A stretch of DNA of 64,000 bases from Candidatus Falkowbacteria bacterium (GTDB lineage: Bacteria; Patescibacteriota; Patescibacteriia; UBA11705; JACRDX01). The DNA is taken from the NCBI GenBank assembly GCA_043798985.1, contig JAZDOE010000003.1, positions 7,917-71,916 on the forward strand. The letters run 5' to 3'. Positions within the stretch are counted from its first letter, which is position 1. Each line of letters begins with the position of its first letter. Position numbers and translations under genes: made by a program. Shown piece by piece: positions 1-64,000 of this stretch. The notes beneath the pieces were generated by a model that worked only from the letters and a program-made list of their open reading frames with translations, was not told the origin of the DNA and did no database searches.

Positions 1-130
1 GGGCTTGATCGCGATCAGATTAGATACGCAGAGCTTGATTGAGCTTTATTATAATGTTTATAATCCTGATATTTCCGCGAACCAGCGAATGACCGGAATT
101 GAGGAGCTAAAAATAGAGAATTAACCTTAA

Positions 131-268
131 AGCACGAAGCATGAATATCGAAATCCGAAACCCTCCATAGGCGGGCAGGCAAGCACGAAGCACGAATTTC
201 CCAATATTGAAACATTCTGATTTCGAATTTGTTTCGAATTTCGGATTTCTAATTTCTAATTTTCCCCT
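131..268. repeat. AT-rich conserved leader module, copy A (core gaatttcccaatattgaaacattctgatttcgaattt)
   Basis: Near-identical modules at 23300-23427 and 27187-27314, each ending immediately 5' of an ATG. Contains the palindrome AATRTTnAAACATT. Confidence 0.7.
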
Positions 269-269
269 T

Positions 270-2129
270 ATGGATATCAGTCAAATGCAACAATTAAAGG
301 ACAAAGCCGTTGCGCAGCAAACGCCAGCGCCAAAAGTTGATTCAACCACTGAACCAAAGTTAACGCCAGGGCAGGAAAAAGAACTTTTGGAGCAAGAAAA
401 AGTTTATCGGCATGGAGTAAGCACGATATTGGATTTGATCGCGCCATCAGCGTTTGAAGTGACGCCGTCGTTTGTCAAAATCGGCGGAAAATATTGCCGC
501 ACATTGTTTGTCATGACTTATCCGCGCTACATCAGCGTTGGCTGGTTCGCGCCGATTATTAATTACAACGCCATGCTGGATATTGGAATGTTTTTTTATC
601 CTTTGGAATCGCGGTTAGTGTTGGAGCAACTGAAAAAGAAAGTTGGCATTTTGCGCGCGCAGCTAACGATGGACGCGGAAAAGGGCGCGCCGCGCGATCC
701 AATGCGCGAGATAGCGTTGCAGGATATTGAAAAATTGCGCGACGACATTACGCAGGGCACGGAAAAGTTTTTTCAATTTTCATTGTATGTCACGTTTTAC
801 GCCAATTCCGAAGCAGCGCTTGATAAATTGACCGAAGACTTGGAAGCTGTTTTTGGATCGCGCGCGGTTTTTACGAAACGCGTGCTTTATCAGGCAGAGC
901 AGGGTTTTAATTCAACAATCCCGATTGGCAATGACGAGCTCATGATTTCTTCCAACTTGAATTCTTCGCCGATCGCGTCTTCTTTTCCGTTTATTTCAGC
1001 TGATTTAACGTCAGACGATGGCGTTCTTTACGGCGTTAATCGGCATAATAATAGTCTGATTATCTTTGATCGTTTTTCTTTGCAAAATGCCAATACCGTC
1101 GTGTTCGCGACTTCTGGCGCTGGTAAAAGCTATGCGATTAAACTTGAAGTTTTGCGGACAATGATGCTTGGCACGGATTTTCTTATTATTGATCCTGAGC
1201 GCGAATATAAAAATTTGTGCGATGCTGTTGGCGGAACTTATGTAAATATTTCGCTGAACTCTGAAACAAAAATAAATCCGTTTGATTTGCCGCGGGCTAT
1301 TGGTGAAGATACCAGCGCGGAGGATATTATTCGCAGCGCTGTCATTACCGTTAAGGGTTTGATTCGCTTGATGGTTGGCGCGATTACTTACGAAGAAGAT
1401 TCTATTTTGGATCAGGCATTACTTGCGACTTATGCGAAAAAAGATATTACGCCTGATGCTGATTTGTCAAAGATTGAGGCGCCATTGATGCAGGATTTTT
1501 ACGAAGTTTTGCAGGGAATGGCTGGTGGCGCGGCTTTGGCGCTACGGCTGAAAAAGTTTGTTGATGGAACATTCTCGGGCTTATTTAATTCGCCGACCAA
1601 TGTTGATGTTGAGAATCAGCTGGTGGCATTCAGCGTACGCGATTTGGAAGATGAGCTGCGACCCTTGGCAATTTATAATGTTGTAAATTACATTTGGAAT
1701 ATCGTGCGATCAAAAATGAAAAAACGTATTTTGGTCATTGATGAGGCGTGGTGGTTGCTGCAGCATGATGATTCCGCGAAATTTATTTTCGCGCTGGTGA
1801 AACGCTGTCGTAAATATTATTTGGGAGTGACAACGATTTCGCAGGATGTGAACGACTTTTTAACTTCTCCTTATGGCAAGGCGATCGTCACAAATTCTTC
1901 TTTGCAGATTTTATTAAAACAGTCGCCAGCCGCGATTGATTTGATACAAAAAACATTCATGCTTACCGAAGGCGAAAAATATTTATTGTTAGAATCTGGC
2001 GTTGGCGAAGGAATATTTTTTGCAGGACAAAAACGCGCGGCAATTCGCATTGTCGCGTCTCCGCAGGAAGATAAATTAATCACTTCTGATCCGCGACAAT
2101 TGCTGGCAATGGAAGAGGAAGAAAAATAA
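270..2129 (+). CDS. VirB4/TrbE-like conjugative transfer (type IV secretion) ATPase
   Basis: Walker A 'ATSGAGKSYAIK' and Walker B 'ILVIDEAWWLL' in a ~620-aa protein with VirB4/TraC-like architecture. The track ORF starts at 207 inside a repeat element; ATG at 270 chosen by analogy with the positions of the two other repeat copies. Confidence 0.7.
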   Translation: MDISQMQQLKDKAVAQQTPAPKVDSTTEPKLTPGQEKELLEQEKVYRHGVSTILDLIAPSAFEVTPSFVKIGGKYCRTLFVMTYPRYISVGWFAPIINYNAMLDIGMFFYPLESRLVLEQLKKKVGILRAQLTMDAEKGAPRDPMREIALQDIEKLRDDITQGTEKFFQFSLYVTFYANSEAALDKLTEDLEAVFGSRAVFTKRVLYQAEQGFNSTIPIGNDELMISSNLNSSPIASSFPFISADLTSDDGVLYGVNRHNNSLIIFDRFSLQNANTVVFATSGAGKSYAIKLEVLRTMMLGTDFLIIDPEREYKNLCDAVGGTYVNISLNSETKINPFDLPRAIGEDTSAEDIIRSAVITVKGLIRLMVGAITYEEDSILDQALLATYAKKDITPDADLSKIEAPLMQDFYEVLQGMAGGAALALRLKKFVDGTFSGLFNSPTNVDVENQLVAFSVRDLEDELRPLAIYNVVNYIWNIVRSKMKKRILVIDEAWWLLQHDDSAKFIFALVKRCRKYYLGVTTISQDVNDFLTSPYGKAIVTNSSLQILLKQSPAAIDLIQKTFMLTEGEKYLLLESGVGEGIFFAGQKRAAIRIVASPQEDKLITSDPRQLLAMEEEEK

Positions 2130-2130
2130 T

Positions 2131-2724
2131 ATGGAAAAAAAACAAAAAATTATCATTCTGCTCGTTGGTATTGTTGTGTTCGCGTTGATTATTGGTTGGA
2201 TTGTTTGGGATGTTTGGGGAAATAAAAATGAGATTTCAGCGCCAGCCGCGCAAGTAAAAGAAGCTGTGCTATTAACAACGCCATCCACGCAAACAACAAC
2301 GCCCGCGCAAGTTGTTATCGCGGATAAACAAGAGCAACAATCAATGCAAGCGCAGGTTTTGGCAAAAGTTTTCGCTGAAAAATTCGGCACTTTTTCCAAT
2401 CATGAAAATTATGCCAGTTTGGAAAAGTTGAAAAACATGATGACCACCAGTACGGCAAAGTGGTTTAATGATTATATTACTGATTTGAAGAAAAAATATG
2501 GCAATGAATTTGCGACATACTATGGCGTGACAACTACTGCTGTGAATGCTAATGTGCTTGAAGCGAGTGAAACCAAAATGATATTGCTTGTTGATTGTCA
2601 ACGCAAAGAATCAATGGGAATCGCGCCAATCATTGAGTATAATCAAAGTTTAAAATTGAACTTGGTAAAAATAAACAATGAATGGAAAATTGACGGCGTT
2701 TTTTGGCAAAATAAAGAAGCTTAG
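2131..2724 (+). CDS. hypothetical membrane protein (N-terminal TM), translationally coupled to the VirB4-like gene
   Basis: ORF; hydrophobic N-terminus 'IIILLVGIVVFALIIGWIVW'; start 1 nt after the VirB4-like gene stop. Confidence 0.4.
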   Translation: MEKKQKIIILLVGIVVFALIIGWIVWDVWGNKNEISAPAAQVKEAVLLTTPSTQTTTPAQVVIADKQEQQSMQAQVLAKVFAEKFGTFSNHENYASLEKLKNMMTTSTAKWFNDYITDLKKKYGNEFATYYGVTTTAVNANVLEASETKMILLVDCQRKESMGIAPIIEYNQSLKLNLVKINNEWKIDGVFWQNKEA

Positions 2725-3409
2725 CCTGAAAATCTGGGCGAGTTTGTTTCCCAAAGAATGTTTGGGTTGTGGCAAAGAAGATGTTTATTGTTGCGACCAG
2801 TGTGTAAGTAAAATGAAGATGAGCGCGCTAAATATTTGTTTTTTGTGTAATAAAAAGGCTACTGGGCTTGGAATATGTGAAGGTTGCGCTGAAATTTCAG
2901 GCGTGGACGCACTCATTGTTGCCACGAATTATAAAGACACATTGGCGGAAAAATTGATAAAGCATTTGAAATACGATTTTGTCGTGGAGTTGGTTCAACC
3001 GCTGGTCAGTTTGTTGAAACAAAAAATAGAGACAATGGAGGCGCGCCAGTTTTTTAGCGGAGCATTGTTAATTCCTGTTCCATTGCATCGTCGCCGTTTT
3101 TTATCACGAGGGTTTAATCAGTCGGAGATTATCGCGAAAGAATTGGTCAGCGCGTATGGCTGTGAGTTAAAAACAGACGTAGTAAAAAGAACAAAAGCAA
3201 CGAAAAAGCAATTTGGATTGTCGCGGGAAGCGAGGCAAAAAAATATTCAGGGAGCGTTTACCATTGTAAAACCAGAGTTGGTTAAAGGAAGAAAAATAAT
3301 TATAATTGATGATGTGCTGACAACAGGAGCCACGCTAAGCGAGCTGGCAAAAATTTTGAAAAAATGCGGGGCAATAAAAGTCGTTGGCGCGGCAATCGCG
3401 CATGAATAG
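2678..3409 (+). CDS. comFC: ComF-family phosphoribosyltransferase (competence protein ComFC-like)
   Basis: N-terminal CxxC...CxxC zinc finger plus C-terminal PRTase motif 'IIIIDDVLTTGATL'. Confidence 0.65.
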   Translation: MNGKLTAFFGKIKKLSLKIWASLFPKECLGCGKEDVYCCDQCVSKMKMSALNICFLCNKKATGLGICEGCAEISGVDALIVATNYKDTLAEKLIKHLKYDFVVELVQPLVSLLKQKIETMEARQFFSGALLIPVPLHRRRFLSRGFNQSEIIAKELVSAYGCELKTDVVKRTKATKKQFGLSREARQKNIQGAFTIVKPELVKGRKIIIIDDVLTTGATLSELAKILKKCGAIKVVGAAIAHE

Positions 3410-3424
3410 TTTAATTTTTAGAAT

Positions 3425-4483
3425 ATGAAAATACTGTTTGCGGGAGGAGGCACGATGGGGTCAGTAAGCCCGTTGCTGGCAGTATCGGAAAAATTAAAAA
3501 AAGAATTTCCTGATTGCGAAATGCTGTGGCTTGGCACGAAACATGGTCCGGAAAAAATGGTTGTGGAAAAAATCGGCATTATTTTCCGTCCGATTTGTTC
3601 AGGAAAGCTACGCAGATATTTTAGCTTGCTCAATTTCGTTGATCCATTTAAAATTTTTGTTGGTTTTTGCCAGTCAATCGGCGCGATTATAAAATTTAAA
3701 CCGGATATTATTTTAACCGCTGGCAGTTTTGTTGCCGTGCCAGTAGTTTGGGCCGGTTGGTTGTTGCGAAAAAAAATAATCGCGCATCAGCAGGATATTT
3801 TGGTGGGGCTGGCCAATAAATTGATTTTTCCGGCGGCAGCGCGCGTGACGGTAAGTTTTGAGGATTTGTTAAAAGTTTGCCCAATGGATAAAGGTATTTT
3901 TACTGGAAATCCAGTTCGTTCGTTTTTATCAAAGGCAAACAAGGATAAAGCAATTGAAACATTTAAATTGGAAAAAGGCGCGCCAGTTCTGTTAATTTTA
4001 GGCGGCGGAACTGGCGCGCGATCAATAAATGATTTTTTTGTAAAAATCAGCGACAGATTAACCGAGTTTTGCCAGATAATTCATGTTTGCGGAGTTGGAA
4101 AATTGGTTGAAGCTGAAAAAAATAATCGTTATCATCCAGTAGAATTTTTAACTGACGGATTGGCAGACGCTTATGCTGCGGCAGATTTGGTGATTACTCG
4201 CGCAGGACTTTCAACTTTGACAGAGCTGGCCTATTTGGCAAAGCCGACAATTATTGTCCCAATTCCTGATGGTCATCAGGAAAATAACGCGGCTTATTTT
4301 TCAAAATTGAACGCGGCGATTTATTGGAAACAAAAGGAGCTGGATGAAAATAAAGCGCTCGCGCAAGTTAAAAGTTTGTTAAACAACAGAGAAGAATTAG
4401 GACGATTATCAAATAATATAAAAGGTTTTGCCGTGGCTGACGCCGCGGATAGGTTTGTTAATGTTGTGAAAGATTTATTGTAA
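3425..4483 (+). CDS. murG: UDP-N-acetylglucosamine--N-acetylmuramyl-(pentapeptide) pyrophosphoryl-undecaprenol GlcNAc transferase
   Basis: 'MKILFAGGGTMGSVSPLLAV' N-terminus, GT28 architecture, 352 aa. Confidence 0.85.
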   Translation: MKILFAGGGTMGSVSPLLAVSEKLKKEFPDCEMLWLGTKHGPEKMVVEKIGIIFRPICSGKLRRYFSLLNFVDPFKIFVGFCQSIGAIIKFKPDIILTAGSFVAVPVVWAGWLLRKKIIAHQQDILVGLANKLIFPAAARVTVSFEDLLKVCPMDKGIFTGNPVRSFLSKANKDKAIETFKLEKGAPVLLILGGGTGARSINDFFVKISDRLTEFCQIIHVCGVGKLVEAEKNNRYHPVEFLTDGLADAYAAADLVITRAGLSTLTELAYLAKPTIIVPIPDGHQENNAAYFSKLNAAIYWKQKELDENKALAQVKSLLNNREELGRLSNNIKGFAVADAADRFVNVVKDLL

Positions 4484-4499
4484 AAATATTTATCGCGAT

Positions 4500-5168
4500 A
4501 TGCGCTTGCTGGACAAAATAAAATTGAGCGAAGGCGAAAAAGTTTTGCATGTCGTGAAACATTGGTTTGGGCTTTTGTTGCCGCATTTTGTTTTTTGTTT
4601 TTTGATAATTATTTTTGATTTTTTCCTGATGTATTATTTATTTTTGCAGGGATTGTGGGGCGTGATCGCGTTTGCCGCGATTTTGATAATCGCGATTGCG
4701 TACACAGGCAGACTGATTTTTTTGTGGAAACGCAACATAATGGTTTTGACGAACAAACGAATCATTGATTGGGAACAGCTTGGATTTTTTGAACAAACGA
4801 TTCAGGAATTATCATACGCGGACATTGAAAATGTTGAGGCTGGTCACAAAGGTTTGCTTGGAAAAATGTTCAAATTCGGAAATTTATCTTTTAAAATTAA
4901 AAATGAAGAATATCCGTTTGTTTTGTATAAGGTGAAATTTCCAGTGCGCGCCGCAGAAGCGGCGCGAAGACTTATGTCAGCGCCAACTGTCATCCTGAGC
5001 TTGTCGAAGGAGACAGTTCCAGCGGGGAAACCAGATTCGGTTGATTCGTTGTTGGAGCAAGCTAAGAAAATGTCATTGTCAGACAAAAAGAATTTTTATA
5101 AAGAGTTTAAAAAAATATTGCGGGCTGATTTGGAGGTGGCTATAAACAAACGCGTGGATGAAAGTTAA
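4500..5168 (+). CDS. hypothetical membrane protein (two N-terminal TM helices; possible bacterial PH-like domain)
   Basis: ORF, hydrophobic segments; no confident family assignment. Confidence 0.3.
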   Translation: MRLLDKIKLSEGEKVLHVVKHWFGLLLPHFVFCFLIIIFDFFLMYYLFLQGLWGVIAFAAILIIAIAYTGRLIFLWKRNIMVLTNKRIIDWEQLGFFEQTIQELSYADIENVEAGHKGLLGKMFKFGNLSFKIKNEEYPFVLYKVKFPVRAAEAARRLMSAPTVILSLSKETVPAGKPDSVDSLLEQAKKMSLSDKKNFYKEFKKILRADLEVAINKRVDES

Positions 5169-5186
5169 GCGCATTGTTATGATGTT

Positions 5187-5597
5187 ATGACAAAAAGATT
5201 GTCAAAACGCAACGCAATATTTTTAAAATGGCAGTTTTTTGTTTTGTTGGCCGTTATTGTTTTGTTGCTGATCGCGTGTGCTAGACAATTTTTCAATTAT
5301 CAAGATTTGTTGACGCGCGTTTCTGACGCAAAAAATGAAATTTCAAAATTGGAAATGAATAAAATTGCGCTCGCCGTAAAAATAGAACAATACGCGAGCG
5401 CGGAATTTTTGGAAGCAGAGGCGCGAAATAAACTGAATTTGAAAAAAAAGGGAGAAACTGTGGTTGTGATAAAAAACATTCCGGGCGCGGTGTTGCCAAT
5501 AGACACTGTTGGCGCGGATGATGAAACGGGCGACAAGGTCGCTGAAAAACAGAAAACTAATTTGGCGCTTTGGTGGAAATATTTTTTTGATAATTAA
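5187..5597 (+). CDS. FtsB/DivIC-like septum formation initiator (TM plus coiled coil)
   Basis: Single TM then coiled-coil 'EISKLEMNKIALAVKIEQYAS', size 136 aa; division-gene neighbourhood (murG, ftsEX). Confidence 0.4.
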   Translation: MTKRLSKRNAIFLKWQFFVLLAVIVLLLIACARQFFNYQDLLTRVSDAKNEISKLEMNKIALAVKIEQYASAEFLEAEARNKLNLKKKGETVVVIKNIPGAVLPIDTVGADDETGDKVAEKQKTNLALWWKYFFDN

Positions 5598-5608
5598 TTA
5601 TTATTTAT

Positions 5609-6595
5609 ATGATTAAAGAATTACCTAAAAAGGCGTTGGCAGTGTTGAAAAAAGTTTGGGCAGTACTGACAAAGGTATGGCACAAACGTAGAAAAAATAA
5701 ATTTTTAATTTTAGTGATTGTTTGCGTTTTGGTTTTGTTGATTTGTTTTATTGGTTTTACCAGCGCCGCGGCGTATAAATTTAAATGGGATAATGGATTC
5801 ACGCGCTTTGCGACGCGCGTTGTTCCTTTGCCTGTCGCGATCGTGAACGGCGGTCTTATTCCTTATTACGCTTGGGCAGACGAGGTGAGCGCGTTGAAAT
5901 CTTTGCGCGCGTTGACCGATCCGAATTCAGCATTAGACGCCGCGGCATTAAAGGAAATTGGAGACAATGCAATGACAAATTTGATACAAAAGAAGTTGCT
6001 TAAACAAGCTGCTAAAGAATATAAAGTTAAGGTTGCAAAAATTGATCTGGATAAAGTTTATAATCAGTACGTTGAAAAATTTACAGGCGAGGATAAATTA
6101 AAAGAAGAAGTTAAAAAAGCATTTGGCTGGGATATGGATGAGTTTATGGATAGGTTAATTTATTACAACGCGTTGAATATGAAGCTTAGTGAATCACTTG
6201 CGGATAATGAGACTAATTGGAAGGAAATAAAAACCAAAGCTGATTATGTTTTGTCATTGGTTCAAAAGGGAGATGAAAGTTTTGAGAATTTGGCAAAAGA
6301 ATTCAGCGATGACACTGGGTCAGCTGTAAATGGCGGTGATTTGGGATTTTTTCAAAAAGGCGCAATGGTAAAAGAATTTGAAACAGCGGCATTCGCGCTG
6401 GATGTTGGAAAAATAAGTGATTTGGTTAAAACAAAATACGGCTATCATATAATTAAAGTTGAAGAAAAAAAGAAAAATGATAAAGGAGAGGTGACGGACG
6501 TGCAAGCGCGGCATATTTTAATAAAGTTGAAAGATGTTTCTGAAATTTTGTCAGCGGCTGAAAATAGCGCGAACATTGTTAAATTGTTGAAATAA
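5609..6595 (+). CDS. parvulin-type peptidyl-prolyl cis-trans isomerase (SurA/PrsA-like)
   Basis: PpiC domain motif 'GGDLGFFQKGAMVKEFETAAFALDVGKISDLVKTKYGYHIIKV'; N-terminal TM. Confidence 0.7.
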   Translation: MIKELPKKALAVLKKVWAVLTKVWHKRRKNKFLILVIVCVLVLLICFIGFTSAAAYKFKWDNGFTRFATRVVPLPVAIVNGGLIPYYAWADEVSALKSLRALTDPNSALDAAALKEIGDNAMTNLIQKKLLKQAAKEYKVKVAKIDLDKVYNQYVEKFTGEDKLKEEVKKAFGWDMDEFMDRLIYYNALNMKLSESLADNETNWKEIKTKADYVLSLVQKGDESFENLAKEFSDDTGSAVNGGDLGFFQKGAMVKEFETAAFALDVGKISDLVKTKYGYHIIKVEEKKKNDKGEVTDVQARHILIKLKDVSEILSAAENSANIVKLLK

Positions 6596-6615
6596 AAAAG
6601 TTCTATAATCACCAA

Positions 6616-6687
6616 AGCCGCCTCTCGGACTTGAACCGAGGACCCACGGTTTACGATACCGTTGCTCTACCACTGAGCTAAGGCGGC
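6616..6687 (-). tRNA. tRNA-Thr (anticodon CGU)
   Basis: Reverse complement GCCGCCTTAGCTCAGTGGTAGAGCAACGGTATCGTAAACCGTGGGTCCTCGGTTCAAGTCCGAGAGGCGGCT folds as a cloverleaf; anticodon loop ATCGTAA. Confidence 0.8.
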
Positions 6688-6736
6688 GCGAGCAATTACA
6701 GAACAGGATTATCATATAAAAAATTACGCAAAGAAT

Positions 6737-6840
6737 CAAGGGTACACCACCACACCAATTACGGGTGAAAATAGGTGGATGGATAGACAAGCATTGCCGC
6801 GGAGCGTATTGTGAAATGCCGCACTCGTAATTGGTGTGGT
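6737..6840 (+). promoter_or_regulatory. long-stem structured 5' leader sequestering the RBS of the RlpA-like gene
   Basis: 17-19 bp perfect stem caccaccacaccaattacg...cgtaattggtgtggtgg ending 8 nt before the ATG at 6849; the 3' arm contains the GGTGG Shine-Dalgarno. Confidence 0.35.
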
Positions 6841-6848
6841 GGTAAATT

Positions 6849-7598
6849 ATGAAAAAACTTTTGATATTTGGTCTGATGATAAGAATTGTTTTTTTGCCTT
6901 TTTGTGTTGCGAGTGCGCAAATTATTGGCGAAGATACAGAAACAATGCACTTTGACAAAGCGTCTCTTGAAAAAGGGCTGCATTGGTTTTCGCGCGATAA
7001 AGCATTGATGCTGGTTATTTCGCCAAAATTGTTTAACATTGAAGTTAATTTAACTGTGAATACTTACAAAATTGACGGGTTGGCGTTTCCAAAAGGCTGG
7101 CAAGCTGTTTCAAAAATTTATGAATTTTCATTTTCATCTGCCGCGCAACTCAATTATCAACATCAAACAATAATGCAAATATTTGCCAATTCGGATATAA
7201 TGGATTTGAAAAAGATTTTCAAATGGAATGAGACGGTCGGGCAGTGGGAGCAGATAGATTCGTCCAGCCGCGATTTGAAATCCGCGCGCGCGAAGATTGC
7301 CCTATCTGGCGGTAAATATGTCATGTTGAAAAATGATAAAATCATGGAATTTGGCGCTGCCAGCTGGTACAAGTATAAAAATTGCGATTGCGCGGCTTCG
7401 CCAGATTATCCAAAAGGAACAAAGTTGAAAGTGACAAATTTGGAAAACGGAAAATCTGTAATTGTTAAAATAAATGATTGGGGACCAGAGAGAGATAAAC
7501 ATCCGGACAGAGTAATTGATTTGGATAAAACGGCATTTAAAAAATTGGGTTATTTGAGTCGTGGCATACTAAAAATGGTAAAAGTGGAAAAAATATGA
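6849..7598 (+). CDS. RlpA-like double-psi beta-barrel (DPBB) cell-wall protein, secreted
   Basis: Signal peptide; C-terminal 'GAASWYKYKNCDCAASPDYPKGTKLKVTNLENGKSVIVKINDWGPERDKHPDRVIDLDKTAFKKLG' typical of the RlpA DPBB domain. Confidence 0.7.
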   Translation: MKKLLIFGLMIRIVFLPFCVASAQIIGEDTETMHFDKASLEKGLHWFSRDKALMLVISPKLFNIEVNLTVNTYKIDGLAFPKGWQAVSKIYEFSFSSAAQLNYQHQTIMQIFANSDIMDLKKIFKWNETVGQWEQIDSSSRDLKSARAKIALSGGKYVMLKNDKIMEFGAASWYKYKNCDCAASPDYPKGTKLKVTNLENGKSVIVKINDWGPERDKHPDRVIDLDKTAFKKLGYLSRGILKMVKVEKI

Positions 7599-8275
7599 TT
7601 CGTTTCCGCAATGTGACGAAGCATTATGATCCGAACGTTTACGCGTTGAGGGATTTTAGTTTGCATATAAAACCGCAGGATTTTGTGAGTATCGTCGGAA
7701 AGAGTGGCGCTGGCAAGACAACTTTGATTAAATTGCTGACAGCCGAGGAGCGGCCAACCAAAGGAAAAATTATTGTGGGCGGCTGGGATATTACTGATAT
7801 CAATCACCGCGAAATTCCATTTTTGCGGCGACAAATTGGCGTTATTTTTCAGAATTTCAGGCTTTTGCCAAATCGCACGGCATTTGAGAATATCGCGTTT
7901 GCTCTGCAGGTTTGCGGCGCTGCGCCGCAGAAGGTCGCGAAAATTGTTCCGCAAATTTTAAAAATCGTTGGACTTGGTCATAAACAAAATTTTTATCCAC
8001 ACCAACTTTCAGGCGGTGAGCAACAGCGCGTTGGTATAGCGCGCGCGTTAATACATCGCCCGAAAATTTTGTTGGCAGACGAGCCGACCGGCAATCTGGA
8101 TGCTATCAATGAGCAGGAAATTATTAATTTGTTGAAAAAAATAAATGAACTCGGAACAACTGTAATTTTGGTGACGCATAATAAAGGAATTGTTAATTCT
8201 TTACGCAAACGAGTAATTACAATGGATTCTGGCGAATTGATCAATGATCAGCATCATGGGAAATACATCATATAA
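7595..8275 (+). CDS. ftsE: cell division ATP-binding protein FtsE
   Basis: ABC ATPase: Walker A 'GKSGAGKTT', signature 'LSGGEQQRV', Walker B 'ILLADEPT'; followed by ftsX. Confidence 0.9.
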
Positions 8276-8306
8276 ATTTTCAGTTTTCAATTTTTAATTT
8301 TCAAGT

Positions 8307-9218
8307 ATGGTAGTTTCGTTTTTGAGAATAATTAAATTCGCGTGGCAGGATTTTTGCCGCAACTTTTGGCTTTCTGCGGTTGTTATCATTGTGTTGATTT
8401 TGGCGTTAAGTTCTGTGAACGCGCTTGTTGGTTTGAATGTTCTTAATAGTGAGATGCTGAAGATTTTGCAGAATAAAATTAATGTCAATGTTTTTTTGAG
8501 TGAAAAAATATCAGCCGCGCAATTGGCAAATTTTCAAAACTATTTACATGGAATGAAGGAAATTGACAAGGTTGTCTATGTGTCTCCTGAACAGGGTTTG
8601 TCGCAGTTTAAGGCAAAACATAAAAATGATCAGGCAATGATTGACGCGCTTGGCGAGCTGGATCAAAATCCGCTTTTGCCAACATTGGTGCTTTACGCCA
8701 ACGACACAAAAGCTTTTGGCAATATTTTAGCGCAGATTGATTCTTCTGATTACGCGCACTTGGTTGTAGATAAAAATTTTGACGATCATGAAGATGCTAT
8801 AAATAAAATAAACAGTTTTAGTGAAAAAGCGCGCGTCGTAGGTTTGGTTTTGGTCGCGTTTTTCGCGTTAGTTTCAATTTTGTTGATATTTAATGCCATA
8901 AGGATAATCATTTACACGCATCGCGAGGAAATTGGAATCATGCGTTTGGTTGGCGCGACAAATAGTTTTATCCGGCTGCCGTTTATTGTTGAGAGCATTT
9001 TTTACGGGTTGTTTGCTGTCGCGCTGACGACAGCATTGTGTTATGGCGTTTGCTGGCTGGCATTGCCATACGTGAACGCGTTTTTCGGTAGTTCAATTGA
9101 TTTGTTTGCTTATTTGAATACGCATCTTTGGAAAATGCTGGGCATAGAAGTTGCGGGCGTAATTTTGTTGAATGTCGTGAGTAGCGGTTTGGCTGTGGCG
9201 AGGTATTTGAAAGTTTAA
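8307..9218 (+). CDS. ftsX: cell division permease FtsX
   Basis: 303 aa, N-terminal TM, large periplasmic loop, three C-terminal TM helices; directly after ftsE. Confidence 0.8.
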   Translation: MVVSFLRIIKFAWQDFCRNFWLSAVVIIVLILALSSVNALVGLNVLNSEMLKILQNKINVNVFLSEKISAAQLANFQNYLHGMKEIDKVVYVSPEQGLSQFKAKHKNDQAMIDALGELDQNPLLPTLVLYANDTKAFGNILAQIDSSDYAHLVVDKNFDDHEDAINKINSFSEKARVVGLVLVAFFALVSILLIFNAIRIIIYTHREEIGIMRLVGATNSFIRLPFIVESIFYGLFAVALTTALCYGVCWLALPYVNAFFGSSIDLFAYLNTHLWKMLGIEVAGVILLNVVSSGLAVARYLKV

Positions 9219-9271
9219 AAAGGTAAATATTGAAAAATGGAATTAGTAATGATAAACTGTGGTTACAAAAT

Positions 9272-9358
9272 GGAGAGGTGGCTGAGTGGCCTAAAGCAAC
9301 ACCGTGCTAAGGTGTAGTCTGGGAAACTGGACCGAGGGTTCGACTCCCTCCCTCTCCG
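9272..9358 (+). tRNA. tRNA-Ser (anticodon GCU), long variable arm
   Basis: GGAGAGGTGGCTGAGTGGCCTAAAGCAACACCGTGCTAAGGTGTAG...GAGGGTTCGACTCCCTCCCTCTCCG; anticodon loop GTGCTAA. Confidence 0.85.
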
Positions 9359-9452
9359 GTTTGATTTAAAATAGCTAAAATTACGGCTATTTTTTGTTTT
9401 GTCGGCAGGATTCATTTTTGCTATAATAAAAATAGACAATTAACTTCAACAT

Positions 9453-9719
9453 ATGAAAAAAATGTGTAAAAACTCGGTCGGATTGACGCTCGGTTTATTC
9501 GTAGCGTTAATTCATCTCTTTTGGGCAATCCTTGTTGCAGCGAACATTGCCAAGCCATTAGTGGATTGGAGTTTATCAATGCACATGCTACAGCTTGATT
9601 ATTCAATTCTCGTGTTTGATTTTGGCAAATCAGCAATGCTGATCGTAATGACGTTTGTGTGCGGCTATGTGTGCGGATGGGTTTTTTCCGCGATTTGGAA
9701 TTTATTTAGAAAAGATTAG
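9453..9719 (+). CDS. small hypothetical membrane protein
   Basis: ORF with two hydrophobic segments. Confidence 0.3.
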   Translation: MKKMCKNSVGLTLGLFVALIHLFWAILVAANIAKPLVDWSLSMHMLQLDYSILVFDFGKSAMLIVMTFVCGYVCGWVFSAIWNLFRKD

Positions 9720-9748
9720 TTTGCGAATTAGATTGGTAATTAAAAATT

Positions 9749-10360
9749 GTGACCAATTTCTTGGTGGAATTTTTTGTAAAAATTATTGAAACTGGCGGAT
9801 ACGCGGGCATTGTGTTTTTAATGACATTGGAAAGTATGGTGGCGCCAGTGCCGAGCGAAGCTGTTATGCCATTTGCAGGATTTTTGTGGTTTGAGGGCAA
9901 AATGGCACTGGCGCCCATAATTATTTTTAGCACGATCGGAAGTATCGTTGGTTCATTGCTTTCCTATTTGATCGGTTTGTATGGCGGAAGATTGTTTATT
10001 GAAAAATTTGGCAAATATTTTTTATTGAATAAAGAGCATCTGGTAGCAACCGAAAGATTTTTTAACAAGTTTGGCGCAAAAACGATTTTCATCAGCAGAT
10101 TTATTCCGGTTGTCCGTCATTTGATTTCATTGCCAGCCGGAATGGCAAAAATGTCATTGCCAAAATTTGTTGTTTATACAATAGTTGGCGCTGGTTTGTG
10201 GAATACATTTTTGGCATGGTTTGGATATTATCTTGGCGGAAAATGGGAAATAATCAGGCAATACAGCGAAAAGATTGACATCGTTGTTGTCGTGCTACTT
10301 GTTGCGATTGCTACGCTATGGTTTTGGAAAAGACGAATACTTGACCATGCTCAACGCTAA
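9749..10360 (+). CDS. DedA/SNARE-associated family membrane protein
   Basis: 'GYAGIVFLMTLESMVAPVPSEAVMPFAGFL' DedA signature region, multiple TM helices. Confidence 0.75.
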   Translation: MTNFLVEFFVKIIETGGYAGIVFLMTLESMVAPVPSEAVMPFAGFLWFEGKMALAPIIIFSTIGSIVGSLLSYLIGLYGGRLFIEKFGKYFLLNKEHLVATERFFNKFGAKTIFISRFIPVVRHLISLPAGMAKMSLPKFVVYTIVGAGLWNTFLAWFGYYLGGKWEIIRQYSEKIDIVVVVLLVAIATLWFWKRRILDHAQR

Positions 10361-10473
10361 TATAAAAAAATAACGGCATTCGGTGATTGGTTTCGACGCT
10401 CGTTTCGTTATTCGTTGGACGTTAACCGAAACTTGCATCGATACCGCAACCGGTCGCTGATTTAAATTACAAT

Positions 10474-10821
10474 ATGAATCTTAAAGATTATCAAGAATTG
10501 TGTAAAAAAACAGCAAGAGTTTTTGACAATAAAGAGCGCGAGATTATGGCATGGGGTTTGGGAATTGCTGGCGAGGCAGGCGATGTTGCGGGTTGTATTA
10601 AGAAAACTTACGCGCAGGGCGACGACCAGATTTTGGGTATTAGGGAAAATTTGGGAGACACAATGTGGTATATTGCAATGATGTGCAATTTTTACGGATG
10701 GAATTTTGAGGATGTTTTGCAGGAAAATATAGACAAATTAAGCAAGCGCTATAAGAGCGGGCAGTTCACGGTGCAGGAAGCACGGCGCAACGGAACGCGC
10801 ATTGATTGGAATGAAAAGTAG
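10474..10821 (+). CDS. MazG-like nucleoside triphosphate pyrophosphohydrolase
   Basis: 'LGIAGEAGDVAGCIKK...ENLGDTMWYIAMMCNFYGWNFEDVL' all-alpha NTP-PPase motifs. Confidence 0.65.
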   Translation: MNLKDYQELCKKTARVFDNKEREIMAWGLGIAGEAGDVAGCIKKTYAQGDDQILGIRENLGDTMWYIAMMCNFYGWNFEDVLQENIDKLSKRYKSGQFTVQEARRNGTRIDWNEK

Positions 10822-10824
10822 TAA

Positions 10825-11118
10825 TTGTGGTATAATAAATTAAGTATGTATTATCCAGATCAGCAAAAAAAATCAGTTGAATTAAAATCAGCTGGAAAAT
10901 TTTTGGTCATTGCTTATTTATTGCTGGTGGTTTGCTTTTTTTTGTGGAGCTGGCCGATTTTTGGATTGCCCACTGAAATTGTTATTTTAATTTTGTGCGT
11001 TTTTTCTTTACAAAGTTTGCAGCGTCGGTGGGCGATTGCCTGTCTGATTGTAGATTGTATTTTTCTGTTGTTGACATTGATTAATATCGGCGTCCGAGTT
11101 TATTTAGCTTATAGTTAA
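10825..11118 (+). CDS. hypothetical membrane protein
   Basis: ORF, three hydrophobic helices. Confidence 0.3.
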   Translation: MWYNKLSMYYPDQQKKSVELKSAGKFLVIAYLLLVVCFFLWSWPIFGLPTEIVILILCVFSLQSLQRRWAIACLIVDCIFLLLTLINIGVRVYLAYS

Positions 11119-11121
11119 AAT

Positions 11122-11595
11122 ATGAAAAAACAAAAAAACATTGAGTGGCAATTTCCAGAATATAATCAGTATGAGCGAAGCCGCGCGTGGTATGTTGCCA
11201 TGTTGATTTTGCTCGGCGGGTTGTTGCTTTATTCTGTCTTGACCGGCAACTTTTTATTTGCTATCATTTTGGTTCTGGTAGTGTTTATTTCAGTTTTGCA
11301 AAGGTTCCAGCCACCGCTTGCAATTGACGCGGGCATTGATGAAAAAGGATTGCAAATCGGCAAAAAAAATATTCCGTTCCGCGATTTGGAAAAGTTCTGG
11401 TTAGTCTATGATCCGCCGACCACCAAAGTTTTATACGTCGCTTTTAAAAAAGGACTAAGGGACAATTTGGCAATACCGCTTGAAGACGCGAATCCATTGG
11501 ATATACGCGCGGCGCTAAAGGAATTTTTGGCAGAGGATTTATCAAAGGAACAGGAGGATTTGAATGAACAGCTGGAGCGAATTTTGCGTGTGTAA
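11122..11595 (+). CDS. hypothetical membrane protein
   Basis: ORF, two N-terminal TM helices. Confidence 0.35.
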   Translation: MKKQKNIEWQFPEYNQYERSRAWYVAMLILLGGLLLYSVLTGNFLFAIILVLVVFISVLQRFQPPLAIDAGIDEKGLQIGKKNIPFRDLEKFWLVYDPPTTKVLYVAFKKGLRDNLAIPLEDANPLDIRAALKEFLAEDLSKEQEDLNEQLERILRV

Positions 11596-11605
11596 TTTAA
11601 ATTGT

Positions 11606-11677
11606 GCGCTCGTAGTTCAACGGATAGAACATGGGTTTGCGGAGCCCACGATCGAGGTTCAATTCCTCGCGGGCGCA
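11606..11677 (+). tRNA. tRNA-Arg (anticodon GCG)
   Basis: GCGCTCGTAGTTCAACGGATAGAACATGGGTTTGCGGAGCCCACGATCGAGGTTCAATTCCTCGCGGGCGCA; anticodon loop TTGCGGA. Confidence 0.7.
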
Positions 11678-11698
11678 TTTATAATATAGTGTTGCAAT

Positions 11699-12796
11699 AT
11701 GCAAAAACAGGAAGGGAGTGTTAACCTTTCGGCCGTTGGCCAAGAACAGCCAGAGCAGACAGCAGAATATTATTTTGATTTATTTAGAGAGGCGTCTGGC
11801 GGAGATCAACAAGATGTTGAAAACGCGAGGCGTCTTTTTTTAAATTTGCCGAAATTGAAACCAAACGCTTTTGATTCAGGTAAAATGGTAAGAGATTATT
11901 TGAAAGAAAATGGATTTAGCTATGATTCTTCGGTGTATAAACTACAAGATGTGGTTAGATTAAGAAAAGGTAATTGTCTAAGTTTATCGCTGATTATTGG
12001 ACTGATAATGAAAGAGCGCGGGATTGAGCAAAAATTTCAGACGTTGGTGCATCCAATGGACGCGGTGTATCAATATGAAATGCGATTGTTTGACGAATTG
12101 AAAAGCGGCGAACATTTTGATTTTCATAATCCTGTTCTGCCAGATGCGCAGGCTGACTCGCCACAATATTATTTCGCGCCAGTAGAGCATCCGGTGTTAT
12201 TTCTTGATGGTAGACATTTAGAAACCACGTCAATTTCCGAAGATGAGATATCAAGCGCGGAGACAGATACTGGAGAAAAAGTTGCGGCTGAAAGCACAAG
12301 AGACTCTTCTTTTGGAGAACTTATCGGGCAAGTTTATTTTTGTAGAGTGGTTGACGCGAAGAAAAGCGGTGATTTGGCTCAAGCTATTGAGCTATGCAAA
12401 AAATCTTTGGAAATTTATCCGCGTGGCAGAGAAAGTTGGGGAATGTTGGAATCATTGGCTGAACAAACAGGGGATAAAGAATTAATGGAAAAAGCAAAAA
12501 ATGAATATTTGGCCATTGGCGGACATGATTCTTTGTACTATTTTAGTTTATATGCCATGACGCAAGATGCTAACTTTCTTGATAAAGCCTTGGAAAGATT
12601 CCCTGCTTATGCTGACGCGTTCACTGCGAAAAACGTACGGAATATGCTTGGAAGAGTTGATGAGGCAAAATTTAATTTTGCTGTTGCTGCTTGGTGCGTG
12701 GCAAACTCCCGAGTTCTTGATTTGCGCCAATTTTACGAAAGAAATCAAGATATTATGATAAAATTGTTTGGAAAAGAAAAGTTGTTTGACTTTTAA
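11699..12796 (+). CDS. hypothetical protein (possible transglutaminase-like Cys core 'GNCLSLSLIIGLIMKERGIE', helical C-terminus)
   Basis: ORF; weak motif resemblance only. Confidence 0.3.
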   Translation: MQKQEGSVNLSAVGQEQPEQTAEYYFDLFREASGGDQQDVENARRLFLNLPKLKPNAFDSGKMVRDYLKENGFSYDSSVYKLQDVVRLRKGNCLSLSLIIGLIMKERGIEQKFQTLVHPMDAVYQYEMRLFDELKSGEHFDFHNPVLPDAQADSPQYYFAPVEHPVLFLDGRHLETTSISEDEISSAETDTGEKVAAESTRDSSFGELIGQVYFCRVVDAKKSGDLAQAIELCKKSLEIYPRGRESWGMLESLAEQTGDKELMEKAKNEYLAIGGHDSLYYFSLYAMTQDANFLDKALERFPAYADAFTAKNVRNMLGRVDEAKFNFAVAAWCVANSRVLDLRQFYERNQDIMIKLFGKEKLFDF

Positions 12797-12839
12797 ATTT
12801 AAATTGGTAAGATATAGATAATAGACAAAGGAGGCGACA

Positions 12840-13040
12840 ATGAAAGAGGGCGCGCAGAAGAAACCGAGAAGTCCTGTTGTCAATCCACCTGCGGCAGGTG
12901 GTAGTGGAGGGTATGGTGAGCCGCCGGGAATGTGGGGTGAATTGCGGCTTGAGCAGAGGCTTCATCTGACGCCGCAAGTGCGCAAAAAGGTCGATCCTGC
13001 GAAGGTCAGGAGCAAGACCTTTTTGCCGCAGAAGCGGTAG
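12840..13040 (+). CDS. small GC-rich hypothetical protein (Gly/Pro-rich, basic)
   Basis: AAGGAGG RBS 7 nt upstream; high GC relative to flanks; stop lies inside a 20-bp-stem hairpin. Confidence 0.35.
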   Translation: MKEGAQKKPRSPVVNPPAAGGSGGYGEPPGMWGELRLEQRLHLTPQVRKKVDPAKVRSKTFLPQKR

Positions 13041-13084
13041 AGACGAGATACCCGCCTGCCGTCGGGCAGGTATCTCGTCTCTAT
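13037..13084. terminator. perfect ~20-bp-stem palindrome of the GTAGAGAC...GTCTCTAC family
   Basis: gtagagacgagatacccgcctgccgtcgggcaggtatctcgtctctat. Confidence 0.6.
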
Positions 13085-13162
13085 GGACAGGATCAAGGGC
13101 GTTGCAAAATGTAACGCCTTTTTTTATTTGTTTTCTGCGGCAAAATCAGATAAAATTAAGTT

Positions 13163-15265
13163 ATGGATTTAAACACGTTGATTAAACAATTAAACAGAGT
13201 TGGCAAAACAACGTCTGGTCGTTTGGCGAAATTGGGATTGCACACGGTTGAAGACCTGATTTTTTATTTTCCGTTTCGCTACGAAGATTTTAGAACAATC
13301 GTTAAGATAAATGATTTGCAACCTGAAGCCGTTGTGACTGTCCGGGGCAGAATTGAACTTATCGCGAATCGTCGAAGTTTTCGGACGCGAAAAAATGTGA
13401 CAGAAGCGATTGTTGCTGATGATTCCGGGCAATTAAGAGTTGTATGGTTTAATCAACCATTTTTAACAAAAACGTTAAAACAAGGCGATGAAATTTTTTT
13501 GGCTGGAAAAGTTTCGGGTGACGATTTTGCGGTGCAGATGATTTCGCCGATGTACGAACCCGCCTTCGCCCCGCTATCAGCGGGGCTTCGGCAGGGCGAG
13601 CTAATACATACTGCGAGAATTGTGCCGATTTATCCGCTGACCGCAGGCGTGACCGAAAAACAACTTAGATTTTTGGTCAAACAAGCTTTGCCAACGGTCA
13701 GGCAGATGAAAGATTATTTACCAAAAGAATTAATAGCGGCCGACAACTTTTTAAAATTAAGCGAAGCTTTGGAACAAGTTCATTTTCCGACAGATGAAAT
13801 ATTGTTGTCGGCCGCGAAAAAGCGGTTGGGTTTTGATGAATTGTTTTTAATCCAGTTAAGAATACAGCGGGCGCGGCAAGAACTTGATGCCTCATCCGCG
13901 CCCGCCGTAAAATTTTTGCAAAAGCCGACAAAAGAGTTTGTTGAAAATTTGCCGTTCAAATTGACTTACGCGCAAAGACAAGTGTCATGGGAAATTTTGC
14001 AGGATTTGGAAAAATCGCGGCCAATGAATCGTTTATTGCAAGGCGATGTTGGTTCTGGCAAAACAGTGACAGCCGCGATTGCCATACTGAACGTCGTGCT
14101 GAATGGATACAAAGTTGTTGTAATGGCGCCAACAGAAATTTTAGCGCAGCAGCATTTTAAAACTTTTCAAAAATTGTTTGCTAAAAATAATTTTAGAATT
14201 GCGATTTTGACGCGCGGCAGCAAGTTGGTTGGCGATGAAAAAATGACGCCGAAAAAAATGTTGAATATTGTTAATGCCGGAGAATTTGATTTACTGGTTG
14301 GCACGCACGCTTTAATTCAGGAAAAAATTAAAATTCCAAATTTGGGGTTTGTTGTTGTTGACGAACAACACAGATTCGGCGTAAAACAAAGAATGGCGTT
14401 GGCAAAAGCTAAACAACAAAATGTTGTTGTGCCGCATTTTTTGTCAATGACCGCCACCCCGATTCCGCGTACTTTGATGCTGACTGTTTATGGAGATTTG
14501 GATTTGAGCGTGATAAAGCAAATGCCAGCTGGTCGCAAACCGATAATTACAAAAGTGGTGGATGAAAATAATCGCGCGAAAGCTTACGAATTTGTGCGTA
14601 AAGAAATACAAGCAGGCAAGCCATGCCTACCGGCAGGCAGGCAGGCGTTTGTAATTTGTCCATTGATTGATCCGTCAGACACTTTGGGTTACAAATCAGC
14701 GAAACAAGAAAGCGACTTTTTGGCAAAGGATATTTTTCAAGATTTGAAAATTGGTTTGATGCATGGCAAGTTAAAATCCGCTGAAAAAGAAACGGTCATG
14801 GCAAAATTCAGCAACAAAGAATTTGATATTTTAGTTTCAACTTCAGTTGTTGAGGTTGGCGTGGATATTCCAAACGCCACGATAATGATGATTGAGGGCG
14901 CTGACAGATTTGGTTTGGCGCAGCTTCATCAGTTTCGTGGTAGAGTTGGTCGCGCAGAGCACCAGTCATATTGTTTTTTGTTTTCGTCTAATAATAATCC
15001 AGCGGCAATAAAGCGCTTGCAATATTTAGAAACTTGCATTGACGGGTTTAGCTTAGCTGAAAAAGATTTAGAATCACGCGGGGCAGGCGAGATTTATGGT
15101 AGCAGGCAGTCTGGTTTGCCAGAGTTTAAAATAGCTAAAATTACAGATTTTGAGCTTGTTGCTTTGGCGCAAAAACAAGCAAAATGGATTTTGGAAAACG
15201 CAAAAATAACGCCGGAATTATCAGCGCAAATGGAACGAATGGAATTTGTCGGACATTGTGAATAA
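13163..15265 (+). CDS. recG: ATP-dependent DNA helicase RecG
   Basis: Wedge domain plus SF2 helicase motifs 'GDVGSGKT', 'VVDEQHRFG', 'QLHQFRGRVGR'; 700 aa. Confidence 0.9.
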   Translation: MDLNTLIKQLNRVGKTTSGRLAKLGLHTVEDLIFYFPFRYEDFRTIVKINDLQPEAVVTVRGRIELIANRRSFRTRKNVTEAIVADDSGQLRVVWFNQPFLTKTLKQGDEIFLAGKVSGDDFAVQMISPMYEPAFAPLSAGLRQGELIHTARIVPIYPLTAGVTEKQLRFLVKQALPTVRQMKDYLPKELIAADNFLKLSEALEQVHFPTDEILLSAAKKRLGFDELFLIQLRIQRARQELDASSAPAVKFLQKPTKEFVENLPFKLTYAQRQVSWEILQDLEKSRPMNRLLQGDVGSGKTVTAAIAILNVVLNGYKVVVMAPTEILAQQHFKTFQKLFAKNNFRIAILTRGSKLVGDEKMTPKKMLNIVNAGEFDLLVGTHALIQEKIKIPNLGFVVVDEQHRFGVKQRMALAKAKQQNVVVPHFLSMTATPIPRTLMLTVYGDLDLSVIKQMPAGRKPIITKVVDENNRAKAYEFVRKEIQAGKPCLPAGRQAFVICPLIDPSDTLGYKSAKQESDFLAKDIFQDLKIGLMHGKLKSAEKETVMAKFSNKEFDILVSTSVVEVGVDIPNATIMMIEGADRFGLAQLHQFRGRVGRAEHQSYCFLFSSNNNPAAIKRLQYLETCIDGFSLAEKDLESRGAGEIYGSRQSGLPEFKIAKITDFELVALAQKQAKWILENAKITPELSAQMERMEFVGHCE

Positions 15266-15342
15266 TTTAGTCTTGACATTTCAAGATGGTTTTGCTACAC
15301 TAAAGCCATCTTTTTTGTTCGTCACAACCTGAAGGAGGGAAC

Positions 15343-15705
15343 ATGACGAAGAGAGTGAGGGGAAAGTTCGTAAAGGAAGCGGAGTATTGTTGCGGCTGCC
15401 ATATGCGCGTGGCGCCGCAGGATCCGCGTCGCGTTCAGCTGGACGACGGTGCGCCGGCGCACAGGACTTGTCTCGGCAAGACGCTCTCACGGGCAGTAGA
15501 GATGAAAATGCCGGTGCAGGACCTCAAGCCGTTGTGTGAGGCAGTGCGCCGTAGCGTGGGCGAGTCTGCGTACGGCAAGTTGTTTGAGCGCGAAGTCCAG
15601 CCGGTGCTGATGGATCAGCGGCGTGAAGAGCAGTTCGCGCAGATAGCGCAGTTGCGTCGCGAGCGGCGACCGCAGGCCGCCAGAAAAGCTGGCGCCATGG
15701 CGTGA
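15343..15705 (+). CDS. GC-rich hypothetical protein with Cys/His cluster (CCGCH...H..C); foreign-looking cassette
   Basis: TTGACA-17-TACACT promoter and GAAGGAGGG RBS upstream, hairpin terminator downstream; GC far above backbone. Confidence 0.45.
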   Translation: MTKRVRGKFVKEAEYCCGCHMRVAPQDPRRVQLDDGAPAHRTCLGKTLSRAVEMKMPVQDLKPLCEAVRRSVGESAYGKLFEREVQPVLMDQRREEQFAQIAQLRRERRPQAARKAGAMA

Positions 15706-15714
15706 AGAACGTCA

Positions 15715-15748
15715 CCCCCTTACTATAACGTAGTAGGGGGATTTTTTT
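15715..15748 (+). terminator. rho-independent terminator (cccccttactataacgtagtaggggg plus T-run); homolog of the terminator at 32227
   Basis: GC stem plus T-run; compensatory differences versus the 32227 copy. Confidence 0.7.
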
Positions 15749-17084
15749 ATAAGTTAGAAATCAAATCTCTAATATTGCTGATTTTGCGCGCGGCAATAGA
15801 AAGGTTTGTCGGCGTATTTGGCGCGAGCGCGTGTTTGAAATTAAGTCGTTCCGCCTCTTTTAATCGTTGTTCAAGTTTTACAACATTGCGCACTTCTCCG
15901 CCGAGTCCAACCTCGCCGACAATAAGTGTGTTTTTTGGAATTATTTTGTCCAGTTTGCTGGAAAGAATTGCCGCGCAAACAGCAAGGTCAATTGACTGGT
16001 CGTTTACTTTAATGCCGCCGGTAATGTTTAGATGAATATCTTGGTTGGTTAAATTTATTTGTGTGCGTTTTGAAATTACCGCGGACAACATTTGTAAGCG
16101 GTTTATATCATAACCCGAAACTTTGCGTTGTGGATAACCAAAAACCGTTGGCGTGACAAGCGCTTGAATTTCAATTAAAAACGGTCGCGTGCCTTCCATG
16201 AAACAAGATATGGCCGTTCCTGATTGCTCGGCGGATTCAGATAAAAATATCTTATTTGGATTTTTCATTTCCAATAAACCTGTTTCAACCATTTCAAAAA
16301 CTCCGATTTCATTTGTTGAACCAAAACGATTTTTAACACCGCGCAAAATGCGAGCGTCTTGGAATCTTTCGCCTTCAAAATAAAGCACAACGTCAACCAA
16401 ATGTTCCAATGTTTTGGGACCTGCGATCGCGCCGTCTTTTGTGATGTGGCCGATTAAAATTATTGGAATATTTAGTTCTTTTGCAAGCATTAAAATTTTT
16501 GCGGCGCAACATCTTATTTGGCCAATGTTGCCGGGTTCTGATTCCATTTCGTCAGAATAAATTGTTTGGATTGAGTCAATCGCAACAAGCGTTGGTTTGA
16601 GTTGTTTAATGCTAGCAATTATTTTTTCCAAATTTGTTTCTGATAAAAAATTTACAGCTGCTGTAATATTCAATCTGTCATATCTTAATTTGATTTGTTC
16701 TGCTGATTCTTCTCCAGAGATATAAAGTAGGGGCGAGCCCACGGTTGTTTGAATGTGTTTGAAAATTTGTAAAAGCAATGTTGATTTTCCAATTCCCGGC
16801 TCGCCGCCAAGCAAAATCAAACTTCCGGGAACAATGCCGTTGCCAAGCACTCTGTCAAATTCCGCGAGATTTGTTTTGAGTCGCGGCGTTTTGTTTGGCG
16901 TGAGTTTTTGTAAGTCAATAATTTTTGCGGCGTCAAAAGAAACGGGAACTGCTTTTTGTTCCCTCCTTGAGATTGTTTCTTGTTGCAATGTTCCCCATGC
17001 TCCGCATTCTGGGCACCGTCCTTGCCATTTCAACGCCTGCGCTCCGCACTTGGAGCATGAGAATATTGTTTGATTTTTCGGCAT
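15747..17084 (-). CDS. radA: DNA repair protein RadA/Sms
   Basis: N-terminal C4 zinc finger 'CSKCGAQALKWQGRCPECGAW', RecA-like 'GGEPGIGKST', Lon-like C-terminus. Confidence 0.9.
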   Translation of the reverse strand: MPKNQTIFSCSKCGAQALKWQGRCPECGAWGTLQQETISRREQKAVPVSFDAAKIIDLQKLTPNKTPRLKTNLAEFDRVLGNGIVPGSLILLGGEPGIGKSTLLLQIFKHIQTTVGSPLLYISGEESAEQIKLRYDRLNITAAVNFLSETNLEKIIASIKQLKPTLVAIDSIQTIYSDEMESEPGNIGQIRCCAAKILMLAKELNIPIILIGHITKDGAIAGPKTLEHLVDVVLYFEGERFQDARILRGVKNRFGSTNEIGVFEMVETGLLEMKNPNKIFLSESAEQSGTAISCFMEGTRPFLIEIQALVTPTVFGYPQRKVSGYDINRLQMLSAVISKRTQINLTNQDIHLNITGGIKVNDQSIDLAVCAAILSSKLDKIIPKNTLIVGEVGLGGEVRNVVKLEQRLKEAERLNFKHALAPNTPTNLSIAARKISNIRDLISNL

Positions 17085-17085
17085 A

Positions 17086-18501
17086 TTATTTTATCGCGAC
17101 TGGACAATTTCCTCCTGGTTCCGCTTGGAACAAATTTGTCACTCCATATTTGTCCATTATTCTTTCTTTTCCTGCTTTGCGAACCGAGGCTGCTTTGCCT
17201 TTGCCATATTGGAGTCCTCCTATCGCTGCTTCCTGCAACGTCTTATAATAGCCTCCTGTCCAGTCGCTTGGTTGATAACCACCGTCTTTTGGAGTGCAAA
17301 CAGTTTTTCCTATATCAAACGCCTTTTCTTTGCAACGTTTTATAATTAGGGTCTGCCATGACAGCGCGAGTCCATTTTCAATATTTTCTCCGCCCTGGCA
17401 TCCCCCTTTATTTAAGGTGCTTGTTAGGTTGTCTATCCCGCTGTTATGATAAAGGTAAAGCAACGTTGCCATATCAGGATCAGATAAATTTTTTGTGCCG
17501 GCGCAATTGCTTTCTATTATTTTTTTTGCACTTAATATTGCCTTAGTTATGCCAGCAGTTTGTAAATTAACATCAAAAAGTCTAGGATCGTTTTCAACAA
17601 GCTCGCCGGTAGCCAAGCCCAATTCTGAAAAATAATAATTCATTTTTTTCACGTCTTTCTCCCCCCCCAAAGTTCCTTCTATGGATGATTTTTTAAATTG
17701 GAACAATCCTCCAAAACAAGAGCAGTTGACTACGTATGGTTGAAAGCTGGATTCGTAGTCAGCGATCCCCATTAATATTTTCCAGTTGAAATTTCCGCAA
17801 GCGGCGAAATTTCTGAATGTCTGTTCAAAGTTTCCCGGAGGAATGGAAGTGCTGTTTGTTTGTATTCCGCAATGTTTTAAAACAGATTCGTGACCAGCTC
17901 CGCAAGTGCCGTCAGAATTTGCCGCTTCATCTTTGCCGAATAAAATATCGTCCATTGTCACTCTTTTTACTAATTCCATGTTGAAGGATTTTAGTTTTGT
18001 AAGTTCTGGATTTATAAAGTATAAAATAAGATATGCCGATAGAAGAATGATTAAGCCGCTGATGCTGCCAAGAATAGTTTTTTTGCTTTTTTCAACCCAA
18101 GATTTATTAAGACCGCTTAGCATGTAGAAAAACCCGCCGATAATCAGCAAAAGAGTGGCAAAAACCGCGCCGATAATTAGGGCATATTTATAAATCGCAA
18201 GCAGATATTCAGCGATCCACGGAATATCAATTGATTGTGGCTCGCCTTGGTCGTTTTTAGTTATTGTTGCGTTTGAAAACTGGGGGAGCGTTGGACTTGG
18301 TATATTTAACTTTGGAGATTGTGGAGCGCCTGCGTTTTCGCCTTCTGATGCGATTATTTTTGCAAAATTCGGAAGCGTTGGGATCGGTATATTTAACTTT
18401 GGTCCTTCTATGATTTCTGTGCTAGTTGTTTGGGCAAATGCAAATAACGGAAAGAGCATTAGTATTAAGTTAAGTAGTAAAAATAATTTACGCATAACCA
18501 T
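17086..18501 (-). CDS. lytic transglycosylase (SLT domain) fused to a VirB2-like N-terminal membrane module
   Basis: SLT catalytic region 'ILMGIADYESSFQPYVV...GLFQF'. The N-terminal ~170 aa (signal peptide, IPIPTLP repeats, two TM helices) are paralogous to the N-terminus of the 18963-20237 product. Confidence 0.6.
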   Translation of the reverse strand: MVMRKLFLLLNLILMLFPLFAFAQTTSTEIIEGPKLNIPIPTLPNFAKIIASEGENAGAPQSPKLNIPSPTLPQFSNATITKNDQGEPQSIDIPWIAEYLLAIYKYALIIGAVFATLLLIIGGFFYMLSGLNKSWVEKSKKTILGSISGLIILLSAYLILYFINPELTKLKSFNMELVKRVTMDDILFGKDEAANSDGTCGAGHESVLKHCGIQTNSTSIPPGNFEQTFRNFAACGNFNWKILMGIADYESSFQPYVVNCSCFGGLFQFKKSSIEGTLGGEKDVKKMNYYFSELGLATGELVENDPRLFDVNLQTAGITKAILSAKKIIESNCAGTKNLSDPDMATLLYLYHNSGIDNLTSTLNKGGCQGGENIENGLALSWQTLIIKRCKEKAFDIGKTVCTPKDGGYQPSDWTGGYYKTLQEAAIGGLQYGKGKAASVRKAGKERIMDKYGVTNLFQAEPGGNCPVAIK

Positions 18502-18513
18502 TAGCCGTTGTTG

Positions 18514-18927
18514 TTATTTACAATCTCCTTTGGTAAATGTATAGCCGCCAGCTTCAGCGGACGCCACTCCTTGGCAGTCCATTTCTGTTAGAGCTGGAAG
18601 GGAAAGACCATTGTCTAGCAAACAACATCCGGTAGCTTCTTTTTCCGCTTGCGAGATTATGTCATCGCCAACTTTTCCACCGAATGCTTTATAAAATTCT
18701 GCTTCTGCGTTCGGCGCGGTTGATGGCACAGAGCTATAATAACTTTGAACGAGCGATAAGAAATGATTCCAGTCAAAAGCCGCGCCAGGATCACCGTGCG
18801 TATTATCTTGAACGTCAGCATGACCAACAATTCCAGGGCCTAAATCCCAGCAAACGCCCTCCTGACTCCAACTTGGACAATTTTGTGCCGGCGGAGACGT
18901 TGAGACTGCGCGCCGCATTTGGAGCAC
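18514..18927 (-). CDS. hypothetical secreted Cys-rich protein (possible amidase or LAS-like fragment)
   Basis: 'HADVQDNTHGDPGAAFDW' metal-site-like motif. C-terminal GCC...D...C.G...C motif shared with the 18963-20237 product; apparent GTG start. Confidence 0.3.
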   Translation of the reverse strand: MLQMRRAVSTSPPAQNCPSWSQEGVCWDLGPGIVGHADVQDNTHGDPGAAFDWNHFLSLVQSYYSSVPSTAPNAEAEFYKAFGGKVGDDIISQAEKEATGCCLLDNGLSLPALTEMDCQGVASAEAGGYTFTKGDCK

Positions 18928-18962
18928 GAGTGAACGATTGTGTTTTTTTGCATGTTTTTTTA

Positions 18963-20237
18963 TTAGCTACACGCACCTTGTTTCCATATTGGTAGATTGA
19001 TGGCGTCTAATCCTTCACAAAATTGAACGGTTGAATCTGGAATCACTGTCCCATCTACTGTCGTGCAACACCCTATAGCGTTTGGATCTGCTGTCGGCAC
19101 AACGCCTTCTTCGCACGCGCCGTTCCATTCAAAGTGCATTGGATCATAATAATTTTTCCATCCACCACCCCATATAAAATTATGTTTTTGGAAAATGTTA
19201 ATCACCCATGCTGGGATATTCGTTGGGATTGGCTGCCCATTGTTGTAGTCTTTGCATTCTGTGTCATAAGTTCCATCCTTTAGTTTTGAGCAAGCTGGGT
19301 TTTGACACGTTGCAATGTCAACAGCAACTGCAAACCTGTGGGGAGATGGTTTCCATTGGCCCGTTTTATTTGATATGCAAGTTTCTTTTGGACATTCTGT
19401 TTCGGGGCAGCTCGCAACGCAGCGCCACACATATATCCATGGACGTTGTTTGTCTGATTTGTTAGAGAGTTTTTTGCCATTTGCCGCGGGCGCATTACAC
19501 GGCGCATACACAATTTTTTCAAATTCCGGCCAGCGCGAGTCAGTCATTATTTCATTGCTGATTGCTTGAAAAATTGGTTTTACTACCTTTGCACATCCGC
19601 CAGTGTTATTATTTCCAAGGAAAGGGCACGAACTGTCTATGATAGCGGACATTTCAGATTTTGATTGTTTAACAACTTGATTCCAGCACGGGCCATGTTT
19701 TGTTTGGGAAATCCATTGTTGAAAGGGTTGGTCGTCAAAGATAACAGGTTCGCTTTTGACCATTGCGAGACGCAAGCTTTTTAATTTTGTGAGCTCTGGG
19801 TTGATTATGTACAAAAGCAAATAAGCGGCAAGAAGAATGATTAAGCCGCTAAGGCTGCCAAGAATAGTTTTTTTGCTTTTTTCAACCCAAGATTTATTAA
19901 CCCCGCTTGTCATGTAAAAAAAACCGCCGATGATTACCAAAAGCGTAGCGAACACCGCGCCAATAATCAGGGCGTATTTGTAAATCGCGATTAGATATTC
20001 AGCAATCCACGGAATATCAATTGATTGCGGCTCGCCGGCCGCGTTTGTTGTGATTGTTGCTTTTGAAAAACTGGGAAGTGTTGGAATCGGTATGTTTAAT
20101 GCCGGTCCTTCAACTGGATCAACGTTGGCTGGAGCTGTCCCTGTTGTTGGCCCCGCCAACGGTGGGGCGGTTTGGGCAAACGCGAAAATAGGATATAATA
20201 ATAAAATTAAGCTGGTAAGCAATAATAATTTGCGCAT
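18963..20237 (-). CDS. LAS-family (peptidase M15-like) zinc cell-wall peptidase fused to a VirB2-like N-terminal membrane module
   Basis: 'HRFAVAVDIA' and 'DPMHFEW' resemble the H-x-x-x-x-x-x-D / H-x-H-hydrophobic zinc motifs of M15/LAS peptidases; N-terminal 170 aa paralogous to the 17086-18501 product. Confidence 0.5.
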   Translation of the reverse strand: MRKLLLLTSLILLLYPIFAFAQTAPPLAGPTTGTAPANVDPVEGPALNIPIPTLPSFSKATITTNAAGEPQSIDIPWIAEYLIAIYKYALIIGAVFATLLVIIGGFFYMTSGVNKSWVEKSKKTILGSLSGLIILLAAYLLLYIINPELTKLKSLRLAMVKSEPVIFDDQPFQQWISQTKHGPCWNQVVKQSKSEMSAIIDSSCPFLGNNNTGGCAKVVKPIFQAISNEIMTDSRWPEFEKIVYAPCNAPAANGKKLSNKSDKQRPWIYVWRCVASCPETECPKETCISNKTGQWKPSPHRFAVAVDIATCQNPACSKLKDGTYDTECKDYNNGQPIPTNIPAWVINIFQKHNFIWGGGWKNYYDPMHFEWNGACEEGVVPTADPNAIGCCTTVDGTVIPDSTVQFCEGLDAINLPIWKQGACS

Positions 20238-20244
20238 GGCGAAG

Positions 20245-21501
20245 TTATTTTAATTGAATAGAGTGTAAGGTGTTGGTTTGTTTATCAACAAAATATAAAT
20301 AGTCGCCATCAGGAGAGACAGTCATTTTATCAATTGTGTAATTATATTCCGGTTCCGCGATAAAACTTGTCATTCCTGTTGTTAAATCAATTTTGTAGAC
20401 ATAGTCTGGAATGGAATCAGCAATTTCCGGAGTTGTCCCAGCGTTGGCGGGCAATTCTTTTGGAACAGCGCAATAAGCAGTGTCATTGTCTCCAAAAGCG
20501 CATTTGTTCACCCATGTTTTTAAATTAATTTTTTTGTGATTATAGCCGACAGTTGTTGGCGAAGCATTAACTATGTATAAACACGGATCCATGTTTTCCA
20601 CGGGATTGTATGTGCTGTACAATATTTTGTCACCAGCAGGCGACCAGTCATATTTAAAGCCAAGTCCTTTCGCGTCAAACGCTTGAAAATTTTCCTGATT
20701 TTGCCCGATCATTTGTATTTTTGTAGTAATACCGGTTCCGCCGCTTTTGAACAGCGCTATTACCTGCCCGTTTGGCGACCATTCAGGAAAAACATACATT
20801 GCTTTGTCGCCAACATTGTCAATGTATTTTTGGCCCGAGCCATCTGGATTGGCAATGGCAAGCCAGCTGTATTCTGGATTTGGATCCAAATCTTTAAACA
20901 CAATTTTGTCACCAGCCGGGCTAAAGCTGAAATTTTGCCAGCTTTTTGGCAAAGTTGTTTGCTGTCCCGTCTTAAAGTTGAACAAAATATTTGATCCATC
21001 TGGGAATTCTAGAATCGCCTGATCGTCATCATTTGCCCACACAATATTTTTTACGTTTTTATAAATTTTATCTGTCAAAAGTTCTTTGTCGCCAGTTGAT
21101 GTGATTTTATAAAACGCGCCAGAACTTGCGTCGTATGAATATAGTCCGCCAGTTTTAGTGACGCGAAATGATGGAGTAATGTCAAAGGAAAGTGTTTTTA
21201 CGGCCGTTATTCCGCCTTTGGCAATGGAGTCTGGCTTTTTGCCTTCTGGCGCTGCAACTTTGGTGATTTTTTTCTCGGCTGCAAATTGTTCTGCGGCTTT
21301 TTGCGTTGAAACTTTTGTTAAATCTTTCGCTGGAAGCTTGCCAAGCGCTTGGCCGGAAATTTCTTCTTCGGTCAACGTAGTTGATGGCGTTGTCGGTCCT
21401 GCTCCCGTGAAAAAAAGATAGTAAATAAAAAAACCGATAACTCCTACGATTATAATAAAACCAAAAATCAACAGCAGTTTTTTAACAGGAATTTGCGGCA
21501 T
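20245..21501 (-). CDS. TolB-like PD40 beta-propeller protein with N-terminal TM anchor
   Basis: Repeated 'WSPNG/WSPAGDKI' PD40-like motifs. Confidence 0.5.
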   Translation of the reverse strand: MPQIPVKKLLLIFGFIIIVGVIGFFIYYLFFTGAGPTTPSTTLTEEEISGQALGKLPAKDLTKVSTQKAAEQFAAEKKITKVAAPEGKKPDSIAKGGITAVKTLSFDITPSFRVTKTGGLYSYDASSGAFYKITSTGDKELLTDKIYKNVKNIVWANDDDQAILEFPDGSNILFNFKTGQQTTLPKSWQNFSFSPAGDKIVFKDLDPNPEYSWLAIANPDGSGQKYIDNVGDKAMYVFPEWSPNGQVIALFKSGGTGITTKIQMIGQNQENFQAFDAKGLGFKYDWSPAGDKILYSTYNPVENMDPCLYIVNASPTTVGYNHKKINLKTWVNKCAFGDNDTAYCAVPKELPANAGTTPEIADSIPDYVYKIDLTTGMTSFIAEPEYNYTIDKMTVSPDGDYLYFVDKQTNTLHSIQLK

Positions 21502-21773
21502 AAAAAGTAAAATTATTTTTATTTTTAAGGTAGTATTTCTTTTATTTTTTCAAGAAACACAACGACTAAAATTACTACAAACAAAATAAGCGCCACTGGC
21601 AAGCACGAACCAATTGAGCAACAACATCCGCTAATCGCTGGAATGATTGCTCTTTTTGCGACTTTTTTCGCGATCTTGCTGACTTTTTTTGCAGAGCTAC
21701 TATGTTGGTTGTTGTCGTTTGATAATGGATTGATTGCCATGATATTAATTTTATCACATTTGGGCGTGAATTG

Positions 21774-22658
21774 CTAAATCATGTCGCGCAAAGCTTTAAC
21801 GCGCTGTTCAATTGGTGGGTGAGTGGAAAAAAGAGAACTAAGAATTCTTTTGCTGGAAAAATATGGGCTGGCAAAAAATAAATGCGCGGTCGCGTTGCTG
21901 AATCGTTGCATTGGTTGTTTATATTGGCTGATTTTTTCAAGAGCGCGCGCTAATCCTTCTGGGTATCTTGTTAAAAGCGCGCCAGATGCGTCGGCTAAAA
22001 ATTCTCGTTTGCGGGAAATCGCAAGTTGAATCAATTGTCCGATAATCGGTGAAAGTATTATTAAAATAATTCCGACAATCGCTAAAATGCCGCCGCTATT
22101 TTTATTATTGTTCAGCCGTCGTCCGCCGAACAAAAAACTGCGCGTGAACATGTCCGCGATAATTGACAACGCGCCAACTAAAACAACAACCAGCGTCGCC
22201 AGACGGACATCATAATTTTTTACGTGCGAAAGTTCGTGCGCGATAACGCCTTCCAATTCTTCATTTTCCATTATCTGAATTAGCCCGGTTGTTATCGCGA
22301 TTGACGAGTGTTCTGGGTTGCGGCCGGTTGCAAACGCGTTTGGCGCGGGATCATTGATTATATAAACTTTTGGCGTTTGCAATCCGGCCGCGATGCAAAG
22401 ATTTTCAACTATTCGGTAAACATAAGGATTTTCTTCTTTGCTGATTGATTTTGCGCCAGCGGAAACCAGCGCGATTTTATCGCCGGCAAAGTAGCTGATT
22501 CCTACCATGAACATTGAAATTACAACAGCAACAACCAAGGGCGAATATCCATAATTCAAAACGCGCGACAAAATATAACCAATTCCAGCAATTAAAATGA
22601 AGAATATAAAAATCAAAAATATTGATTTGCGTTTGTTTGAATCAATTTGGGAATACAT
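21774..22658 (-). CDS. htpX: zinc metalloprotease HtpX (M48)
   Basis: 'HELSHVKNYD' HExxH motif, four TM helices; start trimmed to MYSQ to avoid overlap with lemA. Confidence 0.8.
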   Translation of the reverse strand: MYSQIDSNKRKSIFLIFIFFILIAGIGYILSRVLNYGYSPLVVAVVISMFMVGISYFAGDKIALVSAGAKSISKEENPYVYRIVENLCIAAGLQTPKVYIINDPAPNAFATGRNPEHSSIAITTGLIQIMENEELEGVIAHELSHVKNYDVRLATLVVVLVGALSIIADMFTRSFLFGGRRLNNNKNSGGILAIVGIILIILSPIIGQLIQLAISRKREFLADASGALLTRYPEGLARALEKISQYKQPMQRFSNATAHLFFASPYFSSKRILSSLFSTHPPIEQRVKALRDMI

Positions 22659-22659
22659 A

Positions 22660-23232
22660 CTAGAATTTAACGGCGACCGGTTGTTTTTCTGATTCTTCCG
22701 CGGCAAAGAAATCAAATTTGGCGAATCCGAAGATGGCGGCGATTATGTTGCTTGGAAAAGTTTCTCGTTTGATGTTAAAATCACGAACATTCCCGTTATA
22801 AAATCTGCGGGCGGCCTGGATTTTATTTTCCGTGTCAGAAAGTTCGTCCTGCAATTTTGCAAAATTGGTTGACGCTTTCAAATCCGGATACGCTTCGGCT
22901 ACCGCGAACAAAGATTTTAAAGTCGCGGAAAGCATGTTTTCAGCGTTTTCAATTTGTTTTTTGTCTCCAGATGCTTCGGCGTTCATTGCTGACGCGCGGG
23001 CGATTGTCACTTTTTCAAAAAGTTCTTTTTCGTGCGCCGCATAACCTTTCACCGTTTCCAATAAATTTGGAATAAGGTCGTACCTACGTTTGAGCTGGAC
23101 GTCAATATCTGACCAAGCTTCTTGCGCGCGATTGCGCAAACGGATGAATCCGTTGAATACAACGATGAGCCAAAAGATGATTACCGCGACAACCGCGATA
23201 ATAATCCAAACAAACGTTGGGATTGTGTTCAT
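22660..23232 (-). CDS. lemA: LemA family protein
   Basis: N-terminal TM plus 'AWSDIDVQLKRRYDLIPNLLETVKGYAAHEKELFEKVT' LemA signature; classic LemA-HtpX pair. Confidence 0.8.
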   Translation of the reverse strand: MNTIPTFVWIIIAVVAVIIFWLIVVFNGFIRLRNRAQEAWSDIDVQLKRRYDLIPNLLETVKGYAAHEKELFEKVTIARASAMNAEASGDKKQIENAENMLSATLKSLFAVAEAYPDLKASTNFAKLQDELSDTENKIQAARRFYNGNVRDFNIKRETFPSNIIAAIFGFAKFDFFAAEESEKQPVAVKF

Positions 23233-23299
23233 AAGATTATAATGTTAAGTTAAGTTTGCATTTCTTATCAATATTGTATAATTAAGCAATCTGAATTGC

Positions 23300-23427
23300 A
23301 AATTCGAAGCGCGAAGTTCGAAATACGAAACAAGTTCGAAACACGAATTTCCCAATGTTTGAAACGTTCTGATTTCGAATTTGGAATTTGTTTAGGATTT
23401 AGGATTTCGAATTTCGTATTTATAAGT
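23300..23427. repeat. AT-rich conserved leader module, copy B
   Basis: acacgaatttcccaatgtttgaaacgttctgatttcgaatttggaatttgtttaggatttaggatttcgaatttcgtatttataag, ending 3 nt before the ATG. Confidence 0.7.
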
Positions 23428-23429
23428 TT

Positions 23430-24761
23430 ATGGACAACATTTTTAAAGCTTACGACGTGAGAGGCGTTTACCCGAATGAATTGAATGAGGAAATAATGGA
23501 AAAGATCGGAGGGGCTTTTGTTAAATTTTTAGGCGCAAGTTCAATATTGGTTGGTTGCGATATGCGAATTTCTACGCCGCAGCTGGTTGAAGCGTTTAAG
23601 CGAGGAGCGTTGAAAGGTGGCGCGCAAGTGACTGACCTTGGGCAAATTAGTACTGACTGTTTATATTTTGCTTCTGGGAAATATAATTTGGCTGGCGCTA
23701 TGATTACTGCGTCGCACAATCCAAAAGAATGGAATGGCGTGAAATTTTGCCGAGCTGGCGCAGAACCGATTGGGGCTGATTCTGGTTTGCGAGAAATTGA
23801 GTCATTAGTAATTAAACAAAGTATTTTGTCGGAATTTCGCGACCATTGCCAAAGTTTTATTGATAAAACAAAGCTGCGATCATTGAAAGTTGTGATAGAC
23901 GCGGGAAATGGAATGGCAGGCAAAATGGTTCCAGCTGTTTTTCAGGGGTTGCCGATTCAAGTTGTCCCGTTATTTTTTGAGCTTGATGGAAATTTTCCAA
24001 ATCACCAGCCAAGTCCGATTGAAAAAAAGAACAACTTGGCGTTGATTGAGCGGGTGAAAGTTGAGCGCGCGGATTTGGGTTTGGCGTTTGATGGTGATGC
24101 TGATCGTGTATTTTTTGTTGATGAGCACGGAGAAATGGTTGATAGTTCGTTTATCACCGCGATGATTGCGAAAAAAATGCTGGAAAAATTTCCACGCGAA
24201 AAAATTATTTATTCTGTGACAGTCAGCAACGCTGTGCCAGAGTTGGTCGCGAAAATGGGAGGCAGCGCGATTTTAACGAAAGTGGGGCATTCGTTTATCA
24301 AACAAGTGATGAAAGAGACCAATGCGATTTTTGGTGGGGAACATTCTGGGCATTATTATTTTCGCGATAATTTTCGCGCGGATAGTGGAATAATCGCGGC
24401 ATTGATCGTGTTGGAAATGTTGAGCGAAGCCTCGGCGCAAGACGGGCGAAACGGCAAACCGTTTTCAGAATTGGTTGGCGAATTCCAAACATATCATAAA
24501 ATTGAAGAGACGAATTTTCAGGTTGCCGATGTCAAAGTTGTTTTGGAAAATTTTAAAAAACAATTTGGAGCGAATTTGGCGCAAGATTTTGATGGAATGA
24601 GTTTTGAATTTAAAGATGCTTTTGGAAAAATAGAATGGTGGTTTAATGTCCGCGCGTCAAATACAGAGCCGGTTTTGCGGTTGAATTTGGAGGCAAAGAC
24701 AAGGGAGTTGATGGCAGAGAAGTTTGGTGAGATTGCTTCAATAATAAAATACCCCCGCTAA
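23430..24761 (+). CDS. phosphomannomutase/phosphoglucomutase (alpha-D-phosphohexomutase)
   Basis: Active-site 'TASHNPKEWNG', metal loop 'DGDADR', 443 aa. Confidence 0.85.
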   Translation: MDNIFKAYDVRGVYPNELNEEIMEKIGGAFVKFLGASSILVGCDMRISTPQLVEAFKRGALKGGAQVTDLGQISTDCLYFASGKYNLAGAMITASHNPKEWNGVKFCRAGAEPIGADSGLREIESLVIKQSILSEFRDHCQSFIDKTKLRSLKVVIDAGNGMAGKMVPAVFQGLPIQVVPLFFELDGNFPNHQPSPIEKKNNLALIERVKVERADLGLAFDGDADRVFFVDEHGEMVDSSFITAMIAKKMLEKFPREKIIYSVTVSNAVPELVAKMGGSAILTKVGHSFIKQVMKETNAIFGGEHSGHYYFRDNFRADSGIIAALIVLEMLSEASAQDGRNGKPFSELVGEFQTYHKIEETNFQVADVKVVLENFKKQFGANLAQDFDGMSFEFKDAFGKIEWWFNVRASNTEPVLRLNLEAKTRELMAEKFGEIASIIKYPR

Positions 24762-24775
24762 GTTTTAGCGGGGGA
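24753..24775. terminator. bidirectional hairpin cccccgctaagttttagcggggg (family also at 51300 and 39776)
   Basis: Perfect GC stem between convergent genes. Confidence 0.6.
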
Positions 24776-24781
24776 CTTGCT

Positions 24782-25762
24782 TTACGCGCCAGCGCCTGCT
24801 TCCGGCGCTGGCGTTTCGGTTGCGTCCGGTATCTTTACCAGCGCAACGAATTCTCTGAATGTTTGTGACTCTAACACCTGCTCTTCGACGCATGTCTCGA
24901 ACGCCATCTGAATCGTTGTCTTTCCGTTGTTACTGGCTACGAGCATCTGCGCGCGTTGCAAACACTCGGCGTACATTCTGACGGCTTGCAATATCTGTGA
25001 CTTTTTGGGCCATTTTTTGCAACCGACAGCAATGTCCATAACGACGCGGTAAACAAAGTCTCCGAAAAAGCGTTCGTCGGCACATTTGTTGCGCAGTTCT
25101 TTCTCTCTTTCGCGTGCGGCCTTGAGCTCTTGCTCGTTTGTGTTGAGTTGACTGAAAATAGGGAAATCATCCGCAGTAGCGGAGTTGATCAGTCGGAGCG
25201 CTGATGGAATTTCAACTCGCACACGTGGGGACGCTGCCCCGAGTGTTTTGATTACCCCGCTTCCAAATCCCAGCTCAATCATCCACGTTGCATAGTTGCC
25301 AGTACATTTCGTAAAGTATATGCGAGTGGGAATCCAGTTTTTTTCATTTTTCGGTAGGATCTTGGGCTTGCGGAACTTGCTCGTGGAAATCCAGAGAATT
25401 GCGCCTGGAATTTCGTGGTCCGGCTTGATCGCAGAATTCCAGTAGGGCTTGTCTTCCTCGTCTCTAAACGGCTTGTCAGGATGCGAGTGAAACTGATCGT
25501 CTTTGTCAGCGAAAAAGTAGAATCCTTGTCCGATGACCGAATGCCGGATGAACTTGCACAGGATCGTCCCCGCAATGAGCAATAAGACTAATGTGAGCAG
25601 ACCCGTCAGCAGCATTGGCAGTCCTGTCGTGAAAAGAAACAGGAGGGCAGCGAAAGCGCCAAGAAAGATGAGTCCAATTGCTTCGGCGACAGACCACCAA
25701 CTTTGAGGAAAAACTTTCCAGTACTCTTCGCATGCCGCACATTTCTTCATCTCTTCAACCAT
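24782..25762 (-). CDS. GC-rich hypothetical membrane protein (two N-terminal TM helices, cytoplasmic domain of unknown function)
   Basis: AAAGGAG RBS before MVEEMKK; GC-rich relative to backbone; no recognisable domain. Confidence 0.4.
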   Translation of the reverse strand: MVEEMKKCAACEEYWKVFPQSWWSVAEAIGLIFLGAFAALLFLFTTGLPMLLTGLLTLVLLLIAGTILCKFIRHSVIGQGFYFFADKDDQFHSHPDKPFRDEEDKPYWNSAIKPDHEIPGAILWISTSKFRKPKILPKNEKNWIPTRIYFTKCTGNYATWMIELGFGSGVIKTLGAASPRVRVEIPSALRLINSATADDFPIFSQLNTNEQELKAAREREKELRNKCADERFFGDFVYRVVMDIAVGCKKWPKKSQILQAVRMYAECLQRAQMLVASNNGKTTIQMAFETCVEEQVLESQTFREFVALVKIPDATETPAPEAGAGA

Positions 25763-25922
25763 GACCGACTCCTTTCGCAACAGGCCCGTTTGTCCCATTG
25801 CTCAAGTGCGTTGGTTAGCCTTTTCCAAGACCCTGTGCCTTGAAAATACCTAACCGCAGCGTTGTTAATGAACAGGACAACTTTATCATTTTTTTAAAAA
25901 GAAGTCAAATTGGATGGGATGT

Positions 25923-26013
25923 CATTTCGACCCCACATCGTGGGGGAGAAATCCCTCGTAAAGATTCTGCGAAGGGATTTCTCACCCTTTTCAAGGGTTC
26001 GAAATGACAGTGC
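25923..26013. repeat. ~90-nt multi-hairpin palindromic element (partial second copy at 33737-33775)
   Basis: Outer stem tgtcatttcgaaccc/gggttcgaaatgaca, inner hairpins cccacatcgtggg, ggagaaatccctcg...cgaagggatttctc and acccttttcaagggt. Confidence 0.6.
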
Positions 26014-26058
26014 GCTAGGTTGCGTTGGTTATTTCGTTTATGGTATCATTATAAAGAT

Positions 26059-27186
26059 ATGTTGACAGTGATTATTTTTATTTTAGTTTTAGGCGCGCTG
26101 GTTTTTGTTCACGAGTTGGGTCATTTTATTTCTGCGAAAAAATTGGGCATACGGTCAGATGAATTTGGTTTTGGTTTTCCGCCGAGAATTTGCGGGCTTA
26201 AAAAAGTGGATGGCAAGCGAAAGTTTTTTTGGGGAAACGTGAATGTTCAATCAGAAGACACGATTTATTCTTTAAACTGGATTCCACTGGGCGGGTTTGT
26301 AAAAATAAAAGGCGAGGATGGTGAAAATAAAGAAGAAAAAGACAGTTTTGCTTGCCGCAAACCATGGCAGAGATTTGTGGTTTTGAGCGCTGGCGTTGCA
26401 ATGAATTTTTTGTTTGCGGCCGTAATATTCATGTTTATTTTTTCCATTGGCGCGCCGCAAGGAATTGATGATGGCAATTCTCGTTTTATAAAATCAATCA
26501 AAGAACCGGCTGTTCAGGTAATACAAATAGTTCCAAATTCGCCAGCTGAAAAAGCGGGAATGAAATTGGGAGATGTGATTTCTATGATTGGCGGCGCGCC
26601 AGTTAAAAATGTTGATGAGGTGCGCGCCGCGTTAAAAGATAAAGATGGAAAAGAAGTGGTTGTTCAAATTGCGAGAATCGGTGAGACTCAAACATTGAAA
26701 ATTACGCCAACAAAAATGGATAGCGCGGACGGCGCGGCACTTGGCGTTGGTTTAACCGCGACAGGAATTGTCACTTACAAATTTCCATATGGTTTATGGA
26801 TTGGCCTTAAAACAACGGTATTGCTGACTGGCGCCATTGTCCAAGGGCTTTATTTGGTAATAAAAAACTTGATTATTTCCGCGCCGATTGGCGTTGACGT
26901 GGCCGGTCCTGTTGGCATTGCGGTAATTACCGGTCAAGCGGCGCGCATGGGTTTTGTCTATTTGCTCCAGTTCACAGCATTGCTGTCAATCAATCTTGGC
27001 ATTATTAATTTTTTGCCATTTCCGGCATTGGACGGCGGTCGCGTGTTGTTTTTGCTGATTGAAAAAATACGGCGCAAACCAATTGACCAAAAAATTGAAA
27101 ATGTGGTTCATACCATTGGATTCGCGTTGTTGATTGGGCTTATTGTTTTAATTACCGGTAGAGATATTTGGGGATTAGTTGGCTAA
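26059..27186 (+). CDS. rseP: RIP metalloprotease RseP (site-2 protease, M50) with PDZ domain
   Basis: 'HELGHF' in the first TM, PDZ 'IVPNSPAEKAGMKLGDVI', C-terminal 'LPFPALDGG'. Confidence 0.8.
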   Translation: MLTVIIFILVLGALVFVHELGHFISAKKLGIRSDEFGFGFPPRICGLKKVDGKRKFFWGNVNVQSEDTIYSLNWIPLGGFVKIKGEDGENKEEKDSFACRKPWQRFVVLSAGVAMNFLFAAVIFMFIFSIGAPQGIDDGNSRFIKSIKEPAVQVIQIVPNSPAEKAGMKLGDVISMIGGAPVKNVDEVRAALKDKDGKEVVVQIARIGETQTLKITPTKMDSADGAALGVGLTATGIVTYKFPYGLWIGLKTTVLLTGAIVQGLYLVIKNLIISAPIGVDVAGPVGIAVITGQAARMGFVYLLQFTALLSINLGIINFLPFPALDGGRVLFLLIEKIRRKPIDQKIENVVHTIGFALLIGLIVLITGRDIWGLVG

Positions 27187-27314
27187 AATACGAAGCACGA
27201 AACCCGAAACCCTAAACAAGCTCGAAATTCGAATTTCCCAATGTTTAAAACATTCTGATTTCAGGTTTCGCATTTGTTTCGGATTTAGTGCTTCTAATTT
27301 CGAATTTACAAGTT
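27187..27314. repeat. AT-rich conserved leader module, copy C
   Basis: tcgaatttcccaatgtttaaaacattctgatttcaggtttcgcatttgtttcggatttagtgcttctaatttcgaatttacaag. Confidence 0.7.
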
Positions 27315-27316
27315 TT

Positions 27317-28015
27317 ATGGCCAAGATATTACAATTTCGACCAGCAGAGCAATTTACCCCGCCAATGGCGGGACCGCAAACTGAAAAACGCGAAAACGCG
27401 CTGGATTTTAAAATTTGGTTGCAAAAATTTGATGAATTGAAAAATTATTGGTCAGCGCAACAGGACGATTTTTTGGCAAAACGAGAAGATCGCGATGTTT
27501 ATGATATTGAAGAAGAAGGCGTGGCAATTGGCGCGGAAACGCAGGTTTTGCGGGATTTTCAAGATTTTTTAGTGCGCAACTTTATAGAAAAGCGCGTGCC
27601 ATTGATTGAAGTTGATGGTGATGATTTTAAAAAAATTGAAGGTGGTGAAAAATTGATTCAACACTTGCGCGTAGCAGGTTATGACTTTGAAAAGCTAATG
27701 AAATATTGGCAAGGCAAATATAACAAATATCGTTTGAATTGGTCTAGTTCGGTTTTTGGGGAAGCGCAATTGTTTTTAGATGTTATTAAAGATGAAAAAG
27801 AGAAAGCAAAAATTGAAAGAGAATTGTTTGGTTTGATGGCGCGGATGAAAATGGTTTATAAAATGGAGATTGATGGTGTTGATGAGACAACCCGCGCGAT
27901 TGCAATGAAAGAGCGCGAGCTGTTGCTCGGGGCAGTTGATGATTTTTTGGAAGATTTGATGGAATATTGTCGCGCTAATTTAGTTGGCGCAAGCAGTCGT
28001 CGGAACGCCGGTTGA
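27317..28015 (+). CDS. hypothetical protein (acidic, helical)
   Basis: ORF in frame with track ORF 27179; start placed after the repeat by analogy with copies A and B. Confidence 0.35.
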   Translation: MAKILQFRPAEQFTPPMAGPQTEKRENALDFKIWLQKFDELKNYWSAQQDDFLAKREDRDVYDIEEEGVAIGAETQVLRDFQDFLVRNFIEKRVPLIEVDGDDFKKIEGGEKLIQHLRVAGYDFEKLMKYWQGKYNKYRLNWSSSVFGEAQLFLDVIKDEKEKAKIERELFGLMARMKMVYKMEIDGVDETTRAIAMKERELLLGAVDDFLEDLMEYCRANLVGASSRRNAG

Positions 28016-28594
28016 TTGATTAACCCAAAAACTGATTGAGCCGCCGCAGGGACCGGCAAACGGATCGTCTAGAGGATATCCGTATTTTTTTATTTCAAAA
28101 TGCAAATGCGGACCAGTTGATTTTCCGGAATTTCCGGTTTTTCCGATTTTTGCGCCGCACAAAAGCGACTGATACCATGGCACAGTTCCTTTTGTCATAT
28201 GACCATAAATTGTAATTTCGCCAATGCCATCTGTCATGTTGTTTTCGTGATCTATTTTAACGTAATTGCCATAGCCACTGCCGCACGTGCTGGTCCAACT
28301 TCCTTGGTCAGGACAATTGTCATAGCGATAATAAAGTCCGCCTTTTGCCGCGGAATATATTTGCGTTCCTTTCGCCGCAAGAAAATCTGTTCCTTTGTGG
28401 CCATTGTAAGTTAAATTTGCACTGCAATAATAATTTTTCAAGCCGGCCGCTTTATCATTGTCATAGTAGGCGCTGAATACAGCGCCGATTGTTGTATTTA
28501 GCGGCCGGCGGAGTTTTACAAATGCGGCGTTGGTTGTTGAGCAGGCGACGCACATAAGAGCGATCATGATTGTGATGAAAAGTTTGTGGAACAT
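27980..28594 (-). CDS. M23 family peptidase (LytM-like)
   Basis: 'GHKGTDFLAAKGTQIYSAAKG' and 'GNSGKSTGPHLHFEI' zinc-site motifs; signal peptide. Confidence 0.8.
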   Translation of the reverse strand: MFHKLFITIMIALMCVACSTTNAAFVKLRRPLNTTIGAVFSAYYDNDKAAGLKNYYCSANLTYNGHKGTDFLAAKGTQIYSAAKGGLYYRYDNCPDQGSWTSTCGSGYGNYVKIDHENNMTDGIGEITIYGHMTKGTVPWYQSLLCGAKIGKTGNSGKSTGPHLHFEIKKYGYPLDDPFAGPCGGSISFWVNQSTGVPTTACAN

Positions 28595-28667
28595 ATAAGT
28601 ATAATGTCAAATATCAAATTTCAAATATCAAATCAATGTCAAAATTTTAATTTCAAATGTCAAAATA

Positions 28668-29027
28668 TTATTTTTGTTTTGTTATTGCGGAAAATATTAA
28701 TGTTAATTCATGCGCTTCCTGCCAAAGCTTTCTGCCCGCATCTTTGTTTGTGGGATTTTCTATTGCGATAATATGCAGCCAATACATCGTTTCCTTAGAT
28801 TCTTTTTTGCAGATGCCGAGTTTGTGATAGAAATCTTTTTTGGATTCTGCCCCGTCTGCTTCGGCGTAATTCGCGCCAATGCTCGTTGCCGATCGGATCA
28901 ATTGTTTTGTCATAATTTCATTGGCCGCAGTCTTTACGAGGTTTTTAACAAAATTAATGACATCGCAGCTAAACGCAGTTGTGCGCGAAGCAAGATTATA
29001 TTTTGGTTTGAGCTCAGTATTTGTCAT
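28668..29027 (-). CDS. four-helix-bundle protein (23S rRNA intervening-sequence protein family)
   Basis: 'LIRSATSIGANYAEADGAESKKDFYHKLGICKKESKETMYWLHII' family signature; flanked by inverted 'ttcaaatatcaaat' repeats (28595-28667 and 29028-29072). Confidence 0.8.
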   Translation of the reverse strand: MTNTELKPKYNLASRTTAFSCDVINFVKNLVKTAANEIMTKQLIRSATSIGANYAEADGAESKKDFYHKLGICKKESKETMYWLHIIAIENPTNKDAGRKLWQEAHELTLIFSAITKQK

Positions 29028-29072
29028 TTGAACTTTGGATTTGATTTGGCATTTGATATTTGAACTTTGAAA

Positions 29073-30053
29073 TTATTGCACGAGGTTTCCATTTACATCA
29101 ACATTAATAATATTTTTCGGGCTGGTGTTTGTTAAAATGCTGATAATTTTTCCATCTTGATTCCATGTTGGCGACTTGCCAAAAGAAATTCGCTGGCTGC
29201 GCAAGATTGAATTTAAATCTGCCGCAAATTCTAATAACCAAATTTCATTGTCCGATTCAAAAATTAGATATTTGCCATTTGGCGACCAGCTAGGTTGCTC
29301 GGTTGGTATTGGCACAGTAGTGTTTGTCACGAATTTTTGGCCAAGGTTTGTTAATTGTTTGCGGTTATTGCTGGTTGTATCAACTATAAAGAACGAAGCA
29401 AGCCCTTCTGGGCTCAAAGAATTAAAAATAATTTTTGTTGCTTTGGGAGAAAAAATCGGCGCAAAGTCTTCAGGGCTGTTTGTTATTTGTCGCTCTTTGT
29501 TGGTTGTAAGGTTAAAAATGAAAATGCCGCGGCTGTTTTCAAAATAATCATTTGATTGCCAATTGTCAGCAAGCTTTTGATACGTTAAAAATTTCTCGTC
29601 AGCGGAAATTGTTGGCGACATTACTTTGTCCGCGATCGTGGCAATGTTTGCGCCATCAAAACTCATGCTGAACAATTTTGCTTCATTTGTTAAATAAAAT
29701 ATTTTTTGCGAACGTAAGGCGATGAGGGCGTCAATAACATTTTTGTCGTTGATAAGTTGTTTGTGAATTGTTGCCTGTTTGTTTATTAACCAAAGATCTC
29801 CACTGCCGATGGCTTCGCTTGCCGTAAGTTGTTCTTTGATTGTTTCCGCGTAGACCGCAAAATCGTCCTGTTGATCATAAAGGCGCGCGGCAATATTTGC
29901 CGCGACTGTTTGCTGATTATCCGCGTTGATTAACATTAGAGAGTTGTTTGCGAGAGAAAAAAGCGCGGCGGCAGACTGTTTGGGCGTAATAAAAAATTGA
30001 ACCGCGAGAATAATGGCGACCGCAAGAAGCAGGGGAAGTAAGATTTTGCGCAT
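29073..30053 (-). CDS. PD40/TolB-like beta-propeller periplasmic protein
   Basis: 'QPSWSPNGKYLIFESDNEIWLLEF' PD40-like repeats, N-terminal TM/signal. Confidence 0.45.
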   Translation of the reverse strand: MRKILLPLLLAVAIILAVQFFITPKQSAAALFSLANNSLMLINADNQQTVAANIAARLYDQQDDFAVYAETIKEQLTASEAIGSGDLWLINKQATIHKQLINDKNVIDALIALRSQKIFYLTNEAKLFSMSFDGANIATIADKVMSPTISADEKFLTYQKLADNWQSNDYFENSRGIFIFNLTTNKERQITNSPEDFAPIFSPKATKIIFNSLSPEGLASFFIVDTTSNNRKQLTNLGQKFVTNTTVPIPTEQPSWSPNGKYLIFESDNEIWLLEFAADLNSILRSQRISFGKSPTWNQDGKIISILTNTSPKNIINVDVNGNLVQ

Positions 30054-30143
30054 AAGGGCGTGGATAATTTTTAATTTTCCCCAAAGGGGTCCCTTCGGGA
30101 TAATTTTTAATTTTAAATGAATTTTTAAATTCTAATATCTAAC

Positions 30144-30494
30144 TTAGAATTTTTTTTGTTCGTTCGTTGTGGCAGTTCTGACTATTTTACTGAATATTAG
30201 CGTTAACTCTTGTGCCTCTTGCCATAATCGGCGCAATGCTTCTTTTTCTTGAGGATAGTACTCTGCAATCATGCGGAGCCAATGTTTCGTTTCCTGCGTT
30301 TCTTTTTTTGCGATGTATATTTTGTTTTTGAAATCTTTTTTCGAACTTGCCCCATTGGCTTCCATATAATTTGCACCGATGCTAGTTGCTGCGCGTATAA
30401 GTTGGATGATCAAAGGTTTAGACAACGGGGAAAGCGCTAGTCGTTTTGAAAACTTAATTATCGCAATGCCAAAATTGGCAGTACGCTCTTCCAA
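30144..30494 (-). CDS. four-helix-bundle protein (23S rRNA IVS protein family), second copy
   Basis: 'LIRAATSIGANYMEANGASSKKDFKNKIYIAKKETQETKHWLRMI'. Confidence 0.75.
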   Translation of the reverse strand: MEERTANFGIAIIKFSKRLALSPLSKPLIIQLIRAATSIGANYMEANGASSKKDFKNKIYIAKKETQETKHWLRMIAEYYPQEKEALRRLWQEAQELTLIFSKIVRTATTNEQKKF

Positions 30495-30640
30495 ATCATA
30501 AATTTTGGTGGTGGTCAGCTCGCGGTCAAGGTGCGGTTTAATTCAAGCATATATCAGGACTCGCCCTATAATTAAATTGAGGGTTGTGGATAAAAGACCC
30601 CTACGAGTTTCATTCATGTCCAATTTGTTGTATACTAACA

Positions 30641-31354
30641 ATGACGTGTATGCCAAAAACAAAAATCAAAAAGAAAATTGAAAATCCCGCATTGGTTGAC
30701 GAAGTGAATTTTGCAAAAGCAGAAGTGAGCTATTTTAAAGGCTTGAGTATTTTTTTGGTGTGCCTATTGGTTTTAATTTTCTTTTCATTCAGTTCTTTGT
30801 TCGCGTTGATGTATTTGGAAACGCGATATATCAGCATTCAGGTTGATGAAGCTGTGACAAGTTTGAAAAGCACAACTGTTGGAAATTGCAGCTGCGATTT
30901 GTGTGAACAAAAGGCCTCGGCTGAAAGTTCGGCGACGCAGGTTGAACAACCATCTGCGGCGATTGATTTTTCCAAATGGATGAATTTTGACAAATATGGT
31001 TTTGAAATTTGGTTTCCAAACACTTGGTCATATCTGGATTTGCCAAACCAAAAGCAGGTGCATTTGTTTGTTGATGGCGTGGTGCGCGAAGAATTGAATG
31101 GCGAGTGGGGTGATGTTGTTGTGTCATTGGCGAGCAAGGATAATTATAAGGATAAATTCGCAAAAGAGGTGATTGATATTGGCGGAACTTATGGGTTTAA
31201 TTATGCGGTGAAAAAGGGGACAAGTGAAAGCGAGGTGATCATCGTCCCCGTTGCAAAAGGTTTTGTTGAGCTGCATATTTATAAGATTCAAAATGGAAAA
31301 ACCATAATTTCGCAGGATATTGTTAGCGCTTTGGTTAGTAAGTTTAGCTTGTAG
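30641..31354 (+). CDS. hypothetical membrane-anchored protein
   Basis: ORF; TM 'LSIFLVCLLVLIFFSFSSLFALMYL'; start uncertain (30641 or 30649). Confidence 0.3.
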   Translation: MTCMPKTKIKKKIENPALVDEVNFAKAEVSYFKGLSIFLVCLLVLIFFSFSSLFALMYLETRYISIQVDEAVTSLKSTTVGNCSCDLCEQKASAESSATQVEQPSAAIDFSKWMNFDKYGFEIWFPNTWSYLDLPNQKQVHLFVDGVVREELNGEWGDVVVSLASKDNYKDKFAKEVIDIGGTYGFNYAVKKGTSESEVIIVPVAKGFVELHIYKIQNGKTIISQDIVSALVSKFSL

Positions 31355-31545
31355 GCGAGTAGCAGAGTAGCTTGTAGGAAGTTAGGAAAAAGAGTCCAAA
31401 GTTTACTATATCCTGTCTTATTTTAGCTAAGTTTCTTGGGCGCGATTGACTTCGCGCTTTTTATGTGCTATAATGATTTGTTCTTTGATTTAAGGTCATA
31501 GACAACTGGCTGGGAAAATCCCCTGCCCTTTTCAAGGAGGAAGTT

Positions 31546-32217
31546 ATGAACGAGGAAACCATGAACAAGGCGTTGCGTCAGGTTCGTAGGATTGTTGCGC
31601 GGGAGACGGTGGCAAAGTTCGCGGGTGTTCTCGTGAAGGTTCCGGCGCAGGGCGGACTGCAGTTCATTGAGAAGAGTTTGACCGTTCCGGAGTACTACAA
31701 CTCCGCGATGAGCTGCGCTGTTGGAACAACTGGAGCGGAACACATCAACAGGATGTTCTTCGGACTCATGCCGAGCGAGGACTGCGGTCGCGAACGGCTT
31801 TTCGACATGATCGTGCAGAAGTGGACGCTGGAAGACGGTGAGTGGTACATCCATTTGCTGTTCACCAAGTCCGACCGCAAGATCGCGAAGCACACGTTGT
31901 CATTCCCGCCCAAGTTCAGGGCAGACGCGACAGACATTCAGCTCTCGCACAACGGACTTAGCTTCGTTCGGGTACTGGACGCGGAGACGTTCGTCTCGAC
32001 GTGCGGCGAGTGCGGCAAGCGGATCTACTCCAGCCACGCGCCGAATCCGAAGTTCGCGCGGAACGCGGCCGAGGCGAAGGCTACGGGCAAGGAGCGCTAC
32101 AAGTGCCCGGACTGCTTGCCGAGAGAGCTGCGGGTGCCTGCGCCGCCGAAGACTCGCTTCGAGCGGGATCAGGAGGAACTGCGGCAGGCGCAGTTCAGAG
32201 GAATGCGGCGCGGTTAG
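31546..32217 (+). CDS. GC-rich hypothetical protein with C-terminal C4 zinc ribbon (CGECG...CPDC); foreign-looking cassette
   Basis: TTGACT-17-TATAAT promoter at ~31446-31480, AAGGAGG RBS, terminator at 32227; GC far above backbone. Confidence 0.5.
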   Translation: MNEETMNKALRQVRRIVARETVAKFAGVLVKVPAQGGLQFIEKSLTVPEYYNSAMSCAVGTTGAEHINRMFFGLMPSEDCGRERLFDMIVQKWTLEDGEWYIHLLFTKSDRKIAKHTLSFPPKFRADATDIQLSHNGLSFVRVLDAETFVSTCGECGKRIYSSHAPNPKFARNAAEAKATGKERYKCPDCLPRELRVPAPPKTRFERDQEELRQAQFRGMRRG

Positions 32218-32226
32218 TCTGCGCCA

Positions 32227-32263
32227 TCCCCCTCACTACAACGTAGTGGGGGGTGATTTTTTT
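32227..32263 (+). terminator. rho-independent terminator ccccctcactacaacgtagtgggggg plus T-run
   Basis: Homologous to the 15715 terminator with compensatory stem changes. Confidence 0.7.
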
Positions 32264-32303
32264 GTTGTTATCTTGAATTGGACGTGATAAAATATAAACA
32301 AAT

Positions 32304-33104
32304 ATGGTCGTGATTTATTATATTATTGTTTTTGTTTTCGGATTGTGCGTGGGTAGTTTTTTGAATGTTGTAATTGAGCGCACTTTGCGCGACGAATCAA
32401 TTGTTTTTCGCGCGTCACATTGCCTGATGTGTGATAAAAAAATCAAGTGGTATGACCTTTGTCCATTGATAAGCTATTTATTCTTAAGATGCAAATGCCG
32501 GCAGTGCGGCGCGAAAATTTCTTTACAATATCCATTGGTTGAATTATTCACCGGACTTTTTGCAATGCTGTGCGTTTATGGATATCTTGGTTCATTTTCA
32601 ACGTTATTGAACAACGAAGTTTTTTGGCTGCTGAATTTTTTCATTTGCTGTGTGTTAGTGGTTATTTTCACGTCAGATATTCGCTATTATCTAATTCTTG
32701 ATGAAGTAATGATTCCCGGAATTTTTTTCGTGTTTTTTGTCAAATTGTGGCTGGGCTATGAAAACAACATATTGTTGCACGAATTAAAATATTTGTTGGT
32801 TTCCGGCGCGATCGGATTCTTGTTCTTTGGCGTGCAATATTGGTTGTCCAGCGGAAAATGGATTGGCGGAGGTGACATGCGCTTGGGCGCGTTCATGGGC
32901 GTGGCATTGGGCTGGCAAAAATTGCTGGCAGCTTTGGCAATCGGCTATATTATCGGCGCGATTGTGGCAGTAATATTGTTGCTAAAAAAACAGACGTCGT
33001 GGAAAAGCAAATTGCCGCTGGGCGTTTTTTTGTCATCAAGCTCAATAATCGCACTGTTTTGGGGAGAGAAAATTATTGAATGGTATTTGACAATATTGAA
33101 ATAA
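32304..33104 (+). CDS. pilD: prepilin peptidase (A24 family, PilD-like)
   Basis: 'GLCVGSFLNVVIERT', zinc-binding CxxC...CxxC, multiple TM helices, 'GGGDMRLGAFMG' with catalytic D. Confidence 0.85.
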   Translation: MVVIYYIIVFVFGLCVGSFLNVVIERTLRDESIVFRASHCLMCDKKIKWYDLCPLISYLFLRCKCRQCGAKISLQYPLVELFTGLFAMLCVYGYLGSFSTLLNNEVFWLLNFFICCVLVVIFTSDIRYYLILDEVMIPGIFFVFFVKLWLGYENNILLHELKYLLVSGAIGFLFFGVQYWLSSGKWIGGGDMRLGAFMGVALGWQKLLAALAIGYIIGAIVAVILLLKKQTSWKSKLPLGVFLSSSSIIALFWGEKIIEWYLTILK

Positions 33105-33223
33105 TTTTGAATTTCGAATTTTTAATTTTGAATCAAGGTTTAATGTCTGAATGTTTGAATGTTTCAAAATTCAGATTTTAAAATTCAATCAAAATTCGAG
33201 CTTCAAAATTCAAAATTTTAACT
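33104..33223. repeat. AT-rich palindromic upstream module (pilin-type copy D) with ctgaatgtttgaatgtttcaaaattcag
   Basis: Related copies at 34384-34463 and 35040-35153, each directly 5' of a pilin gene. Confidence 0.65.
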
Positions 33224-33727
33224 ATGTCTCGTGGATTTACAATTATTGAATTGTTGGTTTCAATGGCGATTATTGTTGTATTAACAACAATGGTGACGAT
33301 CGCGTTTGGTTATAATCAACAACATAAAGTGTTGGTCGCGAATGGCCAGGGTTTTTTGAATGTTTTGAAAGAAACGCAAACAAAAGCCTTGTCAGGCATT
33401 AAAGATCCTGCCACAAAAATTATGCCGGCTGGCGGATATGGAGTGCGCATTAACGCGACTCAATATTTTGTGTTCGCGGATAGCAATTCTAACGCGAAGC
33501 TGGACATTGGCGAAACATTGGCGACTGGTAATCTTGAAAAAAACATTCAGTTCAAAGTTCCGCAAAGCGACATTGTTTTTTTGCCATACAAAACAATTGA
33601 TTCGGTTTGTTGGAATACTGTGTGCGCTGATGCTGTTGTCAAGATTATTTCACTTGAACAAACGCAGACAAAAGAAACATATTCAATTTATTTGGATCAA
33701 AAAATCGGAAAAATTTGGGCGGAATAG
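33224..33727 (+). CDS. type IV pilin (prepilin-type N-terminal cleavage/methylation domain)
   Basis: 'MSRGFTIIELLVSMAIIVVL' class III signal. Confidence 0.75.
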   Translation: MSRGFTIIELLVSMAIIVVLTTMVTIAFGYNQQHKVLVANGQGFLNVLKETQTKALSGIKDPATKIMPAGGYGVRINATQYFVFADSNSNAKLDIGETLATGNLEKNIQFKVPQSDIVFLPYKTIDSVCWNTVCADAVVKIISLEQTQTKETYSIYLDQKIGKIWAE

Positions 33728-33798
33728 GTCTGTTGCGAAGGGATTCCTCACCCTTTTCAAGGGTTCGGAATGACATGCACAGCGATTCATGCGTAATT

Positions 33799-34383
33799 AT
33801 GAATAATCAAAAAGGCCAGACAATTATTGAGGCAGTTGTGGCAATCGCAGTGATCAGCTTGGCGATGCTGGGCTTTTTGTCGCAGGCAACGAGCAATTTT
33901 GTGATGGGCCGAACGAGTGAAAATCATTTTATCGCGTATAATTTGGCGAGCGAGGCGATTGAAGTAAGCCGAAACGTGCGCGATTCAAATTGGCTAAAAG
34001 GTTGTATTGATCCGGCTGTTCCTGCGAAATGTTTTTTGTGGAATAGCGGGCTGGCAAATGGTACTGATTATTCGGCTGTGTTGAATTTTAACGCAACAAC
34101 CGGCAATTGGTTATTGGATTTCTCGCCAAAAGATTTAGCAACGTGCGGAGGGGCGTGTTTGGCTGGCGACAAAACAAAATTTTCGCGCATGGTTTTTTTA
34201 CAACCTGTTTGCAAAGACAAATTTGATTGCCTTGCCGATGGCGGGGTAAACGGGATTTGCGGTGATGGAGAAAAGTGCGCTGGCGAGCAAATTGGAATTA
34301 AAGTGACAGCACAAGTTGGCTGGAGCGAGGCAAGCGGGCTGAAAACGTACGAAGCAACGGAATATTTGTATAATTGGAAGTAG
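33799..34383 (+). CDS. pilin-like / pseudopilin protein
   Basis: 'MNNQKGQTIIEAVVAIAVISLAML' prepilin-like N-terminus. Track ORF 33715 begins inside a repeat element; start trimmed to 33799 (in frame). Confidence 0.55.
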   Translation: MNNQKGQTIIEAVVAIAVISLAMLGFLSQATSNFVMGRTSENHFIAYNLASEAIEVSRNVRDSNWLKGCIDPAVPAKCFLWNSGLANGTDYSAVLNFNATTGNWLLDFSPKDLATCGGACLAGDKTKFSRMVFLQPVCKDKFDCLADGGVNGICGDGEKCAGEQIGIKVTAQVGWSEASGLKTYEATEYLYNWK

Positions 34384-34463
34384 AAAATTTTGAATTTCTA
34401 ATTTTGAATTTTGATTGAATGTTGAATGATTGAATGTTTTAAAATTCGAAATTGACAATAGGT

Positions 34464-35039
34464 ATGGTTGACTCAACGGGACAGCGTGGGTTTTCTTTAA
34501 TAGAATTGCTCGTGGCAATGGCGGTTTTTTTGACTGTTTTGTTGGTTGCCACTGATATTTTTGTTTCTGTTTCTCGGCGCGAGCAACAAACACTTATACA
34601 ACAGCGAGCGCTGAACGAGTTGCGCTATGACCTTTACTTTTTAACGCAACAAGCAAAAATCAATCAGATAAATTATGAAATGTATCCGGAAAAGTTAAAC
34701 ATTGTTGAAACACAATTGTTTTTGCAGGATAAAAATGAAAAAGTGATAATTTTCAAATTATCTGACCAAAGTTGCGTTGCCGGCGTGAAAAAATGTTTGC
34801 TTTATTTTAAGGAGGGCGTTGGCTGGAAAACTTTGTCGTCAACCGCAGTTGATTTTGATTTTATGAAATTTTACATAACGCCAAATAAAAATCCGTTTGA
34901 TTTGGACAAGACGACTGGAAAGTACGCGGCAGATGATCAGCCGAAGGTGACAATTGTTGCGCAGGCGTTTGCGCCGGGCCAGCCGGACAGAAAAATAAAT
35001 TTACAGACAACCATAAGCGGGAGGATATATGGGAGATAA
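34464..35039 (+). CDS. type IV pilin-like protein
   Basis: 'QRGFSLIELLVAMAVFLTVLLVA' class III signal. Confidence 0.65.
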   Translation: MVDSTGQRGFSLIELLVAMAVFLTVLLVATDIFVSVSRREQQTLIQQRALNELRYDLYFLTQQAKINQINYEMYPEKLNIVETQLFLQDKNEKVIIFKLSDQSCVAGVKKCLLYFKEGVGWKTLSSTAVDFDFMKFYITPNKNPFDLDKTTGKYAADDQPKVTIVAQAFAPGQPDRKINLQTTISGRIYGR

Positions 35040-35153
35040 ATTTTGAATTTTGAATTTCGAATTTTGAATCAAATCTGAATGTTTTAATTTTGAAACATTC
35101 AATCATTCAACATTCAATCAAAATTCAAAATTCTAATTTCAAAATTATTTAAT

Positions 35154-35894
35154 ATGTCTGATCAGCAAGGAAATGTCTTGGTTTATACAGTGCTCGCGGT
35201 CGCGGCAATCTTGAGTACTATTTTGATTGTGTCAAATTTGATGATTGGCGAAATTCGGCAAGCTGGAAATTTTGACAACATGATTAAAGCAACGTACGCG
35301 GCTGAAAGCGGGGCAGAATGGGGAATTTTTAATTTGCGCAAAAATAATATTATGATTGAGAGCGATTGCGACATGCCAGACGTTGATTGTTATGCTGGAG
35401 TAGATGAAACTGGCGTGAAAAAATTGCAATCTGATTTGCCGCAAAACCAGACATTGCAAATTGATTTGTATAATCCGATAAAATTGAACAAGGCTTCTGG
35501 CGTTGAGTCAATGAAAATTGGTTGGTTGGGCGCTGGCTGGGTTGAAGTGACATTGGTTGAATGGCAGGCCGGCAGCCAGGTTGTTTGGAATGACAATGCA
35601 ATGCAAAAATTTTTGTTTAACGCGCCGGCCGTTTTAAATGTTTTTAATAAAAGTAAAAATTATATTGTCCGATTAAAATCTTTAAACGCGCCATTGGCCG
35701 CGTTGTCCGTTGAAATTTTTTCTGGTGACAACGCGGCGGGCGCAGCCCTGCCGTTCCCTCAATTTGTGCGTGTGACTGCCGAGGGAACGGCCAATGGCGC
35801 GTCGCAAATTATCAATGTTGATTTGCCGAAAAAATCCCCGCTCATGGGTTTATTTGATTACGCGTTGTTTAGCGAGGAGGATATTATAAAGTAG
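35154..35894 (+). CDS. pilus-associated hypothetical protein (PilX-like N-terminal helix)
   Basis: Hydrophobic N-terminus 'VLVYTVLAVAAILSTILIV'; follows the pilins. Confidence 0.35.
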   Translation: MSDQQGNVLVYTVLAVAAILSTILIVSNLMIGEIRQAGNFDNMIKATYAAESGAEWGIFNLRKNNIMIESDCDMPDVDCYAGVDETGVKKLQSDLPQNQTLQIDLYNPIKLNKASGVESMKIGWLGAGWVEVTLVEWQAGSQVVWNDNAMQKFLFNAPAVLNVFNKSKNYIVRLKSLNAPLAALSVEIFSGDNAAGAALPFPQFVRVTAEGTANGASQIINVDLPKKSPLMGLFDYALFSEEDIIK

Positions 35895-35928
35895 CTTGTA
35901 GCTGGTAGCTTGTAGCAGGGTAGGTTTT

Positions 35929-38350
<2,422 letters not shown>

Positions 38351-38465
38351 AAGCTTGAATATAAAAGAAAAAACACCGCCTAAGGACGAGCCAGAAGAGG
38401 TGCTTTTTCGTGTGGATTACATTTATAGTATAGCAAGTCAGTAGAATAAGTCAATATTTATCCAC

Positions 38466-38870
38466 ATGGCGAATATTATGACAAAAGATGAAGTGATTAT
38501 TCAAAAGTACAAAAGCGAAAATCCATGGGGAATGAGCGTTTGCGTGGATTTAAAAGAATGTAATTTCGCGACAATGACAAACGCGGAAAAAATAAAGCAG
38601 TTTGTCATTGAAATTTGTGATTTGATAAAAGTGACAAAATTTGGGGAGCCGGTAATTGTGAATTTTGGTGAAAATGCTCGCGTTTTTGGTTTTTCAATGA
38701 CGCAATTGATTGAAACATCTTTGGTGTCAGGACATTTCGCGAATGAAAGCCGCGCGATTTATTTGGATATTTTCAGTTGCAAGGAATATTCGCCGTACGC
38801 GGCAGCTGAATTTTGCAAAAAGTTTTTTGAGGCAAAATCAATGGTAATAAAAATCAATTTTAGATATTAA
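38466..38870 (+). CDS. speH: S-adenosylmethionine decarboxylase proenzyme-like (SpeH class, pyruvoyl-dependent)
   Basis: 'FSMTQLIETSLVSGHF...YLDIFSCK' resembles the E-S self-cleavage region of class 1 AdoMetDC. Confidence 0.5.
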   Translation: MANIMTKDEVIIQKYKSENPWGMSVCVDLKECNFATMTNAEKIKQFVIEICDLIKVTKFGEPVIVNFGENARVFGFSMTQLIETSLVSGHFANESRAIYLDIFSCKEYSPYAAAEFCKKFFEAKSMVIKINFRY

Positions 38871-38873
38871 TAT

Positions 38874-38901
38874 GTAGAGACGAGATATATCTCGTCTCTA
38901 C
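38874..38901. repeat. 26-bp perfect palindrome gtagagacgagatatatctcgtctctac (identical copy at 39743-39770)
   Basis: Exact duplicate flanking the 39064-39735 cassette; same GTAGAGAC...GTCTCTAC family as 13037, 47773 and 58317. Confidence 0.7.
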
Positions 38902-38984
38902 CGTATATATAAAACATTTTTGTTTTGCCGCAAAATTGAGGGTTGTGGATATTCATGCCCCTCAATTTTATTTTTCTAATTTTA

Positions 38985-39063
38985 TTGACAGAATATTTTC
39001 AAAATAGTAAAGTGAATTGTTCAGAAGTTGCTTGACAATTTGGCTGACAAATGGAGGTGGCGC
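38985..39063 (+). promoter_or_regulatory. cassette leader/promoter, copy 1 (TTGACA...aaatagtaaagtgaattgttcag...cttgacaattt...tggaggtg)
   Basis: ~70% identical to the leader at 39822-39897 upstream of trpS, including both TTGACA boxes and the GGAGGTG RBS. Confidence 0.55.
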
Positions 39064-39735
39064 ATGAAAAAGAAGGTGGAATGGCCGGTGGATGTGTCGC
39101 CATGGTTTGGCGAAGCGCAGAAGGTTGTTGAAGCGGTTTTGCGCGCAGGCGTGCCGATAGATAGCGCGATTCTGGATGACTGGAATGCTGGCACAGATCA
39201 AAACGGAGTAAGGATCAAGGGACCGAGAATTATTTGGGGCTTGGAAGCTTGTCGCATGTCAAGATGCAGTGGGTGCAAGTTGTTTTGCGCTGTTGGTGCA
39301 GACATGCGCAAGACGATGATTCAAAATGATAATGCGCTCCGCCTTCGTCGAACATTGTGCCTCGCGAAGAAAAAACATTTGTCGTTTTTGCCTGTGACAT
39401 GCTGGCAAAAGTACCTGAACTGCAAGACCATTGAGCAATACAACGCCGCGTTCGTGGCGTTTGTCATGGAGCGATGTGACACTGAAGAAAAGATGCATGC
39501 AGAGCTTGCATGGATTCTCGGATTCCGTTTGCTGTATCTGAATGAAGAAGGAATTGGATGGGATTGTGCTACGCTCTTGTCAAAAGAGCAGGAAATGAAG
39601 CGCGAAATCATTGGGCGCGTCATGATGGAACTTGTTTGTCAGGGAGAATCAGCGCGACTCCCTTGGTTGTTCACATACAACTGCCAAAACAAAGATTTTT
39701 GGAAAGCGCTCGCAGATTTGAGTCCGCTCCGCTGA
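39064..39735 (+). CDS. GC-rich Cys-rich hypothetical protein (cassette gene 1)
   Basis: GGAGGTG RBS; 224 aa with 'CRMSRCSGCKLFCAVG' and 11 Cys; no recognisable family; bounded by identical palindromes. Confidence 0.45.
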   Translation: MKKKVEWPVDVSPWFGEAQKVVEAVLRAGVPIDSAILDDWNAGTDQNGVRIKGPRIIWGLEACRMSRCSGCKLFCAVGADMRKTMIQNDNALRLRRTLCLAKKKHLSFLPVTCWQKYLNCKTIEQYNAAFVAFVMERCDTEEKMHAELAWILGFRLLYLNEEGIGWDCATLLSKEQEMKREIIGRVMMELVCQGESARLPWLFTYNCQNKDFWKALADLSPLR

Positions 39736-39742
39736 TCGTGCG

Positions 39743-39770
39743 ATAGAGACGAGATATATCTCGTCTCTAC
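39743..39770. repeat. second identical palindrome atagagacgagatatatctcgtctctac, followed by hairpin cctcgctaaaatttagcgggg (39776-39800)
   Basis: Exact copy of 38874-38901. Confidence 0.7.
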
Positions 39771-39821
39771 AAATATCCCTCGCTAAAATTTAGCGGGGCA
39801 TTTTTTGTTAATTCATATTTG

Positions 39822-39897
39822 ACAAGGGATTTTTTAAATAGTAAGGTGAAGTGTTCAGGGGGGCCTTGACAATTTAATGCAAAAGTGGAGGTGAATT
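39822..39897 (+). promoter_or_regulatory. cassette leader/promoter, copy 2, upstream of trpS
   Basis: tttgacaagggattttttaaatagtaaggtgaagtgttcaggggggccttgacaatttaatgcaaaagtggaggtgaattATG. Confidence 0.55.
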
Positions 39898-40923
39898 ATG
39901 GAACAGAGCGCACAGAAGGCAGTTGTGTTGTCCGGTATCCGGGCAACAGGCAAGATGCACCTTGGAAACTACTTGGGAGCCATTCAGCATTTCGCGAGAC
40001 TTTCGCATGATCCGACGAAAAAGTGTTTCTATTTCATCGCGAATTTGCACACATTGACAACATGGACAAAGCCAGATGATCTTCGGAAGTATCTGGCAGG
40101 CATTGTGCTGGATTTTGTCGCGTGCGGCGTTGATCCGCAGACCGCGACGATTTACGCGCAGTCAAGCGTGCCAGAACTTGGCGAGCTTTGCTGGCTGTTG
40201 AACTGTTTGACTCCGGTTGGAGATTTGCTGGGAATGGGGCATTACAAGGACAAGCAGGAAGCAATGAAAGCGACTGGCGAAATGGTCAGTTCTGGATTGT
40301 TGATCTATCCTGTGCTGATGGCCGCTGACATTCTTGGTCCAAAGGCGAATTTGGTGCCAGTTGGGCAGGATCAGCACGCGCATGTGGAATTGGCGCGCGA
40401 TATCGCGCGCAGATTCAATCGGCTGTATTGCGAAGGATTCTTTCCGATTCCAGATTTGCTGGAAGGGCCGGGTCTTCGCGTGCCCGGGCTTGGCGCGTCT
40501 GGCAAAATGGGCAAGAGCGATGACCAGAGCGGAGTTATCAACTTGGACGATGCTCCGGATGTCGTCACACGCAAATTTTTGGTGGCAGTCACTGACACTG
40601 CGAGACAGCGTCGCAAGGATCCGGGAAATCCGGAGAATTGCAACATTTTCACGTTCCATCATTTGATCAGCACGCCCGACGAAATCGTGTGGGCGCAGAA
40701 TGGCTGTATGAACGCTGGTATCGGTTGTCACGATTGCAAGCTGGTCGTGGCTGGACATGTAAATGATTTGCTCGCTCCGATCCAGCAGAAACGCAAGGAA
40801 CTGGAGCAATTGGGAGAATCGTTTGTGTGGGATTTGCTGGCAGACGGAGGCGCTTTTGCGCGCAATGTCGTTGGCAAAACCGTTGAGATAGTGAAAGAGA
40901 AAATGGGCGTTCCTGCCTATTAG
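39898..40923 (+). CDS. trpS: tryptophanyl-tRNA synthetase (class I aaRS, TrpS-like; GC-rich cassette gene 2)
   Basis: 'GKMHLGNYLGAI' HIGH-region variant typical of TrpS, 'KMGKSD' KMSKS variant, 341 aa. Confidence 0.8.
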   Translation: MEQSAQKAVVLSGIRATGKMHLGNYLGAIQHFARLSHDPTKKCFYFIANLHTLTTWTKPDDLRKYLAGIVLDFVACGVDPQTATIYAQSSVPELGELCWLLNCLTPVGDLLGMGHYKDKQEAMKATGEMVSSGLLIYPVLMAADILGPKANLVPVGQDQHAHVELARDIARRFNRLYCEGFFPIPDLLEGPGLRVPGLGASGKMGKSDDQSGVINLDDAPDVVTRKFLVAVTDTARQRRKDPGNPENCNIFTFHHLISTPDEIVWAQNGCMNAGIGCHDCKLVVAGHVNDLLAPIQQKRKELEQLGESFVWDLLADGGAFARNVVGKTVEIVKEKMGVPAY

Positions 40924-40956
40924 ATTAACTGACAAGCGGAACAATGGAGGTGTGTC

Positions 40957-42417
40957 ATGAAAAGAGGCGTGGATGATGGATGGCGATGGCCCAAGGCAGG
41001 GTTTGGCAGCGATGAGCTGAAGAAAGTGCTTGAGGAAATTGATAGCATCGGTTCGCTTTACGAACGGGAAAAGCCCCCGATGTGCTATCCGGGTACGAAC
41101 TTGGAATACCTTGCGTTTCATGAAGTGTATAGAGTTGTCGGCAGGTTGCTTGCGAAGCAGATTAATCAGATTGGATGTCACACGCAGGGCAAGTTGAGCG
41201 AGGGCGGTTTTAAGCGGGCGCAGGAGATGGAAAAAGAGGTTATCGGTTGGATTGCTTCTGTCCTTGGCGGAATGCCTGATACGGTTGACGGGTACTTCTG
41301 CGGAGGCGGGACTGAAGCGAACATTCAGGGATTGTGGATTGGTCGCGAATGGGTGCGCAAGGCACATCCGATTTCCAGAGAAGAGCTTGAACTTGGTATC
41401 AAGCCTGGCATTGTCGTGTTTACGACGCCATTGCTTCACTATTCGTTGGTCAAGGCAGTTGAATTGCTTGGCATTGGCCAGCATACGCGCAACAGAGATG
41501 TTGGAACGCAGGAATTCATGTTTGACCCGAGCGGAAGCGGACTTTGCTTTGTTGAAATGGACGACAGAGGACAGATGTCGATGCCCGCGTTGAAAGATGC
41601 GTTTGAGGAGAAGTTTTTGCATGGATACCGACGTTTCATCTTCGCGCCTACGGTCGGCACTTGCTTGATGGGATCCATTGATCCTGTCCCGGAAATCGCA
41701 AGATTCATCGCTGATCGTGAGCGAGATACGGACGCTGGTTTGTACTTGCACATTGACGCGAGCTTCGCGGCATATACGGTGCCGTTCTTGAATCCAGACT
41801 TCAGGTTTGGATTTGACGTTCTGGCAGACCAGCCTGAGCGTTTGAAAGGAATGTCCATGACGGTTGACGCGGACAAAATGGGTGGTCTGCCGTATCCGTC
41901 TGGCGTTTTCCTGTGTAGGAAGGGGCTGATGGATTTTGTGAATCGCCACGCAGACTACGTCAATGGACATCGGGACGATACGGTCTCTGGGTCGCGGTCT
42001 GCGCTTGCGCCGGTCATGGCGTGGTACTTGTATCAAAGGTTCGGCTATGACGGTCACAAGGAATACGTGGCAAACTGCATCAGGCGCAGAGATTACTTGG
42101 TGCAGCTTGTCAAAGTCCAGTTGCCGTGGGTCAAGGTTCTGCCGTGCTCGCCGTTGGTGAATTTCGCGCCCATGGAGATCCCGATTGATCCTGTGAAGGG
42201 AGACATTCCGGAGCAAGTGTTGGGCGGTGAGTTGCTGAAGGATTATGAGTTGCGTTCCGGCAAACTGCCGTTGCGAGCTGATAATCCAAATGGTGAGCAC
42301 AGCACTGTTTATAAGATCTGCGTCATGCCGCATCATTCGCGGGAGCAGTTGGAGCAGTTCGTGAGGGATATTGCCGAGGCGCGCAGGGCAGAGATTGCAA
42401 GGACTCATGTGGTGTAG
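40957..42417 (+). CDS. group II PLP-dependent amino-acid decarboxylase (MfnA/tyrosine-decarboxylase-like)
   Basis: 'GGTEANIQGLW', 'HIDASFAAY', PLP-lysine region 'SMTVDADKMGGLPYPSGVFLCRKG' (D in place of the usual H before the Lys). Confidence 0.75.
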   Translation: MKRGVDDGWRWPKAGFGSDELKKVLEEIDSIGSLYEREKPPMCYPGTNLEYLAFHEVYRVVGRLLAKQINQIGCHTQGKLSEGGFKRAQEMEKEVIGWIASVLGGMPDTVDGYFCGGGTEANIQGLWIGREWVRKAHPISREELELGIKPGIVVFTTPLLHYSLVKAVELLGIGQHTRNRDVGTQEFMFDPSGSGLCFVEMDDRGQMSMPALKDAFEEKFLHGYRRFIFAPTVGTCLMGSIDPVPEIARFIADRERDTDAGLYLHIDASFAAYTVPFLNPDFRFGFDVLADQPERLKGMSMTVDADKMGGLPYPSGVFLCRKGLMDFVNRHADYVNGHRDDTVSGSRSALAPVMAWYLYQRFGYDGHKEYVANCIRRRDYLVQLVKVQLPWVKVLPCSPLVNFAPMEIPIDPVKGDIPEQVLGGELLKDYELRSGKLPLRADNPNGEHSTVYKICVMPHHSREQLEQFVRDIAEARRAEIARTHVV

Positions 42418-42536
42418 CGCTTGAGTATTCCGTCGTTGTTAAAAACAGCGGCGGATTTTTTGTTTTACAATAATTATCAAGCGTGAGATGATAAAAAAAG
42501 CAAGAGTAGCTGGTAGCTTGTAGATGTAAGAGAAAT

Positions 42537-43566
42537 ATGAAGAAACAAAGTTTCAAATTGGATTTGAACGAGAATGTTGCGGATATTTATTATCCGAGCT
42601 TGTTGAAGTTGCAAAAAAGATTGAGCGATGTTCAATTTTACGCGAGAGCAAATGATGAAATCACAGTAAAACGGGTGATAGCAAAATACAATAAAATTTC
42701 AGCTGAAAATATCGTTTTGACAAACGGTTCGTATCACGCGCTTGAGTTGCTGTCCGGTTTTTTGCTTGACAAAAACGATGAGATGATAATTTTGGCGCCG
42801 ACATTTCCGTTTTACGATAAGTTTGAAAAATATAAAAAGTTTAAAATAAAAAAAGTTTTTTATCGCGCCGCGACGATTGCAATTGATGAAATAATTGGGG
42901 CGATTACTAACAAAACCAAAATTGTTTATATTGCGAATCCGAATAATCCAATCGGTTCAAGTTTGTCGCGGCGCGAGTTGTTAAAACTTATTAAAATTTG
43001 CGAGAAGAAGAAAATTTTCGCATTGATAGATGAAGCATATTGCGAATTTGGAGGAGAATCAGTTGTAGATTTGGTTGATAAATATAAATATTTAATTGTT
43101 TTACGGACATTTTCAAAATTTTTAGGACTTGCGGGCATTAAAGTTGGATATATTGTTGTGAATTCGGCCCGCGCACAAGAATTTGAATTTGTGCGCGGGC
43201 CGTCGTTTGCGATTAGCAAATTTGGATTGATTGTTGCTGAAACAATTTTGCGCAACCCTAAATTAATTAAAAAAATTCAAAAAAGAAATAGATGCGACTA
43301 GAAAAGTTTTTTTTGCGTATTGTTTGAAAAAGAAAATTTTCTTTTATCCTTCTGTAACAAACTTTGTTGTTATTAAGTTGGAACGCATGCAGAAGTTTGT
43401 TGACTTCATGAACAAAAACGGAATCTTAGTTAAGTCGCTGGATAATTATATTGATGATAAAAACAAGGTGTTGAAAAATTGCGTTCGCGTGACGTTGGCG
43501 CCAATGAGCAAAATGAAATATTTTTTTGCGGCGTTTGACAGATTTTTGGCAGATCAAGACATTTGA
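42537..43566 (+). pseudogene. class-II aminotransferase (HisC-like), split into 42537-43301 and 43324-43566
   Basis: N-terminal part 'NPNNPIGS...FSKFLGLAGIKVGY' (PLP Lys region); the C-terminal remainder is in a different frame after stop codons; low-GC backbone composition. Confidence 0.5.
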
Positions 43567-43657
43567 CAGCGGGGTCGCTATTTGCTAACTTGTGAAGTTA
43601 GTGTGTATTGGACGTGGCGTCTTTCGTATAACGAACATTGACAACGTGGAGGCTGCC

Positions 43658-44617
43658 ATGAAACAGAATGAAGAAACGACTGATGAAAGAAAAAGCGCTG
43701 TTAAGGCTTATGCGTTGGCAGTTCTTGGAGTAGTATGCGCCGCGCTTGGGCCTGTTCTTTTTCAGCGACTATCAACGGACTTTCCCGCTATCTGGGTGAT
43801 ATTCTGGTTTCTCTTGTCAGGCGGAGGTTTTTCTTTGATCGCCGGCGCGATAATTCTGCGTTTGAAGGGGCAGCGCGGTTTGGGTACGCTCAATGGCAAG
43901 ATAATCGCCATGCTAGCGCTTGTTGGCTTGACATGGACGCTCTACTTTTACCTCTATGTTTTTGCTATTAGTATTAAGGGTGCAACAGAGGCAAGTGTTT
44001 TGACGCGCGTCGGGCCGTTGTTTAATGTGATTTTCGCGGCCGCGATTCTGAAAGAAAAAGTCAAAAGTTGGGCGCGCGTGTTCTTAGCAGCTATAATTTG
44101 TGTTGTTGGTCTATCAGTATCAACTGGCGAGTTCGTTCAAAGCTTGACCGCTGGAGTTTCGCTATGCCTTGTCGTGGGGGTAATGGCAGGCATGTTTGGA
44201 GCATTGAACTACGCGCTATTAACACGGGAAGAGCGGCGCAATCAGGTCGATCCATTGATTGCCGTTGGTATATCAATGTGTTTTGGCGCAGCGATTTTGT
44301 TGATGTGGCTGTTTGTTGGAGAGCACAATAGCAACATTGTCTTTCCAGTAAATAGAGAGCAATGGCTGAGCATTGGTGTCCTTGGCATAGTGACGGTAGC
44401 CATGTGGCGGTATTGTTTCGTCCTTGCCGCAACGGCAAGCAAAATGAGCAAAATCGGCATGGTTGAATATCTGATTCCGATCTTTGTCGCGATCTATGCT
44501 TGGCTGATTAGTAACCAAACAGCAGATTATGCCAGCATGGGGGGCGGGCTCGCGATCATTATCATAGGGCTACTTATAGCAGATGCCAGCGTTGAAAAGA
44601 AAAAAGAATCGAGCTGA
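43658..44617 (+). CDS. EamA/DMT-superfamily transporter (10 TM), GC-rich
   Basis: Two EamA-like halves; GGAGGC RBS before MKQNEETTD. Confidence 0.65.
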   Translation: MKQNEETTDERKSAVKAYALAVLGVVCAALGPVLFQRLSTDFPAIWVIFWFLLSGGGFSLIAGAIILRLKGQRGLGTLNGKIIAMLALVGLTWTLYFYLYVFAISIKGATEASVLTRVGPLFNVIFAAAILKEKVKSWARVFLAAIICVVGLSVSTGEFVQSLTAGVSLCLVVGVMAGMFGALNYALLTREERRNQVDPLIAVGISMCFGAAILLMWLFVGEHNSNIVFPVNREQWLSIGVLGIVTVAMWRYCFVLAATASKMSKIGMVEYLIPIFVAIYAWLISNQTADYASMGGGLAIIIIGLLIADASVEKKKESS

Positions 44618-44948
44618 GAGGCAGGATAGTTCTGCTGTCAGGAGGATGTAAACAACATCTTCCTTTTTAATTCTTGACATAGATAAAATATTTGCTATAC
44701 TAACAATATATGAACAGTATTGATTGCAGAATGGTTTTGAATTATTGGTGGCACAACAAGACTTCGTCGTAAAGTTCGGATTTATTTTTTGCTCATTTGA
44801 GACTTCCGAATTTTACGAGGAAGTCTTTTTAAATTTACGTTGACGCTTGCATGTTTTGTAAATTTGTTATAAAGTATGCGGTCGCTAGCGGAAATTGTAC
44901 AGGGTGTCATTTTCGCTATGAACATTGATATTGATAAGGGGGCGTGTC

Positions 44949-45536
44949 ATGAAGATTGAGCGTGGAGTTCCGAGTCAGGCAAAAGCAGTTGAACTGGTTT
45001 CTCGCGGGTTTGTCCAACCCGTTTCACAGGCATTGATCGCCGATACGAGAGACCATTTGCACGCAGGTGATTTTGTGTATTCTGCAACGGCTGATGACCG
45101 GTTGGTAGGTTTTGCGGTTTTCGATGAGCTGCCCAGCAAGCTACTGTTCGTTGCGGGGATCATGATTGATCCTGCCCATCAAGGCGAAAAGGTTGGACGC
45201 CAGATGATTCTGAAAGCAAAGGATCAGGTCAGTGCCGAGTTTCTCGGGCTTCGCACGCAGTCGCCGAGAATGTGGTCTGCTGGGCGCAGCATTTGCGCGG
45301 AGTGGTATCCGAATTTTGACAATGGGGTTTTGCGGTTCAGGCTTCAGGCGCAGGCGGAACTTATCCGCGCGCGACTTGGTCCGAAGTACGAGTACCCTGT
45401 TGTTGAAAGCTGCTACGGCGGCGCGTTGTATGGCGAAAAGCCGACACATCGCGAGCCTAGTGTTCAGTCGTGGTGGGACAGCATCTGCAATTTCGCGCGC
45501 GGAGATGCGGTGTTGTGTATTGGTAAGTTTCGCTGA
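44949..45536 (+). CDS. GNAT-family N-acetyltransferase, GC-rich
   Basis: 'LVGFAVFDELPSKLLFVAGIMIDPAHQGEKVGRQMI' acetyl-CoA binding motif; TTGACA-17-TATACT promoter at ~44675-44705. Confidence 0.6.
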   Translation: MKIERGVPSQAKAVELVSRGFVQPVSQALIADTRDHLHAGDFVYSATADDRLVGFAVFDELPSKLLFVAGIMIDPAHQGEKVGRQMILKAKDQVSAEFLGLRTQSPRMWSAGRSICAEWYPNFDNGVLRFRLQAQAELIRARLGPKYEYPVVESCYGGALYGEKPTHREPSVQSWWDSICNFARGDAVLCIGKFR

Positions 45537-45595
45537 TACAATGGGGGTAGGTGCAAAGCATCTGCCCTCGATTTTTTAAAAATAGTTTTTAAAAT

Positions 45596-46744
45596 ATGAT
45601 TAATAAACAACGTTTGATTAAATTGTTTTGTGAATTAGTGAAAATAAAAAGTCCAACCGGTAGCGAAGAACAAATCAGCCGACGAGTTATTTTTTACTTG
45701 AAAAAGTTCGGCGCAAAAGTTCAGCGAGATAAATTCGGCAATATTGTTGCGAAGTTGGTTGGAACTGGCAAGCCGTTAATTCTGTGCGCACATTTGGATA
45801 CTGTCGCTGTGGGCGCTGGAAAAAATATTAGGCCGATTATTAAAAAAGGAAAAATTTTTAGCGATGGAAAAACAATTCTCGGCGCTGATAATAAAGATTC
45901 GATCGCGGCAATTTTAGAGATGTTGAATGTTATTAAAGAAAATAAAATAAAACATTGCCCCGCCGCAGCGAGGCACCGCGCGCTGGAAATTGTTTTCACG
46001 CGAGAAGAAGAGGCGATTTCTCGCGGCGCGCGGTCATTGGATTTAAGTTTGTTGAAAGGCAAAGAATGTATAATTTCCGATCATTGCAATGAATATGGAA
46101 CAATTGTGACATCTGCTCCGGGCTGCTATAAATTTGAAATCAAAATTTTTGGCAAACGATGTCATGTTAAGGAGCCGGAAAAAGGAATTAACGCTATAAA
46201 AATCGCGGCAGAAATAATCAGAAAAATTCCGCTCGGCAAAGTTGATAATTTTACAAACGCGAATATTGGTTATCAAATCGCTGGATTAGATGGCGTTGTA
46301 AATAAGGCAGGCGCGGTCATTGACCAGTTGTTTAATGAGAATCGCAACACTGTTCCTGATTTGGCGATTCTGTTGGGTGAAGTGCGCGGAGTAAGGTCGG
46401 AAAATTTGCAACGGGCTTTGTTGAAAATTCAAAAAATAGCGGAAAAAATCACTGCGCGATTTTGCGGTCGTATTGAGTTTTGCGCTGACAAATTAACAGA
46501 CGGCTATTGTTTGAAACAAAATAACAAATTGATTTTGCAAATTAAAAATACTTTTAAGAAGCAGGGCATTGAACCGCAGTTTTGCCAAGCGCTCGGCGGA
46601 TCTGACGCGAATATCTTGAATAATCGCGGAATACGATCGGTTGTTATTGCTTCAGCGCACAGAAACAATCACCAAACTTATGAATATTTGATAATCAAAG
46701 ACTTGGAGCGGCTCGCAGAATTTTATTTGTTATTTGTTCAATGA
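45596..46744 (+). CDS. M20-family metallopeptidase/deacylase (ArgE/DapE/PepT-like)
   Basis: 'ILCAHLDTV' and 'GADNKDSIAA' metal-binding motifs. Confidence 0.65.
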   Translation: MINKQRLIKLFCELVKIKSPTGSEEQISRRVIFYLKKFGAKVQRDKFGNIVAKLVGTGKPLILCAHLDTVAVGAGKNIRPIIKKGKIFSDGKTILGADNKDSIAAILEMLNVIKENKIKHCPAAARHRALEIVFTREEEAISRGARSLDLSLLKGKECIISDHCNEYGTIVTSAPGCYKFEIKIFGKRCHVKEPEKGINAIKIAAEIIRKIPLGKVDNFTNANIGYQIAGLDGVVNKAGAVIDQLFNENRNTVPDLAILLGEVRGVRSENLQRALLKIQKIAEKITARFCGRIEFCADKLTDGYCLKQNNKLILQIKNTFKKQGIEPQFCQALGGSDANILNNRGIRSVVIASAHRNNHQTYEYLIIKDLERLAEFYLLFVQ

Positions 46745-46781
46745 AAAAAAAGAGGTCAGTTTCGTTGAAACTGACCGGAAG

Positions 46782-46854
46782 TGCCGGCGACAGGGTTTGA
46801 ACCTGCAACCAACGGTTTTGGAGACCGTCGCTCCGCCATTTGAGCTACGCCGGC
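46782..46854 (-). tRNA. tRNA-Trp (anticodon CCA)
   Basis: Reverse complement GCCGGCGTAGCTCAAATGGCGGAGCGACGGTCTCCAAAACCGTTGGTTGCAGGTTCAAACCCTGTCGCCGGCA; anticodon loop CTCCAAA. Confidence 0.8.
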
Positions 46855-47104
46855 ACTTCTTCGCCAAAAGATTGCCACAGGGGGTTGGCGTTCCATTCGG
46901 CGAAGAAGCCACAAAGGAGACAGCCATGAACAGTTTGAATTTAGCATAGTTTTAAAATTAAATCAAGAGCAATGGCTGGTTTTTGTGAAAAAACGCGCAA
47001 TTTTGCGCGTTTTTTGGTTTAGGATTTTGTTTATTTTTGGAAGTATGCTAATTTATTTATATGTACCTTAGGTTAAAAAATAACTAAGAAAAGCGGAGGC
47101 GAGC

Positions 47105-47776
47105 ATGGACGCGAAAAAACTGTTTGCCAGGCTTGATGCTGATACATGGTTCTTTGACTTGGACGGAACATTGTATTCAGCAATGAATAAAATCAGCCAA
47201 GTATTTAAGGCAAAATACTTGGAATTGGTGATGGCGGTTTATGGTCTTGATTTGGCAAAAGCCGAGCAAAAACTTATTGAACTTCAGTTCAAACACAAGA
47301 CGCGTTTGATGCGTCCGGCGCTTGTCAGAGACGGCGTGCCAATAGGGATTATTTCAAGCTTTACGGCCTTTAGAATTGACGCGAAAAAGCTTGGAATCGC
47401 GTTGCCACGAAAGCGGCGAGAGAATCTGTTGGCTGCCGTGGGAGAGCGCATTGTGCTGACCAATAGCCCTGAATCTTACGCTTGGCAAATGTTAAGCGCG
47501 CTTGGCGTGGGAGATCTGTTTGCGCAGGTGATTGGCGCGGAAAGCATGGACAATGGCCGTGTTTTCAAACCAGAATGCGGAGCATATAACGCGCTCATCG
47601 TTGCGCTGGGAAATGGACGACGAGTCGTGTTGGTTGATGATGAGGAACCAAATCTGGACGCGGCCGTTGAAATCAGCCACGCGATTGGCAATGTCGCGGT
47701 AAGCAATCTCGTGACAATTCTTGTTGGAAATAAGCCGAAATCATCAACGCATTTGAACATCGCACATTTGGATTAA
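47105..47776 (+). CDS. HAD-superfamily hydrolase, GC-rich
   Basis: Motif I 'FFDLDGTLY', motif IV 'VLVDDEEPN'; ends at palindrome 47773-47803. Confidence 0.55.
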   Translation: MDAKKLFARLDADTWFFDLDGTLYSAMNKISQVFKAKYLELVMAVYGLDLAKAEQKLIELQFKHKTRLMRPALVRDGVPIGIISSFTAFRIDAKKLGIALPRKRRENLLAAVGERIVLTNSPESYAWQMLSALGVGDLFAQVIGAESMDNGRVFKPECGAYNALIVALGNGRRVVLVDDEEPNLDAAVEISHAIGNVAVSNLVTILVGNKPKSSTHLNIAHLD

Positions 47777-47803
47777 TAGAGACGTATTGCAATGTGTCTC
47801 TAC
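47773..47803. repeat. imperfect palindrome atagagacgtattgcaatgtgtctctacc (GTAGAGAC family)
   Basis: Family member with two spacer mismatches. Confidence 0.5.
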
Positions 47804-47974
47804 CTTTGTGGAGCAGGTTGAATCAACTTTGCTCCATTTTTTTATTTTTCGTGATATAATCGTAATATGGCTACGAATTGTGGCTACGAACCTACGAATC
47901 ATTCGAATATTACGAATCTACTAATTAATTAGTAATTGGTAGTATTCGCAGTGATTTGTAATTGGTAGCAGTAT

Positions 47975-48292
47975 ATGAATTTTGATAAAGAACAAATTGA
48001 ACATTTGGCAAAATTGGCGCGGCTTGAAATTACGACAGCCGAAAAAGAAAAGTACGCAGAGCAGATTGCTTCAATTATTGATTATTTTGGAAAGTTGAAC
48101 GCAATTGACATGAAAAATGTTGAGCCATTGGATTTTATTACAGAATTGAAAAATGTTTGGCGCGAAGACGAGGCCGCGCAATTTTTTGATAAAGAAAAAA
48201 CGCTGGCCGCTTGCCCGCGGACGCGGGACGCGGCCAGGGAAGCGCCGGAGTTGAAAGACGACCAAATTGTTGTGCCTAATATATGGATTTGA
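47975..48292 (+). CDS. gatC: Asp/Glu-tRNA amidotransferase subunit C
   Basis: 'IEHLAKLARLEITTAEKEKYAEQIASIIDYFGKLNAIDMKNVEP'; overlaps the gatA start. Confidence 0.8.
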   Translation: MNFDKEQIEHLAKLARLEITTAEKEKYAEQIASIIDYFGKLNAIDMKNVEPLDFITELKNVWREDEAAQFFDKEKTLAACPRTRDAAREAPELKDDQIVVPNIWI

Positions 48293-49707
48293 CAAGGATG
48301 ACAATCAAGCAAGCGCATTATGGCTTGGAAAACAAGGATTTCACCTGCTTGGAATTGGTGGACGGTTTTTTGCGAAAAATAAAAAAGCGCAATAAAAATA
48401 TAAACGCGTTTATTACGATTGACGAGGATGGCGCATTACAAGCCGCTGAAAATGTTGACGCGAAAATTCGGCATGGCCAGCCAGTCGGTTTGTTGGAAGG
48501 TGTTCCTGTCGCGATTAAAGATAATATTTTAGTAAAAGGATTAAAAGCAACCGCCGGCTCAAAAATTTTGGAATATTATGTCGCGCCATATGACGCCACT
48601 GCGATTGAACGGCTGAAAAAAGCTGGCGTAATTATCTTGGGCAAAACCAATATGGACGAATTCGCCTTAGGCGGATCAGGCGAATCGTCGTATTTTGGCG
48701 CGACCAAAAATCCTTGCGATGAAAAACGCGTGCCCGGCGGTTCGTCGTCCGGGTCAGCCGCGGCTGTCGCTGATTTTCAATGCGTCGCAGGGCTTGGTTC
48801 TGACACCGGCGGATCTGTGCGCCAGCCGGCTGGTTTTTGCGGGGTCACGGGATTAAAGCCGACTTATGGTAGGGTGTCGCGCCACGGTTTGATAGCAATG
48901 GCATCCAGTTTTGATCAAATCGGACCAATCGCGCGCAATGTTGAAGATGCTGAAATTTTGTTTAATGAAATTTCAGGCACTGACAACTTTGATTCAACGG
49001 TAAATGATTTTTCAAAAAAGATAAAAAAGAAAAATGAAATAACTATTGGTGTTCCGAAAGAATATTTTGTCGCAGGAATGGATGTTGAGGTTGAACAAAA
49101 AATCAAAGAAGCCATCGCGGTGATGAAAGAATCTGGTTTTAATATTAAAGAAATCAGTTTACCGCATGCTGATTTGGCATTGGCTGTTTATTATATTTTG
49201 ATGCCGGCCGAAGTGTCGTCAAATCTGGCGCGATTTGACGGGGTAAAATATGGTTTTCGCGCAGAGGCCGGCAATTTATTGGAACAATATTTGTGGACGC
49301 GTTCTATTGGTTTTGGCGATGAAGCAAAGCGCCGAATAATGCTTGGCACATTTGTTTTGTCCGCCGGTTATCAGGATGCTTATTACAAAAAAGCGCAAAA
49401 GGCGCGGCGTCTGATTAAAAATGATTTTGACGCCGCGTTTAAAGAAGTTGACGCGATTTTGACGCCGACAAGTCCGACGCCAGCGTTTAAACTTGGTGAA
49501 AAATTTAATGATCCATTGACAATGTATTTGGCAGATATTTTTACTGTTTCCGCGAACGTGGCAGGCATTCCGGCAATGAGCATTCCAGCCGGAAAAACAA
49601 AAGCAGGATTGCCAATTGGATTGCAAATAATGGCAAACTATTTTAACGAAGATTTGATTTTTTCCATAGCGAAAAAGTTTGAGCGGGAAAACGGTTATGT
49701 CAATTAA
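48283..49707 (+). CDS. gatA: Asp/Glu-tRNA amidotransferase subunit A
   Basis: Amidase signature 'GGSSSGSAAAVA', 474 aa. Confidence 0.9.
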   Translation: MDLTRMTIKQAHYGLENKDFTCLELVDGFLRKIKKRNKNINAFITIDEDGALQAAENVDAKIRHGQPVGLLEGVPVAIKDNILVKGLKATAGSKILEYYVAPYDATAIERLKKAGVIILGKTNMDEFALGGSGESSYFGATKNPCDEKRVPGGSSSGSAAAVADFQCVAGLGSDTGGSVRQPAGFCGVTGLKPTYGRVSRHGLIAMASSFDQIGPIARNVEDAEILFNEISGTDNFDSTVNDFSKKIKKKNEITIGVPKEYFVAGMDVEVEQKIKEAIAVMKESGFNIKEISLPHADLALAVYYILMPAEVSSNLARFDGVKYGFRAEAGNLLEQYLWTRSIGFGDEAKRRIMLGTFVLSAGYQDAYYKKAQKARRLIKNDFDAAFKEVDAILTPTSPTPAFKLGEKFNDPLTMYLADIFTVSANVAGIPAMSIPAGKTKAGLPIGLQIMANYFNEDLIFSIAKKFERENGYVN

Positions 49708-50137
49708 TTGGGAGTTTCAAACAACTGATGTTGTAATCGCGATGGTTGTCATTGTCGCGGGATTTTTGCTTTATTTTTGGTTGCGCAAAATAAGCAGGCC
49801 AGAATTGGTTGGTATATCGCAAAAGGAAATTCAACGTCGTTGGAATGAGATTTGTGGCATGGTAAAAGTTAGAAAGGAAATGAATTATAAATTGGCAGTG
49901 ATTGAGGCGGACAAATTGCTGGATCATATTTTGAAGGCAATGAATTTTCAGGGTGACACAATGGGCGATCGGTTAAAATTGGCAATATACAGGTTTCCAA
50001 AGTTGCGCAAAGTCGTTTGGGCGCATCGCGTACGCAATCAAATTGTTCATGAAGTGAATTATAGTTTGCGGTATGGCGTGGCGCGATTGTTGTTGAAGTT
50101 ATACAAGAATGCGTTGAAACATTTGCGAGTGTTGTAG
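49679..50137 (+). CDS. hypothetical protein (N-terminal TM)
   Basis: ORF only; stop codon lies inside a gtagcttgtagc repeat. Confidence 0.3.
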   Translation: MSGKTVMSINWEFQTTDVVIAMVVIVAGFLLYFWLRKISRPELVGISQKEIQRRWNEICGMVKVRKEMNYKLAVIEADKLLDHILKAMNFQGDTMGDRLKLAIYRFPKLRKVVWAHRVRNQIVHEVNYSLRYGVARLLLKLYKNALKHLRVL

Positions 50138-50163
50138 CTTGTAGCTGGTAGCAGGGTAGCTTA

Positions 50164-50709
50164 TTGGCAATGAAAATAAATTACGTTTTCACAATTTTAG
50201 TTGCGATTTTATTTTTTGGAGGCGTGGCGCAAGCGCAACAGTTTTTTATTGAGCCATTGCAAAACGCGTATATTAAAGTTGAACGTTTGGATTGGCAGAC
50301 TTATGAATTTTCCGGCCGCACAAATATTCAAGACAATGTTGGATTGAATTTTACGTGGACAGTGGATGGCGCGCAGGTTTTTTACACAAAGACTTTTCAA
50401 CATGTTTTTACGACTGGCGCGCATGTGATATCAATGCAGGTTGCGGATTCTTTTGGGAACAGGATTAATGACACGGCGCAAATTCAGGCGTCGTTTTGGC
50501 AGGTGACAAATCCATGGCTGTGGTGGTTGGCTTATTTTATTATCGTTGCGTTTATTTTGTATTATTGGGTTGGCAAGGTTGTGTATCTTGCTTTTCGTAA
50601 AAAATTTCAAAATGAAGCAAAGATATTTTTGGACACGATATTTGATGAGCGCGGTTTTGTGAGCAAAGTAATTGAAACCAAGGTGCGCAAAGCAATGTTG
50701 CGGAAATGA
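50164..50709 (+). CDS. hypothetical secreted/membrane protein
   Basis: Signal peptide plus C-terminal TM. Confidence 0.3.
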   Translation: MAMKINYVFTILVAILFFGGVAQAQQFFIEPLQNAYIKVERLDWQTYEFSGRTNIQDNVGLNFTWTVDGAQVFYTKTFQHVFTTGAHVISMQVADSFGNRINDTAQIQASFWQVTNPWLWWLAYFIIVAFILYYWVGKVVYLAFRKKFQNEAKIFLDTIFDERGFVSKVIETKVRKAMLRK

Positions 50710-50713
50710 TTTT

Positions 50714-51247
50714 ATGAAAATTTTGTTGCATGTTTGTTGTGCTGTTTGCGGCGGCGCGGTAATTGAAAAATTAAAACAAGATGACAATAAAGTCATTGCG
50801 TTTTTTTATAATCCCAATATTTTTCCGGAGGAAGAATATATGCGCCGCCGCGACGAGGCCGCGCGAATTTGTAAAGAAATGGGAATTGAATTTATTGAAG
50901 GTGAATACGATTATAAAAGTTGGTTGAGCAAGGTTAAAGATTATGCTGGAGAAAAAGAAGGCGGAAAGCGATGTGAAATTTGTTTTGCGATCAGATTGAG
51001 CGAGGCCAGCCAAAAAGCAAAAGAACTTGATTGCGATGCGATTGCCACTACATTAACAATAAGTCCGCATAAAAACGCGGAAGTTGTGAATAGAGTCGGA
51101 AAAGAATGTTCTGAAATTTATGGATTGAAATTTATTGATACTATTTGGCGAAAAGGCGGAGGATTCAAACGGGCGTGCGAAATTGCCAAAGAACAAAATG
51201 TTTATCATCAGCATTATTGCGGCTGCGAATATAGCGTCGGCTACTAA
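50714..51247 (+). CDS. queH: epoxyqueuosine reductase QueH (DUF208)
   Basis: 'MKILLHVCCAVCGG' N-terminal Cys cluster and conserved C-terminal 'HYCGCEYS'. Confidence 0.75.
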   Translation: MKILLHVCCAVCGGAVIEKLKQDDNKVIAFFYNPNIFPEEEYMRRRDEAARICKEMGIEFIEGEYDYKSWLSKVKDYAGEKEGGKRCEICFAIRLSEASQKAKELDCDAIATTLTISPHKNAEVVNRVGKECSEIYGLKFIDTIWRKGGGFKRACEIAKEQNVYHQHYCGCEYSVGY

Positions 51248-51299
51248 TTACTAATCACTACGAATTGTTACCAATTACGAATATACGAATAAAAAAATA

Positions 51300-51324
51300 C
51301 CCCGACTAAGTTTTAGCGGGGGGC
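51300..51324. terminator. bidirectional hairpin ccccgactaagttttagcgggggg (same family as 24753)
   Basis: Perfect GC stem at the 3' end of a GC-rich minus-strand gene. Confidence 0.6.
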
Positions 51325-51330
51325 GTTTGT

Positions 51331-51963
51331 TCACGTTTTCCTACACGTGGCGTAGACAAAGTTTTTCCGAAGTTCGTGGAATATCGGCGAACCTGCAAGT
51401 AATTCCCATGTGCCGCTACAAAAGAACATTTCTTTGCCATCGCCACCTAAGAAATCAAAGTGGCCAGCGCTCATTTTGTGCGGATAATGCGTTGCCAGCG
51501 CTGTCAATTCAACTGGCGTAAGAACGCGTCGCCCGTGTTCGGCAAGTTCGGTCTTGATGTCAGTGACCAGTTTGCCAACGTCTTCTCCTGATCTACTGAT
51601 GTCTGTGTCAAATATCAAGTACGGCTGTTGTGCTTCTTCGGTAAACTTGGACAGATGGCCATCCGCGATAGCGCCACGTCCATAGTGCGCAGTGTTAGAA
51701 TTGGGGCGATTCCTGGTTTGATGATCAGGCGCTGGGGCCCAAATCTTGGAAAGCTGGTGAGCTAATGGAACCATTGTTTGCGGAATAATGACAAGTACTC
51801 GCACTGATGTGTCATGGTCGTACATCCAACGCGCTGCATCTACGAGCAGTGCGTTGAATGTTTCGCGAAAAGCAAGCTCGCTTTTATTCGCGACCTGATG
51901 ATAGCCAAGCTTGATCAACTGCTCAATCTGGCGCTCGACGATTCCAACGAAGTGTCTGGGCAT
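51331..51963 (-). CDS. GC-rich hypothetical protein (210 aa, no recognisable domain)
   Basis: ORF; composition clearly distinct from flanks; terminator immediately 3'. Confidence 0.4.
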   Translation of the reverse strand: MPRHFVGIVERQIEQLIKLGYHQVANKSELAFRETFNALLVDAARWMYDHDTSVRVLVIIPQTMVPLAHQLSKIWAPAPDHQTRNRPNSNTAHYGRGAIADGHLSKFTEEAQQPYLIFDTDISRSGEDVGKLVTDIKTELAEHGRRVLTPVELTALATHYPHKMSAGHFDFLGGDGKEMFFCSGTWELLAGSPIFHELRKNFVYATCRKT

Positions 51964-52068
51964 TGCGGCCTCCTTTGTTCATTGTTTAAGAACAATTAAA
52001 TTTATCACGGATTTTGGAGCGCGTCAAGCTTTTTGTTTCACGCGTTGCATGTGATAGAATGATTAAAT

Positions 52069-54078
52069 ATGATTGATTATAAAGCTTTGCTGAACGATGA
52101 ACAATATGAAATCGTCACAAAAGGCGATGGTCCGTGTTTGGTTTTGGCTGGCGCTGGCAGTGGCAAAACGCGGACATTGGTTTTTCGCGTGGCGTATTTG
52201 ATTGAAAAAGGTGTTGCGCCGGAGAATATTTTGCTTGTCACATTTACAAACAAAGCTGCGAAAGAAATGATGGAGCGCGTTGAGAAATTGTTGGGTTGTC
52301 GGCCGCAAGGTTTGTGGGGCGGAACTTTTCATCATATTGCGAATTTGATTTTGCGGAAACAGTCTGAAAAGTTGGGTTATAAAAATAATTTTAATATTTT
52401 GGATGAGGATGACAGCACAAGCTTGATTAAAAAGGCAATGGATGATTTGGGGCTGAATACAAAAGGACAAAGTTTTCCAAAGCCAAATATTATTCGCGGG
52501 ATTATAAGTTTTAGCCGAAACACAAACCAAGATGTTCGCGAGGTTGCTGAATGCAATTATGGTTTGCCTGATTTTGTGGCGAAAAAAGCAGAGGAAATCG
52601 CAAGCGCTTATGAAACAAAGAAAAAAACCGCGAATGTAATGGATTTTGATGATTTGCTTGTGAATTGGTTGAAGTTGCTGGAAAAATTTCCAGAGCTTTG
52701 CGAACGTTATTCGCGGCAATTTCAACATATTTTGGTTGATGAATATCAGGATACGAATTATATTCAGGCGGAAATAATCAAACGATTGGCAGGCGTTCAT
52801 AAAAACATTTTGGTGGTTGGCGATGACTCGCAAAGCATTTATTCTTTTCGCGCCGCTGACGTTAAAAATATTTTGAATTTTCCAAAGCTTTTCATCAGGG
52901 CGCAGATTTTTAAAATTGAAACAAATTATCGCAGTACCCCGCAGATTCTTGATTTGGCCAATGAAATTATAAAACACAATCACTATAAATATCCGAAAAA
53001 TTTACAGGCAAAGCGCGGAGATGGTTTTATGCCAATGGTTGTTCCGTGCCGCGATAATCAGCAACAAGCGACTTTGATTATTGAGCGGATTAAAGAACTT
53101 AGAAATGGCGGCGCAACACTCGGCCAAATGGCCGTACTTTTCCGCGCCGCGTTTCATTCCGTTGAATTGCAAATGGAATTAAACCGCGCCCAAATTCCAT
53201 ATGTTGTGCGCGGCGGCACGCGCTATTTTGAGCAAGCGCATATTAAAGATGTTTTGGCATATTTGAAAATTTTGGCGAATTTTCAAGATGAGTCAGCATG
53301 GATTCGCGTTTTGAAAACTTTTGACGGCATTGGTCCGGGCACAATCGCCAAAATTTGGCAGGATATAAAAAACCAGCAGTCGCTGGCAGATATTTTTACG
53401 GTTGAGACACGTTTGCCAGCAAAAGCAGCCGCGAGTTGGGAAAAATTGAGAAATATTTTCGAGCGGCTGTTGAGTCTGAATCAAACCAAATCAGGTTTTA
53501 TTGCCGAGGCATTGGATTGCGTAATTGCCAAGCATTATTCAGAATTTTTGCGAAATAATTTTGAAAATTATCGCGACAGGCAAGAAGATTTGGACGAGCT
53601 CATTGATTTTGTTTATAACTATGAAAGTCTAGACAAACTTTTGGCTGATTTGATGCTTGATGAAAATTTCGCGGGAGAAAGCAGTAAAAAAGAAGCGCGT
53701 GATGCCCCGCCGTGGCGGGGCGAGGTTTTGGTTTTATCAACAATTCATCAGGCAAAGGGTTTGGAATGGTCATGCGTTTTTGTGATTGGTTTGCGCGATG
53801 GCCAATTTCCGCATTACAAATCTTTGGAAAACGCGGTTGAGCTGGAAGAAGAGCGCAGACTTTTTTACGTGGCAGCAACCCGCGCGCAAAATGAGTTGGT
53901 GTTATTATATCCGGCGCGGGCGCACCCCGCCGGTGGCGGGGCAAGCTTTTGGGCAAATCAATCAACCGGGCCATCAATGTTTATTAAAGAATTGGATCGC
54001 AAAAAATACGTGACGTTGCATAAATTCGGATTTCGGTGGGACAAAGATGAGACAGATGAGGAAGTCAGATATGAATAA
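52069..54078 (+). CDS. ATP-dependent DNA helicase UvrD/PcrA
   Basis: 'AGAGSGKTRTL' Walker A, 'ILVDEYQDTN', 'TIHQAKGLEW'. Confidence 0.9.
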   Translation: MIDYKALLNDEQYEIVTKGDGPCLVLAGAGSGKTRTLVFRVAYLIEKGVAPENILLVTFTNKAAKEMMERVEKLLGCRPQGLWGGTFHHIANLILRKQSEKLGYKNNFNILDEDDSTSLIKKAMDDLGLNTKGQSFPKPNIIRGIISFSRNTNQDVREVAECNYGLPDFVAKKAEEIASAYETKKKTANVMDFDDLLVNWLKLLEKFPELCERYSRQFQHILVDEYQDTNYIQAEIIKRLAGVHKNILVVGDDSQSIYSFRAADVKNILNFPKLFIRAQIFKIETNYRSTPQILDLANEIIKHNHYKYPKNLQAKRGDGFMPMVVPCRDNQQQATLIIERIKELRNGGATLGQMAVLFRAAFHSVELQMELNRAQIPYVVRGGTRYFEQAHIKDVLAYLKILANFQDESAWIRVLKTFDGIGPGTIAKIWQDIKNQQSLADIFTVETRLPAKAAASWEKLRNIFERLLSLNQTKSGFIAEALDCVIAKHYSEFLRNNFENYRDRQEDLDELIDFVYNYESLDKLLADLMLDENFAGESSKKEARDAPPWRGEVLVLSTIHQAKGLEWSCVFVIGLRDGQFPHYKSLENAVELEEERRLFYVAATRAQNELVLLYPARAHPAGGGASFWANQSTGPSMFIKELDRKKYVTLHKFGFRWDKDETDEEVRYE

Positions 54079-54105
54079 AATTTGGATGTGTTATAATATT
54101 CAAAT

Positions 54106-54468
54106 ATGAGTGGAGGGCTAGTTTTCCAGTCCATAAGTTTTGTCGCCAAAGAAATCGTGGGTGATATTTTGTATTTTCCGATTTGGTGGTATTCGGTTGG
54201 GCTGAAAAAACGATTGGACGGATTTGTTGAAACCGCGAAACAAGCAAATCAAGAATTCGCGTTGTCAATTTGGTTGAAAAATTTATTTGTGCCAATGTAT
54301 GGGCAAAATGACTGGCAGGGCAGGCTTGTCAGTTTTTTTATGCGGCTGGTGCAAATTATCGGGCGCGGTATTCTGGCTGGTTTGTGGTTAATCATCGGAT
54401 TGGTGGTAATTGTTGTGTGGATTTTTGCGCCAGTATTCATTATCTGGCAGCTTGTCATAAATTTATAA
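54106..54468 (+). CDS. small hypothetical membrane protein (three TM)
   Basis: ORF, hydrophobic. Confidence 0.3.
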   Translation: MSGGLVFQSISFVAKEIVGDILYFPIWWYSVGLKKRLDGFVETAKQANQEFALSIWLKNLFVPMYGQNDWQGRLVSFFMRLVQIIGRGILAGLWLIIGLVVIVVWIFAPVFIIWQLVINL

Positions 54469-54471
54469 ACA

Positions 54472-57258
54472 ATGCATACAGTGCTGACAACTAAACGCGA
54501 AAAGGATTTTCTGGTTTGCGAGCATTGCAATGGAACGGGCGAGCGCGAAAATAGCAAATGCGGCGTTTGCAATGGTTTTGGCGTTGTAGCGTTTTTGGAA
54601 GATACGATTTTGTATTGGGGCAAAAAACTGGACAAAGTCCAGATTTATTTTGAAAAAGTTTTGAAAGTTGTCCGCGCGATATTTAATTTGTTTTTGTTGA
54701 TTATTGGCTTATCCGGACTGGGCATGTTGTTTTTTGTTTCGTATCAAGATAATTTTACAAATTTGTTCAGCTTGGATTTTTGGACAACGGCAAGTGTTGA
54801 TAAAGCATATTTTTGGTTTTCTTTGCTAATATTTTTGTATGTGTTTTATCGGCTGGAAAGCGATACAATAGGAAAGCGGTCGGTTTTTAGCCATTGCTAT
54901 TCTCGGCACAACAGACTTTACTCAACGTGGGAAGATGTGCTGCGACAGCCCATGCCTACCGGCAGGCAGGCGCGATCAAGTTTTGTTGATGTTGCGAAAA
55001 GTTTGGACGATGATGTGGAGCGGGCGTTTGAAAAAGCTTATGTTTTGGCAAGCGGCTGGGGACAAAAGGAAATTACGCGGCTGCATTTATTCGCGGAATT
55101 GTTAACCTGCCGCGACGCGGCCATGGTTGCCGCGCGCTTGGGGTTGGCTGCTGAAAAAATTGAAGACAAACTGGCGCGCGTCTTGTTGCGTGATGGAACA
55201 GGACAAATTAAAAACACGTTGCTTTCGGCCGAAGCAAAAAAAATAGCGCTGACCGCGTACATTGACGCGCATCATTTTGGCGAAAATCACGTAAGCGCAC
55301 TTAATATTTTCAACGCGCTGCTTGATAAAACGGTTGGCGATGATTTAGTGTCTGACATTTTATTGGATTTTAATGTTAAGCAACAAGACGCGCGCAATGT
55401 CATTCAATGGATAAGAATTTTGGAAAAAATACGGCAACGTTGGGGCAAATTTAAATCGCGTAGCAGATACAAACCGAAAAAAGGAATGGATCGCGCAATG
55501 ACTGCTGTTGCCACGCCGGTTTTAAATTCAGTCAGCGAGGATTTGACATTGGCGGCAATAAACGGAAGCCTTTTTCCGTGTCTTGGTCGCGACAAAGAAT
55601 TTGAAGAAATTTTTAGAATAATGGAAGGCAGCCGCAAACCGGTCTTATTGATTGGAAGTCAAGGAGTTGGTCGGACGTCAATCATTCATGGTTTGGCGCA
55701 AAAAATGGCAGAAGAAACTGTGCCTGAAATTTTGCAGGATAAGCGGCTTGTGTCGGTTAGTCTGCCGCATTTATTGGCAGGGGATCAACATACGACAACA
55801 GAACAAAAATTATTGATGCTTGCGCAGGAGTTAATAAGAGCAGGGAACGCTGTTTTGGTTGTTGAATCGTTGCATAATCTAGTTGGCCCCGCCAACGGCG
55901 AGATAAACCTCGGACTGGGTGATATATTGGCGCAGTTTTTGGAACGAGGCGCTTTTTACGCGATTGCAACAACAACACCTCAAGAATTTAAGACGCAGAT
56001 TGAGGGGACTGCCTTAGCTGAACAGTTTCAGGTTGTTCGCGTAGATGAAATGGAAATAAATGACGCGATACAAATTTTGGAGATAAAAAGTAGCACAATT
56101 GAATATGAAAATAATGTGTTTTTTTCATATCAGGCGATTGCGAAAGCAGCGGAATTGGCAACAAAATATTTGCACGAAACGCATTTGCCGGAAAACGCGT
56201 TGAGCGTTTTGGAACAAGCCGCGACAATGGCGCGAAAAACCCGCGGAGAAAAAACAATGGTGACTGCGGAAGATATTGCGATTGTTTTGTCGGAAAAAAT
56301 CAATATTCCGCTTACGGCCGTCACAGAAAGTGAAAGCGAAAAATTATTAAACTTGGAAGAGCGTTTGCACGAAAGAGTAATCGGACAAAATGAAGCAGTA
56401 AAAATGGTGGCGAACAGTTTGAGGCGCGCGCGAGCTGAATTGAGAGATGAAAAGCGGCCCATTGCTTCATTATTATTCATCGGGCCGACTGGCGTTGGAA
56501 AAACCGAGCTCGCGCGCGCGGTCGCAGAAATTTATTTTGGAAAAGAAGAAAATATGGTGCGGCTTGATATGTCAGAATTTCAAGAAGCAACCAGCGTGTT
56601 TAGATTTTTGGGCGCGCCTGCTGGCGCGGCAACTTACAAATCCGGCGGATATTTGACAGAAGCAATTCGCAAAAAGCCATTCAGTTTGTTGCTTGTTGAT
56701 GAAATTGAAAAAGCGCATCCTGATATTTTAAATTTATTTTTGCAGATTATGGATGATGGCAGGCTGACCGACAACATGGGACGCACAGTTTCTTTTACAA
56801 ATACAATAATAATAATGACATCAAACGCTGCCGCTGATTTTGTGCAAGCAGCGCTTTTGGAGCGCAAGTCGCTTGATGAAATCAAGCAAACGTTGATTAA
56901 CGAAAAATTGCAAGCGTATTTTAAACCAGAATTTATAAATCGTCTGGATGGATTGATTGTGTTTTCGCCATTGTCGCGCAAAGATTTGGTTGAAGTCGCG
57001 CGCCTGTTGGTCGGAAAAGTGGCCAAACAATTGGAAGCGCGCGGCATCACGTTAAAAATCACTGACGCTGGTTTGGCCGAATTCGCAGAACATGGTTATG
57101 ACGTGGTTTTTGGCGCGCGACCATTGCGCAGATTAATTCAGGAAAAGATTGATGATTTGCTGGCAAAATATTTGCTGGCAAACAAGCTTGATCCAAGGGA
57201 TGTTGTAGTTATTGAAGGAATTGATAAGATAAGGGTAGAGAAGAGGGAAGAGTTATAA
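54472..57258 (+). CDS. ClpB/ClpC-like two-domain AAA+ chaperone with N-terminal zinc finger and TM anchor; degenerate Walker A in the first nucleotide-binding domain
   Basis: The first nucleotide-binding domain has 'GSQGVGRTSIIHGLA' (K to R). The second is intact: 'GPTGVGKTELARAVA', Walker B 'LLLVDEIEKAH', sensor 'SN' and 'GARPLRR'. N-terminus: 'CEHCNGTGERENSKCGVCNGFG' plus hydrophobic helices. Confidence 0.7.
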   Translation: MHTVLTTKREKDFLVCEHCNGTGERENSKCGVCNGFGVVAFLEDTILYWGKKLDKVQIYFEKVLKVVRAIFNLFLLIIGLSGLGMLFFVSYQDNFTNLFSLDFWTTASVDKAYFWFSLLIFLYVFYRLESDTIGKRSVFSHCYSRHNRLYSTWEDVLRQPMPTGRQARSSFVDVAKSLDDDVERAFEKAYVLASGWGQKEITRLHLFAELLTCRDAAMVAARLGLAAEKIEDKLARVLLRDGTGQIKNTLLSAEAKKIALTAYIDAHHFGENHVSALNIFNALLDKTVGDDLVSDILLDFNVKQQDARNVIQWIRILEKIRQRWGKFKSRSRYKPKKGMDRAMTAVATPVLNSVSEDLTLAAINGSLFPCLGRDKEFEEIFRIMEGSRKPVLLIGSQGVGRTSIIHGLAQKMAEETVPEILQDKRLVSVSLPHLLAGDQHTTTEQKLLMLAQELIRAGNAVLVVESLHNLVGPANGEINLGLGDILAQFLERGAFYAIATTTPQEFKTQIEGTALAEQFQVVRVDEMEINDAIQILEIKSSTIEYENNVFFSYQAIAKAAELATKYLHETHLPENALSVLEQAATMARKTRGEKTMVTAEDIAIVLSEKINIPLTAVTESESEKLLNLEERLHERVIGQNEAVKMVANSLRRARAELRDEKRPIASLLFIGPTGVGKTELARAVAEIYFGKEENMVRLDMSEFQEATSVFRFLGAPAGAATYKSGGYLTEAIRKKPFSLLLVDEIEKAHPDILNLFLQIMDDGRLTDNMGRTVSFTNTIIIMTSNAAADFVQAALLERKSLDEIKQTLINEKLQAYFKPEFINRLDGLIVFSPLSRKDLVEVARLLVGKVAKQLEARGITLKITDAGLAEFAEHGYDVVFGARPLRRLIQEKIDDLLAKYLLANKLDPRDVVVIEGIDKIRVEKREEL

Positions 57259-57261
57259 ATT

Positions 57262-58263
57262 ATGTTTTCTTTTGGTATTTTGGCAATTGTTATCGGCGCG
57301 GCGATTTTGTCGGCCGTTTTTACTTTTTTTGCCGCCAAAATCGCCGCGCATTTTAAAATTGTTGACCAACCTGACAGTGAAAGAAAAATTCATAAACGGC
57401 CGGTTCCGTTAATTGGCGGAGCGGCGATTTTTTTGGCGTTTAATTTTATTGTCGCGATTTTGCTGCTTTTGGGAGAATTGAATCTTGAAAATTTCAGACT
57501 AAAAAATTTAATTGGAATTTTTATTGCCGGCTTGTGGCTTGTTGTCGGCGGATTGTTGGACGACAAATTTAATTTGAAACCGCGCGTACAAATTATTTTT
57601 CCGATTCTGGCTATTGCCACTGTTATTGCCAGTGGTATTGGCATTGATTGGATTTCAAATCCATTTTCAGCCGGCTTATTGTATTTGGACAAATATGTTA
57701 TGCCAGTTTTTTGGGCTGGCGGAGTTTTGTACAAAGTGACTTTGTTCGCTGATATTTTCACATTGATTTGGCTTTTGGGCATGACATATTCAACAAAATT
57801 GTTGGACGGATTGGACGGACTTGTCGCGGGGATTTCATTTATCGCGTCAATTTTTATATTTTTTACGTCTTTGATAAAAGACATTCCGCAATATGACACA
57901 GCATTGTTGGCGCTTGTTTTTGGCGCGTCATGTTTGGGATTTTTATTTTTCAATTTCCATCCAGCGAAAATTTTTCTCGGCGAAGGCGGAAGCACTTTTT
58001 GCGGATTTATGTTAGGCGTTTTGTCAATTGTTTCCGGTAGCAAAATCGCGATAACGGTAATGTTAATGGCAGTGCCATTGTTGGATTTAATCCGAACGGT
58101 TGTGCGCAGGTTATTGGCAAAAAAATCGTTGTTCAAAACCAGCGACAAAAAACACATTCATCATCTTTTGCTGGACTTTGGTTTTTCACACAGATCAGCT
58201 GTTTTGTTGTTGTATTTGGTGACAATGCTGTTGGGCGCCGGGGCGTTATTGTTGCAGTTGTGA
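57262..58263 (+). CDS. glycosyltransferase family 4 (MraY/WecA-like polyprenyl-phosphate sugar-1-phosphate transferase)
   Basis: 10-11 TM, 'LLDGLDGLVAGISFIAS', 'DDKFNLKP'. Confidence 0.7.
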   Translation: MFSFGILAIVIGAAILSAVFTFFAAKIAAHFKIVDQPDSERKIHKRPVPLIGGAAIFLAFNFIVAILLLLGELNLENFRLKNLIGIFIAGLWLVVGGLLDDKFNLKPRVQIIFPILAIATVIASGIGIDWISNPFSAGLLYLDKYVMPVFWAGGVLYKVTLFADIFTLIWLLGMTYSTKLLDGLDGLVAGISFIASIFIFFTSLIKDIPQYDTALLALVFGASCLGFLFFNFHPAKIFLGEGGSTFCGFMLGVLSIVSGSKIAITVMLMAVPLLDLIRTVVRRLLAKKSLFKTSDKKHIHHLLLDFGFSHRSAVLLLYLVTMLLGAGALLLQL

Positions 58264-58316
58264 TTTGTCCACAGCCCTAGATTTTACGCGGGAAATTAAA
58301 TGGCGTATATATAAAG

Positions 58317-58344
58317 GTAGAGACAATTCATGAATTGTCTCTAC
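58317..58344. repeat. perfect palindrome gtagagacaattcatgaattgtctctac (GTAGAGAC family)
   Basis: 13-bp arms; upstream of rplU. Confidence 0.6.
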
Positions 58345-58413
58345 ATACAAGGTGATATTGACAAAAATAAAAAACGCGATTATAATGGTTGAAACATTAA
58401 ATATCAATAAAAT

Positions 58414-58713
58414 ATGTTATCAGTTATAAAAACAGGCGGGAAGCAATACGTTGTTTCTGCTGGCAAGAAGCTTAAAGTTGAAAAATTAGCCGGAAACGCT
58501 GGCGACAGCATTGAATTTGACGCTGTTTTGTTAAAAGCTGACGAAGAAAAAGTTGAAATTGGCGCGCCGTATTTGGAAGGTGAAAAAGTTTCAGCCAAAC
58601 TTGTCAGACAAGGGCGCGCGAAAAAAGTGCGCGTGGTAAAATATAAGCGCAAGGTGCGCTATCATAAAGTTCACGGTCATAGACAGGCATTTACCGAGGT
58701 AGAAATCGTATAA
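58414..58713 (+). CDS. rplU: 50S ribosomal protein L21
   Basis: 'MLSVIKTGGKQYVVSAGKKLKVEKL', ~100 aa; terminator aaaaaatcccccattatgggggatttttta follows. Confidence 0.85.
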   Translation: MLSVIKTGGKQYVVSAGKKLKVEKLAGNAGDSIEFDAVLLKADEEKVEIGAPYLEGEKVSAKLVRQGRAKKVRVVKYKRKVRYHKVHGHRQAFTEVEIV

Positions 58714-58741
58714 TAAAAAATCCCCCATTATGGGGGATTTT

Positions 58742-59344
58742 TTATATTGTCTCGCGATTTTTTAGCGCGTTTATTAAGGTCACTTCATCAGCATATTCTA
58801 TATCCGCGCCCATTGGCAGGCCTCGCGCGAGTTGAGTGATTTTAACGCCCAAAGGTTGTAGCGCGCGTTTTAAGGCGATTGCCGTTGACTCGCCTTGCAT
58901 GTTTGGATTTAACGCGAGAATTATTTCCTGCGTTTTTTCGGTTTTGACGCGTTCCAGCAATTCTTTAATGCGCAGTTTGTCCGCAGTAATGCCGTCCAGC
59001 GGATTTAATTGTCCGCCAAGCACATGATAAACGCCGTTGTATTTTCCGGTACTTTCAATTACATTCAAATCATGCAACTCTTCAACAACGCACAGCAATT
59101 GTTGATTGCGCGATTTGTCATTACAAATGCGGCAAGTTGTGGCAGTGTTCGTTAAATTAAAACAACGCGGGCAAAAATTTAAATTTTCCTCAAATGCTCG
59201 TAGCGCGGTAATCAAATCTTCCATGCTTTGCTTGCCCTGTTTTACCAAATAAAAAACAAACTTTTCCGAAGTTTTTCTGCCAATGCCCGGAAGTTTGGAA
59301 AACTGCGTAATTAAATTTTCAAGTTGTTGAGAAAAAGGAAGCAT
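58742..59344 (-). CDS. recR: recombination protein RecR
   Basis: C4 zinc finger 'CPRCFNLTNTATTCRIC', Toprim domain. Confidence 0.9.
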   Translation of the reverse strand: MLPFSQQLENLITQFSKLPGIGRKTSEKFVFYLVKQGKQSMEDLITALRAFEENLNFCPRCFNLTNTATTCRICNDKSRNQQLLCVVEELHDLNVIESTGKYNGVYHVLGGQLNPLDGITADKLRIKELLERVKTEKTQEIILALNPNMQGESTAIALKRALQPLGVKITQLARGLPMGADIEYADEVTLINALKNRETI

Positions 59345-59346
59345 CT

Positions 59347-60720
59347 TTATTCTTTATATTGTTTTTCCAGACTTTTGAACGATGCTTTTGGTTCGTCAAA
59401 AAATAATTTTATGAGGCCTGTCGGACCATTGCGATGTTTCGCAATGTGAACCTCTGCGGTGTACCTGTCTTCTGGCGTCAAATCTTCGGGTCGGTAATTT
59501 CTGTCAGCTGATTTGCGGTAAATGAAAAGCACAATGTCAGCGTCTTGCTCAATTGAGCCGGATTCGCGGAGATGCGCTAATTTTGGAATTGCCGGTTTGC
59601 TCATTTCAACTGCGCGAGACAACTGTGAAAGCGCGAGAACAGGAATATCCAACTCGCGCGCGATTTGTTTGAGAGAGCGTGTAATTTCAGCGACTTCTTG
59701 CACGCGATTTTCAGAATAGCCGCTTGATTCCATCAGTTGTAAATAATCAATTACAATTAATCCAAGCCCATGTTCGGCTTTTAAACGTCTGGCTTTGGTT
59801 TTGATTTCCATCACGTTGATTGCCGCTGAATCATCAATAAAAATCGGCGATTCTGCCAAAACGCCCATTGCGCGTCCAATGCGCGGGAAATCGCTATCCT
59901 CTTCTTTGTCTGACAACCGTCCAGTTCGCATTTTCCAAAGATCCACATTTGCTTCAGAACAAAGCAAGCGATCAACAAGCTGTTCTTTGCTCATTTCCAA
60001 ACTGAAAAGTCCGACAGGAATTTTTGTTTTAGTGGCAACGTTTTTTGCGATGTCCAACGCGAGCGAGGTTTTACCAACGGACGGTCGCGCGGCGAGAATT
60101 ATTAAATCTGATTTTTGTAAACCGGCGAGAATATTGTCCAAATCCTTGAAGCCGGTTGGTACGCCGCGCAATTTTGCTCCGCCTTGATGCAATTCGTCAA
60201 TTCTATCAAACGCTTCCGACAAAATATTTTTTATCGGAATAAAAATATTTTTTAATTTGTCTTTTGCCACGTCAAAAAGTTTTCGCTCCGCGCGATCCAG
60301 CAATTTTTCAACATGTTCTTCTTTTTCGTCCAAGGACAATTCGGCAATGTCATTTGCCGCTTCAAACAATCTGCGACGCAATGCTTTTTGATGAAGTATT
60401 TTCGCGTAATTCGCAACGTGAGTAGAGGTCGGAACTATTTGCGAAAGTTGAACAAGGTAGCTGCGGCCGCCGACTTTTTCCAATTGATCTCTTTCGGATA
60501 GTAAATTGGTTAGTGTCAAAAAATCAATGGGCTCGTTTTTGCGGTAAAGCTCAACCATTGCGTCGTAAATTAAGCCATGCGCGGCGCGATAAAAATCCGA
60601 AGCAGTGATAGCGTCCGCGATTTTAATAAAAGCGTTCGGGTCAATCAAAATAGAACCGAGCAAAGATTGCTCCGCTTCAATGTTGTGCGGTAAAATTCTA
60701 AAATTTTGATCCTCTGCCAT
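59347..60720 (-). CDS. dnaB: replicative DNA helicase DnaB
   Basis: 'ILAARPSVGKTSLALDIA' Walker A, 'LIVIDYLQLM', 'IAKHRNGPTG'. Confidence 0.9.
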   Translation of the reverse strand: MAEDQNFRILPHNIEAEQSLLGSILIDPNAFIKIADAITASDFYRAAHGLIYDAMVELYRKNEPIDFLTLTNLLSERDQLEKVGGRSYLVQLSQIVPTSTHVANYAKILHQKALRRRLFEAANDIAELSLDEKEEHVEKLLDRAERKLFDVAKDKLKNIFIPIKNILSEAFDRIDELHQGGAKLRGVPTGFKDLDNILAGLQKSDLIILAARPSVGKTSLALDIAKNVATKTKIPVGLFSLEMSKEQLVDRLLCSEANVDLWKMRTGRLSDKEEDSDFPRIGRAMGVLAESPIFIDDSAAINVMEIKTKARRLKAEHGLGLIVIDYLQLMESSGYSENRVQEVAEITRSLKQIARELDIPVLALSQLSRAVEMSKPAIPKLAHLRESGSIEQDADIVLFIYRKSADRNYRPEDLTPEDRYTAEVHIAKHRNGPTGLIKLFFDEPKASFKSLEKQYKE

Positions 60721-60731
60721 ATCGCTTTATG

Positions 60732-61553
60732 TTACTTGTTTTTGCTCGAAAGCGCAAGCCCCGTTGCTGGCGTGGCGAGCAGATTTTTCAACAGCATTGC
60801 GATTGTCATCGGACCAACTCCGCCCGGAACGGGCGACAACCAGCTGGCAATGTTTTCTACGCTTTGCGCGTCAACGTCGCCAATTGTTTTGTCGTCCGGC
60901 GTTTTGTTTATTCCAACGTCAATGATAATAGTACCCGGTTTAATCTTATCCGCTGTAATTGTGTTAATTTTGCCAACGCACACAACAAGCACGTCTGCGG
61001 TTTTTGTTATTTTTTGCCAGTCGGGTAATGTTGGCGCCGCGTATTCAACGGTATTTGTTGGAAATAAAGTTTTTAAAGATTCGTAAATCGCAGGATGATT
61101 GGCAAGGACAACAATCTTCTTGCTGGATAGTTGTTCGCCCGTGCTTTTGATCAGTTCAGCAATGCTTTGCGCGAGCGGTGAAACAACTAGCGGAGTTGAC
61201 GTGAGCGCGTCAATATCTTTTGCCGGCAAAATCGCGTTCAATATTTTTGTTTGGTCAAATCCATTTGGCAATGGCAGTTGAACAAGAATTCCAGTGACAT
61301 CTTTGTCGTCGTTTAAAAAATTAATCGCTTCAATGATTTTGTCCTGCGCTGTGTCGTCTGAAAAAAGATATACGTGGCAATCAATGCCCAGTTTGTCGCA
61401 GGTTTTGTGTTTTAGTTTAACGTAAAGTTTTGACGCTGGGTCATTGCCAATAAGAATAATCGCCAAGCTTGGTTTTTTGTCATTTTGTTCAATCTGGTTT
61501 TTTACGTCGGCTAGAATTTTGTCGGCCAGTTCTTTGCCATTGATTAGATTCAT
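60732..61553 (-). CDS. folD: bifunctional methylenetetrahydrofolate dehydrogenase/cyclohydrolase FolD
   Basis: 'SKLYVKLKHKTCDKLGI', 'PVPGGVGPMTIAMLLKN'. Confidence 0.9.
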   Translation of the reverse strand: MNLINGKELADKILADVKNQIEQNDKKPSLAIILIGNDPASKLYVKLKHKTCDKLGIDCHVYLFSDDTAQDKIIEAINFLNDDKDVTGILVQLPLPNGFDQTKILNAILPAKDIDALTSTPLVVSPLAQSIAELIKSTGEQLSSKKIVVLANHPAIYESLKTLFPTNTVEYAAPTLPDWQKITKTADVLVVCVGKINTITADKIKPGTIIIDVGINKTPDDKTIGDVDAQSVENIASWLSPVPGGVGPMTIAMLLKNLLATPATGLALSSKNK

Positions 61554-61608
61554 AGGAGAGTAGCTTGCCCCAAAGGGGCCCCTTCGGGGTAGCAGGGTAG
61601 CTTGTAGG

Positions 61609-62835
61609 TTAGTAAGGAAGTGGAAATTTTTCGGTTAGGTTTTCAACTTGTTTCAATGTTTGATCTTTAACTTGTTTGTCTGTTGGCGACGATAAACAAT
61701 CGCTTATCATTTTGCCGACCAGCGCGAATTCTTCTTCCTTAAATCCGCGGGTTGTCATTGCTGGCGTGCCAAGTCTGATGCCAGACGGGTCAAGCGGCTG
61801 GCGTGGATCATCTGGAATCATGTTTTTGTTGCAAATGATATTGACGTCCTCCAGCGCGGTCTGCGCTTCGTTGCCAGAAATATTTTTACTGCGCAAGTCA
61901 ATTAACAACAAGTGGTTTTCCGTTGTGCCAAAAGCAATGGTAAAGCCGTTTTCTTTCAAAACATTTTCCAATGCTTTGGCGTTTTTCAAAATTTGCTCGG
62001 CGTATTGTTTGAATTCTGGTTGTAGCGCCTCGCCAAACGCGACCGCTTTCGCGGCAATATTATGTTCATGCGGCCCGCCTTGTAGCCCGGGGAAAACGGC
62101 CTTATCTATTTTTTCAGCCAAAACTTTTTTGCATAAGATAAGGCCGCCTCGCGGGCCGCGCAATGTTTTATGAGTTGTTGTTGTCACTACGTCAAAGAGT
62201 GGAACCGGATTTTCCAAAACATTGGCAGCAATAAGTCCGGCGATATGCGCGATGTCAGCCATTGTGTACGCGTTAACTTCATCCGCGATTTGTTTTATTT
62301 TTTTATAATCTATTGAACGAGAGTACGCGGAAAAACCCACGAGAATCAGTCGCGGTTTGTACTTTAATGCCATTTCTCGTAGCTGTGCGTAATCAATTTT
62401 TCCGTTTGGCAACGTTTTATAGCGAATAAAGTTGAAAATTTTCGCGATTTTTGTCACAGGATGTCCGTGCGTCAAATGTCCGCCGTGGCTCAAATCCATT
62501 CCCAAAATTGTTTCGCCGGGTTTAAGCAACGCAAAATAAGCGGCAATGTTTGCTTGCGCGCCGGACAGCGGTTGAACGTTGGCATGCTCTGCGTTAAACA
62601 ATTGTTTCGCGCGATCAATGGCCGTTTGCTCAACAATATCAACGTTCGCTGTGCCGCCATAATAACGTTTTCCCGGATAACCTTCTGCGTATTTGTTTGT
62701 CAAAACACTGCCCAGCGCTTCCAAAACCGCGGGTGAAACATAATTTTCCGACGGGATTAATTCTATCGTGTTTTTTTGACGCGTTAATTCTTTTTGAATC
62801 GCGTCGTAAATTATTGGATCTTGTTTTTTTAACAT
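61609..62835 (-). CDS. glyA: serine hydroxymethyltransferase
   Basis: 'VVTTTTHKTLRGPRGG' PLP-Lys motif, 408 aa. Confidence 0.9.
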   Translation of the reverse strand: MLKKQDPIIYDAIQKELTRQKNTIELIPSENYVSPAVLEALGSVLTNKYAEGYPGKRYYGGTANVDIVEQTAIDRAKQLFNAEHANVQPLSGAQANIAAYFALLKPGETILGMDLSHGGHLTHGHPVTKIAKIFNFIRYKTLPNGKIDYAQLREMALKYKPRLILVGFSAYSRSIDYKKIKQIADEVNAYTMADIAHIAGLIAANVLENPVPLFDVVTTTTHKTLRGPRGGLILCKKVLAEKIDKAVFPGLQGGPHEHNIAAKAVAFGEALQPEFKQYAEQILKNAKALENVLKENGFTIAFGTTENHLLLIDLRSKNISGNEAQTALEDVNIICNKNMIPDDPRQPLDPSGIRLGTPAMTTRGFKEEEFALVGKMISDCLSSPTDKQVKDQTLKQVENLTEKFPLPY

Positions 62836-62836
62836 A

Positions 62837-63943
62837 TTATGGAGTTAGCGTTATTTCATTGCTATAAATTCCGCAGTTGTCGCCCTGTTTCAAACAAATT
62901 CTGACGTAATAAGTGTTTTTTTCCAATCCTTTCCACGTGTCTGCTTTTGCGCTGCCGGAAACAATGTGACTTGGCGCTGTTGGAAATGTGACATCCGGAT
63001 TTTTGCCAACCAACGTGATAAAAGCGGCCGGATTGTTAATCCCGCTTGTTGTCCATTCTAGTTTTATTGAATCGTTTTCTTGTTTCGCGGTTAATGTGAT
63101 TTTCGCGTCAGGTTCAATCGTTTCTTTTGTGGATGGTTGGTCAACTGGGGTGTCCAATAACTCGCTAAGCATTCCGAGAAAAAAATTGTTTTGTTTGTCC
63201 AAATCTTTGTTCCAAGTAAACCACGTGTCATTTAACAAATCATTTTGCGTAAGCGGTTTTTTCTGAATCATTTTTTCTTTTTCAAGAGAAGGATTAATCG
63301 TGGCTTTTTCTCCTTGGTCAACAGTGTCAATGTTCAAAAGTGAATTGTCAGTCGCGTTATAAATTTTTATTTTTGTTTCGTTCGCAATGGCGGAAATTTC
63401 AACCGTCTGGCCAAGAATTGAAACGTCAAATGCCGTGCCAAGCGCGATTAATTCGGTTTTGCCGTGCAAAACTTTGTAAATAATGGGGGTGTTGTCATTG
63501 ACGCGATGAAAAGCATGACCATAAGTTTGCTCTATCGTGACGTCAGAAAGTGAAAGTTGCTTCAAAAATATTTCAGTGTTTGCGTCCATGCGCACAAAGC
63601 TTTTGTCAGGAAGCTGGATTACAGATTTGGTCGCGCCGTTTGTCCTGACTGTGTCGCCTTGTTTTATTTCGTAATTAAGATTAAGCGGTTCCCAATTTGT
63701 TGCGCCAAAAGTTTTTATTTCAGCTGTTCCTTCCAAAAACACAAGCTGAGCGGTTGGCAGATTTTGCGCGGGTTGAATCGCTTGCCCCGCCGTAGGATTT
63801 GCCAGAGGCAAGGGGATTTTTTTAATTGACCAGTAAACAAAAGCACTGGCGAAAATAATCAAAAAAATTAAAAATTTAAAACCGCGCGTTTTGTAAAACG
63901 GTCGGCGATAATAATTTGAAGTGCGCGAATGACGAGAAATCAT
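62837..63943 (-). CDS. hypothetical secreted protein (FecR-like beta domain then Fn3-like C-terminus), N-terminal TM
   Basis: ORF; weak resemblance 'GTAEIKTFGATNWEPL...GDTVRTNGATKSVIQLPDKSFVRMDANTEIFL'. Confidence 0.3.
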   Translation of the reverse strand: MISRHSRTSNYYRRPFYKTRGFKFLIFLIIFASAFVYWSIKKIPLPLANPTAGQAIQPAQNLPTAQLVFLEGTAEIKTFGATNWEPLNLNYEIKQGDTVRTNGATKSVIQLPDKSFVRMDANTEIFLKQLSLSDVTIEQTYGHAFHRVNDNTPIIYKVLHGKTELIALGTAFDVSILGQTVEISAIANETKIKIYNATDNSLLNIDTVDQGEKATINPSLEKEKMIQKKPLTQNDLLNDTWFTWNKDLDKQNNFFLGMLSELLDTPVDQPSTKETIEPDAKITLTAKQENDSIKLEWTTSGINNPAAFITLVGKNPDVTFPTAPSHIVSGSAKADTWKGLEKNTYYVRICLKQGDNCGIYSNEITLTP

Positions 63944-64000
63944 ATTTGTTTTACCATGTATGTTCCTTTGATGCGGTAGCCGAGCTTTTTGTAATATTCC

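Follow-up and report, generated by a model that had tools for sequence, protein, structure and literature searches.

How eleven GC-rich open reading frames (ORFs) came to lie among the AT-rich operons of a Candidatus Falkowbacteria genome, and whether they share one origin, is the question raised by the 64-kb stretch of DNA analysed here (the window). A sequence-only reading had described them as dispersed cassettes with distinctive promoters, ribosome-binding sites and 3' hairpins, derived from one evolving mobile or cassette-like source; its observation was partly confirmed and its interpretation is partly supported. The host belongs to the CPR/Patescibacteria, and is tiny-celled and from groundwater.

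All eleven ORFs are present in the window and are richer in GC than the backbone (0.48-0.63 vs. ~0.40), also at third codon positions (GC3 0.50-0.79 vs. ~0.40). The strong ribosome-binding sites ascribed to them are equally real: a GGAG/GGAGG-type Shine-Dalgarno (SD) site precedes 11 out of 11 of these genes vs. none of the 59 backbone genes, and the median energy of the anti-SD duplex is -11.6 vs. -0.9 kcal/mol (Mann-Whitney p = 9e-8; the 16S rRNA lies outside the window). Start codons were set by the SD at 25762 (minus-strand ORF ending at 24782), 39064, 43658 and 44949. A scan of the window for additional SD-led ORFs found none beyond the eleven, which are grouped into nine to ten transcription units. 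As for the backbone, its core genes form tightly packed AT-rich operons without SD sites. Of the 59 backbone genes, 12 have a -10 box 4-12 nt upstream of the start codon, vs. 0 of the 11 GC-rich genes and 4.8% of random positions, and many backbone first genes look leaderless. That the units are foreign to the backbone in both composition and translation signals is supported. Their promoters, claimed to be unlike those of the backbone, are not: canonical promoters are present there as well, the best TTGACA-17-TATAAT match of the window (12/12, at 58358) serves a backbone gene, and several unit promoters reach only 9/12.

Table 1. Coordinates of the GC-rich units and associated elements in the window.
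Feature	Coordinates	Strand	Description
Unit 1	12786..13128	+	promoter TTGACT-16-TAAGAT 12786-12813; SD AAGGAGG; 66-aa ORF 12840-13040 (c12840), GC 0.58
Unit 1, 3' end	13037-13084; 13095-13128	+	REP hairpin overlapping stop codon, then terminator
Unit 2	15273..15747	+	promoter TTGACA-17-TACACT; SD GAAGGAGGG; 120-aa orphan ORF 15343-15705 (c15343), GC 0.63, GC3 0.73
Unit 2 terminator	15716-15740	+	family 1
Unit 3	24745..25908	-	promoter TTGACT-17-TAAAGT 25908-25880; SD AAAGGAG; 326-aa membrane orphan ORF 25762-24782 (c24782)
Unit 3 terminator	24774-24752	-	family 2
Unit 4	31446..32262	+	promoter TTGACT-17-TATAAT; conserved ~70-nt 5' UTR; SD AAGGAGG; 223-aa ORF 31546-32217 (c31546), GC 0.60, GC3 0.79; CxxC...CxxC motif at protein C-terminus
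Unit 4 terminator	32229-32253	+	family 1
Unit 5	38985..39805	+	89-nt promoter/5' UTR copy; SD GGAGGTG; 223-aa Cys-rich orphan ORF 39064-39735 (c39064)
Unit 5, 3' end	39743-39770; 39778-39798	+	REP, then family-2 terminator
Unit 6	39819..42462	+	promoter/5' UTR; TrpRS 39898-40923; PLP-dependent decarboxylase 40957-42417; SD GGAGGTG on both genes
Unit 6 terminator	42429-42455	+	
Unit 7	43563..44672	+	promoter TTGACA-17-TAACTT; SD GTGGAGG; EamA-family transporter 43658-44617; terminator 44640-44664
Unit 8	44674..45578	+	promoter TTGACA-16-TATACT; leader ORF 44710-44772 (MNSIDCRMVLNYWWHNKTSS); terminator hairpin ~44797-44832
Unit 8 main gene	44949-45536	+	GNAT-type ORF; SD AAGGGGG; terminator 45542-45570
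Unit 9	47090..47842	+	SD GCGGAGG; HAD-family hydrolase 47105-47776 (c47105)
Unit 9, 3' end	47776-47803; ~47810-47842	+	REP directly 3' of stop codon, then terminator
Unit 10	51300..52027	-	promoter TTGACG-17-TAAATT 52027-51999; SD AAAGGAGG; 210-aa ORF 51963-51331 (c51331)
Unit 10 terminator	51322-51300	-	family 2
REP palindrome GTAGAGACGAGATATATCTCGTCTCTAC	38874..38901		4 nt 3' of backbone AdoMet decarboxylase-like gene 38466-38870
REP palindrome GTAGAGACAATTCATGAATTGTCTCTAC	58317..58344		between two backbone genes
tRNA-Trp (anticodon CCA)	46781..46854	-	part of conserved Trp neighbourhood

Strong hairpin-plus-T-run terminators are found 3' of nearly all units; they are rare in the backbone and, between 1 and 12 kb of it, no commoner than in shuffled sequences. 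Five of the ten terminators belong to two homologous families, 15716/32229 (family 1) and 24752/51300/39778 (family 2). Both relationships had been proposed from the sequence and hold up, since each family outscores 200 out of 200 shuffled sets, i.e. exceeds chance. The family 1 hairpins differ at three stem positions with pairing kept at all of them, one being the double, compensatory change U-A to C-G. The family motifs were not found in the relatives' sequences examined. The orthologue of c31546 in the sister genome L001 carries a terminator unrelated to that of the window copy, so terminators turn over separately from genes. We infer that the families are short hairpin modules that would have been locally copied or replaced, later drifting under selection for pairing.

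Concerning the palindromes, GTAGAGAC occurs 7 times in the window vs. 0.11 expected, and five GTAGAGAC palindromes, the number first reported, lie at 13037, 38874, 39743, 47776 and 58317. They had been taken as a cassette feature; two of the five (38874 and 58317) follow backbone genes and, because REP 58317 sits between two such genes, the palindromes are not specific to the GC-rich units. Hairpins of the form GTAGAGAC...GTCTCTAC belong to the GTAG class of REP elements. REP 38874 has the same sequence as the REPs on either side of a RAYT gene in metagenome contig L096, where one REP is inserted into that gene, showing the REP-RAYT link. As in RAYT/REPIN systems, the hairpins of the window start with a GTAG tag, vary in their centre and are extragenic, in most cases located immediately 3' of a gene (PMC2817692, PMC3733652). 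Unlike in those systems, only 5 copies are present in the 64 kb and no RAYT gene was found in the window. To our knowledge, REP/RAYT elements have been little described in CPR-type genomes. The shared 3' structures would have two separate origins, REP hairpins and terminator families, the former probably spread into any 3' intergenic space by a REP-associated tyrosine transposase.

No similarity was found among the eleven proteins. Pfam families were assigned to five of them (TrpRS, PLP decarboxylase, EamA, GNAT and HAD), so that the description of most as lacking a known family applies to about half; c51331 encodes a member of a small family confined to Patescibacteria. In codon usage the units fall into several classes and correlate with the backbone at 0.07-0.62, vs. 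0.80-0.93 for control genes; with the GC-richer Parcubacteria contig L082, the correlation is 0.68 for c31546 and 0.55 for c15343. Upstream sequence is shared only by c39064 and TrpRS, whose modules are 71% identical over 89 nt, the other upstream regions having no common sequence. Searches found no donor for the five orphans and no PHROG or viral-contig relatives; nor did an integrase, a transposase, an attC-like site or a duplicated target site turn up.

For the comparison of syntenic loci, which the sequence-only reading had proposed, ~9 kb of one sister genome (L001) were used. The c24782 unit is wholly absent from the syntenic site, and neither junction of this indel carries a REP. As for c31546, its orthologue occupies the same locus and its GC3 is 0.79 and 0.81 in the two lineages. 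The dS of this gene is 0.69 (neighbours: 0.6-0.9) and its dN/dS 0.20, and purifying selection acts on it; amelioration from a GC3 of ~0.92 and active maintenance fit equally well. Since c24782 is absent and c31546 present at the L001 syntenic loci, the units are of different ages.

Five of the genes, between 39.9 and 47.8 kb, lie within a tryptophan-related block comprising TrpRS, PLP decarboxylase, EamA, GNAT and HAD. A GC-rich ORF at 46734-46949 is a pseudo-ORF, because the tRNA-Trp is located there. The TrpRS-decarboxylase pair adjoins tRNA-Trp in the Parcubacteria contigs L082, L084 and L085, and the GNAT-M20 order is kept in L082 (where GNAT and M20 peptidase genes lie side by side, with 53 and 60% identity, respectively, to those of the window); the synteny in relatives thus covers TrpRS, decarboxylase, GNAT and tRNA-Trp, EamA and HAD being left out. 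With the order of TrpRS, decarboxylase and GNAT kept in distant Parcubacteria, these genes are not dispersed cassettes, and vertical descent fits this order as well as ancient transfer. The best TrpRS matches are in Parcubacteria and Falkowbacteria. In L082 and L084, GC is 0.47-0.50 and GC3 ~0.55-0.65, and most genes have an SD site. Upstream of GNAT, a short leader ORF containing tandem Trp codons precedes a hairpin and a T-run; this arrangement is conserved in three genomes and resembles trpL attenuation. It differs in that the leader ORF stops within the 5' arm of the terminator stem, so that the logic may be opposite to that of trpL, with read-through when Trp is plentiful. Another difference is that the downstream genes are not for trp biosynthesis.

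Which origin, then, accounts for the units? A single mobile or cassette-like source with a conserved 3' hairpin, like integron cassettes with attC, draws on the two terminator families with their compensatory pair, on the 89-nt module and on the c24782 indel. It has been largely refuted and is now very improbable: the units encode unrelated proteins and differ among themselves in codon usage, upstream regions are otherwise unlike, neither recombinase, attC-like site nor target duplication was found, the terminator motifs did not recur in the relatives examined, the L001 c31546 unit ends differently and Parcubacteria have the gene order of the Trp block in common. Integron cassettes are promoterless, form a single same-orientation array beside intI and end in attC; the units likewise hold small unrelated ORFs, each ending in an imperfect palindrome, but have their own promoters, plain terminators and no integrase found, and are scattered on both strands. 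Passenger genes are moved by the Y1-type transposase of IS200/IS605-type elements, and genes between GTAG-class REPs might have been mobilised likewise by the REP-associated Y1 transposase, since near-identical REPs (38874 and 39743) bracket c39064, the stop codons of c12840 and c47105 each coincide with a REP, and L096 has its RAYT gene with identical REPs, one inserted in it. This is very improbable, however, as the only documented indel has no REP at its junctions, c15343, c31546 and c51331 have none, backbone genes are followed by REPs too, the window has no RAYT gene and, by a rough, inferred estimate, four of five REPs beside units is not clearly above expectation (units offer ~40% of the usable intergenic space; p ~0.09). 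An assembly chimera, with GC-rich pieces of another organism joined into the contig, would explain the sharp switches in GC and translation signals at unit borders. It is hardly credible, because high-GC units of the window recur in assemblies made independently (c31546 at the same locus in L001, the TrpRS 5' region in a third, L083); moreover, the borders lie within intergenic DNA bearing backbone-type repeats, and eleven alternating joins in a contig are implausible.

A vertically inherited, SD-dependent GC-rich gene class maintained by selection, and hence not foreign, is the most probable of the rivals, although it too is unlikely; in one variant, it would be a regulon read only by ribosomes with a free anti-SD, for which Bacteroidetes ribosomes lacking bS21 offer a model. 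TrpRS, decarboxylase and GNAT are SD-led in distant relatives too, the M20 peptidase has no SD in either the window or L082, SD motifs are kept among the window, L001 and L083 despite diverged surrounding UTRs, c31546 retains its GC3 across a dS of 0.69, and other Falkowbacteria contigs have SD-led minorities. Against this, a high GC is lacking in the SD-led genes of L085 and L087, so the two traits are not generally linked; c24782 is both an indel and a strict orphan, unit codon usage has no single common bias, and the third-position table is compatible with an absence of GC3 maintenance.

The preferred reading, to which we give a probability of about 0.55, is that the GC-rich units are accessory genes acquired at different times; as likely donors we infer GC-richer SD-using Patescibacteria, because the GC, codon usage and SD use of the units match theirs. 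Unrelated genes would have entered, or been replaced, separately rather than as copies of one element. Each unit is autonomous, with its own promoter (bearing a good -35 box), a genuine 5' UTR and a strong SD, the strong intrinsic terminator of nearly every unit presumably insulating it from neighbouring operons. The c31546 unit would have arrived before the split from the sister genome, c24782 after it (unless lost in the sister), and the block of TrpRS, decarboxylase, GNAT and tRNA-Trp, syntenic across Parcubacteria, would be old.

Phage morons are autonomous extra genes of lambdoid prophages with their own sigma-70 promoter, a factor-independent terminator and a deviant base composition. 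The units resemble them, being one or two genes between resident operons with such signals and composition, but lack a prophage context and phage relatives in the searches; several are conserved syntenic cellular genes (TrpRS), and the backbone initiates translation differently. With genomic islets and other atypical, horizontally acquired genes, they share an unusual GC and codon usage, orphans restricted to the lineage and a patchy occurrence among close relatives, unlike which the SD difference is here all-or-none and one unit kept a GC3 of ~0.8 through a dS of ~0.7.

Finally, genomes mixing leaderless, non-SD and SD initiation are known as GeneMarkS-2 classes (PMC6028130), and the anti-SD motif is missing in about half of Parcubacteria (PMC9297842). 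The window resembles such genomes in that SD sites are missing in most genes and -10 boxes lie a few bases before starts (PMC6028130, PMC9297842), whereas here the SD-led minority coincides with GC-rich, terminator-insulated units. Since TrpRS is SD-led in two other Falkowbacteria contigs as well, SD use may be a long-standing trait of certain genes and not a donor relic.

GC content and GC3 are both about 0.40 in the backbone genes, vs. 0.48-0.63 and 0.50-0.79, respectively, in the eleven ORFs of the autonomous transcription units, and a GGAGG-type Shine-Dalgarno (SD) motif, located 4-8 nt upstream of the start codon, precedes all eleven ORFs but none of the 59 backbone genes. The predicted anti-SD pairing has a median of -11.6 kcal/mol for the units vs. 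-0.9 kcal/mol for the backbone (p = 9e-8). A scan of the window for further intergenic SD-led ORFs of at least 25 aa found none, so the list of eleven given by the sequence-only reading is complete. What that reading observed holds for the most part, with strong statistical backing. In composition and codon usage, the units deviate in the manner used to recognise horizontally acquired genes. As for the backbone, a -10 box ending 4-12 nt ahead of the start codon was found in 12 of the 59 genes, vs. none of the 11 units and 4.8% of random positions; such boxes, close to the start codons, read as the signature of leaderless mRNAs.

Strong hairpin-plus-T-run terminators are present 3' of almost every unit; in the pure backbone stretch at 1-12 kb, terminator-like sites are no commoner than in shuffled sequences. 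The unit hairpins are intrinsic terminators, with a short G+C stem and a T-run behind it, and belong to at least five unrelated sequence types. The terminator pairs c24782/c51331, c15343/c31546 and c39064/c51331 score above the best of all 200 shuffled sets, in agreement with the homology beyond chance that had been proposed. Likewise, the compensatory stem changes claimed between the hairpins at 15716 and 32229 (family 1; initially placed at 15715 and 32227) were recovered, since pairing is preserved at all three differing stem positions, one of them being a double change from U-A to C-G. Neither this family nor the second one (24752/51300/39778) was found in any of the fetched loci of relatives. 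A bidirectional terminator, GCCCCGCTAAAATTTAGCGGGGC, whose core is that of the c39064 terminator (family 2), is found at 6780-6810 of a GC-rich (about 0.54) viral contig, IMG/VR UViG_3300009379_000004; by our own estimate, a lone match to a 19-nt degenerate palindrome is close to chance expectation, and it is probably fortuitous.

Concerning promoters, the expectation that they would set the units apart failed: the only 12/12 consensus promoter of the window serves a backbone gene, and several unit promoters score just 9/12 against the consensus. The upstream regions of the units are dissimilar, save for an 89-nt promoter/UTR module common to c39064 and the tryptophanyl-tRNA synthetase (TrpRS) gene. 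The order REP-terminator-promoter/UTR-gene is repeated in tandem within 38874-39907 (38874-39063 for c39064, 39743-39897 for TrpRS), which suggests, from the arrangement, that c39064 was placed through a duplication of the TrpRS control region.

No similarity was found among the eleven unit proteins, which are mutually unrelated. The statement that most of them have no known family applies to five orphans (c12840, c15343, c24782, c31546 and c39064), for which Pfam, NCBIfam, PHROGs and PADLOC searches returned nothing, and not to five others belonging to ordinary families (TrpRS, group II PLP decarboxylase, EamA transporter, GNAT-type protein and HAD hydrolase). The c51331 protein falls into a small, Patescibacteria-restricted family; its predicted structure is acceptable (pLDDT 77) and gave no significant fold match in the PDB. 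The structure model of c31546 was rejected as unusable (pLDDT 37). IMG/VR scans with c51331, c39064 and c31546 detected no relatives, and a deep protein search with c24782 returned only the protein itself. Exact look-ups with proteins of the window gave no recorded match. The c31546 product (223 aa, 31546-32217) is 100% identical to protein V1902_01010 of a Candidatus Falkowbacteria MAG, and a search of 5.8 billion proteins returned just one further relative, a 79% identical protein of a second Falkowbacteria MAG. At the RNA level, Rfam detected tRNAs only, and no riboswitch or T-box was found in the unit leaders.

A contig of a sister genome (L001, GCA_016212745.1) is collinear with the window over 23.8-32.8 kb, with nucleotide identities of 81-86%. 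The c31546 ortholog is present at the same locus, SD-led, with a GC of 0.60 and a GC3 of 0.81. It has a dS of 0.69, on a par with the backbone genes on either side (0.6-0.9), and a dN/dS of 0.20, which indicates that the gene is real and has been inherited since the two lineages split. The terminators of the two orthologs differ in sequence, within DNA that is otherwise alignable. In the 5' UTR of c31546 (31475-31545 vs. 6495-6569 in L001), the block GATTTGTTCTTTGATTT(A/G)AGG..ATAGACAAC is more conserved than synonymous sites, and a small hairpin, differing in sequence between the two genomes, ends this UTR just ahead of the SD; the UTR may be a regulatory leader, and a search against Rfam gave no match. 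The c24782 unit is wholly absent from L001, which has about 39 nt in place of about 1.26 kb, and the C-terminus of the PGM gene differs at this site. No target-site duplication is visible at the c24782 junctions in the alignment with L001. A second small repeat, AGGGATTTCTCACCCTTTTCAAGGGTTCGAAATGACA, is found at both 25921-26009 and 33739-33775, the two copies differing by 2 mismatches; at 25921-26009, it forms an inverted repeat (TGTCATTTCGA...TCGAAATGACA) about 90 nt long, which borders the c24782 insertion on the right.

The 8-mer GTAGAGAC occurs 7 times vs. 0.11 expected, every copy being intergenic, and forms the five palindromes that had been noticed. The GTAGAGACGAGAT...ATCTCGTCTCTAC hairpin was found, in a scan of metagenomes, on nine otherwise unrelated contigs. 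On one of them, JGI contig Ga0100392_1099553 (L096), the region 1-1684 contains a RAYT gene (REP-associated tyrosine transposase) between GTAGAGACG...CGTCTCTAC REPs; identical 29-nt REPs stand on either side of the gene, and another one interrupts it in frame. The encoded protein is recognised by NF047646, a model of REP-associated tyrosine transposases (E 5e-15, or 1e-17 after removal of the inserted REP), and also matches the E. coli TnpA-REP structure (PDB 4ER8, E 3.5e-5). One of these REPs is identical over 29 nt to positions 38874-38902 of the window, where no RAYT gene was found. A GTAG head or tag is typical of REPs (PMC2817692, PMC3733652), and the palindromes of the window share with REP elements their short size, extragenic location, repetition and conserved GTAG head (the tag of PMC3733652). 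They sit just 3' of genes, two of which are backbone genes. Based on the GTAG head, the RAYT link seen in L096 and this position, the palindromes can be assigned to the GTAG-class REP elements, an already known type of repeat, and those beside some of the units need no cassette model.

The closest relatives of TrpRS all come from Patescibacteria, with 69% identity to the proteins of contigs L082 and L084 and 58-60% to proteins named Falkowbacteria. In L082, L084 and L085, as in the window, the same decarboxylase gene comes after TrpRS, which adjoins a tRNA-Trp. The L082 GNAT gene (53% identical) lies immediately upstream of the M20 peptidase gene (60% identical), the order also seen in the window. 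In L083, which is a piece of a third assembly, a 92% identical TrpRS has the same promoter/UTR. Since this order is conserved in relatives, the 39.9-47.8 kb part is not the set of dispersed cassettes it had been taken for and is best read as an old, syntenic tryptophan-related neighbourhood. An EamA exporter is also present there; a route from tryptophan to tryptamine, N-acetylation and export is speculation only. Between the decarboxylase and EamA, a class I/II aminotransferase (42537-43566) is apparently split into ORFs of 254 aa and 80 aa; its GC of 0.34 is the lowest of the region, and it may be a decaying gene.

Of three short leader ORFs, two (window and L082) lie upstream of the GNAT-M20 pair and the third (L084) upstream of a GCS2-family gene. 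As in trpL-type attenuators, tandem Trp codons are followed by a terminator: judging from the sequence and a minimum-free-energy fold, each ORF has a hairpin and T-run after it, its stop codon being located within the 5' arm of the hairpin. The sequence AGTTCGGATT(T)ATTTTTTG downstream of the leader is common to the window and L084. These leaders are candidates for leader-peptide attenuators of Parcubacteria that would sense Trp.

Coordinates of repeats, gene linkages and leader ORFs in the window and related contigs
Feature	Sequence	Position	Remarks
23S-rRNA-intervening-sequence-type four-helix-bundle genes	window	28668-29027, 30144-30494, 35929-36282	3 copies in 8 kb; PF05635 in L001 orthologs
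Low-complexity intergenic repeats	window	129-263, 8275-8311, 23299-23429, 27186-27315, 33103-33210, 34386-34451, 35039-35147, 47870-47975, 51250-51300	
tRNA-Trp/TrpRS/group II PLP decarboxylase linkage	window	39898-46854	
tRNA-Trp/TrpRS/group II PLP decarboxylase linkage	L082	5428-9974	
tRNA-Trp/TrpRS/group II PLP decarboxylase linkage	L084	796-4637	
tRNA-Trp/TrpRS/group II PLP decarboxylase linkage	L085	10001-12660	
Leader ORF	window	44710-44772	WW; MNSIDCRMVLNYWWHNKTSS; within 44674-44832
Leader ORF	L082	5268-5321	WWW; MNKIVLNNWWWYLHETR; within 5230-5390
Leader ORF	L084	3382-3438	WW; MYRFTASTYRWWGTKTFS; within 3382-3500

As a whole, the gene content of the window fits a CPR/Patescibacteria chromosome, with a TraG/VirB4-like ATPase, ComF, MurG, RecG, RadA and parts of a type IV pilus; LigA, GatCA, FolD, GlyA and the three four-helix-bundle proteins are also encoded. 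Low-complexity repeats, of which AATTTCGAATTT, TACGAAT and GTAGCTTGTAGC are the types, make up many of the intergenic regions, and the pair at 23300 and 27186 is 81% identical over 130 nt. Two neighbouring paralogues coding for secreted or membrane proteins (17086-18501 and 18963-20237) display 80% identity over 300 nt (17963-18262 and 19753-20052) and have other short repeats in common.

Integron cassettes carry a 3' attC site, whereas the units end in intrinsic terminators; furthermore, integrons combine intI, a common promoter and a promoterless array in one orientation, whereas the units spread over 39 kb, on both strands, with their own promoter-like sites. No recombinase was found among the window ORFs that were scanned or read. 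The units share with phage morons their own promoter and terminator and a composition unlike that of their neighbours, but morons lie in prophages or phage genomes, whereas the units are flanked by cellular RecG, RadA, PGM, LigA, GatCA and UvrD genes. No PHROG or IMG/VR relatives of the units were found, nor any link to phages or defence systems. Their architecture resembles that of phage morons or genomic islets in a genome otherwise not using SD sites. A mobile cassette of single source, as put forward by the sequence-only reading, is not supported, the proteins being unrelated, the Trp block syntenic, the palindromes assignable to REPs and the L001 terminator different. Its one family is instead four things: accessory units that differ in age and origin and are SD-led, GC-rich and insulated by terminators, a conserved Trp-related block, GTAG-class REPs, and two small families of copied terminators.

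As regards the origin of the units, the composition data fit a staggered acquisition from GC-richer, SD-using Patescibacteria with partial amelioration, in which the units would have arrived at different times and the older arrivals would have been partly ameliorated. Contigs L082 and L084 display a GC of 0.47-0.50, a GC3 of about 0.55-0.65 and an SD on most genes. In codon usage, c31546 and c15343 show correlations of 0.68 and 0.55, respectively, with L082, vs. 0.07 and 0.19 with the window backbone; the Trp-block genes are intermediate (0.37-0.62), and backbone controls reach 0.80-0.93. A serious rival is that SD dependence, and perhaps GC content too, may be a maintained property of certain genes, as illustrated by SD motifs conserved among the window, L001 and L083, by TrpRS genes that are SD-led and somewhat GC-richer than their neighbours on two other Falkowbacteria contigs, and by an M20 peptidase gene devoid of SD in the window and L082 alike. 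Similarly, the GC3 of c31546 is still about 0.8 in both lineages, and its third-position table (SS 119, SW 19, WS 21, WW 17) is equally compatible with decay from a GC3 of about 0.92 and with stationarity. The SD-led genes of L085 and L087 are not GC-rich, however, which argues against a general link between SD and GC.

Two expression regimes, with an SD-independent or leaderless core and a minority of genes kept GC-rich, SD-dependent and terminator-insulated by selection as a translationally separate regulon, seem to us an unlikely arrangement. If it were true, a tryptophan-sensing module would belong to this regulon, together with several zinc-ribbon and membrane proteins restricted to the lineage and possibly serving host interaction; its translation could, for instance, require an accessible anti-SD. 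Staggered acquisition is the reading retained here.

The ribosomes of CPR/Patescibacteria are unusual. The anti-SD motif is reported missing from about half of the Parcubacteria 16S genes (PMC9297842). With a strong SD on none of 59 core genes vs. all 11 GC-rich accessory genes, the window offers a clean natural contrast, making it testable whether SD-led initiation is still in use in such a cell, and which genes depend on it. The case is also a warning that common hairpins are not proof of a common mobile origin, as they correspond here to REP elements plus locally copied terminators. The tRNA-Trp/TrpRS/decarboxylase block, the GNAT-M20 pair and the Trp-Trp leaders, which are by-products of this analysis, are perhaps of more interest to CPR specialists than the original claim. 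Finally, the case shows how a streamlined genome makes acquired genes expressible and insulated, each with its own promoter, SD site and terminator.

Follow-up and report, generated by a model that had tools for sequence, protein, structure and literature searches.

A 64,000-nucleotide stretch of a Candidatus Falkowbacteria genome (the window), from the candidate phyla radiation (CPR), carries short GC-rich palindromes inserted in frame in conserved genes. The insertions are recent and independent, both in the lineage of the window and in its relatives, and we consider it probable that the hairpins are ultra-short mobile palindromes of the REP/RPE type, copied into new sites and translated where they land. 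A preliminary description had called the recipient genes AT-rich, which holds only moderately, as the genome has ~41–42% GC.

The motif CCCCGCC-N2-3-GGCGGGG has three exact matches in the window, in ligA and twice in uvrD as first reported (Table 1; the ligA position given then, 36639, marks where the right arm begins), with 0.00 expected from 100 dinucleotide shuffles. The 7-mer CCCCGCC/GGCGGGG occurs 12 times, always within perfect or degenerate palindromes and never single or unpaired. The looser pattern CCYGCC-N0-7-GGCRGG, with at most one mismatch, gave 20 overlapping matches at ~12 distinct sites, compared to 1.28 in Markov simulations. Genic GC-rich hairpins with a stem of at least 7 bp number 11 against 1.1 ± 1.05 (maximum 4–5) after synonymous-codon shuffling, so that neither the protein sequence nor codon usage accounts for them. 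The motif count thus greatly exceeds expectation. Reading phase differs among the copies, as do the encoded peptides. Family A, (G)CCCCGCC-N2-3-GGCGGGG(C), varies in loop and tail, and a single master sequence cannot be defined; family B consists of the 21-mer C[A/C]TGCCTACCGGCAGGCAGGC and a perfect 20-nt form, CCTGCCTGCCGGCAGGCAGG.

Table 1 Palindromic elements in the window, by position
Position	Gene or region	Element	Remarks
161–175	intergenic, upstream of first gene	CCCTCC-ATA-GGCGGG	degenerate copy, consensus search
13037–13084	intergenic	GTAGAGACGAGATA/TATCTCGTCTCTAT	GTAG-type REP
13568–13586	recG	GCCCCGCTATCAGCGGGGC (GCCCCGC-TATCA-GCGGGGC)	12 nt inserted, 13568–13579
14622–14642	recG	CATGCCTACCGGCAGGCAGGC	exact 21-mer, absent in relatives
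15449–15462		GTGCGCC/GGCGCAC	perfect palindrome, length unchanged
15679–15711	3′ end of ORF 15343–15705	CGCCAG-AAAAG-CTGGCG, then GGCGCCATGGCG	33-nt window-specific insertion, absent in L085
20146–20168	M15-peptidase gene (18963–20237, minus strand)	GTTGGCCCCGCCAACGGTGGGGC	shared 17-mer
27357–27372	ORF 27179–28015 (without Pfam match)	CCCCGCCAATGGCGGG	
34231–34246	ORF 33715–34383	CTTGCC-GAT-GGCGGGG	degenerate copy, consensus search
36629–36649	ligA	CCCCGCCATGGCGGGGTGAAG	21-nt insertion, encodes PRHGGVK; hairpin and exact motif 36629–36644
45956–45976	M20 peptidase gene	TGCCCCGCCGCAGCGAGGCAC	21-nt insertion, degenerate copy of GCCCCGCC-loop-GGCGGGGC
48209–48238	gatC		30-nt insertion, 10-codon gap against L001
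53699–53721	uvrD, site 1	GTGATGCCCCGCCGTGGCGGG	21-nt insertion, empty site in relative; exact motif 53705–53720
53923–53943	uvrD, site 2	CACCCCGCCGGTGGCGGGGCA	patch; hairpin and exact motif 53925–53941
54951–54971	Clp-family ATPase gene (54472–57258)	CATGCCTACCGGCAGGCAGGC	second copy of the 21-mer, encodes MPTGRQA
55882–55905	Clp ATPase gene	GTTGGCCCCGCCAACGGCGAGATA	same-length patch, wholly different from near relative
56613–56652	Clp ATPase gene	CGCGCC-TGCT-GGCGCG and ATCCG-G-CGGAT	39-nt insertion

Related hairpins had also been claimed for recG, the M20 peptidase gene and gatC. These were recovered too, and ortholog alignment bore out, at all six sites, that the frame is preserved and the insertion lineage-specific. 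The ligA insertion adds seven residues relative to the closest LigA homologues (39/39) and is a clean gap of seven codons in the codon alignment with L003; in the LigA AlphaFold model it forms residues 106–112 (pLDDT <50), in a loop between helix 89–102 and strand 119–126. At uvrD site 1, 21 nt are added compared to an ~86%-identical relative and, with the native GC 3′ of the insert, make a perfect 18-nt palindrome (53704–53721). The near relative L005 is empty at this site, its flanks being otherwise identical, and homologue P0122 and 38 others have a gap of seven residues. At uvrD site 2, within the variable C-terminal region, 12 nt of the relative's sequence were replaced for a net gain of 9 nt (+5 residues compared to most homologues). 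The M20 peptidase insertion is a clean seven-residue gap in all 29 family representatives displayed, of 39 aligned. In gatC, the insert and native GGCC together form the nested palindrome GGCCGC-TTG-CCCGCG-GA-CGCGGG-AC-GCGGCC (DNA fold −13.4 kcal/mol). The recG site at 13568, where the near relative L085 has only GCAAGGC, maps to a low-confidence loop (134–151) of the RecG model. Every genic insert length is a multiple of 3, the intergenic insert is 20 nt, and exactly 21 nt were added in six genes, one of these in a relative. Among indels of at least 9 nt relative to the near relative, 8 of 15 involve GC palindromes.

There is practically no chance that the hairpins are coincidental or conserved ancestral coding sequence. 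The genic palindrome at 7913 (TGCGGCGCTGCGCCGCA, encoding CGAAP) does fit that description and was rejected as an insertion, since a relative at 75% identity retains it; however, every shuffling control contradicts chance, and the ortholog alignments refute this explanation for the six reported sites.

Some elements recur exactly within the window. The 21-mer CATGCCTACCGGCAGGCAGGC in recG is missing from L085, L168 and the other 29 aligned RecG homologues. It is read as AGKPCLPAGRQA, with seven extra residues (AGKPCLP or KPCLPAG, according to where the gap is placed) that map to loop 484–494 of the RecG model, and its in silico excision gives KEIQAGKQAFVICP, colinear with KELQNGRQSFVICP in the relative. 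The copy in the Clp ATPase gene, with which it forms an exact 20-mer repeat (0 expected), is absent in L005 and L001; excision there yields RQPRSSF, where L005 has RQPKNTF. Likewise, the exact 17-mer GTTGGCCCCGCCAACGG is present at both 20146 and 55882 (0 expected). The former site is, relative to L085, a patch with a +6-nt indel and a further short gap just upstream, and the latter adds three residues compared to L001. The 39-nt insertion in the Clp ATPase gene (+13 residues compared to L001) is shared with L005, where it has slightly decayed, its outer pair being broken. The copy at 34231 lies in a type IV pilin cluster, in an ORF with no Pfam match for its L003 ortholog; it adds four residues compared to L003, and its GAT loop is identical to that of the relative's element at L003:4291. 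The N-terminus of ORF 27179–28015 was not alignable with L168.

A bona fide GTAG REP family is also present in the window; seven of its eight variants are perfect palindromes. The 20-nt palindrome CCCGCCTGCCGTCGGGCAGG (13051–13070) is inserted exactly at the dyad centre of one REP (Table 1); the copies at 38874–38901 and 39743–39770 are uninterrupted, and the orthologous REP of L085 is empty. Inner parts vary among the REP copies, although most remain symmetric, and between the window and L085 the arms have changed in pairs. Such changes would be expected if palindromes arose in place, with template switching (quasi-palindrome correction, fold-back copying) turning GC-rich stretches into perfect hairpins and each event adding or replacing a few to a few dozen bases. 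Other sites point the same way. At 15449, five of the seven bases of the left arm (GCGCAGT in the relative) have changed, giving a perfect reverse complement of the right arm, which is conserved; this change without length difference is the signature of template switching. The inserted arm at 13568 is the reverse complement of the adjoining sequence, the gatC outer arm pairs with native GGCC, and the 4947 palindrome formed without any indel. These same-length patches and native-flank arms run counter to mobility and indicate a local mutational process rather than transposition. According to PMC6649704, clustered changes in quasi-palindrome mutations make arms exact complements, as at 15449 and 13568, but the process copies local sequence only and does not disperse a defined 21-mer. 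The identical 21-mer and 17-mer have no template in their native flanks, and neither the constant 21-nt size nor the same 19–21-mers in unrelated genomes would be explained. The clean 21-mer insertions refute template switching as the sole cause, and we hold formation in place to be a rather unlikely general explanation.

For mobile palindromes, relatives are predicted to carry elements at sites of their own that are empty in the window, and this was observed: L003 and L004 both carry a 21-nt insertion, and L005 a 42-nt nested insertion, at such sites. Among distant CPR genomes, the RecG gene of L086 contains a 30-nt dimer that makes a perfect palindrome of 28 nt, and units were also found in L025 (UvrD), L046, L087 and L089. 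IMG/VR contigs carry units in tandem arrays with a period of 21 nt; a contig may hold several copies (at least six in one case, of 29.5 kb), and one copy lies in the variable arm of a tRNA-Met in a viral contig. Exact 19–21-mers recur in unrelated genomes of 33–70% GC, so their spread would need a sequence-specific factor. Counting against mobility, no transposase or HUH gene was found in the 64-kb window or in the examined parts of the relatives' sequences. No target-site duplication was seen at uvrD, recG or Clp, nor a consistent one across events; a 6-nt GCNGGC repeat accompanies two insertion events, and just 6 of 40 viral-contig copies have 7–8-nt flanking repeats.

Many metagenomic contigs, with widely differing GC content, contain exact family B 19–20-mers; none turned up among 50,697 isolate phage records or PLSDB plasmids, a distribution that might suggest an artefact of metagenome library, sequencing or assembly. 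This is very improbable, as flanks are perfectly contiguous and excision brings back the orthologous reading frame, while the genic insertions are all in frame and those modelled in LigA and RecG are located in loops. Moreover, the filled site common to L003 (JGI) and L004 (Logan) comes from independent assemblies, the same viral sequences, with the site filled, were found in different samples, and older copies common to two MAGs have diverged between them.

Together, recG, ligA and uvrD account for 10% of the coding length and contain five of ~15 genic copies (p ~0.014, post hoc test). This excess recalls the repair-gene bias of uptake sequences and intragenic REPs (PMC3733652) and could fit host-selected functional sites, be they DNA-uptake sequences, CPR-protein binding sites, intragenic terminators or RNA-processing sites. 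Arm sequences are conserved over distant CPR lineages, type IV pilus and competence-like genes are encoded in the window, and terminator-like scores were obtained for two copies, uvrD site 1 (plus strand) and the M20 copy (minus strand). However, the 7-mer is never unpaired, unlike uptake sequences; most copies have no T-tract and lie inside ORFs; the sense RNA of degenerate copies has A-C mismatches as often as G-U pairs; and the sites are not conserved among close relatives, shared copies being in decay. A host function is decidedly unlikely on these grounds.

In-frame intragenic palindromes have been known in other phyla since 2013, and we call the window elements a variant of this known kind. 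The GTAG- or CGTC-tagged intragenic REPs of Di Nocera et al. 2013 (PMC3733652), found in ligase, UvrD and other repair genes, are likewise short GC-rich stem-loops, present as single units and inverted dimers, in frame in known proteins and differing in presence among relatives, with genes for replication and repair strikingly well represented (UvrD/Rep helicase, DNA ligase, UvrA-C, RecBCD). The window elements differ in lacking a GTAG or CGTC tag at the stem foot, in length (15–21 nt versus 20–40 nt plus tails) and in being mostly intragenic rather than mostly extragenic; CPR bacteria lie outside that survey, and no RAYT was seen with the window elements. The preliminary description knew of no report for this kind of genome, and we found no published account of such in-frame palindromic insertions in CPR bacteria.

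The resemblance to Rickettsia palindromic elements suggested at the outset is apt as an analogy but does not extend to membership, because the units measure 15–21 nt and RPEs ~150 bp. As summarised in PMC10969869 and PMC6649704, RPEs (Ogata et al. 2000) are ~150 bp long, code for a conserved peptide tens of residues in length and are confined to Rickettsia. They are selfish palindromic DNA lying in frame in housekeeping genes that are otherwise unrelated, within a reduced genome; they are translated as additional surface peptides and decay over time, as the window elements would be and do too. Unlike RPEs, the window elements span 7–10 codons in various frames. REPINs (~100 nt, extragenic, vertically inherited in a lineage and linked to a RAYT gene in single copy; PMC3116915, PMC3337134) share inverted dimers of hairpin units that form a longer hairpin (as in L086, L025 and L005) and populations of near-identical copies per genome, whereas in the present case exact units occur in genomes distant from one another, with no known RAYT. 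Mitochondrial GC clusters, repetitive hairpin elements and byps are organellar and 30–90 nt long (PMC2800124; Magnusiomyces byps in PMC6649704). They too are short, GC-rich hairpins; they invade compact genomes that are comparatively rich in AT, coding and rRNA genes included, and have no clear transposition mechanism. Magnusiomyces byps are bypassed by the ribosome; here, stop codons are nearly absent from the units in all six reading frames and genic lengths are all multiples of 3, which argues for translation instead.

Taken as mobile palindromes, the hairpins would form families of GC-only repeats with CCYGCC/GGCRGG arms, a basic hairpin of ~15 nt and an inserted block of 20–21 nt. They may spread via a sequence-specific factor acting on the hairpin or on single-stranded DNA, such as an HUH/RAYT-like enzyme whose gene lies in another part of the genome, while local template switching would also create and perfect palindromes in the window lineage. 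Inserts would be translated as seven-residue Pro/Gly/Ala/Arg-rich loops, presumably neutral or slightly deleterious passengers; selection would remove copies that are out of frame or in structured parts of proteins, and the others would decay through point mutation. These GC-only, presumably translated palindromes measure ~20 bases, most of them exactly 21, and among the relatives of the selfish REP and RPE repeats of other bacteria they appear to be the smallest so far.

All six GC-rich hairpins that the preliminary description had reported in ligA, uvrD (two sites), recG, gatC, and an M20 peptidase gene were confirmed by ortholog comparison as in-frame, lineage-specific insertions. LigA carries seven extra residues that none of its 39 closest homologs has, and its gene shows a clean 21-nt gap against the ligA region of a relative (L003). 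The near relative GCA_016212745.1 (loci L005 and L085), which shares ~82–86% nucleotide identity with the window, offers a precise empty site for the 21-nt insertion at uvrD site 1, while at uvrD site 2 a 21-nt patch stands in place of 12 nt (net gain of 9 nt). The recG hairpin was formed by the addition of 12 nt that are the reverse complement of the adjoining bases, the gatC insertion is 30 nt long, and the M20 peptidase presents a clean seven-residue insertion relative to the 29 displayed family representatives from 39 aligned. In AlphaFold models, the inserts of LigA and RecG map to loops of low confidence: that of LigA (residues 106–112, pLDDT <50) is predicted to lie between a helix and the strand bearing the KxDG motif, and those of RecG in loops 134–151 and 484–494.

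Two families of palindromes were distinguished: family A, (G)CCCCGCC-N2-3-GGCGGGG(C), and family B, a 21-mer, C[AC]TGCCTACCGGCAGGCAGGC, together with a perfect 20-nt form, CCTGCCTGCCGGCAGGCAGG. Further insertions came to light beyond the six sites. An identical 21-mer, CATGCCTACCGGCAGGCAGGC, was inserted in both recG and a Clp-family ATPase gene, adding seven residues each time; when it is excised in silico, RecG reads KEIQAGKQAFVICP and the Clp protein RQPRSSF, which align codon by codon with KELQNGRQSFVICP and RQPKNTF of the relatives, respectively. A 17-mer, GTTGGCCCCGCCAACGG, occurs in both the M15-peptidase and the Clp genes. The relatives carry insertions at places where the window is empty: in L003 and L004, which are independent assemblies, the gene upstream of ligA has acquired 21 nt that include GCCCCGCCGATGGCGGGGC, and a QueH-like gene of L005 holds a 42-nt (2 × 21) nested insertion. 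The window and its near relative differ by 15 indels of 9 nt or more, 8 of which involve GC palindromes, and such elements seem to be the chief cause of length differences among closely related CPR genomes.

All genic inserts have lengths divisible by three (six of 21 nt and one each of 12, 30, 33, 39, and 42 nt), and the units are nearly stop-free in all six frames, which argues that the inserts would be translated rather than skipped. The reading phase varies among copies, giving differing peptides from one unit (PRHGG, APPWRG, or PAGGG; MPTGRQA or CLPAGRQ). Only two of the ~15 copies are intergenic, the remainder lying within ORFs, and 5 of the ~15 genic copies fall in recG, ligA, and uvrD, which represent 10% of the coding length (p ~0.014, post hoc test).

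The window has a G+C content of ~41–42%, and the motif exceeds expectation: the exact form CCCCGCC-N2-3-GGCGGGG occurs three times, whereas 100 shuffles gave none. Scanning for perfect hairpins rich in GC added the recG hairpin and others, and the looser consensus CCYGCC-N0-7-GGCRGG has ~12 distinct sites in the 64 kb, where 1.3 are expected. Genic GC-rich hairpins whose stems reach 7 bp or more number 11, compared to 1.1 ± 1.05 when synonymous codons are shuffled within each gene. An origin by chance or codon usage was thus ruled out by the dinucleotide, Markov, and synonymous-codon shuffles, and the excess over the codon-preserving null makes the hairpins a DNA-level feature rather than a consequence of the encoded proteins or their codon usage. 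A CGCCATGGCG...TGAAG tail shared between ligA and position 15693 was not significant, as 2 of 100 shuffles equalled it.

Positions of the repeats, hairpins, and other features of the window
Feature	Positions	Strand	Context
CCCCGCC-N2-3-GGCGGGG	36629-36644		ligA
CCCCGCC-N2-3-GGCGGGG	53705-53720		uvrD site 1
CCCCGCC-N2-3-GGCGGGG	53925-53941		uvrD site 2
Hairpin added by scan	13568-13586		recG
21-mer insertion	14622-14642		recG
21-mer insertion	54951-54971		Clp-family ATPase gene
Intergenic copies	161, 13051		
In-place palindromes	15449, 13568, 4947		
GTAG REP copies	38874-38901, 39743-39770, 47776-47803, 58317-58344, 13037-13084		
Terminator-like hairpins	24740-24774, 39765-39799, 51288-51322		intergenic
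AT-rich repeats	8275, 23300-23429, 27186-27315, 33103-33168, 34386-34451, 35039-35104		upstream of genes
PF05635 gene	28668-29027	-	
PF05635 gene	30144-30494	-	
PF05635 gene	35929-36282	+	just upstream of ligA
Segment not aligning to L005	51236-52050		
ORF without Pfam match	51331-51963	-	in the segment not aligning to L005
Two genes missing from L085	17086-18927		
Paralogous 300-nt stretches	17963-18262, 19753-20052		missing genes, M15-peptidase gene
G+C-rich region	40000-42400		

Other differences in gene content and composition were noted along the window. Three paralogs of PF05635 (23S rRNA intervening sequence protein, an Avd-like four-helix bundle) are present, and the copy next to ligA is missing from L003, which shows that genes of this family are gained or lost between relatives; they might be linked to hairpin insertion. 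One segment that does not align to L005 holds a minus-strand ORF without a Pfam match. Two genes missing from L085, one with T4SS-pilin-like and SLT-like matches and the other a small ORF, share 300-nt paralogous stretches with the neighboring M15-peptidase gene. Another region, spanning genes for a TrpRS/TyrRS-family (class Ib) aminoacyl-tRNA synthetase and a PLP decarboxylase, reaches a local G+C of 52% (41% elsewhere), which accounts for a spurious 748-aa antisense ORF; this region may be acquired DNA. AT-rich repeats of the type AATTTCGAATTTTGAA stand upstream of many genes, pilin-like ones especially, and 42 nt of a similar TTCGAAA-type repeat lie in frame inside gatA of the near relative (L005:156-230).

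Several known functions of short motifs were considered for the GC palindromes. DNA uptake sequences (DUS/USS) are motifs of 9–12 nt, mostly single copies present at high density. This explanation was rejected, as all 12 occurrences of the 7-mer CCCCGCC/GGCGGGG on both strands lie within perfect or decayed palindromes, with no unpaired copies, and the motif arrived by insertion, not point substitution. Intrinsic terminators close the 3′ end of a transcription unit with a GC-rich hairpin and a T-tract behind it; the only copies that have a T-tract and are terminator-like, uvrD site 1 (plus strand) and the M20 site (minus strand), both lie inside ORFs, which speaks against this role. Separate terminator-like hairpins with a shared 9-nt loop, ATACCCCCGC-TAAGTTTTA-GCGGGGG, were observed between genes. 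A known RNA family was also rejected: Rfam matches in the window were limited to four tRNAs, the element gave none in six viral loci, and Rfam contains no such family. A CRISPR-like array does not fit either, the copies being dispersed and, where they are in tandem (viral contig L186), devoid of spacers.

Repetitive extragenic palindromes (REPs) are short (20–40 bp), GC-rich, imperfect palindromes that are repeated, carry GTAG or CGTC at the end of the stem-loop, lie mostly outside and downstream of genes, and are tied to RAYT transposases. The elements of the window resemble them as short GC-rich palindromes that are repeated well above expectation, some as exact copies, but those in ligA, uvrD, recG, M20, and Clp lack GTAG/CTAC or CGTC/GACG at the stem foot, and family B holds GTAG only inside an arm, on the reverse strand. 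They are also mostly intragenic, smaller, and untagged, and reside in CPR bacteria. The closest published account (Di Nocera et al. 2013, PMC3733652) is of GTAG/CGTC REPs lying within genes of several phyla; dimers were frequent, and many copies fell in genes for replication and repair, among them those of UvrD/Rep helicases and of a DNA ligase. The likeness to Rickettsia palindromic elements (RPEs) proposed in the preliminary description is supported, as palindromic repeats have been inserted in frame in unrelated genes and are lacking in the orthologs. RPEs, however, are ~150 bp long and encode a conserved peptide (PMC10969869), whereas the inserts here measure 12–42 nt and encode none, the unit being read in different frames. 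Miniature inverted-repeat elements (MITEs) have terminal inverted repeats and a fixed-length target-site duplication and derive from an IS element; here, the whole element is two abutting inverted arms. No report of elements like those of the window in CPR bacteria emerged from our literature searches.

A separate family in the window, GTAGAGACG...CGTCTCTAC, is a GTAG-tagged REP, formed of mostly perfect 28-nt palindromes just downstream of genes. We know of no description of REPs in CPR bacteria; the family was also seen in other CPR loci (L001, L006, L015, L087, and L168), with inner parts that vary but are mostly symmetric. In one window copy (13037-13084), a 20-nt palindrome, CCCGCCTGCCGTCGGGCAGG, sits exactly at the dyad center, while two other window copies of that REP and the orthologous REP in L085 are uninterrupted. 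Among the intergenic events, this 20-nt insertion alone has a defined empty site.

Related palindromes were found in distant genomes. In a distant CPR genome (L086, 36% G+C), two inverted 15-nt units (CCCGCC-AGA-GGCGGG and TCCGCC-TCT-GGCGGA) make up a 30-nt insertion in RecG, a 28-nt perfect palindrome that is the sole GC-rich hairpin in 22 kb; a similar dimer occurs in a Magasanikbacteria UvrD. Two other CPR loci (L046 and L089) have copies inside ORFs, and L087 has both families in intergenic positions. Metagenome scans gave no match with the M20 peptidase and no relative above 61% identity with GatA.

The family B 19-mer was found in 19 stretches of IMG/VR viral contigs (33–70% G+C), some in tandem with a 21-nt period. 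The perfect 20-nt form was recovered from 35 stretches, and a single 29.5-kb contig bears six or more copies of it. The 21-nt unit CCATGCCTACCGGCAGGCAGG is arrayed in tandem at L186:3918-4142, L185:4720-4761, and L172:6698-6771; the first array contains at least ten units and would give CLPAGRP heptad repeats if translated. One copy of the 20-nt palindrome forms the long variable arm of a phage tRNA-Met, and the palindrome also breaks a tRNA-like D-loop fragment (L212:2239-2330 and L219:497-545). No exact copies were found in isolate phage records or PLSDB plasmids.

The evidence fits recent insertion of short, dispersed, repeated palindromes that behave as selfish DNA of the REP/RPE type, with selection acting as a filter through which only in-frame copies in loops would remain. 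The presence of exact 19–21-mers in unrelated genomes argues for a putative factor that mobilizes or recognizes them sequence-specifically. No transposase or RAYT (IS200/IS605-type HUH) was found among the 30 window ORFs scanned with Pfam or in the relatives' loci, the remaining window ORFs being judged by their orthologs. Target-site duplications were absent at the uvrD, recG, and Clp sites, and manual inspection of six empty sites revealed no consistent target motif or palindrome-center insertion for the genic sites. A 6-nt GCNGGC repeat flanks two events, and 6 of 40 viral-contig copies have 7–8-nt direct repeats (0.27 expected). A second process is visible: some palindromes, including the outer arms of the gatC insertion, arose or became perfect where they stand through clustered changes that turned one arm into the complement of the other, which is the signature of template switching. 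Template switching is unable to explain the dispersed identical copies.

A broader proposal, which we consider tentative and rather doubtful, is that these are previously unrecognized, ultra-short (20–21 nt), non-autonomous mobile palindromes common to CPR bacteria and uncultivated phages. They would be moved by a sequence-specific enzyme and integrate without target duplication at hairpin tips or loops (REP dyad center, tRNA variable loop) and in coding DNA, where their 21-nt length and few stops would let them sit in essential genes, those of repair above all. If mobile, they would be, to our knowledge, the smallest transposable units described, 21 nt amounting to seven codons.

A potentially more novel side of the finding is that the window shares the defined 21-mer with uncultivated viral contigs and that these palindromes insert at hairpin tips. 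The exact 21-mer provides a concrete handle for counting these elements in CPR genomes. In practice, such inserts affect how CPR marker proteins are aligned, placed in phylogenies, and modeled structurally. The loops that LigA, UvrD, RecG, and a Clp ATPase have gained occur in organisms whose repair equipment is minimal, and they extend to a new superphylum the unexplained association of intragenic palindromic repeats with genes of genome maintenance.

Follow-up and report, generated by a model that had tools for sequence, protein, structure and literature searches.

PF18895 proteins are treated as the VirB2-like pilins of Patescibacterial T4SSs (PMC12102498), and those described so far are regarded as small proteins that stand alone. 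They have been described from the SEML1_0006-0019 region of Southlakia epibionticum and from the "Sec-secreted array" of TM7x as tandem arrays of 2-11 in the T4SS operon, with a lineage-level association with MPF-FATA-type virB4 and a mean identity of 25% between paralogs (maximum, 54%) (PMC12102498, PMC10633639). Of 1,948 assemblies, 1,135 have genes of this family near virB4, and in the T4SS cluster of S. epibionticum such genes are essential, as found for the pilin array of the SEML1_0006-0019 region (PMC12102498, PMC10633639). Most Patescibacterial virB4 genes have no VirB1 homolog nearby (PMC12102498). The monoderm VirB1-type hydrolases PrgK of pCF10, TraG of pIP501, CwlT of ICEBs1, and TcpG, which open the wall for T4SSs of the MPF-FATA lineage, are membrane anchored outside the cytoplasm and unite glycan cleavage (SLT or muramidase) and peptide cleavage (PMC12102498 and references therein). 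Their anchor is a single N-terminal TM helix or a lipobox, and both catalytic domains, with CHAP or NlpC/P60 as the peptidase, are in one polypeptide encoded in the T4SS operon.

Canonical VirB2/TrbC/TraA pilins (PF04956, PF05513) have a cleaved leader and a hydrophobic helix-loop-helix with a short basic loop and termini predicted on the outer side. Head-to-tail cyclisation of VirB2 would rule out fusion at its C-terminus, and we know of no canonical VirB2/TrbC/TraA pilin that carries an enzymatic domain. The pilin-like protein of the Mycoplasma ICE Mbov_0395 family (NCBIfam NF045849), a small protein with two TM segments whose gene adjoins that of a monoderm VirB4, is likewise without an enzyme fusion.

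We analyzed a 64,000-nt stretch of DNA (here called the window) from an ultra-small Candidatus Falkowbacteria bacterium (CPR; GCA_043798985.1, JAZDOE010000003.1:7917-71916) that contains two intact wall-hydrolase genes, A and C, and the remnant of a third, ORF B (Table 1). The products of genes A and C have the signal peptide and two-helix hairpin of the PF18895 family, but here each module bears a 250-300-aa peptidoglycan hydrolase, the two modules are 82% identical, and the array adjoins radA, 15 kb from virB4. As with PrgK, TraG, CwlT, and TcpG, the predicted enzymes are membrane anchored and extracytoplasmic, would cleave both glycan and peptide, and occur with a T4SS of the MPF-FATA lineage. 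Unlike those proteins, they have a pilin-type hairpin as the anchor, one gene for each activity, a peptidase of the M15/LAS type (C39-like in relatives), and a position outside the T4SS operon.

Table 1. Features of the hydrolase array and its surroundings, in window positions
Feature	Position	Strand	Details
VirB4-like T4SS ATPase, CD1110 / MPF-FATA type	207..2129	+	NCBIfam NF045971; Pfam TraG P-loop
radA, 445 aa	15747..17084	-	Pfam
Gene A	17086..18501	-	471 aa
Gene A, divergent SLT-like lytic transglycosylase head	about 17089-17829	-	E250-S251, G265-LFQF, Y351-HNSG
Gene A, PF18895-type hairpin module	17962-18315	-	helices aa 94-130 and 134-163
Gene A, signal peptide	18430-18501	-	N-terminal part of gene A
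ORF B	18514..18927	-	137 aa, GTG start; NCBI 134 aa, MFH0814645.1, hypothetical
radA relic, first 16 codons (MQKNTIVHSCSKCGAQ)	18905..18952	-	directly 3' of gene C stop codon; left half of the recombination scar
Gene C	18963..20237	-	424 aa; NCBI MFH0814646.1, "M15 family metallopeptidase"
Gene C, 4-Cys C-terminal tail	18966-19073	-	
Gene C, Peptidase_M15_4/LAS head	19125-19361	-	Pfam M15_4, 54.2 bits
Gene C, PF18895-type hairpin module	19752-20105	-	Pfam T4SS_pilin, 18.7 bits
Gene C, signal peptide	20172-20237	-	N-terminal part of gene C
TM-anchored TolB/PD40-like beta-propeller, 418 aa	20245..21501	-	Pfam PD40; NCBIfam TolB propeller, E 1e-6

Genes A and C and their shared module

A sequence-only reading of this DNA had described three adjacent peptidoglycan hydrolases. 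All three ORFs are present on the minus strand, but only genes A and C are intact; ORF B has neither a signal peptide nor the module. The array is chromosomal and forms an operon-like run with the PD40 propeller gene, its upstream neighbor 7 nt from gene C, and with radA, whose start codon lies 1 nt past the gene A stop codon. It is syntenic and codirectional with radA, with intergenic gaps of 1-35 nt. The gene A product was not found in the protein collection.

Pairwise alignment of the two N-termini gave 64% identity over 200 residues (E = 2e-57), in agreement with the shared module of about 170 aa that had been proposed, and an ungapped core of 118 aa reaches 82% identity in protein and 79% in DNA. 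A 23-mer quoted earlier as about 85% identical matches at 22 of 23 positions. The similarity is not one of low complexity only, as the non-hydrophobic motifs PxLxIPIPxL, IPWIAEY, NKSWVEKSKKT, and INPEL are conserved. Within the window, the module occurs in genes A and C alone. Its parts are a Sec signal peptide, the motif P-x-L-x-I-P-I-P-x-L, and a membrane hairpin of two helices whose loop is rich in Lys. The signal peptide looks cleavable, ending in FAFA before QT, and has no lipobox Cys. Hydropathy and AlphaFold models both place two long helices in gene A, as had been claimed (residues 94-130 and 134-163); in the AlphaFold model of the module, the helices (35-71 and 74-104) have a pLDDT of >90. 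The loop NKSWVEKSKKT is basic, and the hairpin is predicted to have both termini outside and this loop inside. The "IPIPTLP repeats" of the sequence-only reading are a single motif family-wide and are duplicated in gene A only (aa 34-46 and 63-75), where the duplicated motif reads PKLNIP.PTLP.

The head of gene C matched the full-length Peptidase_M15_4 profile (PF13539) at 54.2 bits (cutoff, 25). The zinc-ligand motifs H-x6-D and H are present in SPHRFAVAVD (aa 298-307) and DPMHFEW (aa 365-371), and aa 345-399 locally match the Ply500 L-Ala-D-Glu peptidase (2vo9). These results uphold its description as a LAS/M15-like zinc peptidase.

Assignment of the gene A head is indirect. It scored 19.2 bits against Pfam SLT (PF01464; profile positions 10-50), below the cutoff of 21.3, its orthologs are likewise subthreshold, and a PDB sequence search, even by profile, returned no SLT match. 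The head alone matches four module proteins, P0024, P0108, P0070, and P0042, (E = 7e-10 to 8e-6) in regions that are themselves significant Pfam SLT domains (33-46 bits). Seven full-length orthologs of gene A were found (42-55% identity). The catalytic Glu-Ser, GLxQ, and YxNxG motifs of SLT enzymes have counterparts in E250-S, GLFQF, and YHNSG, which do not vary among 8 orthologs. The best fold match of the AlphaFold model is the phi6 lysin, a lytic transglycosylase (4dqj; probability, 0.82). Together, these profile, motif, and model matches suggest a divergent SLT-type lytic transglycosylase.

ORF B and the PD40-radA slot

ORF B had been taken for a third, small Cys-rich gene. It is instead a 3' remnant, covering about codons 396-524 (the last ~129), of a gene for a signal peptide, a PF18895 module, an Amidase_2 domain, and a Cys tail, and it is 54% identical to residues 385-523 of P0003. 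The intact orthologs P0003 and P0008 match Pfam Amidase_2 (PF01510) at 65-67 bits. Their first ~395 codons are absent from ORF B, and its Amidase_2 domain is incomplete: the GH..DPG..FDW zinc-ligand stretch and the tail are kept and the N-terminal catalytic half is missing. Its aa 32-62 match AmpD residues 150-184, and the last ~30 residues of the domain are left. The first few codons are an out-of-frame part of the radA relic. This relic aligns with the arrangement "M15 stop - spacer - radA start" of a related locus (L001) and also with the start of the real radA, at 17084. Homology to the L001-type arrangement runs from window position 18974 to 18906 and then stops abruptly, and nucleotide homology to the intact amidase gene of another locus (L011) starts at 18906. 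The joining of an amidase-paralog 3' end to duplicated radA codons 1-16 at a sharp breakpoint marks ORF B as a recombination scar, and we rejected a designed small Cys-rich gene.

The GCC...D...C.G...C tail said to be shared by ORF B and gene C is real. As a pair, the two tails are only weakly alike (27.5% over 40 aa; E about 0.01); conservation of the 4-Cys pattern G-C-C-x12-13-[ED]-C-x15-18-G-x-C among the orthologs of both strengthens the case.

The slot recurs in at least ten related loci and is composed of a gene for a TM-anchored PD40 propeller, one to three genes for PF18895-anchored hydrolases (M15/VanY, Amidase_2, SLT, or C39-like), radA, and recG. The order array-radA-(small gene)-recG is kept across relatives, although the RadA proteins of these loci are only 47-55% identical. 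A PD40 ortholog adjoins the array in L001, L002, L003, L004, L008, L011, L012, and L021; in L010 and L020, its position is held by genes of 415 and 427 aa without a family assignment. The cassettes themselves turn over: close relatives differ in the number of genes, from one to three, and in their heads. Module identity between paralogs of one genome is 82% here and 59-65% in L010 and exceeds that between same-head orthologs (54-55%), as expected if the modules must fit a common partner.

The PF18895 family and the link to VirB4

Gene A scored 27.2 bits against Pfam PF18895 (T4SS_pilin), above the gathering score of 26.6. Gene C scored under the cutoff, with a core 82% identical to the module of gene A, and 85 of 102 module homologs matched PF18895 at E <= 1e-3 (best E, 1e-27). 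By these profile matches, the shared module belongs to PF18895, the Patescibacterial "T4SS pilin" family. A VirB2/TrbC-like pilin module had been proposed; the PF18895 match favors this, and homology to canonical VirB2/TrbC was not found. Alignment of 117 module sequences against 7 genuine VirB2/TrbC proteins from plasmids gave an hhalign probability of 7% over 16 columns, a Pfam search of the locus proteins gave no match to PF04956 at E <= 1, and no T4SS pilins were among the PDB sequence, profile, or fold matches of the module. The fold search returned only hairpins of a generic kind.

The module profile retrieved 13,898 cluster representatives at E <= 1e-3. The products of genes A and C, of 471 and 424 aa, exceed the size of a stand-alone pilin, as their heads alone take up about 250-300 aa, and 128 of the 150 closest module representatives have a C-terminal extension of >= 150 aa. 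Among 102 close representatives, almost all recognizable heads are wall hydrolases (VanY/M15, SLT, Amidase_2, C39_2, NlpC/P60, M23, Amidase_5, and SLT_3). The proposal that wall-degrading heads have been shuffled onto a common stalk is thus borne out, and the pattern is widespread across homologs and related loci. In the wider family, most heads have no family assignment and a few are not wall enzymes, e.g., a GDSL lipase, so the module may serve as an anchor for display in general. Some members have 3-4 tandem modules ahead of an SLT head.

The VirB4 ATPase noted earlier is genuine, at 348 bits against the CD1110 family (NCBIfam NF045971; cutoff, 325), and its gene at the start of the window marks the edge of a T4SS core cluster that lies beyond it. 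The type IV pilus operon also reported for the window consists of only a prepilin peptidase gene and three pilin-like genes. The array lies ~15 kb and 17-19 genes from virB4, outside the T4SS core operon, with housekeeping and division genes between them, including murG, divIC, ftsEX, and an rlpA-like gene. Given this distance, what ties the array to the T4SS is the name of the family and synteny at the level of the lineage. Published counts cover genes within +/-20 CDS of virB4, a span that would include this array, and ABY1-class T4SS loci are reported to contain comF, recG, and radA (PMC12102498); the comF-recG-radA synteny of those loci matches the arrangement here. In relatives, a PrgI/VirB3-like protein and large proteins without an assigned family are encoded upstream of virB4 in L023, where the T4SS core operon lies on that side of the gene, a 460-aa module-bearing protein is encoded three genes after virB4 in L030, and a bare pilin gene is present in L010. 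Of 80 related virB4 loci, 79 have no other module gene closer than 10 kb to virB4.

Possible roles of the hydrolase array

We tentatively favor the reading that the products are wall hydrolases tethered to the membrane and take the place of VirB1 for the T4SS. The locus would then be an array of extracytoplasmic peptidoglycan hydrolases that undergoes recombination and in which a PF18895 module fastens each enzyme to the cytoplasmic membrane. After Sec-dependent export and cleavage between FAFA and Q, the two-helix hairpin would insert with the loop NKSWVEKSKKT in the cytoplasm, which would hold the C-terminal enzyme at the outer membrane face, by the inner surface of the wall. There, the gene A enzyme would cut glycan strands, the gene C enzyme would cut stem peptides, and the intact B form of relatives would take stem peptides off the glycan. 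As the module of a pilin-like T4SS component, the hairpin may direct these enzymes into or next to the T4SS, where they would open the organism's own wall locally, the job of VirB1, PrgK, and CwlT. A changing enzyme set at one chromosomal spot may explain how T4SSs pass the cell wall. A role in host attachment or conjugation, as raised by the sequence-only reading, is an inference.

The same genes might instead encode ordinary autolysins that mature and turn over the organism's own wall during growth and division and have no tie to the T4SS, with the hairpin as a common CPR membrane anchor and the M15 head trimming, for example, as a D,D- or L,D-carboxypeptidase. The neighborhood fits this account, with murG, divIC, ftsE/ftsX, an RlpA-like DPBB protein, an M23 lipoprotein, glmM, and general housekeeping genes, as do the chromosomal, syntenic position codirectional with radA at gaps of 1-35 nt, the huge size of the module family (13,898 representatives) with its many non-hydrolase or unassigned heads, and the lack of direct VirB2 homology by hhalign. 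We nevertheless consider it unlikely, if still credible. PF18895 is statistically associated with virB4 across Patescibacteria and is essential in the S. epibionticum T4SS cluster (PMC12102498, PMC10633639), the module-plus-head gene of L030 lies inside the virB4 operon, and variable array content with one broken copy would be unusual for core division enzymes. A constant N-terminal module, variable heads that turn over rapidly at one site, and a 5'-truncated fragment directly downstream of a full-length gene also recall polymorphic toxins, in which a constant delivery module is joined to swappable lytic warheads and orphan 3' cassettes, as in Rhs/CDI. An antibacterial locus of this type is very improbable here. 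Immunity genes would not fit into gaps of 1-35 nt, and no candidates occur between or after the hydrolase genes; ORF B retains only a quarter of its amidase domain, too little for a working head, and the flanking radA relic points to accidental recombination rather than to cassette design. The heads are, moreover, common housekeeping-type hydrolases.

It has to be asked, too, whether the fusion proteins are pulled out of the membrane and polymerise into or cap a T4SS filament, which would bring their heads outward to digest the host wall where the cells touch. The predicted termini-out, loop-in topology is that of VirB2/TraA pilins, whose termini face the pilus exterior in F-pilus structures. 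The 3-4 tandem modules before some SLT heads suggest side-by-side packing, paralog modules within one genome coevolve, and glycan, amide, and peptide specificities together resemble a lysin set. Saccharibacteria need pilin arrays for epibiotic growth (PMC10633639), and in parasitic Patescibacteria, proteins with a T4SS-pilin domain rank among the extracellular proteins with the highest expression (PMC10936435). Such an enzyme-armed pilus or surface display is nonetheless rather unlikely in our view, as a 250-300-aa head on every subunit would be sterically hard to place in a VirB2-type helical filament, and a bare pilin gene was found neither in the window nor, in 79 of 80 relatives, at less than 10 kb from virB4. 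To our knowledge, moreover, a pilus has yet to be observed for a monoderm T4SS. Quite improbable is a more specific form, an ABY1 T4SS-derived filament or stalk of polymerised PF18895 hairpins that drills the host or producer wall at the contact site, with hydrolase heads swapped by recombination at the PD40-radA slot.

As a lead only, a bare module (P0009) and a tandem-module protein (P0006) resemble the Mycoplasma family NF045849 at E values of 0.003 and 0.018, respectively (15-17 bits; cutoff, 40).

Genes A and C: a common membrane module with different heads

The window comes from a 72.5-kb contig belonging to a Candidatus Falkowbacteria MAG, and its minus strand holds a tightly packed run of co-directional genes that extends from LemA (23.2 kb) to radA (15.7 kb). 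Within this run, the segment from a beta-propeller (PD40) gene through gene C, ORF B, and gene A to radA has intergenic gaps of 7, 35, 12, and 1 nt, respectively, and gaps this short make cotranscription of the five genes likely. A promoter and terminator scan of these tiny gaps gave no usable signal. A 15-billion-protein collection includes the products of B and C as encoded on the same NCBI contig but not that of gene A; the deposited record may lack an annotation of gene A or mark it as a pseudogene.

Features of the window (window positions)
Feature	Position	Strand	Remark
VirB4, 197-aa protein, ComF	207-3409		197-aa protein at 2131-2724
recG-radA interval	15281-15745		GC-rich
120-aa Cys-containing ORF	15343-15705		within recG-radA interval
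radA	15747-17084	minus	
Gene A	17086-18501	minus	intact 471-codon ORF; full-length orthologs exist
ORF B	18514-18927	minus	MFH0814645.1
Four-Cys tail of ORF B	18517-18630	minus	
radA relic	18905-18952	minus	codons 1-16, 48 nt
Gene C	18963-20237	minus	MFH0814646.1
Four-Cys tail of gene C	18966-19073	minus	
TM-anchored PD40/TolB-like beta-propeller	20245-21501	minus	
71-aa membrane protein	21525-21740	minus	
HtpX	21774-22715	minus	
LemA	22660-23232	minus	
M23 lipoprotein	27980-28594		
PF05635 paralogs	28668-29027, 30144-30494, 35929-36282		
Second PD40 protein	29073-30053		
Minor type IV pilin cluster	32304-35894		

Pairwise alignment upheld the proposal that A and C share an N-terminal region, with 64% identity across the first ~200 residues (E = 2e-57). 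The ungapped 118-residue core of the module shows 82% protein identity and 79% identity at the DNA level, where one stretch of 47 nt matches exactly. A Sec-type signal peptide ending in FAFA, directly before QT, is followed by a variable spacer and the motif P-x-L-x-I-P-I-P-x-L-x-x-F. The sequence-only reading had described IPIPTLP repeats; the motif is conserved, but the duplication is present in A only. After the motif come a short predicted beta-hairpin, helix 1 (IPWIAEY...GGFFYM), a Lys-rich loop (NKSWVEKSKKT), and helix 2, which closes with a nearly invariant INPEL and leads into a short strand. Both helices had pLDDT values of >90 when the module was modeled alone in AlphaFold. The positive-inside rule predicts a topology with the N terminus outside, the loop inside, and the C-terminal domain outside. 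Only A and C carry the module within the 64-kb window. A lipoprotein anchor was discarded because the signal peptide has no lipobox Cys, and a phage endolysin with a signal-anchor or holin was discarded given the lack of phage context and the conserved chromosomal slot.

The two heads differ. That of gene C is clearly assignable by sequence to the M15/LAS zinc peptidases (Peptidase_M15_4, 54 bits), with H-x6-D and H ligand motifs. Gene A reached only 19.2 bits against Pfam SLT, which is below threshold, and its orthologs did no better. Three other lines of support point to a lytic transglycosylase of a divergent SLT type: searched by itself, the head aligns with four other module proteins exactly at their significant SLT domains; eight orthologs all retain the E-S, GLFQF, and YHNSG motifs unchanged; and the best, though weak, Foldseek match of the full model is the phi6 lytic transglycosylase.

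A C-terminal tail of ~36 aa with four Cys residues (G-C-C-x12-13-[ED]-C-x15-18-G-x-C) occurs in C, in ORF B, and in the homologs P0002, P0003, and P0008. It is found in proteins with M15 and Amidase_2 heads, not in those with SLT heads, and has no Pfam match; its role may be that of a disulfide-locked knob for binding or regulation.

A conserved slot and the radA scar

The related loci that could be read share the frame PD40 gene, array of module-bearing genes, radA, small gene, recG. The PD40 gene lies directly upstream of the array wherever the neighbor was identifiable (8 related loci), and this constant position suggests that the propeller may be a functional partner of the hydrolases. RadA of the closest relative, L001, is 88% identical to that of the window; in the distant loci L003, L004, and L008, it is only 47 to 55% identical, indicating that the arrangement is old. 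The content of the array varies among loci.

Heads of the module-bearing arrays upstream of radA
Locus	Array
Window	M15, amidase remnant, SLT
L001	M15
L011, L012	Amidase_2
L010	bare module, Amidase_2, SLT
L020 (Kuenenbacteria), L021	C39_2, SLT
L003	C39_2, Amidase_2
L002	Amidase_2, then contig end
L004	VanY/M15, unknown head
L008	C39_2

Modules group by genome rather than by head: those of A and C are 82% identical, whereas orthologs with the same head share 54 to 55%. This grouping suggests homogenization of the modules or coevolution with a shared partner.

ORF B, previously taken for a third gene encoding a small Cys-rich protein, proved to be a chimeric, 5'-truncated Amidase_2 ORF without a signal peptide, and on these grounds the idea of a functional, small secreted Cys-rich protein was dropped. 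Its sequence aligns with the final ~129 residues of the intact 522- to 524-aa proteins P0003 and P0008, which consist of a signal peptide, the module, Amidase_2, and the same Cys tail; of the amidase, it keeps only the C-terminal zinc-ligand stretch GH...DPG...FDW. Right after the stop codon of gene C lies a relic of the start of radA (MQKNTIVHSCSKCGAQ), and the stretch from the end of C through the spacer to this radA start aligns with L001, where radA directly follows the M15 gene. At a sharp breakpoint, position 18906, the L001-type homology stops and nucleotide homology to the intact amidase starts (codon ~396).

The radA relic argues against a simple internal deletion as the origin of ORF B and for insertion or recombination instead. 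In the simplest history, an ancestor with the order PD40-M15-radA would have received by recombination a segment consisting of the amidase 3' part, SLT, and radA, duplicating the 5' end of radA; the order amidase-SLT-radA exists in L010. Alternatively, the junction could be an assembly chimera between coexisting strains. Under the recombination history, the scar would be one of the rare cases in which the sequence itself records a cassette exchange in an uncultivated CPR genome. The genes next to the scar (comF, radA, and recG) are used in natural transformation. The recG-radA interval also contains a conserved ORF with orthologs in L001 and L011, for which no family could be assigned.

The module family and the type IV secretion system

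The claimed resemblance to T4SS pilins held at the level of Pfam PF18895 (T4SS_pilin), which gene A matched with 27.2 bits (cutoff, 26.6); gene C, at 18.7 bits, fell under the cutoff. Among 102 of the closest module representatives, 85 matched PF18895 (best E, 1e-27). An exhaustive HMMER profile search recovered 13,898 cluster representatives at E <= 1e-3 (1,954 of them at E <= 1e-10), a locus search with a 7-sequence module alignment found 9 genome loci, and a word-indexed search for homologs of the isolated 98-aa module gave no match. Recognizable heads in the wider family are overwhelmingly wall hydrolases. The further step to VirB2/TrbC homology was not supported: hhalign gave a probability of 7% for a 117-sequence module alignment against seven genuine plasmid VirB2/TrbC sequences, a narrow set (alphaproteobacterial, Neff 2.4) with which remote homology could have been missed. 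A Pfam search found no PF04956 (VirB2/TrbC) match; PDB sequence searches with A, the module profile, and an A-ortholog profile returned neither VirB2 nor SLT; and Foldseek with the module model returned generic hairpins and no T4SS pilin. The bare module weakly matched a Mycoplasma-ICE "pilin-like conjugal transfer protein" (E, 0.003), which is a lead only. By these sequence comparisons, the module is a member of a Patescibacterial T4SS-pilin family with VirB2-like topology and a VirB2 ancestry that is at most putative.

In five family members (P0006, P0010, P0011, P0012, and P0013), a single polypeptide holds 3 to 4 tandem PF18895 hairpins, followed in at least one case by a terminal SLT head. 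Such covalent linkage of "pilins" would not be expected of a subunit supposedly extracted singly from the membrane.

The VirB4 noted in the window is genuine (CD1110/MPF-FATA type, 348 bits; cutoff, 325). Next come a 197-aa protein with a single TM helix at its N terminus and no family match, possibly VirB8/PrgL-like, and then ComF. The T4SS core lies upstream of virB4, beyond the window start; in the related locus L023, this region encodes an LTD (Lamin-tail-domain) protein, three large unknown proteins, and a PrgI/VirB3-like protein. Counted from virB4, the array comes 17 to 19 genes downstream, within the synteny (comF...recG-radA) reported for ABY1 T4SS loci (PMC12102498). Among 80 metagenomic virB4 loci, 79 had no module gene within 10 kb of virB4; only L030 has one, which joins the module to a Cys-rich head and lies three genes after virB4.

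PF18895 is one of two profiles used to call "VirB2-like pilins" of Patescibacterial T4SSs. Its genes form arrays of 2 to 11 and are near virB4 in 1,135 of 1,948 assemblies; in Southlakia epibionticum they are essential (PMC12102498, PMC10633639, PMC12857230). Given the 79 loci and the synteny, the PF18895 genes counted "near virB4" in this lineage are probably hydrolase fusions, and matches counted as pilins would mix structural subunits with enzymes. Few machines have been shown to be essential for Patescibacteria living as epibionts, and the T4SS is one of them.

Taking together the architecture, predicted topology, intact catalytic motifs, family membership, conserved position, and cassette turnover observed here, our tentative reading, about which we remain in some doubt, is that the array hydrolases act as a tethered VirB1 surrogate. 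A and C would be active enzymes on the membrane's outer face; brought to the T4SS by their pilin-type hairpin, they would open the wall locally there. VirB1 homologs are mostly missing from Patescibacterial T4SSs (PMC12102498). The same fusions could instead be plain housekeeping autolysins on a generic CPR anchor, which we consider rather doubtful. Display of the hydrolases on a T4SS filament against the host wall would fit a pilin-family module with outward-facing heads; we regard it as unlikely. The changing array content might recall a polymorphic-toxin-like locus, a reading that we find highly improbable. If the array does serve as a VirB1 surrogate, pilin-hydrolase fusions in ABY1 (Falkowbacteria, Kuenenbacteria, and relatives) would be a concrete candidate for the missing wall-opening enzyme. 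As a directly testable model, an ultrasmall monoderm would get a secretion or uptake device through a wall with the help of glycan, amide, and peptide cutters, all tethered by one shared assembly module.

Both components have precedents: VirB2-like pilin arrays in Patescibacteria and VirB1-type hydrolases in monoderms. The domain combinations are implicit in public databases, where the fusion is common and not unique to this genome; in the searchable literature, we found no description of a pilin-module/hydrolase fusion or of the PD40-[array]-radA slot.

Elsewhere in the window, the cluster described as a type IV pilus operon contains a prepilin peptidase (A24), then three genes whose products bear methylation motifs at the N terminus and one more unknown gene, but the window has no PilB, PilC, or PilT; it is a minor type IV pilin cluster. 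A second PD40 protein adjoins an M23 lipoprotein, and three scattered paralogs belong to PF05635 ("four-helix-bundle / 23S rRNA intervening-sequence protein").
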